Positions 1 through 64,000 of a stretch of DNA of 64,000 nucleotides are shown here, one piece after another. The DNA lies in the NCBI GenBank assembly GCA_964358545.1, contig CAYHQN010000007.1, forward strand, positions 3,148 to 67,147. The letters run 5' to 3'. Each line of letters starts with the position of its first letter. Position 1 is the first letter of the stretch. Origin of the DNA: an uncultured Tangfeifania sp. GTDB lineage: Bacteria; Bacteroidota; Bacteroidia; Bacteroidales; Prolixibacteraceae. The notes under the pieces were generated by a model that was given only the letters and a program-made list of their open reading frames with translations, was not told the origin of the DNA and ran no database searches. The position numbers were made by a program, and so were the translations under genes.

Positions 1-1443
1 AAAACACTGCTAGCTGTAGGGGATAGATATATTGGACGTGAAATAGTAGAATCCCCTGAATTTTATTCCGTATTTCCATTTCGTCAGATTACCCATTATA
101 AAAATAATATGCTTGATGCCGCAAGACTTTCCTTTGCTTTAAGAATGATAAGTCTGGATGGTATTAACGACAGGCAATGGGTAAGGACAGGAGGGTGGTC
201 GCAGATGCCTACTGTCAGCGCTTACTTAGGATTGCCAAAGGAAACCGCCTTTTTGTTGGGCATAAATTTCCATGACAGGACACCCTATGCTGATTCCTTT
301 CAAGCATCCGAATCTTTGGAGGGATTTGTGCCTAAACGCTTTCCTGCCTTTTGGAACGCACATTTTGATTGGACACCCGACCAATGCCATGGTGGTGTTA
401 CCATAAATGCATTACAATCCATGTTGGTACAATATGATGACAGGAAAATATATCTGTTGCCAAGTTTTCCGGAAAATTGGAATGTTGATTTTAAACTTTA
501 CGCACCTTATAATACCGTAATAGAATGTAGTTATAAAGATGGGAAGATTGTTTTGTTAAGAGTTACACCTGAAAGCCGCAAAGCAGACATTGTCAATCTT
601 GCAACTTTAGAACATCGTATTCAAACAATGGTAAGGGTAGCAGGAACAGATTACAGCTATCTTTTTGGAGTTGACCCTTTACTTGATGGTGTAATAGCCC
701 CTAAAGACATAGATACACAGAAAATTAGCGGGGGATGGCTATCGAAGTACGGTGAAAGTTTGTATGATACAAAAGCCGGACCGTTCAAAGCGGGAGATTG
801 GGGAGTAAGCGTGTTCAAAGGCAATACCATTTATCTGCATATAACCAATCCTGAAACAAAAGAAATAACATTGCCACCAATTCCGCTTTCAATAATGAAA
901 ACAGAGGTATTGACTGAGGGTAAAGTAAAAGTAAATAGCGATGCCCAACGAATAAAAGTAACTTGTGAAGGCTATCCGAAAAATAGTGCAGATGTTATTG
1001 TGAAATTAGAGATGAGTGGCGAAATATTGCCGATCGTAGAGAAGCAGGGTTATGAAAATTCATTGAGCAAAACGGCAACAGCATCAGCCTCCAATGAACA
1101 ACCAGGTTTCCCGGCAAAAAATGCAATAGACAACGACGATAAAACGGAGTGGAAAGCACAACCAACGGATTCAACCAATTACCTGCAACTAACTTTCCCA
1201 AAGCAGGAATCAATAAGCAGGGCTGAAATTCATTTTGCATTACCTGTTGCCACCATAGGTAAGGGTTATCCTTTTGAAATTCAATACACAGATAACACAG
1301 GTAAATGGATTACATTATTTAATGAAATGACTTATGGTAAAATTTGGGCAAAACCTTTTGATAAAACTCTTACGGATAAAATAAGAGTGAAATCAAGAAG
1401 TGCCGGCATAAGTCAATTCGATGTTTATAATACGGAAAAGTAA
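1..1443 (+). CDS. Glycoside-hydrolase-like protein, 5'-truncated by the window edge, with a C-terminal F5/8 type C (discoidin/CBM32-like) domain
   Basis: Frame 1 is open from nt 1, with no stop before the ATG at 109, so the gene begins upstream of the window. 'LLPSFPENWNVDFKLYAP..CSYKDGKIV' has the same pattern as the 'LPALP..GLRARGGFEV..W..GKL' C-terminal junction of the two GH95 genes here. The C-terminal 'NAIDNDDKTEWKA' looks like a discoidin-domain opening. GH family not assigned. Confidence 0.5.
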   Translation, partial: KTLLAVGDRYIGREIVESPEFYSVFPFRQITHYKNNMLDAARLSFALRMISLDGINDRQWVRTGGWSQMPTVSAYLGLPKETAFLLGINFHDRTPYADSFQASESLEGFVPKRFPAFWNAHFDWTPDQCHGGVTINALQSMLVQYDDRKIYLLPSFPENWNVDFKLYAPYNTVIECSYKDGKIVLLRVTPESRKADIVNLATLEHRIQTMVRVAGTDYSYLFGVDPLLDGVIAPKDIDTQKISGGWLSKYGESLYDTKAGPFKAGDWGVSVFKGNTIYLHITNPETKEITLPPIPLSIMKTEVLTEGKVKVNSDAQRIKVTCEGYPKNSADVIVKLEMSGEILPIVEKQGYENSLSKTATASASNEQPGFPAKNAIDNDDKTEWKAQPTDSTNYLQLTFPKQESISRAEIHFALPVATIGKGYPFEIQYTDNTGKWITLFNEMTYGKIWAKPFDKTLTDKIRVKSRSAGISQFDVYNTEK

Positions 1444-1589
1444 TGGGTAGGTCTTTCGTAACCTGCCATTTGGTTTTAAAAAGTGCTACTTGTTAATGAA
1501 GTACACGAATATTGTCAGGATAAATCATAAAATCATAACAGAAACAAAGAACAATCTACCAATCCTTAATCATTAAAAAATTTGAGACA

Positions 1590-4484
1590 ATGAATCAACG
1601 AAAGAGTATATCCGGGATCTGTCAACGGACTGTTTGTGTGATTTTTATTTTAGTTAATTTAGGGTCTGCCCTTTTTGCCCAGAATAAAGGGTTAAGTAAT
1701 CCCCAGGATCCTTCCGTACTTCCGAAATCCAGAGGGAACATCGGTCTCCCCAAAGTGCTTCCCAAAATATCACAGGAAGCTAAACTGGTAAATACACGGG
1801 AAAATGAATGGGTAATATCTGACGGATGGGAATTGGCTGCCGCAAAACAAATTCGTTCGACCGGGTATGAAATTACCAAAGCAGATTATAAGACCGACAC
1901 ATGGATAAATGCAACGGTTCCCGGGACCATTCTTACCACACTTGTCAACCGGGGCTATTATCCTGATCCGCTTTATGGATTGAATAACCTGTTAATTCCA
2001 GACACATTGTGCCGGACAGACTGGTGGTACCGTACTGTTTTGCCCCTCCCTTCCGGGGCAGAAAACAAAAGAATACAGCTGATTTTAAACGGAATAAATT
2101 ATAAAGCTGATGTCTGGTTCAATGGATCGGTGCTGGGGACAATAACCGGCGCCTTTATCCGCGGACAATTCGATATTACTTCGCTTTTGCGTAAAGATGG
2201 AAATAATGTTCTGGCGGTACATATCCTGCCTCCACCTCATCCCGGAATTCCACATGAACAAAATCTTCTGGGAAGTGGCCCAAACGGAGGTTTGCTCTGT
2301 TATGACGGTCCTACTTTTGTGTGTACCGAAGGGTGGGATTGGGTACCCGGAATACGTGACCGGAACATGGGGATCTGGCAGGATGTCAGGTTAAGAGTTA
2401 CAGCTGATGCCCAGCTTGCAGATCCACAGGTAATTACCGACCTTTCTTTGCCCGATACAACCAGCGCGAAGATTACGATAAAAACAATTCTCCGGAACCG
2501 GGGTGCATCAAGGAAAACCTTCACACTTTCAGGTGAAATTGAAGCTGTCAGGTTTTCAAAACAGGTAACACTTGGTGCAGGGGAATGCAAGCTGATTGTT
2601 TTTAGTCATTCGGAATTTGCCCAGCTTAATTTTCACAATCCCCGTCTTTGGTGGCCAAACGGTTATGGGAAGCAGGAACTTTATAACCTGAAACTGACAG
2701 TAAGTGATGATGGGAATAAAATATCAGATATTAAAGAGGTCCGGTTTGGCATCCGGGAAATGAGTTATGATTTCACGGTAGATTATCAGCGTGTTCGTCA
2801 GGATGTTAGGGTAAATCTCAATCCATTAAAAGTCTGGGAGAAAACTGAGAAGATAATCACCTACAGGAAGAAAGGTTATGAAAGCCGTCGTCTTTCTAAT
2901 GGAGTTCAGATCGGTATTGTTCCTGATCTCAAGGATACGGTATTGTTCGATAAAGGTATTACTCCAGGGTCGGCGCCTTATTTCGTTATCCATGTGAATG
3001 GTCAGCCAATATATTGCAGGGGTGGTAACTGGGGACTGGATGAAGCCATGAAACGGGTTTCGCGTGAACGGCTGGAACCTTATTTCCGACTTCATAAAGA
3101 TGCCGGGTTTACCATGATCAGAAACTGGGTAGGACAGAGTACTGAGGAGGTTTTCTATGAACTTGCCGACGAATATGGACTGCTTATCTGGAACGATTTC
3201 TGGATGAGTACGGAAGACTGGAATCTTGATCCATGGGATAACCAGTTATTCCTTAATAATGCCCGTGACGCTATCCGCCGTTTTCGCAACCATCCCAGTA
3301 TAGCGCTCTGGTGCGGGCGCAACGAAGGTAATCCCCCGATGGCGCTTGATGATAGTTTGCATATTCTGCAGGCAAAGGAAGACGGAACAAGGATTTATCA
3401 TTCCAGTTCCATCAAAAACAATCTTGCTGACAGTGGTCCCTGGTTTTATACCGATTTCGCAAAGAAAGAGATACATCATAAAGATGGTTTTAATACAGAA
3501 ACAGGAGTTCCGGCTGTACCTGTTGCCGAAACGATGCAGGAAATGATGCTTCCCGAGGATCTTTGGCCAATTGGTGATGCCTGGTATTATCACGATCTGC
3601 ATAGGGGACAAAAGGATTATGTCCAGGCAATTGAAGATCAGTATGGTTCATATAAGAACCTCGGGGAGTTCTGCCGTAAGGCGCAGATGCTAAACTACGA
3701 GATCTACCGCGAAATATTCGAGGTCTGGAACTACCGGTTATGGAATACCTGCAGCGGATTATTATTGTGGATGTCGCATCCGGCATGGCCAAGCACCGTC
3801 TGGCAGACCTATTCCTCAGATTATGAAACCAATGGTGTTTTTTATGGAAGTAAAAAAGCCTGCGAACCGTTACATATCCAGTTTCAGCCGGATAGTTATG
3901 ATGTTTATTTCATCAACAATACACTAAATGATTATCATGCGATTCGTACAGAACTAAAGATTTACGATCTTAATGCCAAAGAAATCTGCAACGAATCAGT
4001 TGTTAACGATTCAAAGGCCAACAGCCGGATCAAATGTTTTACGGCAAAAATTTTACATGATCTGCCCCCTGTTTATTTAGCCAGGATGAAGACCTTTTCA
4101 GCGCAAGGTCTGCTACTGTCCGAAAATACCTATTTTCAGACAGCCGATGGAAAGAAAGATTTCAAAGCTTTAAATAACCTGGTGCCTGTAAAAATACAGG
4201 GAAAACTGATCAGCAGGAAGTTGACAGACAAAATGCAGAAATTTACGATTAACCTCACCAATCCGTCAAAGGTAATTGCGGTTTCCATAAAACTTAATGT
4301 ACGTAATTCCCTGACGGGGAAACGGGTATTACCGGCTTATATTTCGGATGGCTACTTTACTTTGTTACCTGGAGAGACTCATACCGTGGTTACCGAATGC
4401 CCTGCAGGCCTGCTGCCGGTAACAGCAATAATATCTGCAGAAGGTTATAATGTACCTCGACAGGATGTAATAATTATTAAATGA
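1590..4484 (+). CDS. GH2-family glycosidase (beta-mannosidase / exo-beta-glucosaminidase-like), secreted
   Basis: 964 aa with an N-terminal signal peptide. It has the GH2 sugar-binding-domain pattern ('WWYRT..', 'LILNGINYKADVWFNGSVLG') and a TIM-barrel acid/base-type 'WCGRNEGNPP'. Subfamily not resolved. Confidence 0.75.
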   Translation: MNQRKSISGICQRTVCVIFILVNLGSALFAQNKGLSNPQDPSVLPKSRGNIGLPKVLPKISQEAKLVNTRENEWVISDGWELAAAKQIRSTGYEITKADYKTDTWINATVPGTILTTLVNRGYYPDPLYGLNNLLIPDTLCRTDWWYRTVLPLPSGAENKRIQLILNGINYKADVWFNGSVLGTITGAFIRGQFDITSLLRKDGNNVLAVHILPPPHPGIPHEQNLLGSGPNGGLLCYDGPTFVCTEGWDWVPGIRDRNMGIWQDVRLRVTADAQLADPQVITDLSLPDTTSAKITIKTILRNRGASRKTFTLSGEIEAVRFSKQVTLGAGECKLIVFSHSEFAQLNFHNPRLWWPNGYGKQELYNLKLTVSDDGNKISDIKEVRFGIREMSYDFTVDYQRVRQDVRVNLNPLKVWEKTEKIITYRKKGYESRRLSNGVQIGIVPDLKDTVLFDKGITPGSAPYFVIHVNGQPIYCRGGNWGLDEAMKRVSRERLEPYFRLHKDAGFTMIRNWVGQSTEEVFYELADEYGLLIWNDFWMSTEDWNLDPWDNQLFLNNARDAIRRFRNHPSIALWCGRNEGNPPMALDDSLHILQAKEDGTRIYHSSSIKNNLADSGPWFYTDFAKKEIHHKDGFNTETGVPAVPVAETMQEMMLPEDLWPIGDAWYYHDLHRGQKDYVQAIEDQYGSYKNLGEFCRKAQMLNYEIYREIFEVWNYRLWNTCSGLLLWMSHPAWPSTVWQTYSSDYETNGVFYGSKKACEPLHIQFQPDSYDVYFINNTLNDYHAIRTELKIYDLNAKEICNESVVNDSKANSRIKCFTAKILHDLPPVYLARMKTFSAQGLLLSENTYFQTADGKKDFKALNNLVPVKIQGKLISRKLTDKMQKFTINLTNPSKVIAVSIKLNVRNSLTGKRVLPAYISDGYFTLLPGETHTVVTECPAGLLPVTAIISAEGYNVPRQDVIIIK

Positions 4485-4525
4485 TATAAATGGCTGTTTA
4501 AGCATAAATTTAGAAACGGATAACC

Positions 4526-7120
4526 ATGTACAAAATTATTGTCATTGTTTCAGTATTCCTACTGTTTAGCTGCGATCTGGTGGCCAATAAAACTAAAGGT
4601 TCAGCAAAGTCGGGAAGTTCAAATTCTTCTTTGACCGGCAGTACCAAAGGGTATGATACTCCGGAGTTGAATTCCGGGGATATTATCTGGTCAACTAAAC
4701 CGGCAACGGAATGGGCCGAGGGCTATCCCGTAGGCAATGGCCGTTTGGGAGGGATGGTTTTAGGGGTGGCTCAGCATGAACGGATCTCTGTTAATCACGA
4801 CCTGTTATGGCGGCAGTTCTGGACTTACCAGGAACACAAAACTGCCGGCGACATCAAAAAAATCAGGGAATTAACAGTTCAGGGTAAATGGGATCAGGCG
4901 GAGGAGCTGATGGAGCAAAAAATACCCTCATCGGGCAACGCCATCTATCTCAATCCGTATGTCCCGGCTGGTGATCTGTATCTCAATCTTCGCCATGCCC
5001 GCAAACCAGTGACCGATTACAGGCGGGTGCTGAATATGGATAAGGGTATCGTGGAGGTGAGTTACGCCATTGATGATGTTCATTTTAAACGGGAGATATT
5101 TACATCCTGGAAGCAGGGGGTAATGGCTGCCCATCTGACGGCCGACCGTGCCGGTATGTTAACGGGAGAAGTCTCCCTTTCGCGGATACTGGATCCTGAA
5201 TGTGAAGTAACCGGTTATGCTTCAAGGGACAAAGTTGTTCTGGAAGGAAAATTTGAGGAGGGGAGAACATTTGCCATTGTGGCCAAAGTTATTCAAAGGG
5301 GAGGACGCCTTACCAACGGTCGGAAAGAGCTTCATCAAAACATGTCAGAAATGCCCAAAAAGGATTTTGGGTTAAAGTATGTGTACAGCACAAATGAGAT
5401 GTTCGGAAAAGATGACGGGGCCTCCATTTTTTTTGACACCTCGGATGAGGTGCTGATCTTATTGGCCATCACCGTCGATGACGAATATGAAAAAGGTGCT
5501 GACCTGGTAAAGAAAGCGATCGAAAAGCTCGACAACGTCACAGAGAGTTACCAGGCTCTTAAAGAAGCTCATATTCAGGACTTCCAAAAGATATACAACA
5601 GGGTTTCCATCACCCTTGGGCCTGAAAAGCGGTTCATTTCAACAGACTCCTTGTTGAGGAAGTCTGTTGATGAGAATACTGCCTCTCCGGCCTTGCTGGA
5701 AAAGATGTTCAATATGTCGCGCTATCTGGCCATATCAAGCGGCCGTCCCCAACCGGCGGGCCAACCTGCAAAATTGCCGATAAATCTCCAGGGTATCTGG
5801 AACCAGGACCGGCGACCGGCATGGGATTGTGATTACCACATTGATTTAAATGTGGAAATGTGTTATTGGCCGTTGGATATGCTGAATCTGGGAGACCTGA
5901 TGATGCCATTGATGAATTGGGTGGAATCGTTGATTGAGCAGGGACGAAGGGCGGCAAAAGATCTTTATGGAGCAAGAGGAGTTGCATTTGGTGGGGTTTT
6001 GGACAATAAAAATATCGGCAATTTCGATAATATTTGTTTCCCCTGGACAGGTGGCGCCGCGTGGGTTGCTCAAATCCTTTGGCAACATTGGGAGTATAGT
6101 AATGACCGCTCTTTTTTACAAAATCATTTATTCCAGTATATGGTTGAGATCGGGAAATTCTATGAAGACTTTCTCGTGGAAGACAGCAATGGGTTCCTGG
6201 TCCCTTCTTTAAGCGCTTCCCCTGAAATGCCGATTGCGGGTAGGAAGGGTGGAAGTTTTTTATCTTCAGCATCCTCCATGGACCTGGAACTGATTCATGA
6301 CCTTTTCGGTCATTTAATTGAGGCAGGAAATTTATTAAAGACGGATCCCACAAAGATTAAAAAATGGCAATCCATTGTTGACCGTGTTCCATTGCCCAGG
6401 ATCAATGCAGATGGTTCCATGGGTGAATGGCTGGAAGAACATACGATGGCCGACCCGGGTCACCGCCACCGGTCATTGCTGGTAGGTTTGTGCCCGGGAG
6501 ACAGGATATCGGTTGAAAACACCAAAGAATATGCAGATGCTGCTTATAAAGCTATCCTTAAAAGGCATGAAACAGGAAGGAGATCCACTCAATCCCTCAC
6601 GTTTGTATGGGATACACAATTGCTTGCAAGGCTATACAAAGCTGAAGAATCGTACGACGAACTGGTGAGAATGTTACCTGTTCATACCCTGGATAACCTG
6701 CTCATTACCTGTAATGACTGGAGCGGAACGAGAGGGGGCCTTGCATGGTTCAAAGGGATTAAGTTAGTTCAGATCGAAGCAAGTCTCGCGCTTGGATCAG
6801 CAATTATTGAGATGATTTTTCAGGACAGACAAGGGTTGTTAAAATTTCTGCCTGCTCTTCCGGATATTTTATCCAAAGGGAAAGTTGCAGGTCTAAGAGC
6901 CAGGGGCGGATTTGAGGTTGGTTTGGAATGGAATGAAGGAAAATTAAATTCTGCGGATATTATTTCCTTTAATGGTAAGCCATGTCATTTTAAAGATAAT
7001 GGATTTGACAAAATAAAAATAACAAGTAGGGGGAAAGAGGTGAAATATGCCATTAATAAAGACCAAGGTATCATAAGCTTTGACACCGGGAAGGGTCAGG
7101 AATACCAATTGACTTTTTAA
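4526..7120 (+). CDS. GH95-family alpha-L-fucosidase/alpha-L-galactosidase, lipoprotein
   Basis: The lipoprotein signal is 'VSVFLLFSC'. The GH95 N-terminal hallmark 'WAEGYPVGNGRLGGMV' is present, and the C-terminal 'LPALP..GLRARGGFEVGLEW' is typical of GH95. It is a paralog of 10732..13338. Confidence 0.85.
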   Translation: MYKIIVIVSVFLLFSCDLVANKTKGSAKSGSSNSSLTGSTKGYDTPELNSGDIIWSTKPATEWAEGYPVGNGRLGGMVLGVAQHERISVNHDLLWRQFWTYQEHKTAGDIKKIRELTVQGKWDQAEELMEQKIPSSGNAIYLNPYVPAGDLYLNLRHARKPVTDYRRVLNMDKGIVEVSYAIDDVHFKREIFTSWKQGVMAAHLTADRAGMLTGEVSLSRILDPECEVTGYASRDKVVLEGKFEEGRTFAIVAKVIQRGGRLTNGRKELHQNMSEMPKKDFGLKYVYSTNEMFGKDDGASIFFDTSDEVLILLAITVDDEYEKGADLVKKAIEKLDNVTESYQALKEAHIQDFQKIYNRVSITLGPEKRFISTDSLLRKSVDENTASPALLEKMFNMSRYLAISSGRPQPAGQPAKLPINLQGIWNQDRRPAWDCDYHIDLNVEMCYWPLDMLNLGDLMMPLMNWVESLIEQGRRAAKDLYGARGVAFGGVLDNKNIGNFDNICFPWTGGAAWVAQILWQHWEYSNDRSFLQNHLFQYMVEIGKFYEDFLVEDSNGFLVPSLSASPEMPIAGRKGGSFLSSASSMDLELIHDLFGHLIEAGNLLKTDPTKIKKWQSIVDRVPLPRINADGSMGEWLEEHTMADPGHRHRSLLVGLCPGDRISVENTKEYADAAYKAILKRHETGRRSTQSLTFVWDTQLLARLYKAEESYDELVRMLPVHTLDNLLITCNDWSGTRGGLAWFKGIKLVQIEASLALGSAIIEMIFQDRQGLLKFLPALPDILSKGKVAGLRARGGFEVGLEWNEGKLNSADIISFNGKPCHFKDNGFDKIKITSRGKEVKYAINKDQGIISFDTGKGQEYQLTF

Positions 7121-7295
7121 GAGAATTGGCAAATAACATATAGGTAATGATGCGCTAAAAGAAAAATATGTTTAAACGAAAGGCGCATCGAAGTTTGATC
7201 GATTGGTTTAGCTCAATGCCCAAAAACCTAACCAGGAGTGGAAATCAATTAGAATTGAAAATGTATGAACATCATTTTTATTATAAAGACGATTA

Positions 7296-8354
7296 ATGAA
7301 TAATAAGCAAGTATCAGGAAACATTACCCGCCGCAAGGTGTTGAAAATCAGTGCGGGAACGATCGCAGGAACGGTGATCGCCAATATTGGAGTCAACGCA
7401 TTCGCAGCGGAACCGGCGGCGAAGGCGATGCAGGCTTGGGTGAATCCGTACCACGATATTCGCGGTTTCAATTACCAACCGAGCTATGAGGCAACCGGTT
7501 ACAGCATTTGGCGTCAGTTCCGGCCAGAGAAGTTCGATACGGAACTCGGGCTGGGGAAGAAGTACTTTCCGAAGATCAACACAGTTCGCTACTGGCTGTC
7601 ATTCGATGCCTTTGCTGTGGATCCGTCCGGCTTTGCCGAACATTTCAAGACGGCATTGGACATTGCTCACAGCCACGGGCTCAAGGTGGTGCCCACGCTG
7701 TTCAACAATTGGCACAGCGTTCCAGGGTTTGGCGGTATTGCCGAAGAGATGTTGAATTACTGGTTCGTCAGCTACGGCAAGAAGGGAGAGGCCGCCAACT
7801 ATGTGTTCCGGCCATATCTGGAAAAAGTCGTGGGCGATCACGCCAAAGACAATCGTATTCTTGCTTGGGATCTGTGCAACGAACCGCACAACAACGGAAA
7901 TTGGCAGCTCACACTGGAGTGGCTTACGCACAGCTACAAGATGTGCAAGGATATGGGCGCGTCACAGCCAGTAAGTGTGAGCGTGCAAGGAGGCCTCGGA
8001 CAACTACGTGAGGTCGAGGCGATTAGTGACTTGTATCTCATCCATCCATATTTCGCAAAGCAGGAGAGATTACACGAAATCGTTGATTTTGCCCGACATC
8101 AGAACAAGGGCGCGTTGGCCACCGAGTGTTGTTGGGGATCGCTGGACGATGCGCAACGTGCACATATTGTGGTCTCAGAATGCGACAATCTTGCACGGGC
8201 TGGCATAGGTTTCATGCCGCATGCACTACACGAAAGCTTAGTGGCCGACTTGCATCGTGAGCAATTCGGCTTGCTCAGTTCGGCCAGCTCGATGCATTTC
8301 ATCGCCATGGACGGGTCGCTGCGCCCCGGTCACGATGTGTTCAACAATTTTTGA
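7296..8354 (+). CDS. Clan GH-A (GH5-like) (beta/alpha)8 glycoside hydrolase with a twin-arginine signal peptide
   Basis: The N-terminal 'TRRKVLKISAGTIAG..AFAAEP' fits a Tat signal. 'WDLCNEPHN' is a clan GH-A acid/base NEP motif. The gene is visibly richer in G+C than its neighbours, which explains the several long alternative-frame ORFs inside it. Confidence 0.55.
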   Translation: MNNKQVSGNITRRKVLKISAGTIAGTVIANIGVNAFAAEPAAKAMQAWVNPYHDIRGFNYQPSYEATGYSIWRQFRPEKFDTELGLGKKYFPKINTVRYWLSFDAFAVDPSGFAEHFKTALDIAHSHGLKVVPTLFNNWHSVPGFGGIAEEMLNYWFVSYGKKGEAANYVFRPYLEKVVGDHAKDNRILAWDLCNEPHNNGNWQLTLEWLTHSYKMCKDMGASQPVSVSVQGGLGQLREVEAISDLYLIHPYFAKQERLHEIVDFARHQNKGALATECCWGSLDDAQRAHIVVSECDNLARAGIGFMPHALHESLVADLHREQFGLLSSASSMHFIAMDGSLRPGHDVFNNF

Positions 8355-8578
8355 AGCATCTTTACTTGTTTTGTAAACGGGTCAAATGTTTTTAAAAGTA
8401 AAATTGTGTTATAGGAGTAAAATGTTTTGAAGGAAAGAGAGACTTGGAAGATGGGATCAATGCCTTCAAGTAGGGCATACGTGCAGTGTCCACACTTGCT
8501 TTGAATGCTTGGATTTAATATAATCATTTTATTCGTAATTCCAGATATTCATCAAAATAAATTAATAAACAGATAAAC

Positions 8579-10588
8579 ATGAACAAAGTAATCGTCATTA
8601 TTTCAGTATTTCTCCTGTTTAGCTGCAATCGGGTGGACGATAAACTGATCTGGAAGTTAAAAACCGATGACACACACTTGACAATTGCAGTTGTCAACGA
8701 TCGCCCTGTAATCTGTAATCTTATAAATCCTAAGAATGGATGGAACTGGACACCCCGTTCTTCAGAGGTTCCACTTTTAAACCGTGTTTCCATAGGGGGT
8801 ATGGTACTTACCCCTATCTGGAGATTCCAGGATGCAAGGGTGGACTCAATAGATGGGTACACAGTTTCACTTCGGTTTACAAGCGCAAAACCAAAGCTTG
8901 AGCTCAAGTCGGATTGGCGGGCCAGAAAAGGTTGTGGCCCTGTAGAACATTGGATGACTGTTGAAAACAAAACCGGGTGTAACGTCACTTATAATTGTGC
9001 TGATATAATATCGTCAAACCTGACGACTAAAGCCGATTCAACGGTTACATTATGGCGTTTTGACAGATGTGAGGTTGGATTGCCTGGCTTTGGGGTTAAT
9101 AAAAATGCACTTTGGCCTAATACCATGATTGTTTCAATGGTTAACTCAGGCTTTGATCAGCCATCCTTCGTCAGGAGCGATGCAATGCTCCCATTTTTAA
9201 TTATGGATATTGTTTCAACTCATGGATTATATATCGGATATGGTTGGGATTTTGGCATGTTCGTAACTATTGCCGATAGCAGTATGCGTACAATAACCAA
9301 TAGATTCAGTCTGGCAAATGCTAATCCGGTTGAATTTGTAGAGGGAAACGGCAAAATATTGAATATTCCATATACATTTTATGGAACATATATGGGGGAT
9401 ACCGATAACGGCAGCAATAAAATGAAAAAATGGTTCTGGAATTACAGGATGACAAAAACCATGAGGGAAAACATTAATGAGCCTTTAGTGGAATTCCATG
9501 CACCATTCTATGATGAGATTGGTTGGGTTAACTATTTGAAGGACCATCCATTGAAAAAATGGGGCGTGGATCTGATCAAGATGGATATAGCATGGACGAA
9601 TCCTGGTCCATTTAGTAATTGGGGAAATGAAACAAGTTACACTAAAACCTGGAACCCGTGGCCGGCTAAGTGGCCAAACGGCATGACCTTTGGAAAGATC
9701 GCTCATGCTAATAATCTAAAAGCTGCCCTCTATATGAATGGTACCTGTCGTGATGTTGATCTGGCCACAACAGCAGGAAGGAGCGCTGAGAAACAGGCTT
9801 TGCTTGAAAGATTTGACAAAGGGTGGTATGATTACTGGAGAAGTGATTTTCATTCCGAAGCCCCCAATGATTATCTAAGTCATGAAGGACTTCTCGAAGT
9901 GCTCGATTTCATGATCGCAAACAGGCCAGGTTTTAGATGGGAAAATTGTAGTGGAGGAGGGTCTAAGAAATCTTTCGATCTTGCAGAAAGAATGGCATTC
10001 GTGACAACAGATGATTTTGGAACAGCCCATTCGTTCCGGTTTGCGTTTTATGGTAATTCTTATGTTTTTAATCCGGTACAGCTTAAAGCTGATTTATATT
10101 ATGGACTTTCTATCAATCATATTCCTCATAGTTTAGATCACTCACTATCGCATGACAAATATACTTTCAGAACCAGTTTGTTGGGAGCAATAATGGTCAG
10201 CAGCGAACCATATGAGTTAGACGATCAGCAGGAGGGTGTAGCACGTGAGACTTGGAACCTCTACCAGACAAAGCAAAGGAGTATTCTCAGGGGTGGGGAT
10301 GTTTATCATATCCTTCCTTTCCCTGATGGGGTGAATTTGGATGGTATGCAGTTTTTCAATACTGACATAAATAAAGGTTCCGTACTGCTTTTCAAACCAT
10401 CTGGAAAGTCTCCAGATTCAAAAGTTATCAAATTAAAAGGTCTTAACAGAAATGCAACTTACACACTAACTTTTCAGGACAGAAAAGAACAAAGTGCAAA
10501 AAAGACGGGAGCAGAACTTATGGATAAAGGTATTGAAGTAAAAGGGATGAGCGGCAATTTTGCATCAGAGATTATATGGATTAATTAA
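8579..10588 (+). CDS. Clan GH-D (GH36-like, alpha-galactosidase family) lipoprotein
   Basis: The lipoprotein signal is 'ISVFLLFSC'. 'LIKMDIAW' (KxD-type nucleophile region) and 'WENCSGGGSKKSFD' resemble the GH36 'C(A/S)SGGGR.D' block. Assignment is from motif memory only. Confidence 0.5.
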   Translation: MNKVIVIISVFLLFSCNRVDDKLIWKLKTDDTHLTIAVVNDRPVICNLINPKNGWNWTPRSSEVPLLNRVSIGGMVLTPIWRFQDARVDSIDGYTVSLRFTSAKPKLELKSDWRARKGCGPVEHWMTVENKTGCNVTYNCADIISSNLTTKADSTVTLWRFDRCEVGLPGFGVNKNALWPNTMIVSMVNSGFDQPSFVRSDAMLPFLIMDIVSTHGLYIGYGWDFGMFVTIADSSMRTITNRFSLANANPVEFVEGNGKILNIPYTFYGTYMGDTDNGSNKMKKWFWNYRMTKTMRENINEPLVEFHAPFYDEIGWVNYLKDHPLKKWGVDLIKMDIAWTNPGPFSNWGNETSYTKTWNPWPAKWPNGMTFGKIAHANNLKAALYMNGTCRDVDLATTAGRSAEKQALLERFDKGWYDYWRSDFHSEAPNDYLSHEGLLEVLDFMIANRPGFRWENCSGGGSKKSFDLAERMAFVTTDDFGTAHSFRFAFYGNSYVFNPVQLKADLYYGLSINHIPHSLDHSLSHDKYTFRTSLLGAIMVSSEPYELDDQQEGVARETWNLYQTKQRSILRGGDVYHILPFPDGVNLDGMQFFNTDINKGSVLLFKPSGKSPDSKVIKLKGLNRNATYTLTFQDRKEQSAKKTGAELMDKGIEVKGMSGNFASEIIWIN

Positions 10589-10731
10589 TAATTTATGAAT
10601 ATAAGAAATATGAAATTATAACAAAAACAGATTAATAATATTGGCTATAAGAAGTTGACTCGTCCTAGAAAAAGCTTACGAAGAACACTTAAATTTCAAA
10701 ATAAATGAAGAATCAAATTAAATGATAATAT

Positions 10732-13338
10732 ATGAAAAAATCACTGTGCACTATTGTTGCATCTTTTATCTTATTTACTTTATTTGGGGCATTCAATTCT
10801 AGTTATGAGTCCGTTATTGGAACAGCTAAGTCACCAAATTCAGATTCTTCCCTGACAAGTAGGACTAAAGGGTATGATTCTCCGGAGTTGAATTCCGGGG
10901 ATATTATCTGGTCAACTAAACCAGCTAAGGAATGGGCCGAGGGCTATCCTGTAGGCAATGGCCGTTTGGGAGGGATGGTTTTAGGTGGAGTGCAACATGA
11001 ACGGATTTCCGTTAACCACGATTTATTATGGAGGCAATTCTGGAGCTATCAGGAACATAAAACTGCTTCTGACATCAAAAAGATCAGGGAATTAAACCTA
11101 AAAGGGGAATGGGATAAAGCGGATGATCTTATGCTACAAAAAATTCCAGCTTCCGGCAATGCAATCTATGTTAATCCTTATGTACCGGCGGGTGATTTGT
11201 ACCTGAATCTTCGGCATGCCAATAAACCCATAACGGATTATAGGCGGATATTGCACATGGATAAGGGGATTGTTGAAGTAAAGTACCGTGTGGATAACGT
11301 TCAGTTTACGCGCGAGATTTTCTCTTTCTGGAAGCAAGGGGTGATGGCCACCCATCTGACGGCCGACCGTGCCGGTATGTTAACAGGAGAAGTTTCACTC
11401 TCCCGTCTGCTGGATCCGGAATGTGAAGTAACCGGATATGCCACACAGGATAAGGTTGTTTTAAAAGGAAAATTTGAAGAGGGCAGGGAATTTGCTATTG
11501 CCGTGAAAGTGATTCAACGGGGAGGGCGCCTTACGATCGGCAGAAAGGAGCTTGTTCAAAACAAAGCAAATATGCCCAAAAAAGATTTTGGTTTAAAGTA
11601 TGTGTTAAGTACGAATGAGATGTTTGGGAAAGAAGATGGCGCCTCCACTTTTTTTGATACAGCAGACGAGGTGCTTATATTATTGGCCATCACCGTGGAT
11701 GATGAATTTGAGAAGGGCGCTGATCTTGTAAAGAAAACAATCGAAAAACTCGACCGTGTCACAGAAAGTTATGAAATACTCAAAGAGGAGCATGTTCAGG
11801 ATTTTCAAAAAATATACAATAGGGTTTCATTAAGCCTGGGATCTGACAAGCCATTTATTTCTACTGATTCATTGTTGAAGGAATCCGTTGATGAAAATAC
11901 CGCATCCCCGGCTTTGTTGGAAAAGATGTTTAATATGTCGAGGTACCTGGCTATATCGAGTGGCCGTTCCCAGCCGGCAGGGCAACCTAAGAAAGCCCCG
12001 ATTAACCTTCAGGGTATATGGAACCAGGACCGTCGTCCGGCCTGGGATTGTGATTACCATATTGATTTAAATGTTGAAATGTGTTATTGGCCATTAGATA
12101 TGCTGAACCTTGGGGATCTGATGATGCCTCTGATGAATTGGGTAGAAACTTTGTCTGAAGGAGGGAGAATAGCCGCAAAAGACCTGTATGGGGCAAGAGG
12201 TATTGCTTTTGGGATTGTGGCAGATAACAAAAATGTCGGCAATTTTGATAATATCTGTTTCCCCTGGACGGGAGGTGCCGCCTGGTTAGCTCAAATCTTG
12301 TGGCAACATTGGGAGTATAGTAATGATCGCTCCTATTTACAAAATCATTTGTTTCCCTATTTAGTTGAAGTAGGGAACTTCTATGAAGACTTTTTGGTTG
12401 AAGATAGCAATGGGTCCCTGGTCCCTTCTTTAAGCGCTTCCCCTGAAATGCCCGTCGCGGGAAGAAAGAGGCAAAGTTTTTCATCTTCGGCTTCCTCAAT
12501 GGACCTGGAATTAATCCATGATTTGTTCGGTCATTTAATTAAGGCAGGAAATTTATTAAAGACGGATCCCACAAAGATTAAAAAATGGCAATCCATTGTT
12601 GACCGTGTTCCATTGCCCAGGATCAATGCAGATGGTTCCATGGGTGAATGGCTGGAAGAACATACGATGGCCGACCCGGGTCACCGCCACCGGTCATTGC
12701 TGGTAGGTTTGTGCCCGGGAGACAGGATATCGGTTGAAAACACCAAAGAATATGCAGATGCTGCTTATAAGGCTATTCTGAAAAGACATGAAGCCGGAGG
12801 GAAAGCATCAGTGTACTTTAGTTCTGTCTGGGACGCACAACTGTTGGCAAGACTTTACAAAGCAGAAGAAGCATACGAAGAATTGGTAAAATTATTTCCG
12901 GTTAATGTTCTGGATAACCTACTCATTAGCGGTTTTGCATTTAATGGAATAAAGTTAGTCCAGGTCGAGGCAAGTCTTGCCTTAGGATCAGCCATCATAG
13001 AAATGATTTTTCAGGACAGGCAGGGCTTGTTGAGGTTTCTTCCGGCCCTTCCGGCCAATTTATCTAAAGGGAAAGTTTCAGGGTTAAATGCCAGAGGAGG
13101 GTTTGAGGTTGGTTTGGAATGGAAGGAAGGGAAAATCCATGCTGCTAATATCATGTCCCTTGGTGGTAAGCCTTGTCAATTTAAAGACAAAGGATTCGGC
13201 AAGATAAAAATAACATGCGGAGGGAAAGAAGTGAAATATTCCAATAATAAAGACAAAGGGATCATCAGCTTTGACACCGCTAAAGGACAAAAATACCAAT
13301 TGACTTTTTATGGGAATGACATTCCGGCAAATTATTAA
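10732..13338 (+). CDS. GH95-family alpha-L-fucosidase/alpha-L-galactosidase (second copy)
   Basis: It carries the same hallmarks as 4526..7120 ('WAEGYPVGNGRLGGMV', 'LPALP..GLNARGGFEVGLEW') and is collinear with that gene over nearly the full length. The N-terminal signal region differs. Confidence 0.85.
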   Translation: MKKSLCTIVASFILFTLFGAFNSSYESVIGTAKSPNSDSSLTSRTKGYDSPELNSGDIIWSTKPAKEWAEGYPVGNGRLGGMVLGGVQHERISVNHDLLWRQFWSYQEHKTASDIKKIRELNLKGEWDKADDLMLQKIPASGNAIYVNPYVPAGDLYLNLRHANKPITDYRRILHMDKGIVEVKYRVDNVQFTREIFSFWKQGVMATHLTADRAGMLTGEVSLSRLLDPECEVTGYATQDKVVLKGKFEEGREFAIAVKVIQRGGRLTIGRKELVQNKANMPKKDFGLKYVLSTNEMFGKEDGASTFFDTADEVLILLAITVDDEFEKGADLVKKTIEKLDRVTESYEILKEEHVQDFQKIYNRVSLSLGSDKPFISTDSLLKESVDENTASPALLEKMFNMSRYLAISSGRSQPAGQPKKAPINLQGIWNQDRRPAWDCDYHIDLNVEMCYWPLDMLNLGDLMMPLMNWVETLSEGGRIAAKDLYGARGIAFGIVADNKNVGNFDNICFPWTGGAAWLAQILWQHWEYSNDRSYLQNHLFPYLVEVGNFYEDFLVEDSNGSLVPSLSASPEMPVAGRKRQSFSSSASSMDLELIHDLFGHLIKAGNLLKTDPTKIKKWQSIVDRVPLPRINADGSMGEWLEEHTMADPGHRHRSLLVGLCPGDRISVENTKEYADAAYKAILKRHEAGGKASVYFSSVWDAQLLARLYKAEEAYEELVKLFPVNVLDNLLISGFAFNGIKLVQVEASLALGSAIIEMIFQDRQGLLRFLPALPANLSKGKVSGLNARGGFEVGLEWKEGKIHAANIMSLGGKPCQFKDKGFGKIKITCGGKEVKYSNNKDKGIISFDTAKGQKYQLTFYGNDIPANY

Positions 13339-13384
13339 CTTATGAGCACTACATTTAAATAAGTCGTTGAAAAATTGAAGCATT

Positions 13385-15160
13385 ATGAAAAAAACATTGC
13401 TATTCTGTCTGTTATTAATCATTTCTTTTGGGGTGAAAGCACAAAACATTGAGAAGGACGTAACCATTCCTTTACCCACAAAAGCTCAATTAAGGTGGCA
13501 AAATTATGAACAGATTATGTTTTTACACTTTTCTGCCAATACCTGGCAAACACATCGTGGTTTAGGCAATGAATGGGATGATCTTTCCACACCGTTGGAT
13601 CGCATTAATCCGACAAAGCTAAATACCGACCAATGGTGCGAGGTTGCGAAAAGCTGGGGTGCCAAAATGATAATTTTTGTGGCTAAGCATGTGGGGGGAT
13701 TCTGTTCGTGGCAAACTAATACAACTGAATATGGAATAAGAAACACACCATGGAAAAACGGTAAGGGTGATATACTCAAAGAATTGTCAGGATCGTGTAA
13801 AAAATACGGGTTGGATTTGGGTATATATGTTTATCCAGGTGACCCTCATTGGGGAGCTGGAGTAGGTAGCGGTGGTGTTACAAAAGATTCTTCCAAACAG
13901 GAAGAATATAATAAAATTTATTGCCAGCAAATGACGGAGGTGCTCAGCAGATATGGCGAAATCAAAGAAGTTTGGTTTGATGGCAGTTGTTATATAAAAT
14001 GCGTTCCGGAGATATTAAAAAAATATGCTCCTGATGCAGTAATTATGGCAGGGTCAATGAATAATATAAGAGAGGTAGGTAATGAAGAAGGATATGCCCC
14101 ATTTTCCAATTGGAACACTCTTAGCAGTGAAAACCTTAAAAAAGGAGTGGCTGACGCAATACAATCAGACCCGTTTGGCGATGCGTATGCTCCGATAGAA
14201 GCTTGTGTACCATTACTCAGAAACAAAGGGCACAAATGGTTCTGGAATATAAATACTGATAATCTGATATTAACGAATGAACAATTGATGAATATGTACT
14301 ACAAATCTGTTGGCAGGGGTGCTGTACTTTTATTAAATGCCACACCCGATACAACGGGATTAATACCGGAATCGCATGTAGCAGCATATAAAGCATTCGG
14401 AAAAGAAATAAAAAGACGATTTGATAACCCTATTAAGAAAACAAAGGGGGAAGGGAACTCTTTAGAGCTAACATTTTCAAAACCAACAGAAATAAATCAT
14501 GTTATCTTACAGGAAGACCTTTCAATGGGGCAGCGTGTTCTTGCCTTTAGTATTGAAGGGATGAATGAAAAGGAGCAGTGGAACGAGGTGTATGACGGGA
14601 CATCAATAGGACATAAACGGATCTGTCATTTTAACCCGGTTACTTTGAAGAAAATCAAGGTATCATTTACCAATACAAAAGCTAAGCCACAAATATCCAA
14701 CTTTTCTGTTTACAACATTAAAGGGGTAAGCTTGGAGCCGGAAAAAAGGAAGGACAATAGTCGCTACTATAACTTTATAGCAAATAAAAAAGGAACAGAC
14801 CAAAGCGATGAGCCAGGCATTGAAATCGGTAAATGGGACGACAAATTTTTTAGTAATGCCGAATGGAAAGAAATGAGTTTTGATTTAACAAAATATGTAA
14901 CAATGGTAGGCCAATATGAAGTTACATTTTCAGCACATTGTAATAATAAAGGGCCGGGGCTTGAATTTAAAGATTGGGAGATGGAAATGTATGGTGTAAA
15001 GATGAAGAGTACAATTGAATTTCTTAACGAAAGTTCAACATTCAGGATTACCCGTTCACAACAGACGCTGGATGAGTTTCCAACTATATTAAGACTTAAA
15101 ATAAAAAGTAAGTCTAAGAAAACATCAGGGAATATTACTATTAAAAGATTGACTTACTAA
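13385..15160 (+). CDS. GH29-family alpha-L-fucosidase with a C-terminal discoidin-like domain
   Basis: A signal peptide is present. 'AKMIIFVAKHVGGFCSWQT' corresponds to the GH29 'AKHHDGF' block, and 'EVWFDGS' corresponds to the GH29 'WFDG' block. About 250 aa of beta-rich sequence follows at the C terminus. Confidence 0.7.
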   Translation: MKKTLLFCLLLIISFGVKAQNIEKDVTIPLPTKAQLRWQNYEQIMFLHFSANTWQTHRGLGNEWDDLSTPLDRINPTKLNTDQWCEVAKSWGAKMIIFVAKHVGGFCSWQTNTTEYGIRNTPWKNGKGDILKELSGSCKKYGLDLGIYVYPGDPHWGAGVGSGGVTKDSSKQEEYNKIYCQQMTEVLSRYGEIKEVWFDGSCYIKCVPEILKKYAPDAVIMAGSMNNIREVGNEEGYAPFSNWNTLSSENLKKGVADAIQSDPFGDAYAPIEACVPLLRNKGHKWFWNINTDNLILTNEQLMNMYYKSVGRGAVLLLNATPDTTGLIPESHVAAYKAFGKEIKRRFDNPIKKTKGEGNSLELTFSKPTEINHVILQEDLSMGQRVLAFSIEGMNEKEQWNEVYDGTSIGHKRICHFNPVTLKKIKVSFTNTKAKPQISNFSVYNIKGVSLEPEKRKDNSRYYNFIANKKGTDQSDEPGIEIGKWDDKFFSNAEWKEMSFDLTKYVTMVGQYEVTFSAHCNNKGPGLEFKDWEMEMYGVKMKSTIEFLNESSTFRITRSQQTLDEFPTILRLKIKSKSKKTSGNITIKRLTY

Positions 15161-15236
15161 CCAAATTCACAAACGAAGGCCACACAATTGTACATTCATG
15201 AAGCTCAATTAAAAATCAATTAAAAAATGGATAACC

Positions 15237-15894
15237 ATGAAAAAAATAATCGTCATTATTTCAGTATTCATCCTGATTAGTTGCAATCAGGTGGCGCTTG
15301 AAGCTTGTTCACATATTGCAGCCGGTTGTACAGGAGCCGCTTTTAATGTGCTTTCCTTTTATGATGAGCCACTGGATGAATACGAACCGCTGGTAGCCCG
15401 GTTACAGGAAGCACGTCCATTCTTTGACCTGATGGCCAAATCGTTGGGGCGTTATGCACTTACTGGAATCCATACTTGGGAAAGACAATGTTTTTGCCCT
15501 TTCAAAAGATGAAATCAAAAACCTGCTTTCAGGCGGCGTTTATATGGATGCAGAAACATTGCAACAGTTGAATGAAATGGGTTTTGGCGAGTTGACCGGA
15601 TTTGAAGTGATGGGATCGGAAAATAAAGACCGTATCGAAAAATTTTCCAATCATCCGCTGAACGGAGCCTTTGCCGGCAGAGAACGCGATAACAGACAAT
15701 CATTTTGGAAATCAATTGCTTATACTCTCCGGAAAACCAACAAAAACGCACAAACACTTAGCGGCCTGATTGACTATGCTGGAAAGGAAGTTTCTGCCTG
15801 TACTGCTGGAATCTTTGAAAATAAACTGATATGGAATGTAGGGAAACCATCATTCAATCTTCAGGGACTGATAGTTCTTATCAAAAATTTGTAA
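15237..15894 (+). pseudogene. Decayed gene: a lipoprotein signal peptide fused to an internal fragment of an unidentified protein, and frameshifted
   Basis: Two overlapping ORFs in different frames (15237..15512 in frame 3, 15454..15894 in frame 1) read through one another. The signal peptide 'MKKIIVIISVFILISCNQV' runs directly into sequence with no mature N-terminal region. The total length is far shorter than any neighbouring enzyme. Confidence 0.5.
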
Positions 15895-15959
15895 TACCGT
15901 TTGTCGATTCATGGCAGATGAGGCTTATCGTCAGCGAATAAGGCAATTTGACTTGCATA

Positions 15960-16610
15960 TTAATTTTTGGCTCTAAACAGATGGGAAAGCGCAATTATCT
16001 TTGAATTTTCAATATGTTTTTTCATTAGTTCTTTTGCAAGCGCTATATCGCGACGGCACAGTGCATCTAATATTTCAACGTGTTCTTTGGTTGTTGATTC
16101 TTTCGTTTCTTTATGCATGAAACCTAAGCTTCGAAAACTTTGAATTAGCCGGAAAAGTTGGTTTAGCATGTCAATCAGTCTTTTTTTCCCTGTTGAATTT
16201 ATAATATAAGAGTGAATATGCGCATCCAGGTCAGTATGAACCTGAATATCTTCATTATTGGCGTTTTCAATGAGTCTCTTTTTTAATTCGATCAGTTTTT
16301 GTACACTGAGAATTGGGGCGGAAATTTCCAGACATATTAATTCGAGGGACTTTCGAATTTCATAGATCTCTTCAATCTCATCAGCCGAAAAAGGTAAAAC
16401 GATAGCTCCTTTGTTTGGAAATATCTGTATAAGGCCATCCTGCTCAAGCTGCTGGAGAACAGAGCGAACAGGGGTTCTGCTGATATTAAATTCTGCTGCA
16501 AGGGATTCTTCTTTCAGTCTGATACCGGCCGGATATTCTCCCAGGATTATTTTATTAAATAATGTCGAATATATATCAATCATAGAAGATATTTTATTTA
16601 AGCTATTCAT
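15960..16610 (-). CDS. GntR-family transcriptional regulator (FadR/FCD subfamily)
   Basis: The N-terminal winged-HTH 'LKEESLAAEFNISRTPVRSVLQQLEQDGLI..PNKGAIV' is classic GntR. The all-helical C-terminal half is consistent with an FCD ligand domain. It is divergent from the 16945 operon. Confidence 0.85.
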   Translation of the reverse strand: MNSLNKISSMIDIYSTLFNKIILGEYPAGIRLKEESLAAEFNISRTPVRSVLQQLEQDGLIQIFPNKGAIVLPFSADEIEEIYEIRKSLELICLEISAPILSVQKLIELKKRLIENANNEDIQVHTDLDAHIHSYIINSTGKKRLIDMLNQLFRLIQSFRSLGFMHKETKESTTKEHVEILDALCRRDIALAKELMKKHIENSKIIALSHLFRAKN

Positions 16611-16694
16611 AAATACAAAAATATGTAAAAAATTATGAGTTTATGTGTACAAATAAATATAAATAATTTAATATTACGTGCTATATTTGTATTA

Positions 16695-16704
16695 TTGTAT
16701 ACAA
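16695..16704. promoter_or_regulatory. Candidate GntR operator (perfect palindrome TTGTATACAA)
   Basis: This 10-bp perfect palindrome has the GT-N-AC architecture typical of GntR-family operators. It lies in the 334-bp A+T-rich divergent intergenic region between the regulator and the first operon gene. Confidence 0.4.
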
Positions 16705-16944
16705 AAACCAGTAAATATACCAACATATAAAACAAAACCTGATAAATCAGTATAACAACAGTCATCGTTTGAAGAAAAATTATTTGTAGAACATAATTTT
16801 TGGGAGTTCCACCTGGCAACTAAAAAACAAATTATTAACATGAAACGAACATGAGCAAAAGCTCACAAAAACGAATGAAAAATCATGTCTGTGAGTTCCA
16901 TGGGAACGTTCATATTATCAACATATTAACTAAGCTATTTTCGA

Positions 16945-19011
16945 ATGAAGATTAATGTAAAAAAAGTAGGTAAATGTTTTAGGGCGAGCATCTTAATGCC
17001 AATTTTGTTTATCCTGTTTGTGAGTCAGTTTGAAGCAAATGGTTTCCCGCTACCGAATGTACCGCCCAAAGGTATTGAGGTACACCAATGGGTTAAACAA
17101 CATTTTGCCAAGGGTAAGATACCTCCGTTTTCATTTGTTTACGGAGGGAAAAGCTCGGAAAGTTTTATCAAAAACTGGCAGTATAGTGCTGAAAAGATAA
17201 AATCGACCGATCCGAATGTGGAAGAAGTGGTTTACACTTATTCGGATAAACAGAGTGGTCTTGTTGTAAAGTGCAATGTTACTCTTTTTAATGATTTCCA
17301 GGCTGTTGAGTGGGTTCTTAAATTGACAAACAATTCAGAAAGGAATTCGCCATTAATTGAAAAGGCAGCTGTTATAGACTATTCCTTTATCTCGAAAGGG
17401 AAAGGCAGCTTTATACTTCACCATGCCAAAGGAAGTGATGCGAAAATGAATGATTTTCAACCAATTGATGAGACTTTGCAGATAGGGAAAAATATCTACA
17501 TGACCCCGGCTGGAGGACGTTCATCCGACAATACAGCTTTCCCTTTTTTCAACATAGAAATACCCGGTCAGCAGGGAATAATGGTGGCTTTGGGCTGGAG
17601 TGGGAAATGGTATTCGGATGTTTTACAGACAAACGGGAAAACATTTTCTTTAAAATCGGGGATGGAGAAATTTAAACTGGGATTGTTTCCAAAAGAAGAA
17701 ATCCGTACCCCGAAAATCTGTCTGCTTTTCTGGAAAGGTGAAGACAGGATGATTGGGCACAATCTGTTTAGACAATTTGTTTTAAACCATCATACAAGTA
17801 AGATAGACGGGAAGCATGTGGAATTGCCATTTTCTACTTTTCTGGCCCGTGAAGGGCCACCTCCGTGTAACGAGCATACCTGTGCAACTGAATCCTTTAC
17901 TATCGCAATGATTAACCGACATCAGCAATTTCATATTGTTCCTGAAGTCTTTTGGCTCGACGCGGGTTGGTATGCTTGTAACGGAGCCTGGTGGAAGGTT
18001 GGAAACTGGACCCCAAACATCGAAAATTTCCCCAATGGGTTAAAGCCGGTTACTGATGCGGCCCGTAAAGTGGGAGCCAAATTTCTTTTGTGGTTTGAAC
18101 CTGAACGGGTTACAAAGAACACACAATTTGCAGATATAAATCCTGAGTGGATGCTTAACCTTCCAGGCAACGATAATGCCCTTTTTAATCTTGGTAATAA
18201 CGAAGCTAGATTATGGCTAACCAATTATATTTCTAATTTTCTTAAAAAGGAAGGGATTGATTATTATAGACAGGATTTCAACATGAATCCTATGCCTTAT
18301 TGGGAAGCAAATGATAAACCTGATCGAATTGGAATATCTGAAATCAGGCATATTGAAGGATTATACGCTTATTGGGACAGCTTGCTGGTTCGTTTCCCCC
18401 ATCTTATTATTGATAATTGCGCAAGTGGCGGACGACGGATTGATTTGGAGACTATCTCGAGGAGTTCTCCGCTGTGGCGAACAGATTACCAATATGGAGA
18501 ACCAGATGGCTCCCAAAACCATACCTATGGTCTGAATTTTTATCTTCCGCTTCATGGAACCGGTAATTTTAATATTACGCCGTATCATTTTCGGTCAAAC
18601 ATGAGCAGCTCAATGGTGATTAACTGGGATATAAATAGTAAGTTGCATTCAATGAAAGAATTACAGAAATATTTTCTGGATTTTAAACGTTTGCGTCCCT
18701 ATTATTATGGTGATTACTATCCATTGACTGGTACCGAAACTATGTTGCAGGACAACGCATGGATCGCTTATCAACTGAACAGGCAAGTACAGGGAGACGG
18801 TATTATCATGGCTTTCCGAAGGAAAAATTGTGACGATAAATCCCTGACTGTAAAACTACGTGGAATAAGCCCCAAAGAAAACTATGAACTAACAGATGAA
18901 GATTCTCAGATAAAAATTTCGAAAACGGGTGAAGAATTGATGAAGGGCTTTACACTAAACCTGAATGATAAGCCTGGATCGCTTGTGATCATGTATAAAA
19001 AAACGCAGTAG
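16945..19011 (+). CDS. Clan GH-D (GH36-like) alpha-galactosidase-family enzyme, secreted
   Basis: A signal/anchor region is present. 'IDYYRQDFN' and 'IIDNCASGGRRIDLE' match the GH36 'CASGGGR.D' block better than 8579 does. 'LWRTDYQY' may be the acid/base region. Confidence 0.55.
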   Translation: MKINVKKVGKCFRASILMPILFILFVSQFEANGFPLPNVPPKGIEVHQWVKQHFAKGKIPPFSFVYGGKSSESFIKNWQYSAEKIKSTDPNVEEVVYTYSDKQSGLVVKCNVTLFNDFQAVEWVLKLTNNSERNSPLIEKAAVIDYSFISKGKGSFILHHAKGSDAKMNDFQPIDETLQIGKNIYMTPAGGRSSDNTAFPFFNIEIPGQQGIMVALGWSGKWYSDVLQTNGKTFSLKSGMEKFKLGLFPKEEIRTPKICLLFWKGEDRMIGHNLFRQFVLNHHTSKIDGKHVELPFSTFLAREGPPPCNEHTCATESFTIAMINRHQQFHIVPEVFWLDAGWYACNGAWWKVGNWTPNIENFPNGLKPVTDAARKVGAKFLLWFEPERVTKNTQFADINPEWMLNLPGNDNALFNLGNNEARLWLTNYISNFLKKEGIDYYRQDFNMNPMPYWEANDKPDRIGISEIRHIEGLYAYWDSLLVRFPHLIIDNCASGGRRIDLETISRSSPLWRTDYQYGEPDGSQNHTYGLNFYLPLHGTGNFNITPYHFRSNMSSSMVINWDINSKLHSMKELQKYFLDFKRLRPYYYGDYYPLTGTETMLQDNAWIAYQLNRQVQGDGIIMAFRRKNCDDKSLTVKLRGISPKENYELTDEDSQIKISKTGEELMKGFTLNLNDKPGSLVIMYKKTQ

Positions 19012-19036
19012 TAAATTTAAATTAATTGAAAAAGAA

Positions 19037-19966
19037 ATGATTGCTCTCTCCAAATATAAGAATAAGAAGAGCATTATACTTGAAAGTACAAAAATACGGG
19101 CAGAGTTTATTCCTGATCCCGGAGGTAAGCTAGCTTCTCTTATCAATAAAGAAACCGGTTACGAATATATGTTGCAGCGAAAAAACGAAAAATATCTTGA
19201 CCAGCCTTTTGCGGGGGTATTTGTAGACGGGGAATGCAGTGGTTATGATGACATGTTCCCGACCATAGATACCTGCAAGTATCAAAACGAACCCTGGAAA
19301 GAGGTTGAAATGGCCGACCATGGAGAAGTTTGGTCATTGCCCTGGGACTATTCAATAGATAACCTCTCACTACACTTATCAGTGAAAGGGGTACGTTTCC
19401 CCTATAAACTTGAGAAGAATATTTATTTCAAAGAAGAAAATTTAATTCGAATCGACTACACTTTAACTAATAACAGTACTTCCGATTTCGAATTCCTTTG
19501 GGCAGGTCATCTAATGCTAAATATTGAGGAAGGGACAAAAGTACAAGTGCCGGATGATTGCAAGCAGGTTGTAACTATATTAACAAATGGGAAAGGAGCC
19601 TTTGGAGACCTTAACAATTGGCCACATTTTAAAGATCAGGATGGAAATACTTACAGGGCTGATATATGCAGATCGAAAGATATGCTTGGGTTTGAAAAAT
19701 ACTACTTTAATAACAAATTGAAAGATGGTTGGTGTAAACTCCAATACCCCGATCATAAAAATAAATTGAAAATATCGTTTCCGGTTGGTACCGTTCCGTA
19801 TCTCGGAATTCTCATGAATGAAGGCGGGTGGGACGACCTTTATAATATTATCATTGAACCTTGTACGGTTTGCTATGACAGGCCTGATGTGGCAAAAAAA
19901 TATGGTCAGGTAAGTAAAATTGAAGCTTCAGGAATATATGAATGGTACATAGAAATTATGATATAA
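19037..19966 (+). CDS. Galactose-mutarotase-like (aldose 1-epimerase superfamily) protein
   Basis: 309 aa, beta-rich, with no signal peptide. 'AEFIPDPGGKLASLINKETGYEYM' and 'HGEVWSLPWDY' resemble aldose-epimerase-fold proteins. This is a weak, motif-level call. Confidence 0.4.
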   Translation: MIALSKYKNKKSIILESTKIRAEFIPDPGGKLASLINKETGYEYMLQRKNEKYLDQPFAGVFVDGECSGYDDMFPTIDTCKYQNEPWKEVEMADHGEVWSLPWDYSIDNLSLHLSVKGVRFPYKLEKNIYFKEENLIRIDYTLTNNSTSDFEFLWAGHLMLNIEEGTKVQVPDDCKQVVTILTNGKGAFGDLNNWPHFKDQDGNTYRADICRSKDMLGFEKYYFNNKLKDGWCKLQYPDHKNKLKISFPVGTVPYLGILMNEGGWDDLYNIIIEPCTVCYDRPDVAKKYGQVSKIEASGIYEWYIEIMI

Positions 19967-19982
19967 ACCTTAAACTAAAAAA

Positions 19983-20804
19983 ATGTCAGAAAAGATGTAT
20001 GGTAAAAAAGTTTTGGTTACCGGATCAGGAACCGGTATTGGCAGAGAGGTTGCTTTGGAATTTGCCCGGCAAGGCGCTACCGTAGTCCTGCATTATGCCC
20101 ATAGTGCCGATGGGGCAGTATCGGCAGTGGAAGAAATCCGGTCGGCAGGAGGTAAAGCAACAGCAATAAAAGCAGATTTGGGTGATGTAAGCCAGGCTCA
20201 AAGACTCGCATTGGAAGCGATTGAATTTCTGGGGGGTATTGACGTGCTGGTCAATAATGCCGGTATCACCATGACCCTTGAATTTGAAAAGGTGACCCCT
20301 GAACAGTTTGATAGGTTGTATAGCGTAAATGTCAGGGGGCAGTTTTTTATAACGCAGTCAATATTGCCGGCAATGATTAAAAAGGGAAGAGGAGCGGTTA
20401 TTAACCTTTCTTCCGTACATGGTATAAGTGCATGCAAAGGGCATTCAGTTTATGCCGGCACCAAAGGGGCCATCATTGCCTATTCACGTGAGCTTGCTGT
20501 TGAACTGGCCCCGCTGGGCATACGGGTTAATGTCATTGCCCCGGGGGCTGTGCCTGTTGAGAACCATTTCAAAGCAGCCGGGGACATGGATCTTAGCGGG
20601 CTTGGGAAACTGATCCCATGCGGCTTTGCCGGCACACCCCTTGATATTGCCAAGGTTGCCGTGTTTCTCGCCTCAGACGATGCACGGTATATTATTGGCC
20701 AAACAATAGTCGTAGACGGGGGTACCACTTCCTGGATGTCTTTCAGCGAAGGTTACAGTGAAATTGGCCTCCGCTTGGGGAAAGGGTATGTCCCGGGGCT
20801 ATAA
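19983..20804 (+). CDS. Short-chain dehydrogenase/reductase (SDR)
   Basis: It has 'VLVTGSGTGIGREVA' (TGxxxGxG), 'NNAG', and the catalytic 'S..YAGTKGA' (YxxxK). Confidence 0.85.
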   Translation: MSEKMYGKKVLVTGSGTGIGREVALEFARQGATVVLHYAHSADGAVSAVEEIRSAGGKATAIKADLGDVSQAQRLALEAIEFLGGIDVLVNNAGITMTLEFEKVTPEQFDRLYSVNVRGQFFITQSILPAMIKKGRGAVINLSSVHGISACKGHSVYAGTKGAIIAYSRELAVELAPLGIRVNVIAPGAVPVENHFKAAGDMDLSGLGKLIPCGFAGTPLDIAKVAVFLASDDARYIIGQTIVVDGGTTSWMSFSEGYSEIGLRLGKGYVPGL

Positions 20805-20910
20805 AGTAATAAACAAAAAAACATGAAATACCCATGAGACAATTTTCACACTAACCGAAAATGATTAAGTGGGTATTCCATCAGACCATTGAAAAACAAA
20901 ATTTAAACTG

Positions 20911-21696
20911 ATGAAAGGAAACATAAAACCGAAGGATTTTGATGGTAAGGTAGTGCTAGTGACTGGTGCCGGAAGCGGTATCGGAAAGGCAATTGCCAAA
21001 ATGTTCGCTTTAGAAGGGGCATTTGTGATCGCCTGTGACATCGACCGGGTTAAGGTGAAAAATACAGAAGAAGAAATCATAAAATCAAACGGAAAGTCAA
21101 TATCAAAAGATTTTGATGTTTCTGAAGAATTTCAGGTAATGGAATCCGTTGCGCAAGTTGTGAAGAAGTATGGAGCTGTTGATATTTTAATAAATGCTGC
21201 CGGCATTATTTTTTTAGGTAAGGTAGAGGATATTTCCTCAGAGCAATGGGATAGGGTTTTAGATGTAAACCTTAAAGGTACTTTTCTTATGTCCAAAGCA
21301 GTCATACCAGGCATGAAGGAACGCAATAAAGGCTGTATTATCAATATCACGGCAGCAGCTGCAAAGACCGGCGGGATGAATGTGGGAGGAAATTATGTGG
21401 CTTCCAAAGGGGGTATATCTTCCCTGACCATCCATTTGGCAAGACAGCTTGCCCCATTTGGAATCAGGGTAAATGGGATAAGTCCCGGCCCTGTAGACAC
21501 GCCCATGCTGGGAAGTGGCAGCGAAGGTGGAGACTATAATAATGAAATGCGTGAAAATATTGTAAAATCTGTACCCCTTGGAATGGGATATCCGGAAGAT
21601 ATCGCTTACGGGGCGCTTTTTCTGGCTGATGAAAAGCGTGCAAGATATATCACAGGCGAGATACTGGATATTGACGGAGGCCTTTTTATGGATTGA
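20911..21696 (+). CDS. Short-chain dehydrogenase/reductase (SDR)
   Basis: It has 'VLVTGAGSGIGKAIA', 'NAAG' and 'YVASKGG'. Confidence 0.85.
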   Translation: MKGNIKPKDFDGKVVLVTGAGSGIGKAIAKMFALEGAFVIACDIDRVKVKNTEEEIIKSNGKSISKDFDVSEEFQVMESVAQVVKKYGAVDILINAAGIIFLGKVEDISSEQWDRVLDVNLKGTFLMSKAVIPGMKERNKGCIINITAAAAKTGGMNVGGNYVASKGGISSLTIHLARQLAPFGIRVNGISPGPVDTPMLGSGSEGGDYNNEMRENIVKSVPLGMGYPEDIAYGALFLADEKRARYITGEILDIDGGLFMD

Positions 21697-21731
21697 AATG
21701 ACAGTGTTAATATTACAAAACCGAATATGAT

Positions 21732-22757
21732 ATGAGCGATAAATTACCTGATAAAAAGAAGGGACAAATGGCTGATAATAACAGCCTCCTGAGAATCTAT
21801 GAACAGATGTTGAGGATCAGGCTTTTTGAACAAAAAGCGCAGGAGCTTTATGTACAGGGACTGGTCACCGGCTCAATGCATATTTATACAGGTCAGGAAG
21901 CAATCGCAGCGACAGCAGGAGAACTGCTGCGCGAAACCGATACCATAACCAGCACCCACAGGGGACACGGGCATTGCATAGCTAAAGGTGGCCAAGCAGA
22001 CAAGATGATGGCAGAACTCCTTGGAAGGAAGACCGGTTATTGCGGCGGCAAAGGGGGCAGTATGCATATGGCCGATTTTACCAGGGGTAATCTTGGTGCA
22101 AATGGTATGGTGGGCGGAGGGCTTGCCATATCAGTCGGTGCGGGGATAACAAATGCAATCATAAAAAAAAATGACAGTGTCACCATCTGCTTTTTCGGAG
22201 AAGGTGCAACAAATGAAGGCGTTTTTCACGAGTCACTTAACTTAGCTGCATTATGGAAGTTGCCGGTTATATTTCTTTGTGAAAATAATCTTTATCAGGT
22301 ATTTACAAGCGTTGTGGAAAGTATGCCGGTAAAAGATGTAAGTATCAGGGCAATTTCTTACGGAATACCGGGAATTACCTGCGATGGGAATGATGTCCTT
22401 GAACTATATGATGTTTTGGATTCAGCAATTGAAAGGGCCAGAAATGGCCAGGGCCCTGTATTGATAGAAGCCAAAACGTATAGGTGGGAAGGTCACTACA
22501 CAGGTGATGGCCATCACAGAGGTGGCTATAGAAGCATCGAAGAAATTGACCAATGGAAAGCTAAAGACCCCATCGCAAGGCTGGCAAAATATATCATTGA
22601 GAATACCATCGCCGACAGCGAATTTCTGGGAAAAATAGAGTTAGGCTTAAAGGATGAAATAGAAAAAGCTGCCCAGTTTGCAATACAAAGTCCATGGCCT
22701 GATAACGATGATCTTTATAAAGACGTTTTTTACGAAAAGGGGGAAGTAGAGAAATGA
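21732..22757 (+). CDS. ThDP-dependent dehydrogenase E1 component, alpha subunit (acetoin/pyruvate/2-oxoacid dehydrogenase type)
   Basis: It has 'YTGQEAIA', 'HRGHGHCIAKG', 'GGKGGSMH' and the ThDP-binding 'GEGATNEG..NLAALWKLPVIFLCENN'. Confidence 0.85.
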   Translation: MSDKLPDKKKGQMADNNSLLRIYEQMLRIRLFEQKAQELYVQGLVTGSMHIYTGQEAIAATAGELLRETDTITSTHRGHGHCIAKGGQADKMMAELLGRKTGYCGGKGGSMHMADFTRGNLGANGMVGGGLAISVGAGITNAIIKKNDSVTICFFGEGATNEGVFHESLNLAALWKLPVIFLCENNLYQVFTSVVESMPVKDVSIRAISYGIPGITCDGNDVLELYDVLDSAIERARNGQGPVLIEAKTYRWEGHYTGDGHHRGGYRSIEEIDQWKAKDPIARLAKYIIENTIADSEFLGKIELGLKDEIEKAAQFAIQSPWPDNDDLYKDVFYEKGEVEK

Positions 22758-23734
22758 CAGTAATTAAATATTCTCAGGCAATAAGGGATGCTATTGCGGA
22801 AGAAATGCGAATAGACCAAAATGTGTTCGTGATGGGTCAGGACGTAGAAACAATGGGTGGTGTTTTCGGTTGCACAAAAGGAATCCTTGAAGAGTTCGGA
22901 CATGACCGGATCAGGAATACGCCGATTTCAGAAGCGGTTATTATCGGCGCAGGTGTCGGAGGCGCACTGACAGGTACCCGGATGCTGGTCGAGATGCAGT
23001 ATGTTGATTTCATTCTCCACGCTATGGACCAGACAATTAACCAGGCAGCTAAAGTACGTTACATGACAGGCGGCAAAGCTATTGTTCCCCTGGTTATACG
23101 AGCCCAGCAAGGAAGCGGAAGAGGCAATGGGGCACAACATTCTCAGAACCTTGAAGCGTTGTTTTGCCATATGCCCGGATTAAAAGTAGTGATGCCTTCC
23201 ACTCCTTATGACGCAAAAGGGTTATTAAAAACTGCTGTCAGGGATAATAATCCTATCCTGTTCTTTGAGCACAAGGTCCTCTACAACACAAAGGGTGAGG
23301 TGCCGGATACTGATTACACGATACCCTTTGGAAAAGCCGATATCAAACGCACTGGCAAAGATGTGACTGTGATCGCGACTTCCTGGATGGTACTCAGGGC
23401 GTTGGAAGCAGCGGACATTCTTGAGGAGCAGGGTATTGATGCGGAAATAATAGACCCGAGAACGCTGGTCCCACTGGATAAGGATACGATTATAAGTTCA
23501 GTTAAGAAAACGGGCAGGGCAGTAATTGTCCATGAAGCCCATGAGGTATGCGGCATCGGGGCGGAGATAGCATTTATCATCATGGAACTTGCGATTGACT
23601 GGCTCGATGCACCTGTAAAGCGGGTGACTTCTGCCCAGGCGCCTATACCGTACAGCAGTAAACTGGAGAAATTGACAATCCCTTCTGTGGATAGAATCGT
23701 GGATGCGGTAAAGGAGGTAATGTATATAAAATAG
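22754..23734 (+). CDS. ThDP-dependent dehydrogenase E1 component, beta subunit
   Basis: Its ATGA start overlaps the alpha-subunit stop. 'DVETMGGVFGCTKGL..RNTPISEA' is a transketolase-like Pyr domain, followed by a C-terminal domain. Confidence 0.85.
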   Translation: MTVIKYSQAIRDAIAEEMRIDQNVFVMGQDVETMGGVFGCTKGILEEFGHDRIRNTPISEAVIIGAGVGGALTGTRMLVEMQYVDFILHAMDQTINQAAKVRYMTGGKAIVPLVIRAQQGSGRGNGAQHSQNLEALFCHMPGLKVVMPSTPYDAKGLLKTAVRDNNPILFFEHKVLYNTKGEVPDTDYTIPFGKADIKRTGKDVTVIATSWMVLRALEAADILEEQGIDAEIIDPRTLVPLDKDTIISSVKKTGRAVIVHEAHEVCGIGAEIAFIIMELAIDWLDAPVKRVTSAQAPIPYSSKLEKLTIPSVDRIVDAVKEVMYIK

Positions 23735-23755
23735 GAGCATGCTTAAAAAAATTAT

Positions 23756-24169
23756 ATGGACATTTTTGACATAGACAAACTCCCGTACTCCGAGTTTGGC
23801 AGTATAATCAAAAGAAAGGTCAGGCTTGTAATTTCTCCTGCAACAACAGGTGAAGGGAAGGTGGCTATTGTGCATGTAAATATTCCTCCAGGAGGTATTT
23901 CTGATGGACATTTACACCGTGAAAGTGATGAATATATTCTTTTTGATAATGATGGTGCCGTAATCCTGGACGGGAAGAGACATGAAGTTATTAAAGGAAG
24001 CCTTGTTCACGCAGTTAAAGGTGTAATGCATGAATGTATAAATACAAGTGACAATAAGGAACTTAATCTTACCTGTGTGTTTGTTCCTCCTTTTGAACCA
24101 TACGGTTCTTATCCTGAACTTATAAAAAGAACAAGGGACTTTCTGAAGGATAAAGGCACAAATGAATAA
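23756..24169 (+). CDS. Cupin-domain protein
   Basis: 137 aa. 'PPGGISDGHLHRESDEYILF..G' and 'HAVKGVMHECINT' fit the two cupin motifs. Confidence 0.6.
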   Translation: MDIFDIDKLPYSEFGSIIKRKVRLVISPATTGEGKVAIVHVNIPPGGISDGHLHRESDEYILFDNDGAVILDGKRHEVIKGSLVHAVKGVMHECINTSDNKELNLTCVFVPPFEPYGSYPELIKRTRDFLKDKGTNE

Positions 24170-24196
24170 GCGAATAACATAATAACTTAAATAAAA

Positions 24197-25411
24197 ATGA
24201 CAATTGCAGTAATAATGCCAAAGCAGGGCCAAACGGTGGAGACTTGCATTATAACCAAATGGTTTAAAAATAAAGGAGATAGTGTTTCTGTCGGTGATCT
24301 TTTGTTCTCCTACGAAACGGATAAGGCTGCTTTTGACTTTGAATCACCAGCCGATGGGATACTGCTGGATCAGTTTTTTGTGGAGGGTGCCGAAGTGCCT
24401 ATTCTGACCAATGTTGCAGTGATAGGCGAAAGCGGGGAAGCGACAGCCTCTTTTAATCCTCATCAGACTGTTTCTGTAGCCTCTGATCCTCTTAATAGTC
24501 GACCTTCTGCAGAAATTAAGGATCTGAAAATCGTTCAGAATGCCCCTGATTCCAAAATCAGGATATCTCCCAAGGCAAAACGTATTGCCGGAGAGAATGG
24601 GCTTAATTACCATAATTTACACGGATCAGGGCCCGACGGCAGGATTATCACCAGAGATATTGAAAAAGTTTTATCTGATGCTGCTCCCAGTGCAAAAACT
24701 GTTCAAACAATGGGAGTTGAATACACTGAACAACCATTGAGCAATGTACGAAAACTTATTGCAAAGGCAATGTATGCCTCTTTGCAGAACTCCGCACAAC
24801 TGACACATCACATGAGCGCTGATGTTCGCCGCCTTCTTGAGGTGAGACAAAAGATCAAAAACGAAATTTCAGCCGGTAAAAACCAACAGGATATCACCTT
24901 GAATGACATGGTTTGCTGGTGTGTGATAAGGGCGCTTGAGAAATTTCCAGACGCTAACAGCCATTTTCTTGATGACCGTATCAAAACTTTCCACAAGGTA
25001 CACCTCGGTATTGCAGTTGATACACCCCGGGGATTGATGGTTCCTGCTGTAACAAATGCCAGCGACATGGATTTGGTGAAATTGTCAAAGGAACTGAAAG
25101 CCGTCGCAGCGGACTGCAGAAAAGGGAGTATCAGCCCTGAACTGCTTCAAAGCACAGCTGCCACTTTCACGATCTCAAATTTAGGGAACTATGGAGTTGA
25201 AATGTTCACCCCCATTATCAATCTTCCACAGGCTGGAATCCTGGGCGTATGTGCGATTATCAATCGTCCCGCCGACATGGGTAATAATATATTCGGTTTC
25301 GTCCCTTATATCGGATTATCCCTTACGTACGATCACAGGGCAATTGATGGGGGTCCGGCCACATTGTTTCTGAAAGAGATCAGGGAACAAATTGAGATTT
25401 TTAGTTACTGA
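24197..25411 (+). CDS. Dihydrolipoamide acyltransferase (E2) of a 2-oxoacid/acetoin dehydrogenase complex
   Basis: The lipoyl domain carries 'YETDKAAFDFESPADG'. The peripheral-subunit-binding domain is 'ISPKAKRIAGENGLNYHNLHGSGPDGRIITRDIE'. The catalytic domain ends in 'SLTYDHRAIDG'. Confidence 0.85.
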   Translation: MTIAVIMPKQGQTVETCIITKWFKNKGDSVSVGDLLFSYETDKAAFDFESPADGILLDQFFVEGAEVPILTNVAVIGESGEATASFNPHQTVSVASDPLNSRPSAEIKDLKIVQNAPDSKIRISPKAKRIAGENGLNYHNLHGSGPDGRIITRDIEKVLSDAAPSAKTVQTMGVEYTEQPLSNVRKLIAKAMYASLQNSAQLTHHMSADVRRLLEVRQKIKNEISAGKNQQDITLNDMVCWCVIRALEKFPDANSHFLDDRIKTFHKVHLGIAVDTPRGLMVPAVTNASDMDLVKLSKELKAVAADCRKGSISPELLQSTAATFTISNLGNYGVEMFTPIINLPQAGILGVCAIINRPADMGNNIFGFVPYIGLSLTYDHRAIDGGPATLFLKEIREQIEIFSY

Positions 25412-25504
25412 TGATAATTAAGCGTTGAAAAAAGAATAGGCTTAGAAGCTTAAAAATAAGGTTATTAAGGGATTTTGAGTAATTTTAAATAGGACGCAAT
25501 AAAA

Positions 25505-26290
25505 ATGAGAGTTGATTTAAAAAATAAGGTAGTAATTATCACAGGTGCAACATCCGGTATTGGACGTGGTATGGCGTTCATCTTTGCTGATAACGGGGCG
25601 ACAGTGGTGATAAACGGTATAGATGAGGAGGGAGGAAACAAGGTTGTGGAGGAGATCAGGTCCACAGGAGGAAGGGCAATCTTTATTAAAGCCAATGTGG
25701 GCGATGCAAATGAAGCCCAGGCATTGGCAGACAAGACTATTGAAGAATTCGGAAAGATTGATATCCTTATTAACAATGCCGGAATAAATATTGGTTTGAA
25801 GGACCGGGGGCCAATCCATGAATTTCCTGATGACATGTGGAAAAAGATCATAAATGTTGATCTTGACGGCGTCTACTATTGCAGCAAAGCAGTACTTCCT
25901 AATATGATTAAAAATGGTTACGGAAAAATAATCAACATCAGTTCAATCGTAGGAGTGGTTCCAATGAGAAATCAATGTGCCTTCGCCGCCGCAAAAGCAG
26001 GAGTTATACACCTTACAAAAGCAATGGCAATTGAATTGGCCTCGTCTGGGGTAAATGTGAATGTTATATGTCCAGGTTCTATTCAAGGTCCCATAATGAT
26101 AGAATCCGGAATGTACGCTGACAACAGGTTTGAAAGCATAATGTCGCATATTCCCATGAAAAAACCCGGAACACCCCAGGATATCGGATATGCAGCTCTT
26201 TATCTTGCGTCAGATCAGGCGAACTATGTAACCGGCGCTGTGCATATCGTTGACGGGGGCTGGACCTGCGGATTTGGAAGAGATTGGTAA
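25505..26290 (+). CDS. Short-chain dehydrogenase/reductase (SDR)
   Basis: It has 'VIITGATSGIGRGMA', 'NNAG' and 'FAAAKAG'. Confidence 0.85.
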   Translation: MRVDLKNKVVIITGATSGIGRGMAFIFADNGATVVINGIDEEGGNKVVEEIRSTGGRAIFIKANVGDANEAQALADKTIEEFGKIDILINNAGINIGLKDRGPIHEFPDDMWKKIINVDLDGVYYCSKAVLPNMIKNGYGKIINISSIVGVVPMRNQCAFAAAKAGVIHLTKAMAIELASSGVNVNVICPGSIQGPIMIESGMYADNRFESIMSHIPMKKPGTPQDIGYAALYLASDQANYVTGAVHIVDGGWTCGFGRDW

Positions 26291-26340
26291 AAATGAGATC
26301 TTATTCTGAAAATATTATTTAAATAATAAAGAGATATAAT

Positions 26341-26751
26341 ATGGGCAAAGGTAAAGTTATAAATTCATGGGAGGTAAAGTCTTTTGTTGTTGACAATACC
26401 TATTCTTCAAAGATGCTTATGGATAATATTGTTGCAGGAGGGAAGTCCATCCACATCAATGAAGGTACTTTAAAAGCAGGATGCAGTACACCAGGCGGAA
26501 CACATAATGCAACAGAAATTTACTACACAGTAAAGGGTGAGGCAGTTCTTCATCTTGGGGACGAATTAATCGACCTCAAATCTGGCAGCTTGGTGTATAT
26601 ACCGGCAGGAGTTTTCCACGCACTTGATAATAAGAGCCAGGTTGAAGACTTTGTATTATTGACCTTCTGGGAAGATGCAAATGATAATGAACTATATCAT
26701 GAACGAATAAAAGCGTGGGGGAAATCTTTTAAAACAATCAACGAAGATTAG
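26341..26751 (+). CDS. Cupin-domain protein
   Basis: 136 aa. 'GGTHNATEIYYTVKGEA' and 'YIPAGVFHALDN' fit the cupin motifs. Confidence 0.6.
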   Translation: MGKGKVINSWEVKSFVVDNTYSSKMLMDNIVAGGKSIHINEGTLKAGCSTPGGTHNATEIYYTVKGEAVLHLGDELIDLKSGSLVYIPAGVFHALDNKSQVEDFVLLTFWEDANDNELYHERIKAWGKSFKTINED

Positions 26752-26763
26752 CAAAATAAAAAA

Positions 26764-27810
26764 ATGGAAATAATTATCGGATTAATTTTTGTCACACTTG
26801 CCGGGTTTGGCACAGGTGCAGCTGCCTGGCCCATGAAGATCATTAAAAATATTCACTTTGAACAATATGTGTTTTATAATATTCTTTTTGGCATTGTGAT
26901 ATATCCATGGATCATCGTTTTAATAAATGTTCCGGATCCCATTCTTTTAATTAAAACTGTTGGGTTTAAACCATTACTTATATCCAATCTGTTAACGATG
27001 GCCTGGGGTGTTGCAAATTTATTGTATATGATTTGCGTTATTAGAATAGGGGCAGCACTCACAGGAGCTATTTTGTCTGCACTTGGAATGTCAGTCGGAG
27101 TTATTGTCCCACTTGTGTTAAAAGGTAGCGGACTATTTATCAATGCTCCAAACCTGATTTCGGTACCAGGTATTATCATTCTAATTGGGTTATTTGTAAT
27201 CATTGTTGGGGTGACATTGGTAAGTATTGCAGGATTTGGCCGGGAAAAGATATTAGGAAGTCAAAGTAAGCAGATAAAAAAAGAACAGGCATCAGGAAAT
27301 TTCCGGCAAGGATTACTACTGGTAATAGTCGCTGGAATTCTCTCTTGCGGTCTGGGACTTGCATTTGTTTATAGTCAGGGACCAATTATTGAGGCTGTAA
27401 AGCAACAGGGAGTTGGTGAGATAACAGCAAATTTTACTGTTTGGGCATTGGTTAGTTTGGGGGGTGTTTTAATTAACCTCATGTATGCTGCCTTTATGAT
27501 GACAAAGAAAAAGACATGGAATCTGCTTTTCGCCCGAAAGGATGAATTTTTATACGGAGCCATAATAGGTATTCAATTTATTGTTTCAATCATACTGATG
27601 GGCAGAGGAATGGTGTTACTGGGTATTCTTGGCGCATCTGTTGGTTATGGAATCCAACAGTCAATGCAGGTTGTTGGTAACCAGGTTGTAGGATTTGTGA
27701 GCGGAGAATGGAAAGGAGTAAAAGGCAAGCCAAGAAAGACAATGTATCTCGCGTTAGGCGTTATACTGATTGCCGTGATTATCCTCGCATATAGTAATAC
27801 AACTGTGTAA
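26764..27810 (+). CDS. RhaT-family (DMT superfamily) sugar:H+ symporter
   Basis: 348 aa with about 10 predicted TM helices. The size and the two-halves layout with a central charged loop ('KQIKKEQASGNFRQG') match L-rhamnose-proton symporter-like permeases. Substrate unknown. Confidence 0.55.
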   Translation: MEIIIGLIFVTLAGFGTGAAAWPMKIIKNIHFEQYVFYNILFGIVIYPWIIVLINVPDPILLIKTVGFKPLLISNLLTMAWGVANLLYMICVIRIGAALTGAILSALGMSVGVIVPLVLKGSGLFINAPNLISVPGIIILIGLFVIIVGVTLVSIAGFGREKILGSQSKQIKKEQASGNFRQGLLLVIVAGILSCGLGLAFVYSQGPIIEAVKQQGVGEITANFTVWALVSLGGVLINLMYAAFMMTKKKTWNLLFARKDEFLYGAIIGIQFIVSIILMGRGMVLLGILGASVGYGIQQSMQVVGNQVVGFVSGEWKGVKGKPRKTMYLALGVILIAVIILAYSNTTV

Positions 27811-27842
27811 CAGATACTTATTTGAAATTTTAAATTAATAAA

Positions 27843-28556
27843 ATGGTATTTTCAGAATTTGAAAAAAAGGTAGTTCTTATTACTGGAGCTGCAGGAGGCA
27901 TTGGAAGAGCACTTTGTGATAAGTTTTCAGAATACAATGCAATTGTATATCAGACAGATATTACAAAGATTGACCATCCAAATTTTATTCAGGGAGACAT
28001 CTCTGATCAGGAATTCATCAATTGTCTTGTTAATCAAATAATTGAGAAAGAAAGTAGAATTGACATCCTGGTCAACAATGCAGGGATTTGTCCAAGAACA
28101 GCCTTGTTAGACATCACTTATGATGAATGGAGAAAAGTAATGGATGTAAATTTGACTTCCGTATTTTATTTAAGTCAGGCTGTATTAAAGATAATGATCA
28201 AAAACAGATCCGGTACAATCGTTAATCTTGCTTCAGTGGCAGGACAGGTTGGTGGAATTACTGTTGGGGCCCATTACAGCGCCAGCAAGGCTGGCATAGA
28301 ATGTCTCACAAAATCGTTTGCTAAAAGTGGAGCTCAATATGGAATCCGGGTTAATGCAGTTGCACCTGGAGTAATAGATACAGCAATTCACAAAGAATCA
28401 ACGCCTGAGCAAATAGGACAATATATACAATCAATTCCATTGGGAAGAATGGGTACTCCCGAAGAAGTCGCAAATATTATTTTAGTATTGGCATCGGATT
28501 TAGCTTCTTATTTAACGGGGATTACAATTGGTATTAACGGGGGACAGAGAATGTAA
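27843..28556 (+). CDS. Short-chain dehydrogenase/reductase (SDR)
   Basis: It has 'VLITGAAGGIGRAL', 'NNAG' and 'YSASKAG'. Confidence 0.85.
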   Translation: MVFSEFEKKVVLITGAAGGIGRALCDKFSEYNAIVYQTDITKIDHPNFIQGDISDQEFINCLVNQIIEKESRIDILVNNAGICPRTALLDITYDEWRKVMDVNLTSVFYLSQAVLKIMIKNRSGTIVNLASVAGQVGGITVGAHYSASKAGIECLTKSFAKSGAQYGIRVNAVAPGVIDTAIHKESTPEQIGQYIQSIPLGRMGTPEEVANIILVLASDLASYLTGITIGINGGQRM

Positions 28557-28604
28557 TGCTTATGATTATTCGATTGATTAACAAAATCTTAGAAAATATT
28601 TAAA

Positions 28605-29888
28605 ATGATATTTTTTTCTGAAGGAGCAGCACATTTGACGATTGATAGAGATCGTATATCAGAGCTGATAGATACAATGCTGGAGAAGCTTGGAAATTTA
28701 GGCAGGGTATTGATCCTCCCCCCTGATTTCACCCGTTACCATTCGTATGCAGGCGAAATAACAGGCATGTTATATGATAAATTAAAGAACAGCTCCTATA
28801 TCGAGATTATGCCAACTCTTGGTACTCATCTTCCACTTTCAGATTATGAATTAGACACGATGTATCTGGGAATACCACATGAAATTTTCAAAAGACATGA
28901 TTGGAAGAATGACATCGTCAGAATTGGAACAATTCCCTCTGGGATTATTAAAGAAATTACAGAAGGACTAGTCGATTTTCCTGTTCATTGCGAGGTTAAT
29001 AAAACTTTGGTTGAAGGCAGGTGGGATCAGATTATATCTGTTGGTCAATTGGTTCCGCATGAGCTGGTTGGAGTTGCGAACTTTAACAAAAACATATTTA
29101 TAGGCGTTGGAGGGAAAGATATAATCGATAAAACCCACTTTATAGGGGCCCTGTATGGCCTGGAAAAATTGATGGGACATATTAGCTCGCCTGTGAGAAA
29201 AGTTTTGAATTATATGGGGGATAATTTTACAAATCAATTACCAATCTCATATATATTGACTGTTAGAGGTGTTGATGAGAATGAACAAATAGTTACTAGG
29301 GGAATATTTGCCGGAAATGATGAAGAATGCTATCTCCGGGGGGCTGCTTTATGTCAGGAAGTTAACATAAAATTACAAAAAAAAGAGTATAAAAAAGTAA
29401 TAGCATACCTTGATCCGGACGAATTTAAGTCAACATGGGTTGGGAACAAAGCCATATTCAGAACCAGAATGGTTGTTGCCGATGGAGGTGAATTAATTAT
29501 TCTTTGTCCCGGCATCAATACTTTTGGAGAAGATCCTGTAAATGATCAGATTATTCGAAAATATGGATATCAAACCACTGAAAAGTTGCTTAAATCAATA
29601 GGTGAAAATATTGATCTGGCCAATAATCTGACACCTGTTTCACATCTTATTATCAGCTCACCTGAAAAAAGATTTAAAGTAATCTACGGAGTGAAAAAAA
29701 TATCACAAAAAGACATTGAATCAGTTAACTGCAATTTTGCCGATTATGATGAAATGGCAAAAAAATATAATCCATCTACCTTAAAAGAAGGAGAAAATAT
29801 TTTGCCGGACGGAGAAGAAATTTTTTATGTATCAAACCCGGCTCAAGGTTTATGGGCTGAAATAAATAGATTTAAACAAAATGATTAA
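28605..29888 (+). CDS. LarA-superfamily (DUF2088, lactate-racemase-like) protein
   Basis: 427 aa, which is LarA-sized. 'VLILPPDFTRYHS' aligns by eye to the LarA 'SSDHTRP' block. 'GQLVPHELVGVANFNKNIF' aligns to 'SHFFAGFSGGRKS', keeping the His and the Lys. 'VVADGGELIILCPG' aligns to 'EGGTIIMVAG'. Aligned from memory, not computed. Confidence 0.45.
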   Translation: MIFFSEGAAHLTIDRDRISELIDTMLEKLGNLGRVLILPPDFTRYHSYAGEITGMLYDKLKNSSYIEIMPTLGTHLPLSDYELDTMYLGIPHEIFKRHDWKNDIVRIGTIPSGIIKEITEGLVDFPVHCEVNKTLVEGRWDQIISVGQLVPHELVGVANFNKNIFIGVGGKDIIDKTHFIGALYGLEKLMGHISSPVRKVLNYMGDNFTNQLPISYILTVRGVDENEQIVTRGIFAGNDEECYLRGAALCQEVNIKLQKKEYKKVIAYLDPDEFKSTWVGNKAIFRTRMVVADGGELIILCPGINTFGEDPVNDQIIRKYGYQTTEKLLKSIGENIDLANNLTPVSHLIISSPEKRFKVIYGVKKISQKDIESVNCNFADYDEMAKKYNPSTLKEGENILPDGEEIFYVSNPAQGLWAEINRFKQND

Positions 29889-30309
29889 TGGCCTTGAACA
29901 TGTAGGATTAAGTGTTTCAAATCTGGATAGATCGATTGATTTTTATTGTAAAAATATACAATGTGAAGTAATTCGGATTATTGAAGCAAATACTAATCCT
30001 CTTTTGGGAAAAGTGGTTGGCATGCCTGGCTGTGTTGCCCGAATAGCGCATTTGAAGTCAGGGTCGAATATGCTTGAACTGTTTGAATACACTTCACCGA
30101 ATGGGGAAAAAATACCGGAGGATTTTAAACAAGCTGATAATGGGTTTGTTCATGCCGGTTTTAGTTCTTCAGATGTTAGAAATGATTATTTGAAGTTAAA
30201 ACAAGATGGTGTTGTTTTTATTAGCGAACCTGTAGAATTCAGAAAAGATGTCTGGATTTGTTATTTCTATGGACCGGATCGGGAAGTTTGCGAGTTGAGA
30301 GAGAGTTAA
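29881..30309 (+). CDS. VOC-family (glyoxalase/bleomycin-resistance/dioxygenase fold) protein
   Basis: 142 aa. 'LEHVGLSVSNLDRSIDFY' and 'HAGF..SD' are typical VOC module openings. Its start overlaps the stop of the LarA-like gene. Confidence 0.65.
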   Translation: MINGLEHVGLSVSNLDRSIDFYCKNIQCEVIRIIEANTNPLLGKVVGMPGCVARIAHLKSGSNMLELFEYTSPNGEKIPEDFKQADNGFVHAGFSSSDVRNDYLKLKQDGVVFISEPVEFRKDVWICYFYGPDREVCELRES

Positions 30310-30332
30310 ATTTGATAAATAAGAGAGGATTT

Positions 30333-32507
30333 ATGAAAAAATTCGAAATGAATTATGATTTTAAAGGATACAAATGGGAAAGTGAAAATATAGATCTGAA
30401 ATCGATAGACAAGATAAAATTTGCGCGTATTCTTTTTGATGTATTCGTGATCAATGAATTTGAAACAGAGTTACTAAAATTAAAAAATGATGATTGCATT
30501 TGGGGACCAGTTCATACCAGTATTGGACAAGAGGCAATAGCAGCTGCAAGTGTCGCAGCATTAAAAACTTCGGATAAATTTTTTGGTACACATCGTTCCC
30601 ACCATCAGTTTTTATCAAAAGTACTACAATATTATGTACCTGAAACCTGGAATCCAGTCTTGGAAAAATTACCGAATGAAGCGGAAACAGTTGTTAGAAA
30701 AACTCTTGCAGAGATCATGGGGCTTGCCGATGGCTACTGCGGTGGGAGAGGGGGTTCCATGCACTTACGGGATAAAGAAGCAGGATTTTTGGGTTCAAAT
30801 GCTATTGTTGCAGGAGGAATACCACTTGCAACAGGGGCTGCATTCATGGAAAAATATAGTAATTCAGGTAATGTAGTGGTCTGTTTTTTTGGGGATGGAG
30901 CCATCAATCAGGGGGCATTTCATGAAGCTTGTAATCTCGCCGGACTTTGGAAATTGCCGATCATTTTTTTCCTTGAAAACAATGAATATGCAGTTGCTAC
31001 AAAAGTCGATAATTCGTGTGCTGTATCAGAATTATCCGTTCGTGCATCTTCCTATGGCATGGATGCGCACATTGTGGATGGTAATGACGCACTTGCAATA
31101 TACCAGCTAATGAACTCTGTTAGCAATGATATCAGGAAAAACAGCCGACCTTGTTTTGTTGAAGCCAAATGCTATAGGCGCTTTCATCATGCAGGAGATC
31201 TGCCAGGCAGCGCTTTCAAATATAGGTCGAAAGAAGAAGAAGACAACTGGATGAAAAAGGAGGTTGTACTGAATTTACCTGCTAATCTGATAAAAAATGG
31301 TGTTTTTTCGAGGGCGGAAACTGAGCATGTAAAAGACATTGCATTCCAGGCAGTTAAGAATGCTGTCGATTATTATACTGAAGGTAGTGAAAAGAAAATA
31401 GTCAAAGCCGGAATGTTCCCACTCCCTGAATCTGCTTCGATTGGAGTTAAAAGCGATGGCAGTGAGTTCAAACACATAAAATTCAGTGAAAGAGAAAATT
31501 ATGTTACTCTAAAAGAGCAAAAATATTCTGATGCTATCTCTTCTGCAACCGGCAGATGGCTTGAAAAAGATGAAGGGACAATTGTTTTGGGAGAAGAAGT
31601 TGCAAATTTTGGGGGAGGCGCTTACGGTGCAACCAAAGGATTACCGGATAAATATCCATCCAGGGTACTGAATACACCTATTTCTGAAGCTGGTTTCACA
31701 GGATTGGGCCTGGGAGCTGCAATGTCAGGTATGCGGCCGGTGATAGAAATAATGTTCCCTGATTTCTCATTGGTTGCAGCTGATCAAATTTTTAATCAGA
31801 TAGGAAAGGCCCGTCATATGTATGGTAATACAACTGACATCCCTTTGGTATTAAGAATTCGCATAGCTGTCGGCTGCGGTTATGGTGGGCAGCATTCAAT
31901 GGATCCTGTGGGATTATATGCGCTGTTTAGCGGTTGGCGCATTGTTGCTCCATCCAATGCGTTTGACTATATCGGCTTATTTAATACAGCTATGCAATCG
32001 AACGATCCTGTCGTTATTATTGAGCACCATCAGTTATATCCACTAAAATTTCCTGTTCCGGAAAATGAGCTTGATTATTTTATACCTTTTGGCAAAGCGA
32101 GGATAGTTTCAACAGGCAAAGATGCAACGCTGATAACATACGGAGTAATGGCCTATCGGTGTGAACAATTAATTTCGAATTTTATAGAAAAAGGAATTTC
32201 AGTCGAAATTATTGATTTACGTACCATTGATTTGCCCGGGCTGGATTTTGAGACTGTCGGCGAATCCCTGAAAAAAACCGGTGTGGCAATAGTAGTTGAA
32301 GAAGCTCCTGCAAACCATTCTATTGGATCAAAAATAGCTGCAGAACTCACAGAAAGGTACTTTGATTATCTGGATAGTCCTGTAATGCGTTTAACTTCTT
32401 TGGATGTTCCCAATTCAGTTTCCAAAGTGTTGGAAAAAGCAGCTATGATTGATGATGAAACCATTATTAGAAATACTGTCTTAGCTGCCAAACGACAATG
32501 GAAATAG
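30333..32507 (+). CDS. Fused E1 alpha-beta ThDP-dependent dehydrogenase component
   Basis: The N-terminal half has 'SIGQEAIA', 'HRSHHQF', 'GGRGGSMH' and 'GDGAINQGAFHEACNLAGLWKLPIIFFLENN'. The C-terminal half has 'FGGGAYGATKGL..LNTPISEAG' plus a C-terminal domain. I prefer the ATG at 30333 (preceded by AAGAGAGGA) over the track start at 30258, which overlaps the VOC gene. Confidence 0.8.
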   Translation: MKKFEMNYDFKGYKWESENIDLKSIDKIKFARILFDVFVINEFETELLKLKNDDCIWGPVHTSIGQEAIAAASVAALKTSDKFFGTHRSHHQFLSKVLQYYVPETWNPVLEKLPNEAETVVRKTLAEIMGLADGYCGGRGGSMHLRDKEAGFLGSNAIVAGGIPLATGAAFMEKYSNSGNVVVCFFGDGAINQGAFHEACNLAGLWKLPIIFFLENNEYAVATKVDNSCAVSELSVRASSYGMDAHIVDGNDALAIYQLMNSVSNDIRKNSRPCFVEAKCYRRFHHAGDLPGSAFKYRSKEEEDNWMKKEVVLNLPANLIKNGVFSRAETEHVKDIAFQAVKNAVDYYTEGSEKKIVKAGMFPLPESASIGVKSDGSEFKHIKFSERENYVTLKEQKYSDAISSATGRWLEKDEGTIVLGEEVANFGGGAYGATKGLPDKYPSRVLNTPISEAGFTGLGLGAAMSGMRPVIEIMFPDFSLVAADQIFNQIGKARHMYGNTTDIPLVLRIRIAVGCGYGGQHSMDPVGLYALFSGWRIVAPSNAFDYIGLFNTAMQSNDPVVIIEHHQLYPLKFPVPENELDYFIPFGKARIVSTGKDATLITYGVMAYRCEQLISNFIEKGISVEIIDLRTIDLPGLDFETVGESLKKTGVAIVVEEAPANHSIGSKIAAELTERYFDYLDSPVMRLTSLDVPNSVSKVLEKAAMIDDETIIRNTVLAAKRQWK

Positions 32508-32566
32508 AATTTTCAATTCAAAAAAAATATCAGCCAAAGACTTTTTTGGTACAATAAACAAAAAAT

Positions 32567-34027
32567 ATGAACGAATTAAAGACTTTCAAAAATTACATCA
32601 ATGGACAATGGCTTGATGCCAGTACACTTGCTACTTTTGAACAAAGAAATCCTTCCATGTTATATGAAGTAACTGGATTATTTCCACTTTCATCAAAAGA
32701 AGATACCATTCTTGCAATTGAAGCAGCTCAATCTGCCTTTACAGAGTGGAAGACCCTTTCACCCTTTGTCAGGGCTAAATATCTCAAAAAAGTTCTTGCC
32801 TTGATGATCGAAAGAAGAGAAGATATCGCCGGAATCATTACCCTGGAAAACGGGAAAATAGTATCTGATTCGTTGGGTGAGATTGATTCAGCTATTGCTG
32901 AAATGGAATTTCAAATAAATGAAGGATTACGCTTGTTTGGAGAGACTGTTCCAGTTAGTATTGACGGTGTATTCGCATACACGGTCAAAGAACCGTTGGG
33001 GGTAGTAAGTGTCATTAGTCCCTGGAATTTTCCTTTTAACGTTCCGGTTCGAAAGATTATCCCGGCTTTAATGGCCGGTAATACCTGTGTTTTTAAACCT
33101 GCCAGTTTAACGCCTCAAACCGGTTATATGTTTACTAAATTATTTGATGATGGAGGTGCCCCTGCCGGTGTATTAAATATGATTACTGGCTCGGGTAGTG
33201 TCGTAGGCAATATCCTGGTTACAGACCCCAGAATAAAAGCAATTTCATTTACCGGATCGACAGAAGTGGGAATGGGCATCCATCAAAAGGCCGCTGTTAA
33301 TGCCACTCGCACGCAACTTGAACTGGGAGGGAAAAATGCCACGGTTATTCTAGAAGATGCAGATATCGACTTGGCAGTAAAAGCTGTTACAAGGGCAGCA
33401 TTTGCCTGTTCCGGACAATGGTGTACCTCAACAAGCCGGGCTATTGTAGTTAAAAAAGTAGCACAAGAGTTTACCGAGAAACTTGTTAAAGCGACAAACG
33501 CGATAATTGTTGGAGATGGTTTCGATCAGAAAGCAGGGATGGGCCCTGTTTGCGGTACCGACCAGTTTGAAAACATTAAGAAGTATATTGAAATTGGCAA
33601 AAAGGAGGGGGCAATCCTTTTAACAGGAGGGAATGTGGTTAAAAATAGTCATTTTAAGGAGGGTTGTTTTATTGAACCTACCATATTTGGCGGTGTGAAA
33701 CCTGACATGAAAATAGCGCAGGAAGAAATTTTCGGACCCGTACTGTCAGTCATTACCGTTGAAAATCTTGAAGAAGCAATAAAAGTTTCCAACGACATAA
33801 TATTTGGATTAAGCTCATCCATATTCACCAATAATCTTGAACATGCCATGACTTTTGTTAAACAAACAGAAGTGGGATTTACCCATGTGAATTTGATGAC
33901 TTCGTTAAAAGAACCTCAACTTCCATTTGGTGGAATTAAAGAATCGGGTGTAGGTACGCCTGAAGCAGGAAAAACCGGTATTGAATTCTTTATAAAATAC
34001 AAAACAGTTTACATGAAATATTCATAA
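32567..34027 (+). CDS. NAD(P)+-dependent aldehyde dehydrogenase
   Basis: It has 'SPWNFP', the 'ELGGKN' glutamate motif, the catalytic Cys region 'FACSGQWCTS' and 'EEIFGPV'. Confidence 0.9.
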   Translation: MNELKTFKNYINGQWLDASTLATFEQRNPSMLYEVTGLFPLSSKEDTILAIEAAQSAFTEWKTLSPFVRAKYLKKVLALMIERREDIAGIITLENGKIVSDSLGEIDSAIAEMEFQINEGLRLFGETVPVSIDGVFAYTVKEPLGVVSVISPWNFPFNVPVRKIIPALMAGNTCVFKPASLTPQTGYMFTKLFDDGGAPAGVLNMITGSGSVVGNILVTDPRIKAISFTGSTEVGMGIHQKAAVNATRTQLELGGKNATVILEDADIDLAVKAVTRAAFACSGQWCTSTSRAIVVKKVAQEFTEKLVKATNAIIVGDGFDQKAGMGPVCGTDQFENIKKYIEIGKKEGAILLTGGNVVKNSHFKEGCFIEPTIFGGVKPDMKIAQEEIFGPVLSVITVENLEEAIKVSNDIIFGLSSSIFTNNLEHAMTFVKQTEVGFTHVNLMTSLKEPQLPFGGIKESGVGTPEAGKTGIEFFIKYKTVYMKYS

Positions 34028-34135
34028 TTTTTCACTTCAGTTTAAGTCTTCATATAAATCGATAAACTAGAAACAGACCAAAACGGATGAAAATAAAGCA
34101 TGCGAGTTACCTATTAAGAAACTAATTATTACAAA

Positions 34136-34897
34136 ATGAAGCTAAAAAACAAAGTTGCAATTATTACAGGTTCAGCAAAAGGTATTGGTAAGGGATGTGC
34201 CCTCGTATTTGCTAAAGAAGGCGCAAAAGTCGTCATTGTGGATTTAGACGAGAAATCAGGTGAACAAACAGTCAAAGAGATATCAGAAAAAAATGGTACA
34301 TCAATTTTTATTAAAACTGATCTAACGAAAGTAGCTGATGTTCAATCCATGATTTCAAGTGTTATCCGTACTTATGGTCAAATCGATATTATGTTCAATA
34401 ATGCAGGATATCATATCTCAAAGAATGTCGAATTGACCTCAGAAGACGAATGGGATTTTATCATTAACACCAATTTAAAAAGTGTTTTTTTATGCTGCAA
34501 ATATTCAATTCCATACCTCAGAAAAACCAAAGGTTGTATCATAAACATGAGTTCTATGGTAGGGCTGATCGGACAATCCAATGCAGGGGCATATTCTGCT
34601 TCTAAAGGTGGAATAGTAGCCATGACAAAAGGCATGTCATTAGATTTTGCAAAGGATGGAATAAGGGTAAATTGTATATGTCCGGGGTGGGTAAATACAC
34701 CTTTGGTGGAAGATTGGTTCGGCCAGCAAAAGGATCCTCAAAAGGCAAAAGAATACATTTATAGTGTTCATCCTCTTAATCGGATTGCGTCTTCCGAAGA
34801 GATTGGGAATGCTGCTGCATTTTTAGCTTCATCCGAAGCATCATTTATTACAGGGGTTGCTTTGCCAGTTGATGGAGCGGTTAGTCTGGGTTATTAA
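34136..34897 (+). CDS. Short-chain dehydrogenase/reductase (SDR)
   Basis: It has 'AIITGSAKGIGKG', 'NNAG' and 'YSASKGG'. Confidence 0.85.
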   Translation: MKLKNKVAIITGSAKGIGKGCALVFAKEGAKVVIVDLDEKSGEQTVKEISEKNGTSIFIKTDLTKVADVQSMISSVIRTYGQIDIMFNNAGYHISKNVELTSEDEWDFIINTNLKSVFLCCKYSIPYLRKTKGCIINMSSMVGLIGQSNAGAYSASKGGIVAMTKGMSLDFAKDGIRVNCICPGWVNTPLVEDWFGQQKDPQKAKEYIYSVHPLNRIASSEEIGNAAAFLASSEASFITGVALPVDGAVSLGY

Positions 34898-34915
34898 ATT
34901 CAAACTTAAAACAAA

Positions 34916-35698
34916 ATGAGTTTATCCGAAAAAATAAAAGAGATAAAAGTCAAACAAGGCGAAATAGCTCTTTTTTATCTTGCACAAGCCGGATTCTGTA
35001 TTAAATCAGCCGGCAATAAAATAATAGTTATCGACGCATACTTGTCTGATGCGGCAGAACGATTATTCGGTTTCAAAAGAATGATCCCTTCAGTGATAAA
35101 GCCTGAAGAAATTGACGCTGATTTCTTTCTTTCAACTCATTCACATGTTGATCATCTCGATCCGGATGCAATACCTGTAATTGCAAAGAATCCCAAAACA
35201 TTCTTTGTAGGATCAATGGATTGCGAAGAATTGTATCAACAAAACAATATTTCAAAAACCAGCTATTGTGTTTTAAAATCAGATGAAGAATGGACGGGGA
35301 ACGGAATAAAGATAAAAGCTATTTATGCTGATCATGGGGACTTGGCACCTACTGCTATAGGTATGTTGATTGATATTGAAGGAATTAAAATATATCATTC
35401 AGGGGATACATGTTTCGCACCTGATAAAATAAAAGCTTCATTAAATACAAGTGTTGATATCATGATAGCACCAATTAATGGTCAATACGGAAATCTTAAT
35501 GCGTCTGAATCGTGCAAGCTTGCAAATCTATTAGCCCCCAAAGTCACAATTGCCAGCCATTTTTGGATGTTTATTGAACATGTAGGCGAAGGAGGAGTTG
35601 GAGATCCTTCAACTTTTTTAAAAGAATCGGAGCATCTCTCTCAAAATATTAGGGCGATGGTCATGGCCCCGGGAGAACTTTTTATCTATTCAAAATAA
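34916..35698 (+). CDS. Metallo-beta-lactamase-fold hydrolase (UlaG-like, possible lactonase)
   Basis: It has the 'LSTHSHVDHLD' HxHxDH motif and later 'HSGDT' and 'ASH'. At 260 aa the size fits the UlaG-like subgroup. Confidence 0.6.
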   Translation: MSLSEKIKEIKVKQGEIALFYLAQAGFCIKSAGNKIIVIDAYLSDAAERLFGFKRMIPSVIKPEEIDADFFLSTHSHVDHLDPDAIPVIAKNPKTFFVGSMDCEELYQQNNISKTSYCVLKSDEEWTGNGIKIKAIYADHGDLAPTAIGMLIDIEGIKIYHSGDTCFAPDKIKASLNTSVDIMIAPINGQYGNLNASESCKLANLLAPKVTIASHFWMFIEHVGEGGVGDPSTFLKESEHLSQNIRAMVMAPGELFIYSK

Positions 35699-35704
35699 AT
35701 CATA

Positions 35705-36556
35705 ATGATAGATTACTCAATCATTGATACCCATTTACATCTTTGGGACACCAAAAAGTTCCGCTATCCATGGTTGGATGAAATTCCGGCCTTAAACAGA
35801 ACATTTTCTTTGGACGACTACAACCGGGCCTGTGGGGATGTCAAAGTAGGGAAAATGGTTTTCATGCAATGTGAATGCCTTCCTTCACATTATATGCAAG
35901 AGGTCGGGTGGATAACAGAACTGTCCAAAACGGACGCCAGAATAAGTGGGATTGTATCTTGGGCGCCTTTGGAAAAAGGAGAAAGAGTCAGGCCGGAAAT
36001 AGAATTGTTAAAAAAGAATAGTCTGGTTAAAGGTCTGCGCAGAATCATTCAGGGTGAACCGGATTTGGAATTTTGTCTTGGTTCTGACTTTGTTCAGGGT
36101 GTTAACTTGCTGTCCGAATATGATTTGACATTTGATATTTGTATATCCTATCTGCACAACAAAAATATTATAAAATTCATTGATCAATGTCCGGATGTTC
36201 GTATGATCCTGGATCACATCGGTAAACCAAATATTAAGGACAGGGTCATACATCCTTGGTTTGATGAAATAACTGAAATATCAAAATACCCTAATATTTA
36301 TTGTAAATTATCAAGTCTGGCCACAGAAGCTGATCATTTGAACTGGACCATTGATGATATTCGTCCTTATGTTGATCATTTAGTTGAATGCTTTGGTTTT
36401 GAGCGTCTTGTATTTGCAACCGACTGGCCGGTTTCATCGCTGGCAGCTAGTATTCCAATGTGTGTAAATACATTGGTTACAATTCTTAAGGGATGTTCAC
36501 AAGCAGAATTGGACAGGGTTTTTACCAGTAATGCTTTGGATTTTTATCATATCTGA
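35705..36556 (+). CDS. Amidohydrolase_2-family hydrolase (sugar-lactonase type, e.g. L-fucono/L-rhamnono-lactonase-like)
   Basis: The N-terminal 'IIDTHLHLWD..YPWL' and the later 'LDHIGKP' and 'FATDWP' fit the metal-dependent TIM-barrel Amidohydro_2 family, which contains characterised aldonolactonases. Confidence 0.65.
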   Translation: MIDYSIIDTHLHLWDTKKFRYPWLDEIPALNRTFSLDDYNRACGDVKVGKMVFMQCECLPSHYMQEVGWITELSKTDARISGIVSWAPLEKGERVRPEIELLKKNSLVKGLRRIIQGEPDLEFCLGSDFVQGVNLLSEYDLTFDICISYLHNKNIIKFIDQCPDVRMILDHIGKPNIKDRVIHPWFDEITEISKYPNIYCKLSSLATEADHLNWTIDDIRPYVDHLVECFGFERLVFATDWPVSSLAASIPMCVNTLVTILKGCSQAELDRVFTSNALDFYHI

Positions 36557-36608
36557 TCATTGGTTTACAATAGAAATGTCATTATTAATCTACTAACTAT
36601 ATAAACGC

Positions 36609-37634
36609 ATGAATAACTTTATTTTGTCCATTTTCTTAATAATACTTGCAGGTTTTTTTCAGGGCACATTTGGGTTGGGTATGAAAAAGTTTACTCCTGC
36701 ATGGGAATCCTATTGGTTGATTTTCTCAATTTTCGGTTTGACTGTTATTCCGTTCATCTGGGCAAGAATTCTGGTCCCGGATGTATTTGGGGCCATCAGT
36801 GTGTTATCAACCGGAACTATTTTTTACTCATTTTTATTTGGGGCAATGTGGGGGATAAGTGCAATATTATTTGGTTTGGCCATTAATTATGTTGGGGTAT
36901 CTTTATCTTTCGGAATATGTATGAGTACAGGTGCATTAGTCGGTTCACTGTTGCCATTGTTTCAGATCGAAGATTTTAATAACAAACCATCCTTTCTGTA
37001 TATTATTTTGGGTTTATTAATTATGACAATTGGAGTGATTGTCATAACTTATGCAGGAAATTTGCGAAATAAACTGCAAACTTCAGAGGATAGTGTAAAA
37101 TCAGGTATAAAAAAGGGAATATTCTTTAAACTTGGAATCCTATTTTCAATAGCTGCCGGAATAGGTGCTGCACTGCAAAATGTTAGTTATACAAGCGCCG
37201 CACCTGCCATCAATGCAGCTGTTCTACAAGGGGTAAAACCGCAAAACGCTAGTTTAGTTGCCTGGATTGTTGTACTTTTCGGGGGATTTATTCCAAATTT
37301 TACCTATTCGATATATTTACTGACAAAAAATAAATCCTGGAATGTATTAATCACAAAAAAACCGGCAAGGATATATATTCTGGGTATAATTACTGCATTT
37401 TGTTGGTTTGCTGCATTGGGCGTTTATGGCCAAAGTGCAGCAATTATGGGCGAAATGGGTCCTGTAATTTGCTGGACAATGTTTTTTGCAGTTTCTCTTA
37501 TTTTTAGCAGTTTCTGGGGCATCCGTGCAGGTGAATGGAAGGGCACAAAATTGGCTTATAAAGTGTTGATTTCCGGAAACATTATATTGATTATTTCGTG
37601 GATAATTCTTGGATATGCCAATACTTTACTGTAA
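36609..37634 (+). CDS. RhaT-family (DMT superfamily) sugar:H+ symporter, second copy
   Basis: 341 aa with about 10 TM helices and the same layout as 26764..27810 ('FQGTFGLGMKKF' compared with 'GTGAAAWPMKII'). Confidence 0.55.
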   Translation: MNNFILSIFLIILAGFFQGTFGLGMKKFTPAWESYWLIFSIFGLTVIPFIWARILVPDVFGAISVLSTGTIFYSFLFGAMWGISAILFGLAINYVGVSLSFGICMSTGALVGSLLPLFQIEDFNNKPSFLYIILGLLIMTIGVIVITYAGNLRNKLQTSEDSVKSGIKKGIFFKLGILFSIAAGIGAALQNVSYTSAAPAINAAVLQGVKPQNASLVAWIVVLFGGFIPNFTYSIYLLTKNKSWNVLITKKPARIYILGIITAFCWFAALGVYGQSAAIMGEMGPVICWTMFFAVSLIFSSFWGIRAGEWKGTKLAYKVLISGNIILIISWIILGYANTLL

Positions 37635-37820
37635 AAGGTATTTACAGTAAAAAATGATCTGTTACGTATCTCGGGGGAGAATTTTGGTTATATTACGACC
37701 AACGATGAGTATGAAAACTACAAATAGCTGGTTGAGTTTAAATGGGGAGATCAAACATTTGCTCCAAGAGTGGGAAAAGCAAGGGACAGCGGTATCCTTT
37801 TACATTCTACTGGTGAATCA
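37635..37820 (+). pseudogene. Internal fragment of a DUF1080-like (3-keto-disaccharide-hydrolase-fold) gene with an in-frame TAG
   Basis: Frame 3 reads 'FTVKNDLLRISGENFGYITTNDEYENYK*LVEFKWGDQTFAPRVGKARDSGILLHSTGE', with TAG at 37725..37727. The pattern resembles the DUF1080 core. There is no start codon or N-terminus, and it begins directly after the permease stop. Confidence 0.35.
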
Positions 37821-37981
37821 TGCCATCGATATTCAACCTCAAAATTAATTCAAACAAAGATTTTTTTTCCACAGCATTTATTATACGCTTAGAGCCAAAG
37901 AGGAACATCGTCAATAGAAAAATAAATCAACTTAATCAACTCATTATCCAGTGCCTTCAGACAAATTTATTTTGCTTCCAA

Positions 37982-38506
37982 ATGACTGATTTCGAAAGTA
38001 TATTCCGAAAATATCATCATCAGCTTTTTCTATATACCCTAAAATTCATTGAGGATGAGAATGAAGCGCTTGATCTTGTTCAGGATATTTTTATTGCCGT
38101 ATGGAAGAAGGGTATTTTTTTGGATAATGTGGAGCAGATCAAAGCTTATTTGTTTGTATCAGTTAAAAACAGCTGCCTCAATTACCTTAATCATCAGAAA
38201 GTTGTCAGTAAATTTAAACATTATGAGACCCAGCAACTAAAAGAAATGGAAGCTGCCTACTATGCTTCGGGTGAAATATCCTTAATCGAGCAGGAAGAGG
38301 TAAAACGCATTGAAGATGTTGTCGCTTCGATGCCTGATATTTACAAAGAAGTGATCGTTTTAAGTCGGTTTGAAGGACTAAAAAACAGTGAAATTGCCAA
38401 AAAGCTCAATATTCCGCTTCGTACTGTAGAAACCCGTATTTTCAGGGCGCTTCTCATCCTTAAAGAACAGCTCAAAAGCAGAGTCCTGTTGTACCCAATA
38501 CCCTAA
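37982..38506 (+). CDS. ECF-type RNA polymerase sigma-70 factor
   Basis: Region 2 is 'DENEALDLVQDIFIAVW' and region 4 is 'LSRFEGLKNSEIAKKLNIPLRTVETRIFRAL'. I place the start at the ATG at 37982 ('MTDFESIFRKYHH'), because the upstream 54 codons of the track ORF look non-coding. No anti-sigma or SusC-like gene follows. Confidence 0.75.
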   Translation: MTDFESIFRKYHHQLFLYTLKFIEDENEALDLVQDIFIAVWKKGIFLDNVEQIKAYLFVSVKNSCLNYLNHQKVVSKFKHYETQQLKEMEAAYYASGEISLIEQEEVKRIEDVVASMPDIYKEVIVLSRFEGLKNSEIAKKLNIPLRTVETRIFRALLILKEQLKSRVLLYPIP

Positions 38507-38508
38507 CT

Positions 38509-38597
38509 AAAAAGGAGGCTAAGCAGGGCTGGAAGCTTTTGTTTGATGGCCTGAATCCATCCCAGTGGCGTAGTGCCAATAAAGCTGAATTCCAGTT
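38509..38597 (+). pseudogene. N-terminal fragment of a DUF1080-like gene, truncated by a repeat block
   Basis: Frame 1 reads 'KKEAKQGWKLLFDGLNPSQWRSANKAEFQ', which resembles the usual DUF1080 opening ('GW..LFDGK.L..W'). The reading then runs straight into the TTTCACATTT repeats. Confidence 0.3.
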
Positions 38598-38633
38598 ATT
38601 TTCACATTTTCACATTTCCCAATTTTCACATTT
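38598..38633. repeat. TTTCACATTT low-complexity repeat block (copy 1)
   Basis: The sequence is 'ttttcacattttcacatttcccaattttcacattt'. A 20-nt core 'attttcacattttcacattt' recurs exactly at 39473..39492. Confidence 0.7.
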
Positions 38634-38637
38634 ATAT

Positions 38638-39180
38638 TTACTTTCCCTCAATCCATTTGATAATCTTCTCTTCATCAGGAAGTTCCTTTGGAAAGGCAAC
38701 ATCTGCCAGCTGTCCATGTTCGTTGATCAGGAACTTTTGAAAATTCCATTGCACAGGGGCGTCAATGACTCCATTCTGCGCTTTGCTGGTCAACCAGGTA
38801 TAAAGGGGGTCAATGTCAGCGCCTTTGACTGAAATCTTTGACATCATTGGGAAGGTGACGCCATAATTTTGGGTGCAGAAGGTCTTAATCTCCGCGTTGG
38901 TGCCGGGTTCCTGAGAGGCAAAATTATTGGCAGGAAAACCGATGATAACAAAATTTTTGTCTTTGTATTTTTCGTAAAGCTTCTCAAGCATTGCATATTG
39001 AGGTGTCAATCCGCATTTGGATGCCGTATTGACCACCATAATTTTCTTACCCTTCAGCGAGGATAAATCGAAATTTTGACCATCCAGCGTGGTGGCCTTG
39101 AAATTGTACAAAACCTTGTTTTGTGCAGACAAACCGGCTACTGAGAGTACCATGGCAAGTGCGATAATTATCTTTTTCAT
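38638..39180 (-). CDS. gpx: Glutathione peroxidase
   Basis: 'VVNTASKCGLTPQY' holds the active-site Cys, and 'GFPANNFASQEPG' and 'WNFQKFLI' are canonical GPx blocks. I place the start at 'MKKIIIALAMVLSVAGLSAQ' (39180) rather than the track start at 39213. Confidence 0.85.
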   Translation of the reverse strand: MKKIIIALAMVLSVAGLSAQNKVLYNFKATTLDGQNFDLSSLKGKKIMVVNTASKCGLTPQYAMLEKLYEKYKDKNFVIIGFPANNFASQEPGTNAEIKTFCTQNYGVTFPMMSKISVKGADIDPLYTWLTSKAQNGVIDAPVQWNFQKFLINEHGQLADVAFPKELPDEEKIIKWIEGK

Positions 39181-39268
39181 TTTTATCAAATTTTGAAATT
39201 GTAATAATATCAATTTATACGGTTAATCTGAAATGTTGTTTCCAATGCCCAATTTTTATATTGTCCCG

Positions 39269-39320
39269 CCATTCCGTCCGAAATTAACTTATCAGCAATT
39301 TTTTGCATGCTACCGCGGAC
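39269..39320. repeat. Bipartite conserved element, copy 1 (CCATTCCGTCCGAAA - 23 nt - ATGCTACCGCGGAC)
   Basis: Both half-motifs recur exactly at 58008..58058 with a 22-nt spacer. Similarity extends about 20 nt further on the gene-proximal side. It lies upstream of the minus-strand gpx start. Confidence 0.6.
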
Positions 39321-39468
39321 GGCTGTTTAATCATCATTTCCAACCCGGGGTGTCGCTCCTTCGTCGCTTTACCCCGGGCTACAATACTATAACCGCTACG
39401 CGGTAGGATTCGAGAAGGATCCACATGGTGGTCAGGAAATTTTAGAATTGTGCAACTGCCAATTTTCA

Positions 39469-39600
39469 CATTTTCACATTTTCCAATTTCCACATTATTT
39501 CCCCAATCAACTTCGCTCAGGGATCGGTGTTTGACTCGTCCCAGTCGTCCCCTCGTCTCATTTTCACATTTCCACATTTCCCAATTTCCCCTGGTTGATA
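39469..39600. repeat. TTTCACATTT low-complexity repeat blocks (copies 2 and 3) with a G+C-richer spacer
   Basis: 39469..39515 reads 'ccaattttcacattttcacattttccaatttccacatt..' and 39569..39600 reads 'cattttcacatttccacatttcccaatttcccc'. They are in the same orientation as copy 1. Confidence 0.7.
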
Positions 39601-39672
39601 ACTTCTTCCTTCCTCCGGTTTGGAACATCCATTTTTCTCTTATTTTTGGAGTTCGTTAAGTGAAAAGATTGC

Positions 39673-40797
39673 ATGGAACATTACATCGTATCAGCCCGCA
39701 AATATCGCCCCGATACCTTCACAACAGTGGTAGGTCAACCTTCCATTACCTCTACGCTGAAGAATGCAATCAGGAGCAACCACCTGGCCCATGCTTATCT
39801 GTTTTGCGGTCCGAGGGGAGTTGGAAAGACAACCTCTGCCCGGATTTTTGCCAAGACAATCAACTGTCTGAATCTGACTGCCGATACTGAGCCCTGCCAA
39901 CAGTGTGAATCATGCATCTCTTTTGGTGAAAACCGTTCTTACAACATCCACGAGTTAGATGCTGCCTCCAACAATTCGGTAGAAGACATTCGTTCCCTGG
40001 TCGACAAAGTAAGGATACCTCCTCAAATTGGGAAGTACAGCGTCTACATCATCGATGAGGTCCACATGCTATCTTCCCAGGCCTTCAATGCGTTCCTTAA
40101 GACTCTGGAAGAACCGCCGGCGCATGCCATATTTATCCTTGCAACGACCGAGAAACAGAAAATCATCCCTACCATCCTCTCAAGGTGCCAGATCTATGAT
40201 TTCAACCGGATCAGTATCTCTGATATTGAGAAACATCTGCTGGAGGTGGCCGGAAAAGAGAAGGTAACCATAGAGGCTGAAGCGCTGAACGTCATCGCAC
40301 AGAAAGCCGATGGCGCAATGCGTGATGCGCTTTCTATCTTCGATCAGGTAGTAAGTTTTTGTGGCGACACTGTTACTTACCAGGATACGATTGCCAATCT
40401 TAACGTTCTCGACTACGATTACTACTTCAAATTGACTGAAGGATTTATCAAGGGGGATGTTTCCGGCAACCTGATGATATTTAATGAGATATTGTCAAAG
40501 GGATTTAATGCCCACCATTTTATTATTGGCTTGTCCCAGCATTTCCGTGATCTGCTGATCAGCCGCGACGCTGTAACGTTGCCATTGCTGGAAGTAGGAG
40601 GGGAGATCAAGGAGCGCTACAGAAAACAGGCATCACAATGCTCTGAGGATTTTTTAACCGCCGCACTGATCCTGGCTTCCGATTGCGACATACAGTACAA
40701 AAGCTCGTCTAACCAACGTTTTCTCGTTGAATTGGCCCTAATCAGAAGTGCGCAGCTCATTGAGCAATTAAAAAAAAAACAGTTGACGAATCAATAG
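39673..40797 (+). CDS. dnaX: DNA polymerase III subunit gamma/tau, N-terminal (clamp-loader AAA+) portion, terminating just after an A10 run
   Basis: It has 'ARKYRPDTFTTVVGQ', the Walker A 'GPRGVGKTT', the zinc module 'CQQCESC', the Walker B 'IIDEVHML' and the sensor 'TILSRC'. The ORF ends 'LKKKQLTNQ*', six codons after A10 at 40770..40779. Confidence 0.9.
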   Translation: MEHYIVSARKYRPDTFTTVVGQPSITSTLKNAIRSNHLAHAYLFCGPRGVGKTTSARIFAKTINCLNLTADTEPCQQCESCISFGENRSYNIHELDAASNNSVEDIRSLVDKVRIPPQIGKYSVYIIDEVHMLSSQAFNAFLKTLEEPPAHAIFILATTEKQKIIPTILSRCQIYDFNRISISDIEKHLLEVAGKEKVTIEAEALNVIAQKADGAMRDALSIFDQVVSFCGDTVTYQDTIANLNVLDYDYYFKLTEGFIKGDVSGNLMIFNEILSKGFNAHHFIIGLSQHFRDLLISRDAVTLPLLEVGGEIKERYRKQASQCSEDFLTAALILASDCDIQYKSSSNQRFLVELALIRSAQLIEQLKKKQLTNQ

Positions 40798-40811
40798 CCT
40801 GTCTCTATTTA

Positions 40812-41453
40812 TTGCCACTTTTTGATTCTCCGGGTGCACCTGTAACCCCGGCAAAAGAGGCTGTACTCCCTGTTAAATCAGTTGAACCGGTAAAATCTGT
40901 AGAAACAGATCCACTGGTAATAAATCCACAAAACGACAGGCTAACTGACAAGGAGCCACGAAACAGGAATAAGCATACCGAAAATCTCGCAACTCCATCT
41001 ATTTCCGGCATGCTCAATGGCGGTAAACTATCAGGTGTATCAGAGCCTGCTGCAGATCGCCTGAAAGCCGGGACAAATCCCAAAGAGCAACCATATGATG
41101 CATCCCAACTCATTGAGGCATGGAAAAAATTTGCAGAAAGTGTTGATGCAGCTCAGCTTAGATCGGCCCTTTCTGTCAGGGAGCCTATATTCACCGAGGA
41201 TTTTAATATTGTTTACAATCTGGATAATGAAGTTCAGCGTCAGCGAATTACATTGGATTTGAAACCCAAATTGTTGGCACATTTGCATGCTGCCCTGCAC
41301 AATGAAAAGATAACCGTAGAATTCAATGTGACAGAAAACAAGGAGGAGATCCAGAACAGGCCATATACCAACCAGGAAAAATTCAATGTACTGTCGGCCA
41401 AGTATCCTTTACTTGGCAGTATGAAACAAAAATTTGGACTGGATTTTGAATAA
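40812..41453 (+). CDS. dnaX: DNA polymerase III tau C-terminal region, in the -1 frame relative to the upstream dnaX ORF
   Basis: This frame is open from 40764, so it overlaps the A10 run. It has no convincing start of its own (the track uses TTG). A Pro/Val/Lys-rich linker followed by a conserved-looking C-terminal domain is the expected tail of a full-length tau of about 590 aa. Confidence 0.7.
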   Translation: MPLFDSPGAPVTPAKEAVLPVKSVEPVKSVETDPLVINPQNDRLTDKEPRNRNKHTENLATPSISGMLNGGKLSGVSEPAADRLKAGTNPKEQPYDASQLIEAWKKFAESVDAAQLRSALSVREPIFTEDFNIVYNLDNEVQRQRITLDLKPKLLAHLHAALHNEKITVEFNVTENKEEIQNRPYTNQEKFNVLSAKYPLLGSMKQKFGLDFE

Positions 41454-41562
41454 GATGTCCATAATAGCGTTTTCGGAGATGTATACCTTGTTACTCAACC
41501 ATTATTTTGTACTTTTAGCGCTCCAAAATAGATAGTAAGAATTACTCAAAATAGAATAGCAA

Positions 41563-42789
41563 ATGCAGAAAATTAAAGTATTAAACCCTGTTGTAGAGCT
41601 TGATGGGGATGAGATGACCAGAATAATCTGGAAAATGATCAGAGAAAAGCTGATTCTTCCTTTCGTAGATGTTGACATCAAATATTTCGACCTCGGAATA
41701 GAACACAGGGATCAAACCGATGATCAGGTAACCATTGATGCAGCCAATGCCATCAAAAAATACAATGTCGGCATCAAATGTGCGACCATCACCCCGGATG
41801 AGGCACGTGTCAAAGAGTTTGGGCTTAAAAAAATGTGGAAGTCACCCAATGGAACCATTCGTAACATCCTGGATGGCACCATTTTTCGTGAGCCAATCGT
41901 TGTAGACAATGTGCCACGTCTTGTTCCCCAATGGACCGCTCCGATTATGATTGGCAGACATGCTTTTGGTGACCAGTACAGGGCTACTGATTTTGTTGTT
42001 GATCGACCGGGCAAATTGATGCTCACCTTCAAATCGGATGATGGCACCGTTAATGAGGTCCATGATGTTTATCATTATGATGGTCCGGGAGTGGCTTTGG
42101 CCATGTACAACACGGAAGAGTCTATCCGCGGATTTGCGCATAGTTGCTTCAAGATGGCTTTGACCAAAAAATGGCCACTCTACCTCTCCACAAAAAATAC
42201 TATTTTGAAGAAGTACGACGGCTTTTTCAAAGATATCTTCGAAGAGATTTTTCTGAAAGATTACAAAAAAGATTTCGATGCAGCAGGTATCACCTATGAG
42301 CATCGTTTGATTGATGACATGGTGGCATCGGCATTGAAATGGAATGGCAATTTCATTTGGGCATGTAAAAACTATGATGGTGATGTTCAGTCAGATACTA
42401 TTGCTCAAGGCTTTGGGTCTCTTGGCTTAATGACTTCCGTATTGCTAACGCCTGATGGAGGTACCATGGAAGCGGAAGCTGCTCATGGAACTGTAACACG
42501 CCACTACCGTGAATACCAAAAGGGCCGCCCAACCTCAACCAATCCGATCGCTTCCATTTTTGCCTGGACGCGCGGACTCGATTTCAGAGGGAAACTGGAC
42601 GGAAATGAGCCTTTGCGTGATTTCGCAGCGCTGCTCGAAAAAGTTTGCATCGATACCGTAGAGTCGGGTAAGATGACAAAAGACCTTGCACTCTCCATAT
42701 ACGGCGCTAATCTAAGCAGCGACAATTACCTCACTACCGAGAAATTCATGGATGCATTGGTTGAAGAGCTTAACAAGAGGATGAATTGA
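41563..42789 (+). CDS. icd: NADP-dependent isocitrate dehydrogenase (eukaryote-like homodimeric type)
   Basis: 408 aa. It has '[14 protein letters not shown]', 'CATITPDE', '[10 protein letters not shown]'-like '[11 protein letters not shown]' and '[12 protein letters not shown]'. Confidence 0.9.
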
Positions 42790-42823
42790 CCAATTTGTTG
42801 AACTACAATTTAAAATTTGAGCC

Positions 42824-43339
42824 ATGTTAAAAAAGACGATAGAAAATGCACTAAATCAGCAAATTAATGCTGAGTTTCATTCCGCATATCTTTATTTATC
42901 CATGTCTTCATACCTCCAGTCGATAGGCATGGCCGGATGCGCAAACTGGATGAAGGTGCAATACCAGGAAGAGTTGGCACATGCTACCCATTTCTTTGAC
43001 TACGTACTTGAACGCGGAGGACGCGTTGAATTGTCTCCGATTGGAGATGTTATCGTCAATTTTAAAAATGTGCTTGATGTCTTTGAAGAGACTTTGACAC
43101 ACGAAGTCCAGGTAACTGGTTTGATTAATAACTTGATGGATATCTGTATCAAAGAAAGTGACCATGCCTCCAAAAGTTTCTTGCAATGGTTTGTTGATGA
43201 GCAAGTTGAAGAGGAATCCAGTGTGGAACAGATACTCAATAACCTGAAACTGATCAATGGAGAAGGCCAGGGATTGTTGATGATGGATCGCGAAATGCAG
43301 ACCAGGGTCTTTGTCAATCCATTTCCTGCCAAGGCATAA
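42824..43339 (+). CDS. Non-haem ferritin
   Basis: 171 aa. It has 'LNQQINAEFHSAYLYLSMSSY', 'QEELAHA' and 'FLQWFVDEQVEEE' ferroxidase-centre helices. Confidence 0.85.
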   Translation: MLKKTIENALNQQINAEFHSAYLYLSMSSYLQSIGMAGCANWMKVQYQEELAHATHFFDYVLERGGRVELSPIGDVIVNFKNVLDVFEETLTHEVQVTGLINNLMDICIKESDHASKSFLQWFVDEQVEEESSVEQILNNLKLINGEGQGLLMMDREMQTRVFVNPFPAKA

Positions 43340-43450
43340 AAATCTTGATTAAGATCACTGGTCCCTGAGATTTCATTCGTTGCAACATTTCAATTACCTT
43401 TGTGGGTGCATTGAAAAAGAAATAATTTAGAAACACACCATACCATTGAT

Positions 43451-46400
43451 ATGTCTATTATTGGAAATTTTTTAAAAGGTCTATTGGGCAACAAATCAGA
43501 CAGGGATATTAAGGAAGTTATGCCTGTCATTACCCTGATCAAAGAAGAATACAGTCGGATCACAGGGTTTAGCAATGATGAGTTGCGTGCTGAAACGGTG
43601 CGGATCAAAAAGATTGTAACTGATTACATCAAGGCTGAAGAGGATGAGATTGTTGCTTTAAAAGAACGTGCCGAGAGCGGTGAAATTCCTATTGAAGAGG
43701 GCGAGAAATTATACGATCAAGTTGATAAACTCGAAGAGATCATCACCAAAAAAATTGAAGAGGTACTCAAAACTATTCTTCCGATTGCCTTCGCGATCGT
43801 GAAAGATACGGCCCGCCGCTTTTTCGAAAATAGCGAAATCGTTGTATCTGTTTCAGATTTTGATCGTGAACTTGCTGCCACAAAGGATTTTGTAACCATT
43901 GACGGAGATAAGGCCATCTTCAAAAACAGCTGGATTGCCGGTGGAACCCTCCAGACCTGGAACATGGTCCACTACGATGTTCAGTTGATCGGAGGATATG
44001 TTTTGCATACAGGTAAAATCTCGGAGATGGCAACCGGTGAGGGAAAAACACTGGTGGCAACCCTTCCGGTATTTCTAAACGCGCTTGCCGGTCGTGGTGT
44101 TCACATTGTGACGGTCAACGACTACCTGGCCAAACGTGACTCGGAGTGGATGGGACCGATCTATGAGTTTCATGGTATTTCGGTAGACTGTATCGACAAG
44201 CACCAACCAAACTCTGTTGAACGTAGAAAAGCATACAATGCCGATATTACCTTTGGCACAAATAACGAATTTGGATTTGATTACCTCCGTGACAATATGG
44301 CAACTGAACCTGCCGATTTGGTGCAGCGCAAACACCATTATGCCATCGTGGATGAGGTCGACTCCGTATTGATCGATGATGCACGTACGCCTTTGATCAT
44401 CTCCGGTCCGGTTCCTAAAGGTGAAAATCAGCTTTTTGATGTACTTAAATCTCCCATCGAACAGTTGGTGAAAACGCAAAGGGAGTTGGTGAACCAACTT
44501 CTGGTGGAAGCCAAGAAGAAAATTAACTCCAGTAACAGGGATGAGGCTGAAGAGGGTGCTATGGCGCTGCTTCGTGCTTACAAAGGGTTGCCCAAATACA
44601 AGCCAACCATCCGTTTTATGAGTGAGGAGGGAAACAAGGCCAAGATGTTAAAAGTAGAGAACTTCTACATGCAGGACAACAGCAAAAACATGCACATTGT
44701 CACTGATGACCTCTATTTTATCATCGAAGAGAAACAAAATTCCGTTGAGCTTACCGACAAAGGTATTGACATTCTTTCGCACAATAACTCGGATTCAAGC
44801 TTCTTTATTCTACCGGATGTAGGTGCAAATATTGCTGATATACAGAATGATAAAAATCTTTCGGATGCTGATAAAGTCGAAAGGAAGGATCTTTTGATGC
44901 AGGACTATGCCATCAAGTCTGAAAGGGTACACACCGTTAATCAATTGCTGAAGGCATACACCATGTTCGAAAAAGACATAGAATATGTGGTGATTGAAAA
45001 CAAGGTTAAAATTGTAGACGAGCAGACAGGCCGTATCATGGAAGGGCGTCGCTATTCGGATGGATTGCACCAGGCGATAGAAGCCAAGGAAAAGGTCGTA
45101 GTAGAAGCTGCCACCCAGACCTTTGCTACCATCACGCTGCAAAACTACTTCAGAATGTACCACAAACTTGCCGGTATGACCGGTACCGCTGAGACAGAGG
45201 CGGGTGAGTTGTGGGATATCTACAAGTTGGAAGTGGTTGTGGTACCTACCAATCAGCCAATTTCGAGAAAAGATTACGAGGATCTGGTTTACAAGAGCAA
45301 AAATGAAAAATACAAGGCAATCATTGAAGAGATTGTACGTCTGAACAAGATTGGCCGACCGATGCTGGTAGGTACAACTTCTGTCGAAATTTCAGAGTTG
45401 CTTAGCAGGATGTTGCAAATGAGGGGCATCAAGCACCAGGTTTTGAATGCCAAATTGCACCAGCGTGAAGCTGATATCGTGGCCGAAGCGGGTAAACTTG
45501 GAACTGTCACCATTGCTACCAACATGGCAGGCCGTGGTACCGACATCAAATTGACACCTGAAACGCGTGCCCTTGGTGGTCTTGCTATCATTGGTACTGA
45601 GAGGCACGACTCCCGACGCGTCGACCGCCAGTTGCGTGGTCGTGCCGGTCGTCAGGGGGATCCGGGAACTTCACAATTTTTCGTTTCCCTGGAGGATGAC
45701 CTGATGCGTCTATTCTCTTCCGATCGTATTGTCGGAATCATGGACCGTCTTGGATTGAAGGAGGGAGAGGTCATCCAGCACTCAATGATCTCCAAATCTA
45801 TCGAACGTGCCCAGAAAAAAGTAGAGGAGAACAACTTTGGCATTCGTAAGCGTTTGCTGGAATACGACGACGTGATGAACTCCCAGCGTGAAGTCATATA
45901 CAAGAAAAGACGTCATGCCCTCTTTGGAGAACGGATTGACGTAGATATTTTGAACATGATCTTCGACATGGGCGAACTGGTCAGTCAGGAACATCAGCCA
46001 AATGGCAAGGAAGGATTCGAAGATTTCCGCCTCGATCTGATCAAAGCGCTATCACTTGATTCTCCGGTGGATGAAGAGGAATTTTCCGAGATCAATGTCG
46101 ACGAGCTTACAGACAAAATTTACCACGCTTCCATCGGGAATTTCACCAGAAAATCGCAGGCTATCTCTCGTCAGGCCTGGCCGGTCGTTAAAAATATTTA
46201 TGAGACCAAGTCGCATATCTACAACAACATAGTTGTGCCTATTACTGATGGGCACCGCCTTTTTAACATCGTCACGAACCTTGAAAAGGCCTACAAAACG
46301 CAGGGTCTTGATCTGGTGAAATCGTACGAAAAACAGGTTATTCTCGCCACAATAGATGAGCATTGGAAAGAGAATCTCAGAGAACTGGACGAGTTGAGAA

Positions 46401-46759
46401 CTTCGGTACAGAATGCCTCGTATGAACAAAAAGATCCGCTCCTTATCTACAAGCTGGAATCATTTAACCTGTTCAAGGCCATGATGGAGCAGATCAACAG
46501 GGGAGTGGTATCCACACTGATGAAAGGACAGATTCCGATCAGTGAGGCTGATGAGGTGAAAGAGGCCCCAATTGCCAGACGTGCGCATGATCGTTCACAA
46601 TACCGTGAAGAGAAGATGGATGCATCAAATCATCCGGGAGAGCACCAGGAAGGGCATAAAGCGCCTCAGCCGATCCGACATGCACCAAAAGTCGGTCGAA
46701 ATGAGCCTTGTCCATGCGGTAGTGGTAAGAAATTCAAAAATTGCCACGGACACGAATGA
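43451..46759 (+). CDS. secA: Preprotein translocase ATPase SecA
   Basis: 1102 aa. It has '[14 protein letters not shown]', '[20 protein letters not shown]', '[12 protein letters not shown]' and the C-terminal zinc finger '[14 protein letters not shown]'. Confidence 0.95.
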
Positions 46760-46771
46760 AATTAAAAATTC

Positions 46772-47623
46772 ATGATAATGAGCACTTTATTGTCCATTCA
46801 TTGGAATGTTAGTCCGGAACTTTTTAGTCTGGGACCTATCTCAGTCCGTTGGTACGGTTTGATGTTTGCAATGGGCTTTTTGATTGGCTATCAGATTATG
46901 TTCAAAATGTTCAAGTTTGAGTCATCCGATACCGATTGGCTGGATAAGTTATTTATTTACACTATTGTAGCAACAATCGTGGGTGCCCGGCTTGGTCATG
47001 TATTCTTCTATGGATGGAGTTATTACTCACAACATCTTCTCGAGATTGTTCTGCCGATTACAAAAGGTGAGACCGGCTATAAATTTGTAGGATATCAGGG
47101 TTTAGCCAGTCATGGGGGAGCTTTGGGTATCGTTTTAGCTATTTACTTCTATTCGAAGAAGGTGACCAAGCGATCGATGCTTTGGACGCTTGATCGCCTG
47201 ATTATTCCGACAGCCCTGGTGGGAGCCATGATCCGTACCGGAAATCTAATGAACTCAGAGATCTACGGAGTTGCTACCAACCTGCCATGGGGATTTATTT
47301 TTGAACGTAACCACGAAGTTGTAGCCAAACATCCTACCCAGATTTATGAGGCGCTTGGTTATCTTATAGTTTTTGCCACTTCCTTGTGGATGTTCTTCAA
47401 AATCAAAGATCTGAAAGACCGCGAAGGATTTATCCTTGGTTATGGTTTTGCAGGAATTTTCCTGACCCGTTTTCTTGTTGAGTTTATCAAGGAAAACCAG
47501 GAGGCCTTTGAAGCCGGTATGGCACTGAATATGGGCCAAATTTTAAGTATACCATTTGTTTTGGCGGGTTGCTACTTAATGTACCGCGCCCTCAAGAACC
47601 CTCCGGTAAAATACAAGCGCTGA
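46772..47623 (+). CDS. lgt: Prolipoprotein diacylglyceryl transferase
   Basis: This is a polytopic membrane protein. It has 'GPISVRWYGLMFAMGFLIGY', 'GARLGHV' and 'HPTQIYE'. Confidence 0.85.
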   Translation: MIMSTLLSIHWNVSPELFSLGPISVRWYGLMFAMGFLIGYQIMFKMFKFESSDTDWLDKLFIYTIVATIVGARLGHVFFYGWSYYSQHLLEIVLPITKGETGYKFVGYQGLASHGGALGIVLAIYFYSKKVTKRSMLWTLDRLIIPTALVGAMIRTGNLMNSEIYGVATNLPWGFIFERNHEVVAKHPTQIYEALGYLIVFATSLWMFFKIKDLKDREGFILGYGFAGIFLTRFLVEFIKENQEAFEAGMALNMGQILSIPFVLAGCYLMYRALKNPPVKYKR

Positions 47624-47624
47624 A

Positions 47625-48243
47625 TTTGGATTCGTTGGATTTTGGGATTGTTGGATTATTTATTGGGTAGGGATAGTATTTGGCATTTTATTTTTTGGAT
47701 GCCTCAATCTTTTTATTTCGAGGCTTCTTGCTCCAAAGTTGAGGAGTAGTCCCTTATCCAGTTTGTAAGCAACAAGGTAATTAAGACCTTGTGCTAAATG
47801 TACATCTTCCAGTACCTTTACTGCTTTGAGTTCTACCATCACTGTCGCTTCAACCAGAAAATCAACTCTCCTTGTTCCAATTTTGACATTATCATAGTAG
47901 AGTGGCATTGCTAATTCACGTTTAAAATTCAATTCTGCCTTCCTCAGTTCTATCACTAACGACCTTTGGTATATAACTTCCTGAAAACCATTCCCTAAGG
48001 CCGCATGAACCTTCATGGCGCATCCAATAATCTTGTAAGTTAGCTCATCTTCAATCTTTTCATTTTCCATCCTTGTAATAAAACTTCTAAGGTGAAACGG
48101 ACTTGTCTATAAATATGTAAGTTACGGTTTTTAACGGACAATAACGAACCTAATCCTTACAATTACATTGTTGTTGGCTCCTTTAATATTATAAGTTAGC
48201 GACTATTTATAATCCAACAATCCCCAAATCCCCCTAATCCAAA
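47625..48243. mobile_element. 619-bp cassette bounded by imperfect 33-bp inverted repeats and carrying the GxxExxY gene
   Basis: The left end at 47625..47657 is 'tttggattcgttggattttgggattgttggatt'. The reverse complement of 48211..48243 is 'tttggattagggggatttggggattgttggatt'. That is 29/33 matches by hand count. Mobility is inferred, not shown. Confidence 0.4.
47660..48070 (-). CDS. GxxExxY-family protein (PD-(D/E)xK-like small protein)
   Basis: 136 aa. 'GNGFQEVIY' is the eponymous GxxExxY motif, and 'VDFLVE..VMVELKAV' fits the nuclease-like core. Confidence 0.8.
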   Translation of the reverse strand: MENEKIEDELTYKIIGCAMKVHAALGNGFQEVIYQRSLVIELRKAELNFKRELAMPLYYDNVKIGTRRVDFLVEATVMVELKAVKVLEDVHLAQGLNYLVAYKLDKGLLLNFGARSLEIKRLRHPKNKMPNTIPTQ

Positions 48244-48383
48244 TACTCACAATTGGCACATAATCAACAATATATAAATCAACTGTTTATAATATCAACA
48301 CTGTATATAATATATACACATCCTCTAATAGACTAAAATGCAACGTTATGCAACAAATTCAAATATTGACTGTTTAATTATTC

Positions 48384-48421
48384 AACACTTGTTGTGTATA
48401 AGATTCGAACAAGTGTTTTTT
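48384..48421 (+). terminator. Candidate rho-independent terminator with no upstream ORF
   Basis: A 10-bp perfect stem (aacacttgtt / aacaagtgtt) with a 14-nt loop is followed by TTTT. It lies in a 480-bp ORF-free intergenic region. Confidence 0.4.
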
Positions 48422-48462
48422 AAATGCCTTATTGACAAGTAAATACGATTTTTAAATTTTCA

Positions 48463-48478
48463 TGGCACAGTTATTGAA
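48463..48478 (+). promoter_or_regulatory. Candidate sigma54 (-24/-12) promoter TGGCAC-N5-TTGA
   Basis: 'tggcacagttattga' compares with the consensus TGGCAC-N5-TTGC(A/T). It lies about 70 nt upstream of the 48550 start, and an NtrC-type sigma54 activator is encoded at 53198. Confidence 0.4.
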
Positions 48479-48549
48479 ATAGTCCTGTCGGATGTTCATT
48501 TCAATCAGAGAAAAGTAGCGGGAATTAATCATCACCTATAAATTCAGCC

Positions 48550-50247
48550 ATGAAAACAATTTCATTATTAACCATCGGGTTGTCACTTTTGATCTCAAAT
48601 CATGTGGCCTTTGCGTCAAGCAGGTCTGACAATCCCAATGTATATGCCACGGGACAATCCATGACGAATGCAGCAAAGATCTCCAGTTCTCCTGAATTGT
48701 ACAATCTGGCGCAGAATTGGGTCAAGGATTACAATGCAGCCAATCCATCTTCCATGATCTCTGTGGAACAGACCATTGCCGGGAAAGTAGAGACAACCGA
48801 AAATTTGTTTTTGGTTTCAGATGAAAATACACTGGCGCTATCCAATCCTTCGAATTGGAAAATGGTGGTTGGCAGGGATATTGTCGTCCCCATTACTTCT
48901 GCAAAGAATCCGATGCTCAATCAGTTGAATCAGATTGGAATATCTGCCGAGAAATTTGCCTTGCTTTTTAAGGGTACTGAACCTAAAAATTGGTCAGCTT
49001 GCGTTCCAAACGGTCAGAATGTTCCTGTACAAATCTATGTGCCTGACAAGCAAAATCTGCTGAAAAGCCTTGAAGCCTTTACCAAATCATCCATGGCTAC
49101 TGCCAATATAAAGAGATTGAGTTCAGCTGAAGAACTCATCTCTGCCGTTCAGAATGATCCGTTTTCAATTGGCTTCTGTAAGTTGAGTGACTTAGGAACC
49201 ATGAATATTTATGAAGGAACGGAAAAGGTCAGACTTCTGCCGATCGACAAAAACGGCAATGGACGTCTGGACAATTTTGAAAATATCTATGGTAGCCTTA
49301 ACGAATTTACCCATGGCGTTTGGATCGGCAAATATCCAAATGCATTGTGTGACAATATATATGCCGTTTCAATTACAAAACCTACGCAAAAGAGTGAATT
49401 GGCTTTCCTTTCATGGATCCTAAATGACGGACAGAAATTATTGAATTCAAACGGATATTGCGATTTGACAAGCAGTGAGAAGGAATCAAGTTTGGCTTCA
49501 TTGCTGGGTGGAAGGACAGATAATCCCAATTTTTCTCAAATTGTTACCTCTCCAAAATCCTGGCCGGTAGTTCTGACAATCGCCGGATTGGTTGGATTAT
49601 TCCTGGTTATCTTTTTCTATAGTAAAAGCAGCGCAGGTTCAACCCCGGTTGATCCGCATATCCAGCTTGGACCACTGATGATCGAAAAGGTTATGGATGT
49701 TCCCAAGGGCCTGTACTTTGACAAAACCCACACCTGGGCCTTCATGGAACAGGACGGAAATGTCAGAGTTGGTATAGACGATTTTCTCCAGCACATAACC
49801 GGAAAGCTCACCAAGATCAAAATGAAGGAAGCAGGCGAAAAAGTGCGGAAAGGCGAAACAATCATGACGATCATTCAGGAAGGTAAGCAATTGAATATCT
49901 ATGCCCCTATTTCCGGAACAATTTTGGAACATAACGAATCTCTGCTTACAGACACGGGTATTATCAACGCTTCACCTTTCTTCAAAGGGTGGGTCTACCA
50001 GATCGAACCAAAAAATTGGTTGAGAGAGGTTCAGTTCATGTTTATGGGGGATAAATATGCCGAGTGGCTCAAAGATGAATTTGCCAGACTCAAGGATTTC
50101 ATTGCGGTAGCTGTTCGGAGCAATAACCTGGTTTACGCACATGTTGTGCTTCAGGATGGGGGAGAGATAACCGACAATGTACTTGCTGATATGGATCCAA
50201 AAGTTTGGGAAGATTTTCAGACACAATTTATTGATTCTTCCAGGTAA
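48550..50247 (+). CDS. Membrane protein: periplasmic PstS-like substrate-binding domain - TM helix - cytoplasmic GcvH-fold domain
   Basis: It has a signal peptide, then about 300 aa resembling phosphate-binding-protein-like PBP folds (weak). The TM helix is 'WPVVLTIAGLVGLFLVIFFY'. The C-terminal 'THTWAFMEQDGNVRVGIDDF..IYAPISGTILEHN..GWVYQIEP' resembles glycine-cleavage H protein. Confidence 0.45.
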   Translation: MKTISLLTIGLSLLISNHVAFASSRSDNPNVYATGQSMTNAAKISSSPELYNLAQNWVKDYNAANPSSMISVEQTIAGKVETTENLFLVSDENTLALSNPSNWKMVVGRDIVVPITSAKNPMLNQLNQIGISAEKFALLFKGTEPKNWSACVPNGQNVPVQIYVPDKQNLLKSLEAFTKSSMATANIKRLSSAEELISAVQNDPFSIGFCKLSDLGTMNIYEGTEKVRLLPIDKNGNGRLDNFENIYGSLNEFTHGVWIGKYPNALCDNIYAVSITKPTQKSELAFLSWILNDGQKLLNSNGYCDLTSSEKESSLASLLGGRTDNPNFSQIVTSPKSWPVVLTIAGLVGLFLVIFFYSKSSAGSTPVDPHIQLGPLMIEKVMDVPKGLYFDKTHTWAFMEQDGNVRVGIDDFLQHITGKLTKIKMKEAGEKVRKGETIMTIIQEGKQLNIYAPISGTILEHNESLLTDTGIINASPFFKGWVYQIEPKNWLREVQFMFMGDKYAEWLKDEFARLKDFIAVAVRSNNLVYAHVVLQDGGEITDNVLADMDPKVWEDFQTQFIDSSR

Positions 50248-50436
50248 CAAGTATGCAACTCTTTTACTAACAGCAGACTAAAATAAATAGTATGAATTTT
50301 GATCAACAACTATGTCACTTCCAAGGGCGAAGTCTTTGTCAAGATGAGGGACTCACCAGCCTGGGTGGAAGAGGAACATTAGAAGGAAATGATAAAGTCA
50401 CACTTACAAATATTATAAACTTTAAAAAACAACACC

Positions 50437-51213
50437 ATGGACGGATTTACTTACCACAACATCTTTGATACGAAGGGGATAGAGTATCTGGCGATTATCG
50501 CCTTTTTCGCCATCCTGATCCCTTTCTGGATTGTACTGAACAGACAGGTCAGGATGACCAAACAACTACAGAAAAAACTGGGAACATTGACTTCCAGTAT
50601 GTTAAAAATTCCGCAAGGCATTTTCTTTAGCAAAAATCACATGTGGACACATCTTGACAGCAAAGGGATTGCCAAAGTCGGAGTTGACGATCTGTTGCTG
50701 CACCTAACGGGTGAAGTTAAATTTAGTAAACTCAGGAAACCGGGCGAAATTGTAAAAAGGGAGGATCTGCTGGCCGTGATCAAACACAATGGCAAAAAAC
50801 TAAAAATCGTTTCGCCCATCTCCGGAGAAATCATATCGGCCAATACAGTGCTTCATCAGAACCCTGAAATACTCAATGAAGATCCATACCAAAAAGGGTG
50901 GATGTACAAAATCAAGCCATCCAGATGGATCGCTGAAACCAGTACCTTCTATATCGCGGAGGAAGCAACCGGATGGTCGGTTAAAGAGCTGGAGAGATTC
51001 AAGGATTTTCTTGCAACCTCGGTGGAAAGATATACTCCGGAACCTTCCAGCATCATCCTGCAAGACGGCGGTGAATTGATTGATCAGCCGCTTTCGGAAC
51101 TTTCGGAAGAAGTTTGGCAGGATTTCCAACATAGTTTTCTGGGTTTAAAACCAAAATATCCACACTTTCGCGGATTGGAGGAAAATAAATACGGACCCGA
51201 GTATTTTCAATAG
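50437..51213 (+). CDS. Membrane-anchored GcvH-fold protein (paralog of the C-terminal half of 48550)
   Basis: The N-terminal TM helix is 'YLAIIAFFAILIPFWIVL'. It is followed by 'NHMWTHLDSKGIAKVGVDDL..IVSPISGEIISAN..GWMYKIKP', collinear with the C-terminal half of the preceding gene. Confidence 0.5.
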   Translation: MDGFTYHNIFDTKGIEYLAIIAFFAILIPFWIVLNRQVRMTKQLQKKLGTLTSSMLKIPQGIFFSKNHMWTHLDSKGIAKVGVDDLLLHLTGEVKFSKLRKPGEIVKREDLLAVIKHNGKKLKIVSPISGEIISANTVLHQNPEILNEDPYQKGWMYKIKPSRWIAETSTFYIAEEATGWSVKELERFKDFLATSVERYTPEPSSIILQDGGELIDQPLSELSEEVWQDFQHSFLGLKPKYPHFRGLEENKYGPEYFQ

Positions 51214-51514
51214 ATGCCCATTGCTTGTTAAATCAATGTAAGTTTTTGTTTCATAGATTTTTAGCGATAGAAGCGATGTGCACGTCACATCACTTCATTT
51301 TAAGGGGCATTAATTCAATCCACTCTTTAGAATGCAAACAAATACGCAAGAAAATTGAATATTGGAACCAATTTTTAAATTTTTGAGATTAACTTAGCAT
51401 TCAGTAACACCATATCCTTCAAGCACTTTAGTCACTTTTGAATTTGTTGGCACTTTGGTTTCTTTCTCACAAATGATTAGTGACTGATTGATTGAGTTAA
51501 CTTTCATTGCCACA

Positions 51515-53185
51515 ATGAGTTGGATACATAAATTATCAGAATGTAACAAAGTTGGGGCTCCCATCTTAAACAGCTATGTAAAATTTCGTTCCTCCATTTA
51601 TGGCAGGGTGGTGGTAATAATTACGGTCTCCTCCTTTTTTCTCTTTTTGTCGTTTGGTGTTATCTTCCGGTCTGTCAATGAGAATTACATGAAATCTGTC
51701 ATACGGGAGAGTGGTAACAACATCGGATTTCTGGTGGAAGGTGCCTTGTACCGTTCGATGCTCGAAAATGACAGAACAGCTCTTCAAGGTACGCTGGATA
51801 TCATCAATACCATGTCGGGGATCGATGATGTAAACATGTACGACAACAAAAATAACCTGATCTATTCCTCTATAGCAAACGATACTACCAACCACAGTGA
51901 TCCGGACTGTATCTCCTGTCACAAAAATTTTGCAACCATGTTCTCATCCACTGAGAAATCCTACAAGATTATCGGGATCGACAGTGAATGCAGCATGAAC
52001 CACAACAACAACAATTGCAGGCATCTTTTAATAAAATCACCGATTCGCAATGACAAATCGTGTTACACAAGTGCCTGTCATGCCCACAGTGAGAACGACA
52101 AAGTTCTTGGTTCGCTGATTATTAAAATTCCACTTGCAGGTTTGGACGCTGCTTTGCAGAAATCCACTACCGATTATTTTTTTCTCGCTGCACTGCTGAC
52201 TTTTTTGTTAATCCTCTTTTTAATATTTTTTACCAGAAAGAAAATTAAAAATCCGTTGAATGCCATCATCAAAGCCAGTTTGGCTGTGGCAGGTGGTGAC
52301 AGAAGCACCAGGCTCGAAGTAAAACCACACCAGTTGTCAGATATGAGAATGGTGTCGGTTGCCTTCAATGAGATGCTCGACAACCTGCAGACAGCCACCA
52401 ATGAGTTGCAGAACTGGTCCCAACAGCTCGAATACAAGGTGCAGAAGAAATCTGAGGAGCTTGGACAGGCACAAAATGAACTGATCAATGTCGAAAGGAT
52501 CGCCTCGCTGGGTAAATTGTCACTTTCTGTGGCGCACGAAATCAACAATCCGCTTTCCGGAATATTGATTTATGCCAAATTGGTGTACAAACAGCTTGGG
52601 AACCAGGATATTGATCCTGCTAAAAAGGAATTGATGCTAAAACATCTGAAACTCATTGAAAATGAGACCAAAAGATGTGGTGATATCGTCAAGGGGTTAC
52701 TGGATTTTTCGAGGAAAAACCAGGATGGGTTCGAACAGAAACACCTTCATGAAATATTGACGGAAACCTTTGAGTTGATGTCTCATCCGATGAAGATTGC
52801 CAATGTACATTTCATTTCCGATTTTTCAGCGAAACCGGATCTGATCTATTGCAGTCCAAACCAGATCAAACAGGCTTGTATCGGAATTTTGGTCAATGCA
52901 TCGGAAGCTGTTTCAGAGAACGGAGAAGTTCTGTTTAGAACCATGAATCCGGATGCAGATCATATCCGCATTGAAATATCCGACAATGGAGTGGGAATCA
53001 ATGAGGAGGATATCCCTCATATCTTTGAACCTTTCTTCTCTACAAAGGAGAATGCCAGCGGTATAGGTCTTGGACTGGCAATCGTTCATGGAATTATACA
53101 GAATCACAAAGGAAAAGCAGATGTAAAATCAGAAAGAGGAAAAGGGACCACAATTTCACTGACCCTTCCTCTTATCAGGAATTAA
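51515..53185 (+). CDS. Sensor histidine kinase with an extracytoplasmic Cys-rich/CxxCH domain, HAMP, HisKA and HATPase_c
   Basis: A TM helix is followed by about 150 aa containing 'DPDCISCH' (CxxCH) and 'CYTSACHAH', then a second TM helix. HAMP is 'AFNEMLDNL', the H-box is 'LSVAHEINNPLS', and the G-boxes are 'DNGVGI' and 'GIGLGLAI'. I prefer the ATG at 51515 to the track's TTG at 51488. Confidence 0.8.
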   Translation: MSWIHKLSECNKVGAPILNSYVKFRSSIYGRVVVIITVSSFFLFLSFGVIFRSVNENYMKSVIRESGNNIGFLVEGALYRSMLENDRTALQGTLDIINTMSGIDDVNMYDNKNNLIYSSIANDTTNHSDPDCISCHKNFATMFSSTEKSYKIIGIDSECSMNHNNNNCRHLLIKSPIRNDKSCYTSACHAHSENDKVLGSLIIKIPLAGLDAALQKSTTDYFFLAALLTFLLILFLIFFTRKKIKNPLNAIIKASLAVAGGDRSTRLEVKPHQLSDMRMVSVAFNEMLDNLQTATNELQNWSQQLEYKVQKKSEELGQAQNELINVERIASLGKLSLSVAHEINNPLSGILIYAKLVYKQLGNQDIDPAKKELMLKHLKLIENETKRCGDIVKGLLDFSRKNQDGFEQKHLHEILTETFELMSHPMKIANVHFISDFSAKPDLIYCSPNQIKQACIGILVNASEAVSENGEVLFRTMNPDADHIRIEISDNGVGINEEDIPHIFEPFFSTKENASGIGLGLAIVHGIIQNHKGKADVKSERGKGTTISLTLPLIRN

Positions 53186-53197
53186 TGAGTATATAGT

Positions 53198-54538
53198 ATG
53201 GCCAAAAAAATTTCAATTTTAATTGTTGACGATGAAGAATCTGTCAGGGATTCGTTGTACAACTGGTTCATTGAAGATGGATATTATGTCGAATGTGCAG
53301 AAAATGCGAAAAAAGCCCTCACAATTCTTCAGTCTGACAGCTTTGACATCATTCTGGCAGATATCAAAATGCCCGGTATGGATGGCTTGGAAATGTTGAA
53401 GCGCATCAAATCTTTAAAGAGTGACGCCATTGTCATTATCATGACCGCCTTTGCTACCGTCGATACTGCTGTTCAGGCCTTGAAGGACGGTGCGTTTGAT
53501 TATGTGACAAAGCCGTTCGATCCTGATGATCTTTCTCACTTGATCAGGAATGCCTCCAAGCAGATATCCCTGATTGAAGAGAATGAGATTTTGAAAGACA
53601 AAGTCGTTTCGCTCGAAAATGTGGAAGATATGGTTGGCCACAGCGAAGCTATGCAAGAGGTATTCAGGCAAATTGAGAGTGTGGCACAATCGACTGCCCC
53701 GGTGATCATCACCGGCGAGAGTGGTACTGGCAAAGAGCTTGTCGCCAAAGCCATTCACGCCAATTCACCGCGCAAATTCTTTCCAATGGTAAGCGTGCAT
53801 TGCGGTGCGCTGACCGAAAGCCTTTTGGAAAGCGAACTGTTCGGACACGAAAAGGGAGCCTTTACGGGCGCCGTCTACAACAGGAAAGGCCGGTTCGAGA
53901 TGGCCGACAGCGGTACAATTTTCCTGGATGAAATTGCCACCATCTCTCCAAAGATGCAGGTAGAGCTTTTGCGTGTACTGGAGACTAAAAGCTTTGTTCG
54001 TGTCGGTGGAAACAAGGAGATCAACTCCGATTTCAGGGTACTGTGTGCCACCAACAGGGATTTGAAAGGGCTGGTTGAGAAAGGCTTGTTCCGTGAAGAT
54101 CTTTTTTATCGGCTCAATGTTGTCAACATCAATGTACCTCCCTTGCGCGAAAGGGTAGAGGACATTCCTTTGCTGATCGAATATTTTATTCAGAAATATT
54201 GTAGCTCGATGAACAGACCCATCATCCCCATTGAGCCAGCGGCCTTGCAGCGCATGGAATCATATGCCTATCCCGGTAATATCCGTGAACTTGAAAACAT
54301 GGTTGAACGCGCCATTGTCGTCGGAAACGGGAAGAAGATCATGCTCCGCGACCTGCCATTGATGAAGGAGCGGAGCCTTCCAACCTTTGAGAGTCTTGAT
54401 GATCTTGGCAAAAAGCACATTCTTCAGATACTCAACAAATACAGCTGGAACATCACTGTTTCGGCAAAAGCGCTTAAACTTGACAGGGTTACGCTGTACA
54501 ACAAGATTAAGAAATACGGTCTGACGCCGCCTAAATGA
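53198..54538 (+). CDS. Sigma54-dependent response regulator (NtrC family: receiver - AAA+ - Fis-type HTH)
   Basis: The receiver has 'ILIVDDE..DIILADIKMPGMDG'. The AAA+ domain has 'GESGTGKE', the GAFTGA loop 'EKGAFTGA' and 'FREDLFYRLNV'. The C-terminal HTH is 'SAKALKLDRVTLYNKIKKY'. Confidence 0.9.
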   Translation: MAKKISILIVDDEESVRDSLYNWFIEDGYYVECAENAKKALTILQSDSFDIILADIKMPGMDGLEMLKRIKSLKSDAIVIIMTAFATVDTAVQALKDGAFDYVTKPFDPDDLSHLIRNASKQISLIEENEILKDKVVSLENVEDMVGHSEAMQEVFRQIESVAQSTAPVIITGESGTGKELVAKAIHANSPRKFFPMVSVHCGALTESLLESELFGHEKGAFTGAVYNRKGRFEMADSGTIFLDEIATISPKMQVELLRVLETKSFVRVGGNKEINSDFRVLCATNRDLKGLVEKGLFREDLFYRLNVVNINVPPLRERVEDIPLLIEYFIQKYCSSMNRPIIPIEPAALQRMESYAYPGNIRELENMVERAIVVGNGKKIMLRDLPLMKERSLPTFESLDDLGKKHILQILNKYSWNITVSAKALKLDRVTLYNKIKKYGLTPPK

Positions 54539-55071
54539 AGCTGGAAAAAATCAAATTGATCTCCTTTGGGTATTTTGAGAAGGGTCTTCTTGATAAGGTG
54601 GTAAAAGATGTGGAACACGAATTTCAGCTTCCCGTCAAAACTAATGAGGGCCATTTGGATCTAAGTATCTTTTATGATCCGGCCCGGCGGCAGTATGATG
54701 GATTCAGGCTACTGAAAGAGATCGATTCTGGTTTCGCCAAAGAGACAAACAAAACCCTGGGACTTTTCAATGTTGATCTCTATATTCCCATATTAACCTA
54801 CATATTTGGACAGGCATATTTGAACGGACGAGCCGGAATCGCTTCGATCTACAGATTGAGGAACGAACGGTATGGTATCTTCAAAGACGAGAAAATCCTG
54901 GTGAACCGATTTCGAAAAGAGGTCATTCACGAGCTGGGCCATACCTTTGGATTGATACACTGTTATGATCCTTCCTGTGTGATGAGGTCGAGTACTTATG
55001 TCGAAGATATGGACCAGAAGGATCATCAATTATGCCGCCAATGCAAAGAGAAACTTTCCATCCACATCTGA
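54535..55071 (+). CDS. Archaemetzincin-like zinc metallopeptidase (M54)
   Basis: 'HELGHTFGLIHCYDPSCVM' matches HExxHxxGxxHCxxxxCxM, and the C-terminal 'CRQC' is present. Its ATGA start overlaps the response-regulator stop. Confidence 0.7.
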   Translation: MKLEKIKLISFGYFEKGLLDKVVKDVEHEFQLPVKTNEGHLDLSIFYDPARRQYDGFRLLKEIDSGFAKETNKTLGLFNVDLYIPILTYIFGQAYLNGRAGIASIYRLRNERYGIFKDEKILVNRFRKEVIHELGHTFGLIHCYDPSCVMRSSTYVEDMDQKDHQLCRQCKEKLSIHI

Positions 55072-55106
55072 AAGGTTTCCAAAACCTTTCAGGTGTAATC
55101 GCAGAA

Positions 55107-57947
55107 TCAGGGCATTCTGTTCAACCCCTCCCATCTGACTTTCCAGCTCCCATCTTTGGGAATCCCCGGATTCTCTGTTTCACAGCCGTCGTATCCGGCG
55201 CACATCATGGCTACTGCAGCCAGAATTCCGCCGTTTCCCGGTAGGTAAAGTCTCAGCCTTTTATCCTGGTAATTGTGTCCGTTGGCCAGATAGGTATTGG
55301 TAGGGATACTCATAAACAGCGCATCGATGGCCTTGTCGGGACGTCCCAAACGGGTCGCCGTCATCGCTACCAGCGGAAAATCCCAGCCCCAGGTCTTTTT
55401 CCAGTTCCAGTGGTCCCAGACGTAATCAAAAGTACTGTTCATGGTCTTTTTATTGACCACCCTCGACTCGGGCATGAATCCCAGCGCACCCAATACGGCA
55501 GGATGGTCAGAGTGTAAAGGCAGATTGGTATATGAATCCGGAGCGCTCTCAGCCGAAAGGTAAAGGCCATTCTTTTGTGCCAGAACAGCCAGCTTTTCGA
55601 TGATCTCGTCCCATTGACGGTTGCGGCTCATGCCCAACCGGACCCGCCACTGTTGCGCAACACTCAATCCCCAGTGCCAGTATGCCAGTTCAAAAGGGGA
55701 ATTGTAGGTTGCCTCGGGGCTTAACGATTCCTGGGCAGGAATGATTCCAACCAAATTGTAGCGGTTCTTATCAGGATCCCAGGTGGCAAACGAGGCCATA
55801 AAATCGGCAGTCTGAAAAACAAGTTCCTTGTATTTTTCCAGCATATCGTTGGTGTGGTAGTTCCGGTAACAGAGCTCTGCAAAATAGATGATGTGCGGTT
55901 GTTGCCAGATGAGAAATGAACCAACCGATGAGGGTGCCTCAGTGCCTGTTGTATCTGTCATTTTCATCCATCTGGCGCCTTTATACCCTTGCCTCTGAGC
56001 GATTTTTTGGGCCATGGGCAATACGTCCCTGTACCAACCGAGGCTCTTTTCCAGCAAATCGATCCGGTTCCAGAGGGCAAAATGGGCCGCATGCCACCAA
56101 TGCATCTCAAGGTGAAATTTTCCGTACCAGCTGTTGTAGGTCAGTCCGGTTTCCTGCGGCGGAACGCTTCCCGCACACTGAATGGCCATCAGGTATTGCG
56201 AAAGGACGACCCTGCGCTCCAGTTCGGTCGCCCTTGGATCGCTGCTGCCTGAAAAATCAATGGCACCTCCACGATTCCAGAAGTAACTCCATTTTGCCTC
56301 ATTTGCGCGAGTCGTTTGAACAAAATCGGCCAGTTGAAGTGATCTCTTTTCTTTGGAAAAAAGGCAGCTGATTTCAATGCTTTGACCTTTTGGAGATAGC
56401 TCAAAGTGATGTGCCTGCTTCTCTTCCATCCTGGCTGAACCTTTCCAGTCGACTTTTGTACAATAGCTGGTTGAATCCAACCGACGTTCGAAAATAATTG
56501 AATTTTCGTTAACTGTGATGGGAGTGGTTTTGTGCTTGTCCGGACTTTTCCAGTCGCAGCCACTATCCATGTGATTCCCGCTAGGGTAGGGGAAATCAAA
56601 TTTTATCTTCAATCTTCCGGCATCGATCAGTGGAGAGGTGATTTTGGAGGAGAGCATGTCAAGATCCGGATGGCAGATGGTGGTCACCTCTACCGGAATA
56701 CCTTCAATCTTGAAAGTGCTGTGAATCTCCCCTTTCCAGAGGTTGAGCTCCTCTTTGAGATCAGTTATGTCCGTGATGGCGATGGCTGAACCATCTCTCT
56801 TTTTGATTCCCAAGCCGATGATTCCCAGGTGCAAACGGTGCGCATTGGCCCTAAAATAGTTGCCGGCTTCCACCCCCCGTTGTGGACTCTTCAACTGAAC
56901 AGAATAGGACTCCGGCCTACCGTGAAAATTGTAATCTTTCAGGCTCTCTTCGGGTTTAAAATTGCGGGTATTGGGGAAATCATGCCATCCCCACTGTGAT
57001 TGCGTACCAAGAGGAATGCCTCCTTCATAGACGCCAGGAAAGGTCTGCAGTCCGGTAGCATCTGCGGTGAAAGCGAAATTGCCATTGCCTACCGTTAGGG
57101 ATGCAAGGGTATCAACCTTCTCAAATTTGACATTGTGCCTGTTTACCAACGCTTTCCTGTCGATGTTACCATGAAAGTTCGTTTTGAAAGAGACGTTCTT
57201 CTTTAAATATTTGATGAAAGGCAATTTTTGATTTTTGATCTCCTGAACAGCGAGTTCCGCAACTTTGAAGGCACCCAAAGGATTGAGGTGGGTATTGTCG
57301 GTACGACCATAAGGGTCCTGTTTGCTCACCCCCGGTTCAAAGAGCATGTACAGCGCTTTTGACCCTTCAACTCCCATTTCGTTGATGAGTTTTTCTGTGG
57401 ATACATTGAGGTCTATGACAGGAACCTCTAACTCTTTTCCAACCTCTCTGGTCACTGCAGGATATTCACCAAGTGTATTGGTTGCTTTTCCATCCGCATC
57501 AAACGACCGCCTCACGATGGAGGTGAACAAGATTGGGTTTGCCCCTTTTTCGCGGCTTTCCCCGATATATCTGACCAGGTTTTCGCGATAAGTGGTATGC
57601 GGATCCGTTTTACGTGCAACATCGGGTTTGGAATCGTTATGACCGAATTGGATAAAAACATAATCGCCTTTTTGTACCACATCCAAAACAGCCTGCCACA
57701 ACCCCTCATCGCGAAAGCTTTTAGAACTTCTTCCGTTTTTTGCACGATTGTCTATGACAAGTTGGTTTTCATCGAAAAATGCAGGAAGTACCTGACACCA
57801 GCCCCGTTCTGGATTGCTCCTTGTCGTATCCTTGTTGGCCATGGTGGAATCACCGATGGTGAAGATGGTGATCTTCTTCTTTGCAGGTGAAAATGAGGTA
57901 AGTGTTGCAAAAAGTAGAATTAGGGAAAGAAATCTAATTTTTAACAT
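55107..57947 (-). CDS. Fusion of an SGNH/GDSL esterase (CE12-like) with a large glycoside-hydrolase-like C-terminal region
   Basis: A signal peptide is present. The SGNH blocks are 'FTIGDSTMAN', 'NGRSS', 'FIQFGHNDS' and 'DNTHLNPLGA'. About 690 further residues are rich in Trp/aromatic repeats suggestive of an (alpha/alpha)6 GH fold. Family not assigned. Confidence 0.55.
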   Translation of the reverse strand: MLKIRFLSLILLFATLTSFSPAKKKITIFTIGDSTMANKDTTRSNPERGWCQVLPAFFDENQLVIDNRAKNGRSSKSFRDEGLWQAVLDVVQKGDYVFIQFGHNDSKPDVARKTDPHTTYRENLVRYIGESREKGANPILFTSIVRRSFDADGKATNTLGEYPAVTREVGKELEVPVIDLNVSTEKLINEMGVEGSKALYMLFEPGVSKQDPYGRTDNTHLNPLGAFKVAELAVQEIKNQKLPFIKYLKKNVSFKTNFHGNIDRKALVNRHNVKFEKVDTLASLTVGNGNFAFTADATGLQTFPGVYEGGIPLGTQSQWGWHDFPNTRNFKPEESLKDYNFHGRPESYSVQLKSPQRGVEAGNYFRANAHRLHLGIIGLGIKKRDGSAIAITDITDLKEELNLWKGEIHSTFKIEGIPVEVTTICHPDLDMLSSKITSPLIDAGRLKIKFDFPYPSGNHMDSGCDWKSPDKHKTTPITVNENSIIFERRLDSTSYCTKVDWKGSARMEEKQAHHFELSPKGQSIEISCLFSKEKRSLQLADFVQTTRANEAKWSYFWNRGGAIDFSGSSDPRATELERRVVLSQYLMAIQCAGSVPPQETGLTYNSWYGKFHLEMHWWHAAHFALWNRIDLLEKSLGWYRDVLPMAQKIAQRQGYKGARWMKMTDTTGTEAPSSVGSFLIWQQPHIIYFAELCYRNYHTNDMLEKYKELVFQTADFMASFATWDPDKNRYNLVGIIPAQESLSPEATYNSPFELAYWHWGLSVAQQWRVRLGMSRNRQWDEIIEKLAVLAQKNGLYLSAESAPDSYTNLPLHSDHPAVLGALGFMPESRVVNKKTMNSTFDYVWDHWNWKKTWGWDFPLVAMTATRLGRPDKAIDALFMSIPTNTYLANGHNYQDKRLRLYLPGNGGILAAVAMMCAGYDGCETENPGIPKDGSWKVRWEGLNRMP

Positions 57948-58007
57948 ATGGTTAGTGTGTAAAATATCTTTGTTTGACGTCTAATTTACCCATTTTCAAT
58001 TGTTTCA

Positions 58008-58058
58008 CCATTCCGTCCGAAACAAACCATGAACATCTTTAGTTATGCTACCGCGGAC
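58008..58058. repeat. Bipartite conserved element, copy 2 (CCATTCCGTCCGAAA - 22 nt - ATGCTACCGCGGAC)
   Basis: Both half-motifs match 39269..39320 exactly. It sits about 60 nt upstream of the minus-strand start at 57947. It is followed at 58088..58125 by two copies of 'gtgcaactctgtg'. Confidence 0.6.
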
Positions 58059-58135
58059 ATCCGGCCATACCTTGTGGGCACCACCTCTGTGCAACTCTGT
58101 GTTCCTCCGTGCAACTCTGTGTAATTTTTCCTCGT

Positions 58136-59710
58136 TTAGAACTCCGACGTAAAATGAAATTTGATCTTCGGGAAATCCCTTTGCGCCATGTCCAGAATAA
58201 AAGTTGAGTCTGCCAAAAACACATCCCTGCCTTGCTTGTCGGTTGCCATTTTGTTATATTTCCGTTTCTTGAAATCATCCAAAACTGCTTTGTCTTCACT
58301 CTCGATCCAACAGGCTTTGTAGAGTGAGATGGACTCCCAGCGACATTTGGCGTTGTACTCATGTTCCAACCGGTATTCGATAACCTCGAACTGCAGTGCC
58401 CCTACGGTTCCGATGATCTTGCGCCCGTTGAGCTGACTGATAAACAATTGTGCTACACCTTCATCCATTAACTGATCTACCCCTTTGGCCAATTGCTTGG
58501 ATCGCATGGGATCAGCATTTTCAATGTAACGGAAAATCTCAGGGGAAAAAGATGGAATTCCTTTGTAATGGAGGATTTCACCCTCGGTTATTGTGTCACC
58601 AATGACAAAATTTCCGGTATCGGGCAGACCAATGATATCGCCCGGAAAGGCATACTCAATCACCTCTTTTTTATCGGCCATAAAGGCTGTTGGACTGGAA
58701 TATTTAAAGGTCTTTGCCAGACGGATGTGCCTGTAATTTTTGTTGCGTTCGAACATTCCCGAACAGATTTTGACGAAAGCGATCCTGCTACGGTGGTTTG
58801 GATCTATGTTCGCATGAATTTTGAAGACAAATCCGGTAAATGTCTCTTCCATAGGATCAACCAATCTCTCTTCGGATTTCTTTGGTCGGGGAGAGGGTGC
58901 GAGTTTGACAAATGTATCCAGAAGTTCCCTTACGCCAAAATTGTACAGGGCGCTTCCAAAAAAAACAGGGGCCAATTCACCGGCCAGGTAGGCATGGTGG
59001 TCAAATACAGGATAGATTCCTTCAACCATCTCAAGGTCCTCTCGAAGGACAATGGCATCATTTCCAATTAATCGATCCAGCGCCGGATCGTTCAGGTTTT
59101 CGAAACTGATTCCCTTTTCAATGTCTGTGATACTCGGATTAAAGAGGCTCAGGCTACTGTCATAAATATTGTACACCCCTTTGAATTCGGGACCATTGTT
59201 GATGGGCCAGCTCAAAGGCCTGACCTTGATCATCAATTGCTTTTCGATGTCGTCCAGCAAGTCAAAAGTATCACCCGAAGGACGGTCCATTTTGTTGATG
59301 AAGACGATAACCGGAGTCTTGCGCATCCGGCAGATATTCATCAGCTTCTCTGTCTGAGGTTCCACACCTTTGGCAGCATCAATAACGATGATCACACTGT
59401 CGACGGCCGTCAGGGTACGAAAAGTATCCTCCTGAAAATCCTGGTGACCAGGAGTATCCAAAATATTGATTTTGTAACCGCTGTACTCGAAACCCATCAC
59501 AGAAGTGGCAACGGAAATTCCGCGCTGCCGCTCAATCTCCATGAAGTCGGAGGTAGCCCCCTTTTTTATTTTATTGCTTTTTACCGCCCCGGCAACGTGG
59601 ATGGCGCCGCCAAAAAGCAGCAGTTTTTCTGTAAGTGTTGTTTTTCCCGCATCAGGGTGACTGACAATACCAAACGTTCTCCGACGCAGAATCTCTTCTT
59701 TAAACCCCAT
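58136..59710 (-). CDS. prfC: Peptide chain release factor 3 (GTPase)
   Basis: It has '[25 protein letters not shown]', 'DTPGHQDF' and 'NKMDR'. The 524-aa length is typical of RF3. Confidence 0.95.
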
Positions 59711-59763
59711 TTTATCAATTTAGGGTGCAAATTTAATTTAAAATAGTTGAAAGACGACAAATG

Positions 59764-59984
59764 TCGATTTTGGATTTTGGATTTTCGATTTTGGAATAGG
59801 GAGAAGTAGCGTAAACAGCCTGGTGCTTTGGGGCTTACAGGTAATTGCCAATAGCTTGAAGCTATAGAATGAAAATCAGGATACCTTCCTATTCCTGTCT
59901 CTCAAAAAAAAGAGGCTGAAAGTAGCAATTCACTTTCAGCCTCTTAATCGATGCGTTAGTCCAAAATCGAAAATCGAAAATTGA
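59764..59984. repeat. 221-bp MITE-like unit bounded by GATTTTGG-type inverted repeats
   Basis: 59771..59794 is 'tggattttggattttcgattttgg'. The reverse complement of 59961..59984 is 'tcaattttcgattttcgattttgg'. That is 21/24 matches by hand count. There is no ORF inside, and the interior holds the terminator listed next. Confidence 0.5.
59904..59944 (-). terminator. Rho-independent terminator (minus strand)
   Basis: A 12-bp perfect stem (gaggctgaaagt / actttcagcctc) has an 8-nt loop. On the minus strand it is followed by T8. Confidence 0.65.
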
Positions 59985-59989
59985 TTTAT

Positions 59990-60310
59990 GCTTCGATTAT
60001 CACTTTGCAACTTATTTGGTTACCTATGCAATTTGCTCAAGGTCATATGCAATCTTTTTGGTTACCTGTGCAATTTGCTCAAGGTCATAAGCAATCTTTT
60101 TAGTTACCTATGCAATTTACTCAAGGTCATAAGTAATCTTTTTGGTTACCTATGCAATTTGCTCAAGGTCATAAGCACTTTTTTGGGTTGCCTATATAAT
60201 TTGCTCAAGGTCGTTTGCAATTTATTTGATGGCCTATGCAAGTTTATTGAAGGTCATTGCATCAATCAGGCAGGCAATTGCAACTTAATTGGTGTACTTG
60301 ATAAATTTTA
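59990..60310. repeat. Tandem array of a 42-bp unit (about 7-8 copies, degenerate at both ends); each unit is two 21-bp half-units centred on ATGCAAT
   Basis: Units start at 60018, 60060, 60102, 60144, 60186 and 60228. The consensus is 'ggttacctatgcaatttgctcaaggtcatatgcaatcttttt'. There are no unique spacers. Confidence 0.9.
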
Positions 60311-61031
60311 AGCCGGTTACTTGTTTGAATTGGGGGCTTGTTGCTCCAAATACCGACCTAAGGTAAATTTTTACGTCGCTTGCCACGTCAACAAGGCCTG
60401 TATCATCTTTGTACATGGTATCGTTGCGTGCTATACGGGCATTGTTTAAAGGTATTTCGGCGTTAATTACGGCGAGGTTCTTCGCTTTTAGATCCGCATA
60501 CAATGCTGTGAGGGCAGCAATCTTTAAATCGGCTTCGTTTGGGACATATTGAGAAACAGATGATAATAATTGAATGAGTTTGTCGAGGTTATCCAGTCGA
60601 TTATCGTAACCTCTTTGTGAGGCAGAGATTTCAACAATTTCTTTGCCGGTTTCGGTTGCAGCGTTTTTTTCTTCTTCTGTCTTTTTAGGGGTAGCCCGGC
60701 GACCTTGCAACTTGCGGACAATGGTTTGTGCCGATTGAATTACTTCTTTAGTTGTATCAGAAGCTTTTAGCGCATTGTTGACACGGGTAATCAACTTGTC
60801 GAATGGTTTAAATGCGGTAACCCTTGCGGTAACTGCATTTTTATAGGCAGGCATAAGGGCATTCATCGTAGTCAAACTGTTTTTGGCGGCAGTTGCCTGT
60901 GCTTGCATGGCAGCAATTATTAAAGCTGCTTTTGAAGGGTTGTAGCCGGTACCGAATGAAGTGCAGGTAAGAATAAGTTTATCATAATTAACTGCATTAC
61001 GGATGTGACCCTGGTCGGATGAACTTGTCAT
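60285..61031 (-). CDS. Hypothetical all-helical protein (248 aa)
   Basis: The ORF is clean with coding-like composition. It is Ala/Lys/Thr-rich with predicted long helices and a charged central 'RRATPKKTEEEKNAATETGKE' linker. I recognise no family. Confidence 0.5.
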   Translation of the reverse strand: MTSSSDQGHIRNAVNYDKLILTCTSFGTGYNPSKAALIIAAMQAQATAAKNSLTTMNALMPAYKNAVTARVTAFKPFDKLITRVNNALKASDTTKEVIQSAQTIVRKLQGRRATPKKTEEEKNAATETGKEIVEISASQRGYDNRLDNLDKLIQLLSSVSQYVPNEADLKIAALTALYADLKAKNLAVINAEIPLNNARIARNDTMYKDDTGLVDVASDVKIYLRSVFGATSPQFKQVTGLKFIKYTN

Positions 61032-61685
61032 AATGTTAAATTTAAGGGTTGATAATCAGATAAATAACTCACTTAAATATACAAAACATTTTTGAAAAAC
61101 AGTAATAATTTGGTGAAAATTATTCCCGAAGATTAACTGAAATGATTCGATCTGCCAGCGAATCTGTCAAGGGGCTTCATAGTTTACGAAAATCGCACGT
61201 ACAGTGAAGCGAGCTGTAATTAGTTTCAGGATTCGTCTTACGCAATGGATTTTGATTGATCGCCCAAAAATGGATAAAGCAAAAACCTGGCTGAGATTTA
61301 GATGTATTTCAATTCTTACAAATTCTGAGAATAACAAAACATAATTTTAGCCTGAAAAAACAGTGCATTTTTAACATAAGCTGAGGGTTGCTTCGTCCCC
61401 GCTGGCGCGGAGTTGCAATCGCTGATGGATTAAAAAATGCCGATACCAACCGCATCACCTGGGTTCGCCCTGCACAATTTTCCTGCCTAATGCTTTGGTG
61501 TTTAAATTTTATTAGGTAAGTTTATGACCATCTAACACGCAACAAACCTGCCTCTTTTCTCCAAAATTCAGCGTATAGGCGCATGTTTGTAGCTTATAAA
61601 CGACGTTGGCAACAATTTTTAGGACAGTGCGTAGCTAAACTAAATTAACAAGAAATAAGCAAATGAGAATTAAAACAATTATTGA

Positions 61686-62087
61686 ATGAAAATAGAAATT
61701 GACATACCTGATGACAAGCTTCAAAACTTAAGTCCTACTGCAAAGACTGAATTAACTAAGGTAGCAAAGAAATATACCGAGGAAGTTTTAGACGAAGCAA
61801 GTCGCATTGAAGAGAGTCGAAGGACCACCAATCCAAATCCTGAAGTTACAGCAGCAATTATTAACGATGCTGTCGTTTTTGCAAAAAACTATGGTATAAG
61901 GAAACGTAAACCGAAGAAGTTAATTTTTATGCAGGTTTTAGCTTTTTTATCTGCCACACTTACAGGAGGTTTATTTGACACTGAAAAATTCAAAGACATC
62001 AGCTTTGTGATTCTTTTTTTAGTAGTCTTTCTTTTATCCATAGTTTCAGCCGTTTATTTAATCCTAAATGACAACAACAATGATTAA
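61686..62087 (+). CDS. Small 2TM membrane protein (133 aa), paralogous to the N-terminal third of the next gene
   Basis: An N-terminal helical segment of about 75 aa ('LSPTAKTELTKVAKKYTEEVLDEASRIEE') is followed by a basic patch 'RKRKPKK'. Then come two hydrophobic helices ('LIFMQVLAFLSATLTGGLF', 'ISFVILFLVVFLLSIVSAVYLIL'). Confidence 0.5.
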   Translation: MKIEIDIPDDKLQNLSPTAKTELTKVAKKYTEEVLDEASRIEESRRTTNPNPEVTAAIINDAVVFAKNYGIRKRKPKKLIFMQVLAFLSATLTGGLFDTEKFKDISFVILFLVVFLLSIVSAVYLILNDNNND

Positions 62088-63057
62088 CGAAAAAATATAC
62101 TCCAAACTTACCCCATCAGCGCAAGAGGCTCTTGACAAGATGGTATCAGAATATCGTGATTCACTTTTAGAGAAAGCATTTCTATTGGCACAGGAGAGAG
62201 AAACAGCCAGTAAAGAAATTTCCCTACGAGATATTTTGGAAACGAATCAGCTTAAGCACAGTGGTATAGGCATAGAAAAATCTGAAAATCGTAAAAAAAG
62301 AATGATTTCACTTTTAGCCTTAAGTGGAGCAGTTTATTCTGTTTTAGGTATATTAATTTATCTATTCCAAAATAAAAAGTTTGCAGTTGAAACCGATCTT
62401 GGGTTAATAATCGCCATCACAGGTATAATAATTTCACTAATAAGTTTTCTTTATGGACAACTTATTTCTAAACGATATTCATTTACACAAACCACAACAG
62501 CAACATCTATTTATTCACAATCAAACGATTACGACATAGTAAAAAGATGGCAAATAATTGAAACACTTGCAAAAAAATTTATGACTGAAGCAGATCAAAA
62601 AGAAGCGAAAAATAATTCAGTAGGCTTTTTAATCCGGTTCCTAAGTCATAAAGTTGCAAAAGATGAAAAGGAATTTCTCAAAATCAGAGAATTATTGCAA
62701 ATGCGAAATAAAATTCTTCACCAGCAATACAATATGAGTGACAATGAAAGAAAGGAATTTTTAGAATTGGCAGACGACTTAATTGAACGTTTGGAGAGTT
62801 CCAAAATTGAAAGTAATCCACAAGAAAAAACGCTTAAGGTCAATAACGCCAAGTATGGATCGCCGAAAAATTCATTTGATATGACTAAGGAATTAAATCA
62901 ACTTATAAATAATAATCGTCTTGAATTCGTACTAAACAATGAAATTGTTGGCGATCCTGATCCTGGTGTAATAAAAACATTAGAAATATCTTATGAAATT
63001 AATGGTGAAAGACAGACAAGAACATATAATGAAGGTGCAAAAGTTGTCATTCAGTAA
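62068..63057 (+). CDS. 2TM protein with a HEPN-like RNxxxH motif and a C-terminal beta-rich GDPxPG domain (329 aa)
   Basis: It overlaps the previous gene by 20 nt. Its N-terminal layout matches that of 61686 ('LTPSAQEALDKMVSEYRDSLLEKA', basic 'NRKKR', TM helices 'MISLLALSGAVYSVLGILIYLF' and 'LGLIIAITGIIISLISFLYGQLI'). The helical region contains 'LQMRNKILHQ' at nt 62704..62721. The C-terminal 'VGDPDPGVIKTLEISYEINGE' follows. Confidence 0.45.
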   Translation: MTTTMINEKIYSKLTPSAQEALDKMVSEYRDSLLEKAFLLAQERETASKEISLRDILETNQLKHSGIGIEKSENRKKRMISLLALSGAVYSVLGILIYLFQNKKFAVETDLGLIIAITGIIISLISFLYGQLISKRYSFTQTTTATSIYSQSNDYDIVKRWQIIETLAKKFMTEADQKEAKNNSVGFLIRFLSHKVAKDEKEFLKIRELLQMRNKILHQQYNMSDNERKEFLELADDLIERLESSKIESNPQEKTLKVNNAKYGSPKNSFDMTKELNQLINNNRLEFVLNNEIVGDPDPGVIKTLEISYEINGERQTRTYNEGAKVVIQ

Positions 63058-63089
63058 CTTTCTTAAAGTCAAAAAAACTGTTGCCAACA

Positions 63090-63199
63090 GCGCATTTGCA
63101 AAAGCGGGGTTTCTGTGGTTAAATAACTTTTATCGCACGTTTTAATATTTTGAAGTATATAAAATTCACCGCTCGCAATCCCCGCCTTCGCAAATGCGC
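63090..63199. repeat. Inverted repeat (20-nt arms, 70-nt spacer) immediately upstream of the nucleotidyltransferase gene
   Basis: 63090..63109 'gcgcatttgcaaaagcgggg' pairs with 63180..63199 'ccccgccttcgcaaatgcgc'. That is 18/20 complementary by hand count. Confidence 0.6.
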
Positions 63200-63256
63200 A
63201 AAACGTTAGCGGTCATTGTATGAGCGACAGCAATAGAACAATATAAACTGAAAAAG

Positions 63257-64000
63257 ATGAGTGTAGCAAATTGGTTTGACACCTTTAATCAAGATTTAAG
63301 AATGTCTAAAGACACAGTTGACAACATTTCTTATCGCTATAAAAGAATTACGAAACAGTTGAATAAAGATTTTTATAATTCGGAGTCAGACATTTATCAT
63401 AGTTTATATGTGGGATCTTATGGTCGTGGAACAGATATTGTTGTAAGTGATATAGATATAATTTTTCAACTTCCATATTCCGAGTATGTTAAATATGATG
63501 CTTATACGGGAAACGGTCAATCATCATTACTACAAGCTGTAAAGACTTCAATTGAGAAAACCTACAAATCAAGTATGAAAGCTGACGGACAAGTAATTGT
63601 AATAAGTTTTACGGACGGAATTGTTTTTGAATTAGTCCCTGCATTTATTAATAATGATGATTCATATACATTTCCAGACACTAATGACGGTGGCAGTTGG
63701 AAAAAAACAAATCCAAGACCTGAAATCGCCGAAATCAATTCAAAAAATATACTTTGGAATAAAAATTTAAAACGACTTTGTAGGATGGCCCGTGCTTGGA
63801 AATATAAATGGGATGTTCCAATAGGTGGCTTATTAATAGATACATTGGCATACAACTTCATGGCAGACTGCGGGTACAAAGACAAATCTTTTCTTTACTA
63901 CGATTTCATTACCCGAGACTTTTTTAAATATCTATCTGAACAAAAATCTGAACAAAGTTATTGGTTAAGTCCTGGTGCGAGACAATGCGTCTGGAGAAAA
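63257..64000 (+). CDS. SMODS/CD-NTase-like nucleotidyltransferase, 3'-truncated by the window edge
   Basis: This ORF is not in the supplied track because it has no stop inside the window. I translated it by hand from the ATG at 63257 and it is open to nt 64000. It has the Pol-beta NTase signature 'GSYGRGTDIVVSDIDII' (GS..x..DxD), the third acidic strand 'ISFTDGIVFELVPAF', and then 'GGSWKKTNPRPE', as in CBASS cyclases. Confidence 0.7.
   Translation, partial: MSVANWFDTFNQDLRMSKDTVDNISYRYKRITKQLNKDFYNSESDIYHSLYVGSYGRGTDIVVSDIDIIFQLPYSEYVKYDAYTGNGQSSLLQAVKTSIEKTYKSSMKADGQVIVISFTDGIVFELVPAFINNDDSYTFPDTNDGGSWKKTNPRPEIAEINSKNILWNKNLKRLCRMARAWKYKWDVPIGGLLIDTLAYNFMADCGYKDKSFLYYDFITRDFFKYLSEQKSEQSYWLSPGARQCVWRK

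Follow-up and report, generated by a model that had tools for sequence, protein, structure and literature searches.

How a sugar could be broken down with neither a dehydratase nor an aldolase is the question raised by a 20-gene sugar-breakdown operon of an uncultured groundwater Bacteroidota bacterium, located on the plus strand at 16945-37634 (ORF listing) of the window, the whole 64,000-nt stretch analysed. The intergenic gaps, counted gene by gene, range from -8 to 108 bp, and a divergent GntR/FCD regulator is located 334 bp upstream of the first gene. Domains were assigned by Pfam and NCBIfam models to translations of the island and of the scanned window ORFs (Table 1). The domains claimed by the sequence-only reading, including 20 same-strand genes with a divergent regulator and upstream GH95, GH95 and GH29 genes, were all borne out by Pfam, as were five SDRs, two cupins and two RhaT permeases within the island. 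Its claim that dehydratase, aldolase, FAH hydrolase, kinase and E3 are undetectable also held in the profile search: MR_MLE, ILVD_EDD, UxaA/SAF, DHDPS, HpcH, FAA_hydrolase, sugar kinase and E3 models gave no Pfam or NCBIfam match in the island or the scanned window ORFs. The gene content suggests, with a probability of roughly 0.45, an undescribed route, oxidative and non-phosphorylative, by which a 6-deoxyhexose would be degraded and a keto-aldonate cut by an E1-type thiamine enzyme; no published description of such a route or gene set was found in the literature.

Table 1. Features of the window and supporting profile matches (NCBIfam cut-offs in parentheses)
Feature	Coordinates	Strand	Evidence
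Upstream glycosidase block, six genes	1590..15160	+	Pfam
GH2, upstream block	1590-4484	+	Pfam
GH95, first copy, upstream block	4526-7120	+	Pfam
Weak GH5-like, upstream block	7296-8354	+	Pfam
669-aa protein, GH36 C-terminal domain only, upstream block	8579-10588	+	Pfam
GH95, second copy, upstream block	10732-13338	+	Pfam
GH29, upstream block	13385-15160	+	Pfam
GntR/FCD transcriptional regulator, divergent from operon	15960..16610	-	Pfam FCD 74 bits, GntR 58 bits
Putative GH36-like glycosidase (clan GH-D, alpha-galactosidase-like)	16945..19011	+	Pfam Melibiase 89 bits
Mutarotase-like protein (weak aldose 1-epimerase match)	19037..19966	+	Pfam Aldose_epim 33 bits
SDR 1, glucose-1-dehydrogenase-like subfamily	19983..20804	+	Pfam adh_short_C2 195 bits; NCBIfam PRK07231 228 bits (215)
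SDR 2, opens accessory block SDR2-E1a-E1b-cupin-E2	20911..21696	+	Pfam
E1 alpha subunit, thiamine-diphosphate-binding, PDH-like	21732..22757	+	Pfam E1_dh 252 bits; TIGR03182 354 bits (below equivalog cut-off, 393.85)
E1 beta subunit	22754..23734	+	Pfam Transket_pyr + Transketolase_C; NCBIfam PRK09212 395 bits (321)
Small cupin 1	23756..24169	+	Pfam Cupin_2 31 bits
E2 dihydrolipoamide acyltransferase	24197..25411	+	Pfam Biotin_lipoyl + E3_binding + 2-oxoacid_dh; closest NCBIfam, PDH acetyltransferase, 259 bits (445)
SDR 3	25505..26290	+	Pfam; NCBIfam PRK07231 244 bits
Small cupin 2	26341..26751	+	Pfam Cupin_2 44 bits, weak MannoseP_isomer match
RhaT-family sugar/proton symporter 1	26764..27810	+	Pfam RhaT; NCBIfam RhaT models 166 bits (under cut-off)
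SDR 4, FabG-like, constant partner of LarA homologue	27843..28556	+	Pfam
LarA homologue, group 18, putative hexonate 2-epimerase	28605..29888	+	Pfam Lar_N; NCBIfam NF052594
VOC/glyoxalase-fold protein	29881..30309	+	Pfam Glyoxalase 52 bits
Fused E1 alpha-beta thiamine enzyme, 724 aa	30333..32507	+	Pfam E1_dh + Transket_pyr + Transketolase_C
NAD(P)-dependent aldehyde dehydrogenase	32567..34027	+	Pfam Aldedh 535 bits; closest NCBIfam, alpha-ketoglutaric semialdehyde dehydrogenase, 522 bits (770)
SDR 5	34136..34897	+	Pfam; NCBIfam BudC 255 bits (270), L-fucose dehydrogenase model 190 bits (300)
MBL-fold hydrolase (UlaG-like, lactonase-type)	34916..35698	+	Pfam Lactamase_B_3; weak NCBIfam match to L-ascorbate-6-phosphate lactonase
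Amidohydro_2 sugar lactonase-type hydrolase	35705..36556	+	Pfam 135 bits
RhaT-family sugar/proton symporter 2	36609..37634	+	Pfam RhaT 80 bits; NCBIfam RhaT model 243 bits (369)

Loci with a fused E1 at 50% identity or more formed a set of 33. Synteny of the core set extends to unrelated metagenomes and to MAGs of several lineages and phyla, beyond Bacteroidota, which places the island layout beyond chance. SDRs, lactonase-type hydrolases, RhaT permeases (nine of the 33 loci) and GntR/FCD regulators (adjoining the cluster in 12) are recurrent members. A Chitinivibrionales MAG (L090) carries GntR, two SDRs, Amidohydro_2, a 2-hydroxyacid dehydrogenase, a LarA homologue, VOC, fused E1 and Fe-ADH, and in L007 two GH78 rhamnosidases and SusC/D adjoin a cluster of E2, SDR, LarA homologue, RhaT, SDR, Amidohydro_2, fused E1 and ALDH; L088 and L006 have similar gene sets. 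Compact clusters, such as that of GntR, a cyclase-type hydrolase, RhaT, SDR, ALDH and fused E1 plus a divergent LarA-type gene and SDR (L104, L106-L108), have the fused E1 as their sole candidate carbon-carbon-cleaving enzyme. This recurrence of the core set in relatives supports the view of the island as a genuine, conserved catabolic unit without dehydratase, aldolase and kinase genes.

The proposed tie to 6-deoxy-sugar genes was likewise supported by RhaT and GH29/GH95 here and GH78/GH29/GH95 in relatives, one of these glycosidase families being adjacent in the window, L007, L008, L089, L090, L101, L106 and L173. The Amidohydro_2 hydrolase adds to this link, since its closest NCBIfam model is L-fucono-1,5-lactonase (127 bits, cut-off 400) and 4DLF is among its top PDB matches (4DLF/4DNM/4DO7, deposited as 'Amidohydrolase 2'). 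The substrate of the proposed route would most likely be L-fucose and/or L-rhamnose, set free by the neighbouring GH29/GH95 enzymes.

The fused E1 starts at ATG 30333, not at TTG 30258 of the mechanical ORF, and the resulting 724 aa match the length of nearly all orthologues. Its GDG...NN, 'FHH' and 'GGQHS' motifs are invariant, and, by comparison with human PDH, they correspond to the thiamine motif and the two catalytic histidine motifs known from heterotetrameric E1s. With only about 30% identity to the common Bacteroidia fused E1, it is a member of a distinct, highly conserved family. The ALDH gene begins 59 nt 3' of it, and an aldehyde-converting enzyme is found within 1.2 kb of the fused E1 in 20 of the 33 loci (ALDH in 13, tungsten AOR in six, Fe-ADH in one), a coupling that acetoin-dehydrogenase-like cleavage into an acyl unit and an aldehyde would predict. 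With three unrelated families among these partners, an aldehyde would be the simplest assumption for what the fused E1 produces.

The LarA homologue and the VOC protein were left out of the earlier scheme, and this omission has to be corrected: one or both are present in all 25 loci with enough flank, making them core components. The label 'LarA-like' is refined, since the protein passes the equivalog model NF052594 (567 bits, cut-off 500), which names a nickel-pincer-nucleotide-dependent 'putative hexonate epimerase' of LarAH group 18. Its top PDB match is 4NAR, and by motif spacing the equivalents of LarA D72/R75, H108, H174, K184 and H200 are kept and invariant in alignment A1. The genomic context of the wider family is glucuronate, mannonate and gluconate, which supports aldonate C2-epimerase chemistry as a predicted function. 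No larBCE genes for nickel-pincer cofactor synthesis were found in the window. The VOC gene shares 8 nt with that of the LarA homologue, and 23 nt separate its end from the fused E1; VOC homologues are adjacent to the fused E1 in 13 of the 33 loci, and no close solved structure was found for the protein in the PDB. FabG 3-oxoacyl reductases are the top PDB and NCBIfam matches of SDR 4, which adjoins the LarA homologue in three loci (L006, L007, L088) and is in the same cluster in L090. SDR 5 is probably a sugar 1-dehydrogenase, given its location beside the lactonase-type genes. Small cupin 2 is possibly a sugar or keto-acid isomerase; no informative PDB relative was found for it. Relatives of the mutarotase-like protein are present in L006, L104 and L127.

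The split E1 block differs in distribution from this core. It is missing in L006, a close relative with 81-95% identity in the island proteins that both encode, and is present in L088 and L140/L173; on this distribution it is an accessory module. One E2 beside several thiamine enzymes, as had been noted here, recurs in L088 and L140/L173. E1 alpha and E1 beta overlap by 4 nt, and every E1 alpha orthologue (81-86% identity) is located inside the island. The order of thiamine enzyme, cupin and E2 is constant, and the E2 has one lipoyl domain, a PSBD and a catalytic domain; its translation shows the motifs ETDKA and DHRAIDG. E2 homologues (74-75% identity) are paired with other fused E1s (L171, L172) or follow a split transketolase (L173); in L173 the split-chain transketolase, with 6YAK as its top PDB match, is immediately followed by the orthologues of the cupin (79% identity) and the E2 (75%). 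Transketolases use alpha-hydroxyketone donors. The block is read as a second thiamine-lipoyl module, which would probably act on a ketose-like intermediate. The E2 did not prove to be a conserved partner of the fused E1, being near it in only five of the 33 loci; given this low count and no visible E3, a lipoyl-dependent step is hypothetical. The fused E1 is accompanied by both E2 and ALDH in three places (the window, L088, L007) and by E2 and AOR in two (L094, L099).

In the proposed route the sugar would be imported by a RhaT permease and oxidized by an SDR to a lactone, which the Amidohydro_2 and/or MBL hydrolase would open to an aldonate. The nickel-pincer LarA homologue would reset the C2 configuration, and SDR 4, aided by the VOC and/or cupin proteins, would form the keto-aldonate, an alpha-hydroxyketone. 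The fused E1 would then replace both dehydratase and aldolase, cutting the carbon-carbon bond beside the keto group in the fashion of acetoin dehydrogenase, and the adjacent ALDH would oxidize the resulting aldehyde. The thiamine-bound acyl unit would be passed to the lipoyl E2 and leave as acyl-CoA where E2 is available, or leave as a second aldehyde without it. The favoured cut, held weakly, is at C4-C5 of a 5-keto-6-deoxy-aldonate, and would yield acetyl-CoA and a C4 acid semialdehyde, to be oxidized to tartrate.

Cuts at other positions, or plain 2-oxoacid decarboxylation, would explain the genes present nearly equally well. The co-occurrence of E2 and ALDH or AOR with the fused E1 agrees with 'acyl-CoA plus aldehyde' as the products and is a misfit to 2-oxoacid oxidation, which gives no aldehyde. 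A lower pathway from lactaldehyde through lactate to pyruvate accounts for the genes as well as the tartrate product does, as malate and lactate racemase models come nearest to the LarA-type genes of the compact clusters and LDH/MDH- or malic-enzyme-type genes are present in four loci.

The FabG-like nature of the SDR beside the LarA homologue would favour a 3-keto over the 5-keto intermediate. As to the substrate, the glycosidase tied closest to the fused E1 is the GH36-like gene, with GH36 alpha-galactosidases as top PDB matches (about 90 bits) and orthologues adjoining the fused E1 in L006, L092 and L093, which points to a sugar of D-galacto or L-arabino configuration in place of L-fucose.

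Fragment transfer from thiamine to a lipoyl group, as proposed for the E2-bearing loci, has two precedents. One is the acetoin dehydrogenase system, and it is by likeness to this system that the fused E1 is proposed to cleave a keto-aldonate into an acyl unit and an aldehyde. The other is QncN/QncL, in which, according to the summary of PMC6335953, E1/transketolase-type thiamine enzymes hand a ketose-derived fragment to a lipoyl acyltransferase.

The 20 genes on the forward strand between positions 16945 and 37634 of the window are spaced by -8 to 108 bp. All the domain assignments made for this island in the sequence-only reading were confirmed by search against Pfam and NCBIfam: a GH36-like glycosidase, a weak aldose-1-epimerase-like protein, five SDRs (SDR1 to SDR5 in gene order), two small cupins, two RhaT permeases, a split E1 alpha and E1 beta, an E2, a fused E1 alpha-beta, a Lar_N protein (the LarA homologue), a VOC protein, an aldehyde dehydrogenase (ALDH), and hydrolases of the MBL-fold and Amidohydro_2 families. 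SDR2, E1 alpha, E1 beta, cupin 1, and E2 are referred to below as the split block. The 5' side of the island is occupied by GH2, GH95, GH95, and GH29 genes and the 3' side by housekeeping genes for a sigma factor, a DnaX-type clamp-loader subunit of DNA polymerase III, a protein of the isocitrate/isopropylmalate dehydrogenase family, SecA, and Lgt. Identical proteins were found in a Bacteroidota MAG (GCA_031432175.1) and in Hainich groundwater metagenomes. The numbers of sigma-70 promoters and intrinsic terminators predicted within the island were no higher than in shuffled sequence, and these scans are therefore uninformative on operon structure.

The lack of a dehydratase, an aldolase, an FAH-type hydrolase, a kinase, and an E3, which had also been proposed for the island, was borne out by HMM search. 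Neither Pfam nor NCBIfam gave a match to enolase-superfamily, IlvD/Edd, or UxaA dehydratases in the island or the related loci, or to DHDPS, HpcH, or FAA_hydrolase in the island. No E3-like ORF was detected among the scanned ORFs of the window or in the related loci, and no larB, larC, or larE within the 64-kb window. A DeoC/LacD-type aldolase together with two PfkB kinases was identified only in L006 (a related locus), at a place in its island other than the position of the split block.

Positions of features in the window and in related loci, and number of the 33 fused E1 loci in which such a gene is near the fused E1
Feature	Sequence	Position	Loci (of 33)	Remark
GH5-like protein (352 aa)	window	7296-8354 (+)		between GH95 genes
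GH36 C-terminal domain protein (669 aa)	window	8579-10588 (+)		between GH95 genes
GntR/FCD regulator	window	15960-16610	12	divergent from island
Split block	window	20911-25411		
RhaT1	window	26764-27810	9	count for any RhaT
SDR4	window	27843-28556		
LarA homologue	window	28605-29888	17	count for LarA-type proteins
VOC protein	window	29881-30309	13	
LarA-type and/or VOC			25	
Fused E1	window	30333-32507		
ALDH	window	32567-34027	13	within 1.2 kb
Any aldehyde-converting enzyme			20	within 1.2 kb; ALDH 13, tungsten AOR 6, Fe-ADH 1
RhaT2	window	36609-37634		
Lactonase-type hydrolase			10	Amidohydro_2 or 'cyclase' family
E2			5	
LDH-, MDH-, or malic-enzyme-type gene			4	
GcvH-domain protein (565 aa)	window	48550-50247 (+)		
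GcvH-domain protein (258 aa)	window	50437-51213 (+)		
Histidine kinase and sigma-54 response regulator	window	51488-54538		
Fused E1 called as two ORFs	L001	5139-7313		MAG contig JASJPO010000034.1
LarA of second family	L107	6458-7747		
MmgE/PrpD locus	L008	12205-13725		Prolixibacteraceae MAG
Corrinoid gene set	L173	~2052-18360		contig Ga0209450_10000109

The GC3 was 0.38-0.48 for the proximal genes (19983-26290, SDR1 to SDR3), except for cupin 1 with 0.28, and 0.27-0.36 for the distal genes (27843-37634, SDR4 to RhaT2), a contrast that suggests assembly of the island from modules of differing history. Between the GH95 genes, two further genes encode a 669-aa protein, for which the GH36 C-terminal domain was the sole match, and a 352-aa protein with a weak GH5 match alone; both may be uncharacterised glycosidases of the same glycan-utilisation locus. 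Elsewhere in the window, two genes code for proteins in which a GcvH (lipoyl-carrier) domain is set inside a much longer chain, which is unusual for GcvH, and this pair is located just 5' of the genes for a histidine kinase and a sigma-54 response regulator.

The start codon of the fused E1 is ATG 30333 instead of TTG 30258, and the product has 724 aa. As in the split E1, the Pfam domains E1_dh, Transket_pyr, and Transketolase_C were identified; GDG...NN is invariant in the alignment of fused E1s, and of the motifs known from heterotetrameric E1s, that for thiamine and both for the catalytic histidines are kept. R146, located after the GGSMH motif, is also invariant and is a basic residue that could bind a distal carboxylate. 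The protein scored under the cut-off of every E1 model of NCBIfam and, with about 30% identity to the common fused E1 of Bacteroidia (loci L171 and L172), belongs to a distinct family. Its orthologues are many in metagenomes and nearly all exactly 724 aa long. An artefactual fusion was ruled out by this uniform length and by the gene of L001 (a MAG locus), which differs from the window gene at 1 of 2175 positions; there the fused E1 is called as two ORFs of 387 and 306 aa, reflecting either a nonsense polymorphism or an assembly error.

The comparison covered 33 loci whose fused E1 shows 50% identity or more, and consisted of clustering of ORFs, annotation of the recurring families, and counting; for E2, divergent members of which occur, the count rests in addition on a Pfam check and relaxed tblastn. 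The loci devoid of both LarA-type and VOC genes, eight in number, are all fragments of 6 kb or less. Three architectures were recognised. In the type of the window, an SDR, a group-18 LarA homologue, VOC, the fused E1, and ALDH follow each other, and in a Chitinivibrionales MAG, Fe-ADH replaces ALDH in this order. The second type consists of GntR, a cyclase-type hydrolase, RhaT, SDR, ALDH, and fused E1, from which the genes for an SDR and a single-histidine LarA homologue diverge. In the third, GntR is divergent from VOC, AOR, and the fused E1, to which an LDH-type gene and E2 are added in some cases. Among the neighbouring glycosidases are GH78 (L007, L090, L106), GH29 (the window, L089, L173), GH95 (the window, L101, L008), and the GH36-like enzyme (the window, L006, L092, L093).

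Two related loci showed additional gene arrangements. In L008, genes for RhaT, a LarA homologue, VOC, SDR, and a cupin are followed by a gene for an MmgE/PrpD-family protein, replacing the fused E1 and ALDH, near GH3 and GH95; the same intermediate may be processed downstream by this protein instead. In L173, three URO-D-like proteins, a B12-binding corrinoid protein, a CdhD/pterin-binding methyltransferase, MTHFR, and formate-tetrahydrofolate ligase are encoded beside RhaT and GH29, a set resembling a corrinoid-dependent O-demethylase that might act on methylated deoxy-sugars. In L092, too, the fused E1 is followed by a URO-D-like gene.

The LarA homologue of the window passed the NCBIfam model NF052594 (the nickel-pincer 'putative hexonate epimerase', LarAH group 18) with 567 bits against a cut-off of 500 over an end-to-end alignment, and its closest solved relative is 4NAR, not LarA. 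H75, H152, K162, and H178 are invariant in the alignment of 24 LarA homologues, with a LarA-like spacing of His, Lys 10 residues later, and His 16 residues further on. Judged by the numbering of LarA and the motif spacing rather than by structural alignment, these residues presumably correspond to the catalytic histidines, the cofactor-tethering lysine, and the nickel-binding histidine of LarA. LarA enzymes act at C2 of 2-hydroxy acids via a 2-keto intermediate (PMC11770544); LarAH groups 19/20 are gluconate 2-epimerases (GntE), and the role of group 18 as hexonate epimerase is a hypothesis only (Desguin et al., PMC7583248). Compared with GntE and group 18, the window protein passes the group-18 model and keeps the cofactor and catalytic motifs.

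A scan of GTDB genomes with the LarA-homologue alignment yielded 80 loci, mostly of other gene context, L008 being the only island-like one. At these loci (for example L061 of Tannerella forsythia), the group-18-like LarA genes are accompanied by SDR (54 loci), 6-phosphogluconate dehydrogenase (52), PfkB kinase (45), UxaE (28), UxaC (22), and KDPG aldolase (16), and the more distant members of the family are 45-53% identical. This glucuronate, mannonate, gluconate, and 6-phosphogluconate context supports aldonate C2-epimerase chemistry for the family, and predicts for the GTDB loci a hexuronate route through mannonate, gluconate, and 6-phosphogluconate that would skip mannonate dehydratase. 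In contrast, the sub-clade of the window, at least 55% identical among itself, is tied to the fused E1, RhaT, and lactonases and not to UxaC, UxaE, or 6-phosphogluconate dehydrogenase; the substrate of the window protein is likely to be another aldonate, which might be a 6-deoxy compound. In L107 and about nine other loci (for instance L089, L096, L101, L103, L104, L106, L108, L109, and L127), the fused E1 occurs together with a LarA of a second family. The nearest models to this family, with scores under the cut-offs, are those for malate and lactate racemase, and in our reading of the L107 motif 'MPIDVCGFTGGGK', isoleucine stands at the position of the second catalytic histidine of LarA. On this motif, the L107-type protein would be a single-histidine LarA homologue (for comparison, see PMC12611868).

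Among the other island enzymes, the Amidohydro_2 hydrolase has its nearest model in that of L-fucono-1,5-lactonase (127 bits; cut-off 400; best PDB match, 4DLF). The sugar 1-dehydrogenase candidates reached 190 bits on the L-fucose dehydrogenase model (cut-off 300) and 188 bits on that for L-rhamnose dehydrogenase (cut-off 400). SDR5 scored 255 bits on the BudC (meso-2,3-butanediol dehydrogenase) model with a cut-off of 270, and the other island SDRs were also below it; SDR4, beside the LarA homologue, is FabG-like. ALDH is nearest, under cut-off, to acid-semialdehyde dehydrogenases. Sequence searches of the PDB gave remote or generic matches only for the VOC protein, cupin 2, and SDR4, and no close solved relative for ALDH.

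The split block is accessory. It is absent from L006, of which the shared island proteins are 81-95% identical, and present inside the island in L088 and in L140/L173 (two stretches of one contig), where the orthologues are 81-92% identical and lie beside RhaT and GH29. In L173, a split-chain transketolase (best PDB match, 6YAK) is located directly 5' of the orthologous cupin (79% identity) and E2 (75%), so that this contig carries three thiamine enzymes and one E2. Since transketolases take hydroxyketone donors, this arrangement supports a ketose-like substrate for the thiamine enzyme-cupin-E2 module. The window E2 shows the Pfam domains Biotin_lipoyl, E3_binding, and 2-oxoacid_dh, and its translation contains the ETDKA lipoylation site and the DHRAIDG catalytic motif. 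On the PDH equivalog models, E1 alpha (354 bits; cut-off 393.85) and E2 (259 bits; cut-off 445) stayed under the cut-off, which argues against a housekeeping PDH; E1 beta was the sole component to pass a PDH-component model, at the subfamily level only (395 against 321). Identification of the split E1/E2 as the housekeeping PDH is unlikely. In L171 and L172, E2s 74-78% identical to the window E2 form a two-gene operon with the other fused E1 (765-857 aa), preceded by a GntR/UTRA regulator and followed by a HAD hydrolase, a unit that seems to be widespread in Bacteroidia.

In the compact clusters, no enzyme other than the fused E1 could break a carbon-carbon bond, and aldehyde enzymes of three unrelated families alternate beside it, a regular pairing that argues for an aldehyde as its product. 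Cleavage of a sugar-derived keto compound with release of an aldehyde would thus be the simplest reading. An aldehyde enzyme is present wherever E2 is (ALDH in the window, L088, and L007; AOR in L094 and L099), which fits a reaction of the acetoin dehydrogenase type better than oxidative decarboxylation of a 2-oxoacid, which leaves no aldehyde. We propose, with a probability of about 0.4, that enzymes of this widespread fused E1 family cleave the carbon-carbon bond in sugar-acid pathways of a new class. Here, a keto-aldonate would be prepared by the nickel-pincer LarA-type epimerase and/or the VOC isomerase together with an SDR, and then split by the fused E1 in retro-acyloin fashion into an aldehyde and an acyl unit, the latter being caught as acyl-CoA where a lipoyl E2 exists. 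The island is real and conserved, and would represent an oxidative sugar pathway joined to a putative acetoin-dehydrogenase-like cleavage.

Several positions of the cut are compatible with the gene content. Cleavage between C4 and C5 of a 5-keto-6-deoxy-aldonate, as had been put forward from the sequence alone, would give acetyl-CoA and a C4 semialdehyde to be oxidised to tartrate; in agreement with this, E2 resembles PDH-type acetyltransferases, ALDH resembles acid-semialdehyde enzymes, and other loci have malate-racemase-, MDH-, and malic-enzyme-like neighbours. Cleavage between C3 and C4 of a 3- or 4-keto-aldonate would give lactaldehyde and tartronate semialdehyde, and is consistent with the FabG-like type of the SDR, with neighbours of the Fe-ADH and LDH kinds, and with LarA homologues that resemble lactate racemase. 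Decarboxylation of a 2-keto-aldonate would also be possible. As to the substrate, RhaT, the GH29, GH95, and GH78 neighbours, and the fuconolactonase-like hydrolase point to L-fucose or L-rhamnose, and the GH36-like glycosidase would speak for a sugar of D-galacto or L-arabino configuration.

Decarboxylation of 2-oxoacids is the default of the E1 family, and with both catalytic histidine motifs kept, the fused E1 might follow it: the LarA homologue and the adjacent SDR would form a 2-keto-(6-deoxy)aldonate, and its decarboxylation by the fused E1 would leave an aldehyde shortened by one carbon, to be oxidised (ALDH, AOR) or reduced (Fe-ADH). This cycle could repeat, removing carbons from C1 down to lactate or pyruvate, which would explain the need for a C2 epimerase. 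The action of LarA at C2 through a 2-keto intermediate (PMC11770544), the LarA-type genes beside an SDR in L006, L007, L088, L089, L103, and L106-L109, the aldehyde enzyme beside the fused E1, as suits non-oxidative decarboxylation, and the lack of E2 from most loci all agree with such chemistry. We consider it unlikely, however, because E2-borne oxidative decarboxylation would leave no substrate for the aldehyde enzymes that accompany E2 in the window, L088, L007, L094, and L099; the transketolase-cupin-E2 set of L173 points, for that module at least, to hydroxyketones; and one round would end at a 5-deoxypentonate without visible downstream enzymes, repeated rounds being speculative. The cases of decarboxylases within the E1 family are, moreover, contested. 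Somewhat less probable still is a standard dehydratase/aldolase route encoded elsewhere and fed by the SDR and lactonase, the conserved set of fused E1, E2, ALDH, and LarA homologue handling its products only: lactaldehyde would be converted to lactate by ALDH, AOR, or Fe-ADH, its classical enzymes, lactate racemised by the LarA-type protein, and pyruvate converted to acetyl-CoA by E1/E2. The compact-cluster LarA-type genes near the lactate and malate racemase models, the Ldh_1, Ldh_2, and malic-enzyme-type genes adjoining the fused E1 in L094, L112, L115, and L106, and the greatest similarity of both E1s and E2 to PDH components would agree with it. Against this stand the passing of the hexonate-epimerase, not the lactate racemase, model by the window LarA homologue, the scores of E1 alpha and E2 under the PDH equivalog cut-offs, and the separate family of the fused E1. 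Furthermore, apart from the DeoC/LacD-type gene of L006, dehydratases and aldolases were found in none of about 25 sufficiently long loci from several phyla, including self-contained clusters with their own regulator and transporter.

It is very improbable that the split E1/E2 block and the SDRs nearby represent an ordinary acetoin/2,3-butanediol dehydrogenase system or the PDH of the cell, functionally unlinked to the sugar genes. In size, E1 alpha, E1 beta, and E2 are similar to the products of an acoABC set, the SDRs have sub-threshold scores on the BudC model, the GC3 of the block is unlike that of the distal half, and L006 does without the block. On the other hand, the block runs in the same direction as the sugar genes, no gap exceeding 106 bp, its orthologues occupy the same island in L088 and L140/L173, a cupin is conserved between the thiamine enzyme and E2, neither an E3 nor an acetoin regulator was seen with the island, and the PDH equivalog cut-offs were missed.

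Fucose and rhamnose are major parts of plant, algal, and microbial glycans, and the interpretation of metagenomes and glycan-utilisation loci draws on the catabolism of these sugars. If the proposed retro-acyloin cleavage is true, an E1-type thiamine enzyme in place of dehydratase and aldolase would be a new pathway type in sugar metabolism, avoiding both the dehydratase/aldolase and the isomerase/kinase/aldolase schemes on which every fucose and rhamnose route described so far is built. The bookkeeping of carbon and energy from deoxy-sugars would be altered, for instance by direct formation of acyl-CoA, and the reaction scope of 2-oxoacid-dehydrogenase E1/E2 widened to polyhydroxy ketoacids. 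Functions would be gained for several large, mis-annotated 'generic' families (the JGI names are '2-oxoisovalerate dehydrogenase E1' for the fused E1 and 'lactate racemase' for the LarA homologue), among them a first physiological role for LarA group 18. The AOR and Fe-ADH variants suggest that the route runs in anaerobes too. In the literature searched, including that on LarA and on fucose/rhamnose ecology, neither this cluster nor an E1-type enzyme in deoxy-sugar catabolism was found to be described. The island may be a new pathway type.

With the PDH and branched-chain 2-oxoacid dehydrogenase complexes, the island shares the domain architecture of E1 alpha/beta and E2 and the thiamine and catalytic histidine motifs, and window-type E2s pair with fused E1s of the Bacteroidia type in the operons of L171 and L172. 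It differs from these complexes in the low identity of its own fused E1, in the sub-cut-off scores of E1 alpha and E2, in the lack of an E3 alongside, and in its setting within sugar-catabolic clusters with aldehyde-converting enzymes. As summarised in PMC6335953, in thiamine-lipoyl systems of the QncN/QncL type, which serve natural-product biosynthesis, a transketolase/E1-like thiamine component passes a two-carbon ketose fragment to a lipoyl-acyltransferase, a precedent for fragment hand-over in the thiamine enzyme-cupin-E2 module, and the transketolase-cupin-E2 set of L173 and the E1-cupin-E2 block of the window appear to follow the same logic. The QncN/QncL-type systems are, in that account, biosynthetic and load an acyl carrier protein, whereas the island is catabolic and has no carrier protein.

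The acetoin dehydrogenase system consists of AcoA/AcoB (E1), AcoC (E2), AcoL (E3), and an acetaldehyde dehydrogenase such as AcoD; the E1-type thiamine enzyme and the lipoyl E2 cut an alpha-hydroxyketone into acyl-CoA and an aldehyde, which is removed by ALDH. The island likewise pairs a fused E1 with ALDH, plus E2 in some loci, but its E1 is a single 724-aa chain set in sugar or sugar-acid operons with lactonases, RhaT, a nickel-pincer epimerase, and VOC; E3 is absent and E2 usually so, AOR or Fe-ADH can stand for ALDH, and the substrate would be a polyhydroxy acid and not acetoin. The non-phosphorylative L-fucose and L-rhamnose routes proceed through a dehydrogenase, a lactonase, and a dehydratase, followed by an aldolase or by a 4-dehydrogenase and an FAH-type hydrolase. 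The upper part of these routes may have its likeness in the SDR candidate for sugar dehydrogenase and the L-fucono-1,5-lactonase-related Amidohydro_2 hydrolase, and the ALDH, the GntR/FCD regulator, and the fucosidase and rhamnosidase neighbours are similar. The lower part is different: instead of an enolase-superfamily, IlvD/Edd, or UxaA dehydratase, an HpcH/DHDPS aldolase, and an FAH hydrolase, their place is occupied by the LarA homologue, VOC, and the fused E1.

What the first reader, a model, noticed from the sequence alone, without database searches (positions are those of the whole stretch)
61605..64000. Candidate nucleotide-signalling defence locus: two paralogous 2TM proteins (one HEPN-like) next to a SMODS/CD-NTase-like gene
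Seen in the sequence:
- A nucleotidyltransferase with 'GSYGRGTDIVVSDIDII' ... 'FELVPAF' ... 'WKKTNP' starts at 63257 and runs off the window.
- Upstream on the same strand are two overlapping genes with the same N-terminal layout: a helical segment, a basic patch, then two TM helices.
- The longer one adds a helical domain with 'RNKILH' and a beta-rich 'GDPDPGVIKTLEISY' tail.

Established knowledge:
- SMODS/CD-NTase enzymes make nucleotide second messengers in CBASS-type anti-phage systems.
- They are frequently paired with 2TM (SLATT-type) membrane effectors.
- Rx4-6H, often RNxxxH, is the HEPN RNase signature.

Inference: this architecture combines a duplicated 2TM module, a HEPN-like domain, a GDPxPG beta domain and a cyclase. 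I do not recognise it as a described CBASS type. The region is A+T-rich and sits beside repeats, which is consistent with an accessory or defence island. No recognisable nucleotide-sensor domain (SAVED, STING, CARF) is visible in the two upstream proteins.
Basis: partly seen in the sequence, partly recalled or inferred. Interest (0 to 1): 0.75.

Follow-up and report, generated by a model that had tools for sequence, protein, structure and literature searches.

The report
Histone-fold membrane HEPN gene pair beside CBASS
The two membrane-protein genes are not part of the neighbouring nucleotide-signalling (CBASS) system: they form a self-contained, uncharacterised mobile gene pair, two histone-fold membrane proteins of which one carries an RNase-type (HEPN) domain, and an ordinary complete CBASS sits in the next mobile cassette.

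Summary
The described sequence features are all present. The interpretation as one new CBASS type is not supported.

- **The cyclase is an ordinary CBASS enzyme.** It matches SMODS (E 1e-52) and a PADLOC CBASS cyclase (E 1e-135). An identical contig shows it is followed, with overlap, by its own SLATT_4 2TM effector. That makes a complete type I CBASS.
- **The upstream genes are a separate unit.** gA (133 aa) and gB (325 aa) are adjacent in 36 of 36 other loci. None of those loci has SMODS or SLATT_4.
- **A recombination site lies between them.** A 130-nt attC-like site separates gB from the cyclase. gA-gB behaves as an integron-type cassette in many Bacteroidota arrays.
- **gA and gB are paralogues.** Each has a cytoplasmic histone-fold domain, a basic patch and a 2TM hairpin. 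All 50 listed Foldseek hits are histone-fold proteins.
- **gB adds a HEPN domain.** Its R-N-x3-H motif has an invariant R, with N and H in at least 90% of 125 diverse relatives. Here gB also has a DUF3395-like tail.
- **A natural gA-gB fusion exists.**

My best reading is a membrane-anchored HEPN toxin or abortive-infection module controlled through a histone-fold heterodimer. That function is inferred, not tested.

The parts
61605..61614 (+). 5' boundary core of the gA-gB cassette (G|TTGGCAACA, an R'-type core site)
   Evidence: It is the exact reverse complement of TGTTGCCAAC, which lies just after the gB stop (inverted repeat I13). The same upstream/downstream complementarity, with a different sequence in each locus, is seen in 11 of 32 loci against 40 of 992 mismatched pairs. 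No folded attC lies directly upstream in the window.
61686..62087 (+). gA: 133-aa inner-membrane protein with a histone-fold domain (aa 1-70), a basic patch and a 2TM hairpin (aa 79-130)
   Evidence: ORF. There are 61 homologues of nearly constant length, about 133 aa. AF2 model of aa 1-76: pLDDT 86, pTM 0.70. All 50 listed Foldseek PDB hits (the top 50 of 100 matches) are histone-fold proteins. The best PDB profile hit is H2B. Pfam TFIID-31kDa scores E 0.0076. TM segments and charges.
62080..63057 (+). gB: 325-aa paralogue of gA (histone fold aa 1-61, 2TM aa 74-130) extended by a HEPN domain and a beta-rich tail. An alternative start is at 62068.
   Evidence: ORF. Database proteins 100% identical over the aligned region (99% of the 329-aa query) are 325 aa long. 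The 8-nt overlap with gA is seen at the window's 62080 start and in many of the other loci. hhalign of gA against gB gives probability 96%. AF2 model pLDDT 77.
62521..62817 (+). HEPN domain of gB (aa ~148-246). The R-N-K-I-L-H motif is at 62704-62721.
   Evidence: R209 and H214 are invariant in 54 close homologues. In 125 diverse relatives the R is invariant and N and H are at least 90% conserved. HEPN-clan Pfam hits: RiboL-PSP in 30 of 54 and 41 of 125, HepT-like 13 and 22, Swt1 5 and 12, DUF4145 3 and 8, MAE_28990 7. The model shows a helical bundle over aa 151-245.
62827..63054 (+). C-terminal beta-rich domain of gB (DUF3395 / DnaJ-like_C11_C-like, GDPxPG motif). It is present only in the ~325-aa subfamily.
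   Evidence: Pfam PF11875 scores E 0.0012 here, and matches 21 of 54 relatives with a best E of 5.4e-7. Beta strands lie at aa 253-323 in the model. The domain is absent from the ~245-aa majority form.
63082..63211 (+). attC-like recombination site (130 nt) that ends the gA-gB cassette. Layout: R'' TGCCAAC, L'' 63090-63109, L' 63180-63199, spacer AAAAC, R' GTTAGCG at 63205-63211.
   Evidence: Inverted repeat I10. The bottom strand folds better than the top strand (-25.7 kcal/mol, z -3.2, against -20.8, z -2.0). It belongs to a family of 126-136-nt sites with covarying stems.
63257..64000 (+). 5' 248 codons of a 290-aa CBASS CD-NTase (SMODS). This is the first gene of the next cassette, which starts at TTAGCGG (63206).
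   Evidence: Pfam SMODS E 1.4e-52 and PADLOC cyclase E 1.2e-117. The full-length protein in L001 matches PDLC00786 end to end (E 1.9e-135). It is followed by SLATT_4 (E 6.7e-73; PADLOC CBASS 2TM effector E 2.4e-79) and then a second attC whose R'' CCGCTAAC is complementary to the cassette start.

Best explanation
The end of the window is a short array of integron-type gene cassettes. The cassettes are independent units.

**Cassette 1: gA-gB, a self-contained two-gene module**
- Shown: the two genes overlap (by 8 nt, ATGATTAA, at the window's 62080 start; by 4 nt, or separated by 1-4 nt, in some remote relatives) and are always found together.
- Shown: they are paralogues. Each has a cytoplasmic histone-fold domain, a basic juxtamembrane patch and a two-helix membrane hairpin.
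- Shown: gB continues in the cytoplasm with a HEPN domain. Its R-N-x3-H motif is the most conserved feature of the whole family.
- Inferred: the two histone folds pair in the usual handshake, giving a gA:gB heterodimer with four TM helices.
- Inferred: gA acts as an effector-less decoy or regulator. It keeps the HEPN domain of gB from forming the face-to-face dimer that HEPN RNases need for activity.
- Inferred: a trigger such as phage infection, membrane or envelope perturbation, or loss of gA releases or clusters gB. The HEPN domains then dimerise and cleave RNA, and growth stops. This would be abortive-infection or toxin-antitoxin behaviour.
- Inferred: the optional C-terminal domain (DUF3395-like here, BspA-type LRR elsewhere, usually absent) is an accessory sensor or adaptor.

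**Cassette 2: a canonical type I CBASS**
It has a SMODS cyclase plus a SLATT_4 2TM effector. It needs nothing from gA-gB.

**Cassette 3: a vapBC-like remnant.**
For: **Independence from CBASS**
- L001 is 100% identical to window 56879-64000. It shows SMODS (290 aa) overlapped by SLATT_4.
- gA lies directly upstream of gB in 36 of 36 non-redundant loci that have upstream DNA. No third gene is conserved. SMODS and SLATT_4 were found only in the three contigs carrying the same gB protein as the window (L001-L003).
- The pairing also holds in remote relatives.

**Cassette nature**
- attC-like sites bound the unit.
- A scan found 36 such sites in the loci (30 co-oriented with gA-gB) against 2 in shuffled sequence. 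Arrays reach 9 sites.
- The stems covary: score 0.542 against 0.199 in shuffles (0 of 500 as high), with 16 of 21 pairs compensatory.

**Paralogy.** hhalign probability 96%, E 2.6e-9.

**Histone fold**
- The AF2 model has pLDDT 86. All 50 listed Foldseek hits (the top 50 of 100 matches) are histone-fold proteins. The best is HMfA, rmsd 1.6 A, probability 0.91.
- Weak hits to three histone-fold Pfam families and to H2B point the same way.

**Physical coupling**
- A natural single-ORF gA-gB fusion exists (L044).
- The genes overlap by 4-8 nt, or are separated by only 1-4 nt, in the loci where called gene coordinates are available.

**HEPN.** The R of R-N-x3-H is invariant, with N and H at least 90% conserved. 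All soluble-domain Pfam hits across 179 relatives fall in the HEPN clan.

**Topology.** Basic patches precede TM1, and an even number of TM helices puts both the histone fold and the HEPN domain in the cytoplasm.

**Conflict-system context**
- The unit sits in an A+T-rich island next to CBASS and a PIN toxin.
- Neighbours elsewhere include OLD/Gabija/Septu-type ATPases, reverse transcriptases, type I R-M methylases, a STAND NTPase, and plasmid or ICE genes.
- The family is large: 1036 clusters at 50% identity with E<=1e-3.
Against: - No experiment bears on toxicity, RNase activity, heterodimer formation or phage defence.
- All HEPN and histone-fold profile hits are below the Pfam gathering cut-offs.
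- Foldseek E-values for the 76-aa histone-fold model are individually non-significant (0.7-3.7).
- A Foldseek search with the whole gB model returned no HEPN structure among its top hits (pTM 0.35).
- The heterodimer could not be modelled with these tools.
- gA-gB match nothing in PADLOC or PHROGs. tblastn with gB found nothing in sequenced plasmids or phages.
- Enrichment of defence genes among the neighbours is modest and was only counted in aggregate.
- No integron integrase was found in the window or in any fetched locus. The cassette interpretation therefore rests on the sites alone.
Confidence: 0.55

Rival explanations
1. gA, gB and the cyclase (plus whatever follows) form one new CBASS variant, in which the 2TM/HEPN proteins are effectors or regulators driven by the cyclic nucleotide.
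For: The genes share a strand, lie within 200 nt of each other and sit in one A+T-rich island. 2TM effectors are typical of type I CBASS. gA gave a weak hit to a PADLOC CBASS '4TM' effector profile (E 0.0012).
Against: The cyclase has its own overlapping SLATT_4 effector. None of the 35 other non-redundant gA-gB loci carries SMODS or SLATT_4. An attC-like site separates the units. gA and gB have no nucleotide-sensor domain.
Confidence: 0.04
2. A pore model, like Csx28 or SLATT. The gA-gB complex kills or arrests the cell by permeabilising the membrane. The HEPN-like domain would serve structurally, in oligomerisation or RNA sensing, and not as a nuclease.
For: Csx28 is a TM protein with a divergent HEPN fold. 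It forms an octameric pore and depolarises the membrane without HEPN catalysis (bioRxiv 10.1101/2021.11.02.466367). The TM region of gB gives weak hits to the Pfam '8xMP' octameric membrane protein family in 41 of 54 relatives, and also to the CyanoTRADDas 2TM domain and SLATT_5. The membrane hairpins are conserved in both proteins, including a shared LF..KF loop.
Against: gB keeps the canonical catalytic R-N-x3-H motif, with the R invariant over about 20-40% sequence identity. Csx28's motif, by contrast, is divergent and re-purposed. The membrane-family hits are weak and fall in low-information hydrophobic segments.
Confidence: 0.2
3. A pure addiction (toxin-antitoxin) cassette. It would stabilise cassette arrays or mobile elements and have no role in phage defence. 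gA would be the labile antitoxin and gB the HEPN toxin.
For: The gene order is small gene first, with overlapping stop and start. HEPN toxins are an established TA class (HepT/MNT; established knowledge). TA cassettes are common in chromosomal integron arrays (established knowledge), and a PIN toxin remnant lies two cassettes away. The pair also occurs on a plasmid-like contig and in an ICE-like context.
Against: gA has no DNA-binding or enzymatic antitoxin domain, and it is more conserved than gB. A membrane location is unusual for type II TA systems. This rival overlaps mechanistically with the best explanation and differs only in biological role.
Confidence: 0.15

Closest known systems
Type I CBASS with a 2TM effector (SMODS CD-NTase + SLATT_4; Burroughs et al. 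2015, Millman et al. 2020, from my own knowledge)
   Same: The window's cyclase and the gene after it (in L001) match CBASS cyclase and 2TM-effector profiles end to end. This part of the locus is an ordinary member of the class.
   Different: gA and gB are not part of it. They are not co-conserved with it, they lie in a separate cassette, and they give no significant SLATT match.
HEPN toxins and abortive-infection RNases (HepT/MNT, RiboL-PSP-HEPN, Swt1-like, ApeA, AbiD/F-type)
   Same: gB has a conserved Rx4-6H (R-N-x3-H) motif followed by one C-terminal helix. Its profile similarity is confined to HEPN-clan families. The gene pair is small and overlapping, and it is mobile.
   Different: No MNT or other known antitoxin is present. 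The HEPN domain is tethered to the membrane through a 2TM hairpin and preceded by a histone fold. The partner is a truncated paralogue of the toxin itself.
Csx28 (type VI-B CRISPR accessory protein, TM helix + divergent HEPN, octameric pore)
   Same: It is a membrane-anchored protein with a HEPN-type four-helix bundle in a defence context. It also comes mostly from Bacteroidota (the taxonomy is from my own knowledge).
   Different: Csx28 has one TM helix, no histone fold and no paralogous partner. It depends on Cas13b, and its HEPN motif is divergent and non-catalytic. gB keeps the canonical motif and is not linked to CRISPR.
'Transmembrane histones' of prokaryotes (Schwab et al. 2024, PMC11390915)
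   Same: These are histone-fold proteins fused to TM segments that lack conventional DNA-binding residues. The histone folds of gA and gB are likewise acidic.
   Different: That category is described only as a structural class (about 18 UniProt entries, modelled as homodimers). No HEPN domain, paired paralogue or cassette context is mentioned.
Integron gene cassettes, CALINs, and defence cassettes in integrons (IntegronFinder 2.0, PMC9024848; bioRxiv 10.1101/2024.07.02.601719)
   Same: Shared features: AAC...GTT-bounded imperfect hairpins of uniform length; a cassette start complementary to the cassette's own R''; co-oriented short ORFs; better folding of the bottom strand; and group II intron RTs in the arrays.
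   Different: No IntI was found within reach. The sites are long (about 130 nt), and attC1 has no extrahelical base in its L box. Integrons are reported as very rare in Bacteroidetes.

Membership tests
CBASS (gA + gB + cyclase as one system) | A CD-NTase/SMODS cyclase is present | tested here: met
   PF18144 E 1.4e-52. PADLOC cyclase PDLC00786 E 1.9e-135 over the full length.
CBASS (gA + gB + cyclase as one system) | The candidate effector genes are co-conserved with the cyclase across genomes | tested here: not met
   None of the 35 other non-redundant gA-gB loci has a SMODS or SLATT_4 homologue (phmmer E<=1e-3). The cyclase's own effector is the SLATT_4 gene downstream.
CBASS (gA + gB + cyclase as one system) | The effector carries a nucleotide-sensing domain or belongs to a known CBASS effector family | tested here: not met
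   No SAVED, STING, CARF or Cap family hit. The only signal is a weak hit to a '4TM' effector profile (E 0.0012) for gA.
HEPN superfamily (gB aa ~148-246) | A conserved Rx4-6H motif | tested here: met
   R209 and H214 are invariant in 54 homologues. R is invariant and N and H are at least 90% conserved in 125 diverse relatives.
HEPN superfamily (gB aa ~148-246) | Profile similarity to HEPN-clan families | tested here: met
   RiboL-PSP in 41 of 125 relatives (best E 2e-6), HepT-like 22, Swt1 12, DUF4145 8, MAE_28990 7, HEPN 2. All are below the gathering cut-offs. No non-HEPN soluble family recurs among close relatives, apart from the N-terminal histone-fold families and the DUF3395-like tail.
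HEPN superfamily (gB aa ~148-246) | A four-helix up-down bundle matching solved HEPN structures | tested here: inconclusive
   The AF2 model has helices at 151-167, 170-192, 196-215 and 221-245 with pLDDT about 80-88. A whole-protein Foldseek search gave no HEPN hit in the top 50 (pTM 0.35).
HEPN superfamily (gB aa ~148-246) | Metal-independent RNase activity | not testable with these tools
   Requires biochemistry.
Histone fold (N-termini of gA and gB) | Alpha1-L1-alpha2-L2-alpha3 helix-strand-helix architecture matching solved histone folds | tested here: met
   The AF2 model of gA 1-76 has pLDDT 86 with helices at 9-12, 17-44 and 56-69. All 50 listed Foldseek PDB hits (the top 50 of 100 matches) are histone-fold proteins (TM 0.35-0.65, mostly 0.5-0.65; HMfA rmsd 1.6 A). 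Each E-value is 0.7-3.7. Supporting weak hits: TAF9, NF-YB/HMF, TAF12 and H2B. Alpha1 is very short.
Histone fold (N-termini of gA and gB) | Handshake dimerisation | not testable with these tools
   No multimer prediction is available. Indirect support comes from strict co-occurrence, overlapping or closely abutting genes, and a natural gA-gB fusion that places two histone folds in tandem.
Histone fold (N-termini of gA and gB) | A basic DNA-binding surface, as in chromatin histones | tested here: not met
   Mean net charge of the histone-fold domain is -5.4 in the gA family and -3.3 in the gB family. A single-sequence comparison with HMfB gave no support (probability 4%).
SLATT 2TM effectors (gA and gB membrane module) | A match to a SLATT family profile and association with SMODS or SLOG genes | tested here: not met
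   Only 3 of 54 relatives hit SLATT_5 weakly (best E 0.0015). There is no association with SMODS outside this strain.
Integron gene cassette (gA-gB unit) | A 3' attC site with R''(..AAC)/L''...L'/R'(GTT..) and paired stems | tested here: met
   attC1 is at 63082-63211. In a family of 24 aligned sites, 84% of cells are paired and the covariation score is 0.542 against 0.199 in shuffles. The sites were pre-selected by stem energy, which inflates the pairing percentage.
Integron gene cassette (gA-gB unit) | The 5' end of the cassette (TTnnnn) is complementary to its own R'', as expected from G|TT crossover and circularisation | tested here: met
   Exact complementarity of at least 7 nt in 11 of 32 loci, with locus-specific sequences, against 40 of 992 mismatched pairs. 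The same holds for the CBASS cassette (TTAGCGG / CCGCTAA).
Integron gene cassette (gA-gB unit) | An integron integrase (IntI) and attI adjacent to the array | tested here: not met
The only hit in the loci is a Xer-like recombinase next to an IS91 transposase, below the TIGR02249 cut-off. The arrays may extend beyond the DNA fetched.

The most novel reading that the evidence does not exclude
gA-gB would define a new class of conflict system. A histone-fold handshake between a full-length membrane HEPN RNase and its truncated paralogue would act as the on/off switch. These systems, together with CBASS and TA modules, would circulate in Bacteroidota as cassettes of an integron-like platform. That platform's ~130-nt attC sites are common in the phylum although canonical integrons are considered nearly absent there, which would imply an unrecognised reservoir of cassettes or an unrecognised recombinase.
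Probability: 0.3. Interest if true: 0.8.

Novelty: new variant of a known kind. Interest (0 to 1): 0.6.

Why it matters
- **Annotation.** Separating the two units prevents a false 'new CBASS type' from entering the literature or annotation.
- **A large uncharacterised family.** The gA-gB module has more than 1000 clusters at 50% identity and is absent from PADLOC.
- **An unreported combination.** It joins a bacterial histone fold used as a membrane-proximal dimerisation device, a decoy paralogue, and a canonical HEPN RNase. A full-text search found no paper mentioning HEPN, histone fold and transmembrane together.
- **If it is a defence or addiction module.** It would give the orphan class of 'transmembrane histones' a function. 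It would also provide a simple, testable model for how HEPN dimerisation is gated.
- **Cassette arrays in Bacteroidota.** The attC-type arrays seen around it suggest that integron-like gene banks carrying defence systems are more common in this phylum than current surveys indicate.

Tried and rejected
- **Exact look-up of the 329-aa ORF.** Not on record. The databases use the 62080 start, giving 325 aa.
- **Structure and profile searches with gB.** Whole-protein Foldseek returned only weak COMMD-like and other hits (E>=0.036). I disregarded them because pTM is 0.35. A profile search of gB against PDB sequences found nothing meaningful.
- Probability 4%, so uninformative.
- **Reading the GC-rich palindromes after SLATT_4 and inside the PIN gene as MITEs.** I first read them this way. 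I replaced this with an attC interpretation once the R'/R'' logic and the family-wide covariation were seen. The third copy interrupts the PIN ORF beside an N gap and may be a scaffolding artefact.
- **Search for an integron integrase.** Negative. The one candidate (L020) is Xer-like and sits next to an IS91 transposase.
- **A folded attC directly upstream of gA in the window.** Not supported (z about 0).
- **Other database searches.**
  - tblastn of gB against PLSDB plasmids and INPHARED phages: no match.
  - PHROGs: nothing meaningful.
  - Rfam: nothing.
- **Literature on Pfam '8xMP'.** Nothing found, so those weak hits remain uninterpreted.
- **My first attC scan.** It required R''/R' complementarity within one site and failed. 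In an array the R' is chimeric with the next cassette.

Full report
**1.

- gA is at 61686-62087 (133 aa).
- gB is at 62068-63057. Its likely start is 62080, which matches database proteins of 325 aa and gives an 8-nt overlap (ATGATTAA) with gA.
- A nucleotidyltransferase ORF starts at 63257 and runs off the window.
- GC falls to 0.31-0.34 over these genes, from 0.44-0.50 in the flanking prfC region.

**2. The cyclase belongs to an ordinary, complete CBASS**

- The fragment is SMODS (PF18144, E 1.4e-52) and a PADLOC CBASS cyclase.
- A metagenomic contig, L001, is 100% identical to window 56879-64000 and extends it by 2.7 kb.
- In L001 the cyclase is 290 aa and matches PDLC00786 end to end (E 1.9e-135).
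- Its 3' end is overlapped by a 193-aa SLATT_4 protein (PF18186, E 6.7e-73; PADLOC CBASS 2TM effector, E 2.4e-79).
- Cyclase plus 2TM effector is the canonical minimal type I CBASS. It needs no further component.

**3. gA-gB is a separate, strictly conserved pair**

- gB has 104 homologues and gA has 61.
- I fetched 35 further non-redundant loci from genomes and metagenomes.
- In every locus with upstream DNA (36 of 36, counting the window's own contig L001), gA lies directly upstream of gB.
- No other gene is conserved around the pair. SMODS and SLATT_4 homologues occur only in the three contigs carrying the same gB protein as the window (L001-L003; L001 is 100% identical to the window).
- More remote relatives keep the pairing.

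**4. The two units sit in different mobile cassettes**

The window's own sites:
- The sequence G|TTGGCAACA lies 75 nt upstream of gA (61605-61614). It is the exact reverse complement of TGTTGCCAAC, which lies just after the gB stop.
- TGTTGCCAAC opens a 130-nt imperfect hairpin at 63082-63211. Its layout is R'' TGCCAAC, a 20-bp L stem, the spacer AAAAC, and R' GTTAGCG.
- The bottom strand of this hairpin folds better than the top strand.
- The next unit starts at TTAGCGG and carries SMODS-SLATT_4. It ends in a hairpin whose R'' is CCGCTAAC, the complement of its own start.

This is the logic of integron cassettes, with crossover at G|TT. Evidence across the other loci:
- The core upstream of gA and the core downstream of gB are exactly complementary in 11 of 32 loci, with a different sequence in each. 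The figure for mismatched pairs is 40 of 992.
- A scan for AAC...GTT-bounded hairpins found 36 sites in the loci, 30 of them co-oriented with gA-gB, against 2 in shuffled sequence.
- Most of the sites found directly downstream of gB are 126-136 nt long. They form arrays of up to 9 sites. In several loci a site lies on both sides of gA-gB.
- In an alignment of 24 sites, 16 of 21 stem pairs show compensatory changes. The covariation score is 0.542 against 0.199 in shuffles (0 of 500 as high), and 0.10-0.20 when the partners are slid.
- The arrays hold co-oriented short ORFs of miscellaneous or unknown function and a group II intron RT.

Caveats:
- No integron integrase was found in the window or in any locus.
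- The sites were pre-selected by stem energy.
- Integrons are reported to be very rare in Bacteroidetes (PMC9024848).
- I therefore call the sites attC-like and the arrays CALIN-like.

**5. Anatomy of gA and gB**

Shared module:
- The two proteins are paralogues across the N-terminal domain and both TM helices (hhalign probability 96%, E 2.6e-9).
- Each has two hydrophobic segments preceded by a strongly basic patch. This places the N-terminal domain, and for gB the C-terminal part, in the cytoplasm.

N-terminal domain is a histone fold:
- The AF2 model of gA 1-76 has pLDDT 86 and pTM 0.70.
- All 50 listed Foldseek PDB hits (the top 50 of 100 matches) are histone-fold proteins: HMfA, H4, H2B, TAFs and NF-Y. 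TM-scores are 0.35-0.65, mostly 0.5-0.65.
- Independent weak sequence hits go to TAF9, NF-YB/HMF, TAF12 and H2B.
- The domains are acidic, so they are probably dimerisation modules and not DNA binders. This fits the 'transmembrane histone' category of Schwab et al. 2024.

gB-specific domains:
- gB adds a helical domain whose R-N-x3-H motif is the most conserved element of the family. R is invariant, and N and H are at least 90% conserved, in 125 relatives of 20-40% identity.
- The recurrent soluble-domain Pfam hits are to HEPN-clan families. Among close relatives, the only others are the N-terminal histone-fold families and the DUF3395-like tail listed below.
- The tail is variable. It is absent in the ~245-aa majority, DUF3395-like in this lineage, and a BspA-type LRR in one branch.

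Family size and fusion:
- A natural single-ORF fusion of gA-like and gB-like halves exists (L044, GC 0.60).
- The family has 1036 clusters at 50% identity with E<=1e-3.

**6. Most likely mechanism**

- Shown: a strictly co-occurring, overlapping or closely abutting pair of paralogous membrane proteins with cytoplasmic histone folds, one of them carrying a canonical HEPN domain. The pair is mobile as a cassette and occurs in islands with CBASS, TA genes, OLD/Gabija-type ATPases, R-M and STAND genes, and on plasmid- or ICE-like contigs.
- Inferred: the histone folds form a handshake heterodimer. gA acts as an effector-less decoy that prevents the face-to-face HEPN dimer required for catalysis. 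An infection or envelope signal, or loss of gA, lets the HEPN domains of gB pair and cleave RNA, which arrests growth.
- Whether the biological role is abortive infection or addiction cannot be decided here.
- A Csx28-like pore mechanism is the main mechanistic rival. The preserved catalytic motif argues against it.

**7. Comparison with known systems, and novelty**

- The CBASS part is already known.
- gA-gB works like a HEPN toxin or Abi module, but it is not a member of any described system. It has no PADLOC or PHROGs match. A full-text search found no paper combining HEPN, histone fold and transmembrane.
- I rate it a new variant of a known kind.
- The attC-like arrays in Bacteroidota are a second, unexpected observation.

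**8. Verdict**

- Independence of gA-gB from the CBASS: about 0.9.
- The proposed HEPN/histone-fold mechanism: about 0.55.
- Interest: 0.6.

Noticed in passing
L013 154-18990; L033 70-4859; L014 728-5989; L036; L016; L017; L021 (and window 63082-63211): Arrays of ~130-nt attC-like hairpins separate co-oriented short ORFs in many Bacteroidota genomes and MAGs. L013 has at least 9 sites in 19 kb. No integron integrase lies within reach. Current surveys report integrons as nearly absent from Bacteroidetes.
   Followed up: partly
L001 8492-8595 (about 1.4 kb beyond the window end): A third copy of the attC2-type palindrome cuts the PIN (vapC-like) ORF at 62 of 120 profile positions. It contains a run of N. 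This is either an insertion into the toxin gene or a scaffolding artefact at a repeated site.
   Followed up: no
L044 276-1370: A single 364-aa ORF from a GC 0.60 organism fuses a gA-like half (aa 13-84) to a gB-like half (aa 107-338). This places two histone folds in tandem. The gA membrane hairpin appears reduced.
   Followed up: partly
L045 6001-7608, L046, L047: A gB variant of 535 aa carries a BspA-type leucine-rich-repeat (LRR_5) C-terminus in place of the DUF3395-like tail. It still follows a 133-aa gA. A conserved 699-aa gene of unknown function lies downstream in all three contigs.
   Followed up: no
window 60006-60261: A 42-nt tandem repeat (6.1 copies, 84% matches) lies between prfC and the 3' end of the 248-aa gene. 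It overlaps a repetitive mechanical ORF at 59988-60311.
   Followed up: no
window 60285-61031 (- strand): A 248-aa predicted helical protein has no hit in Pfam, NCBIfam, PADLOC or PHROGs. It lies between prfC and the cassette array, where an integrase might be expected, but it is not a tyrosine recombinase.
   Followed up: partly
L013 5913-7160; three further neighbour ORFs: Reverse transcriptases, two of them with a group II intron maturase domain, occur near the attC-like arrays. This recalls the attC-targeting group IIC introns of integrons.
   Followed up: no
gB aa 67-124 (window 62278-62451): The 2TM region gives weak but recurrent hits to Pfam PF24838 '8xMP, octameric membrane protein family' in 41 of 54 relatives. 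I could find no literature on that family.
   Followed up: partly
L027 1989-2147: A second gA-like ORF starts about 630 nt downstream of a complete gA-gB pair, at the contig end. This suggests tandem copies of the cassette.
   Followed up: no
L020 899-3000 (- strand): An IS91-family transposase and a Xer-like tyrosine recombinase lie immediately downstream of a gB gene in a Chitinophagaceae MAG. This is a possible alternative route of mobilisation.
   Followed up: partly
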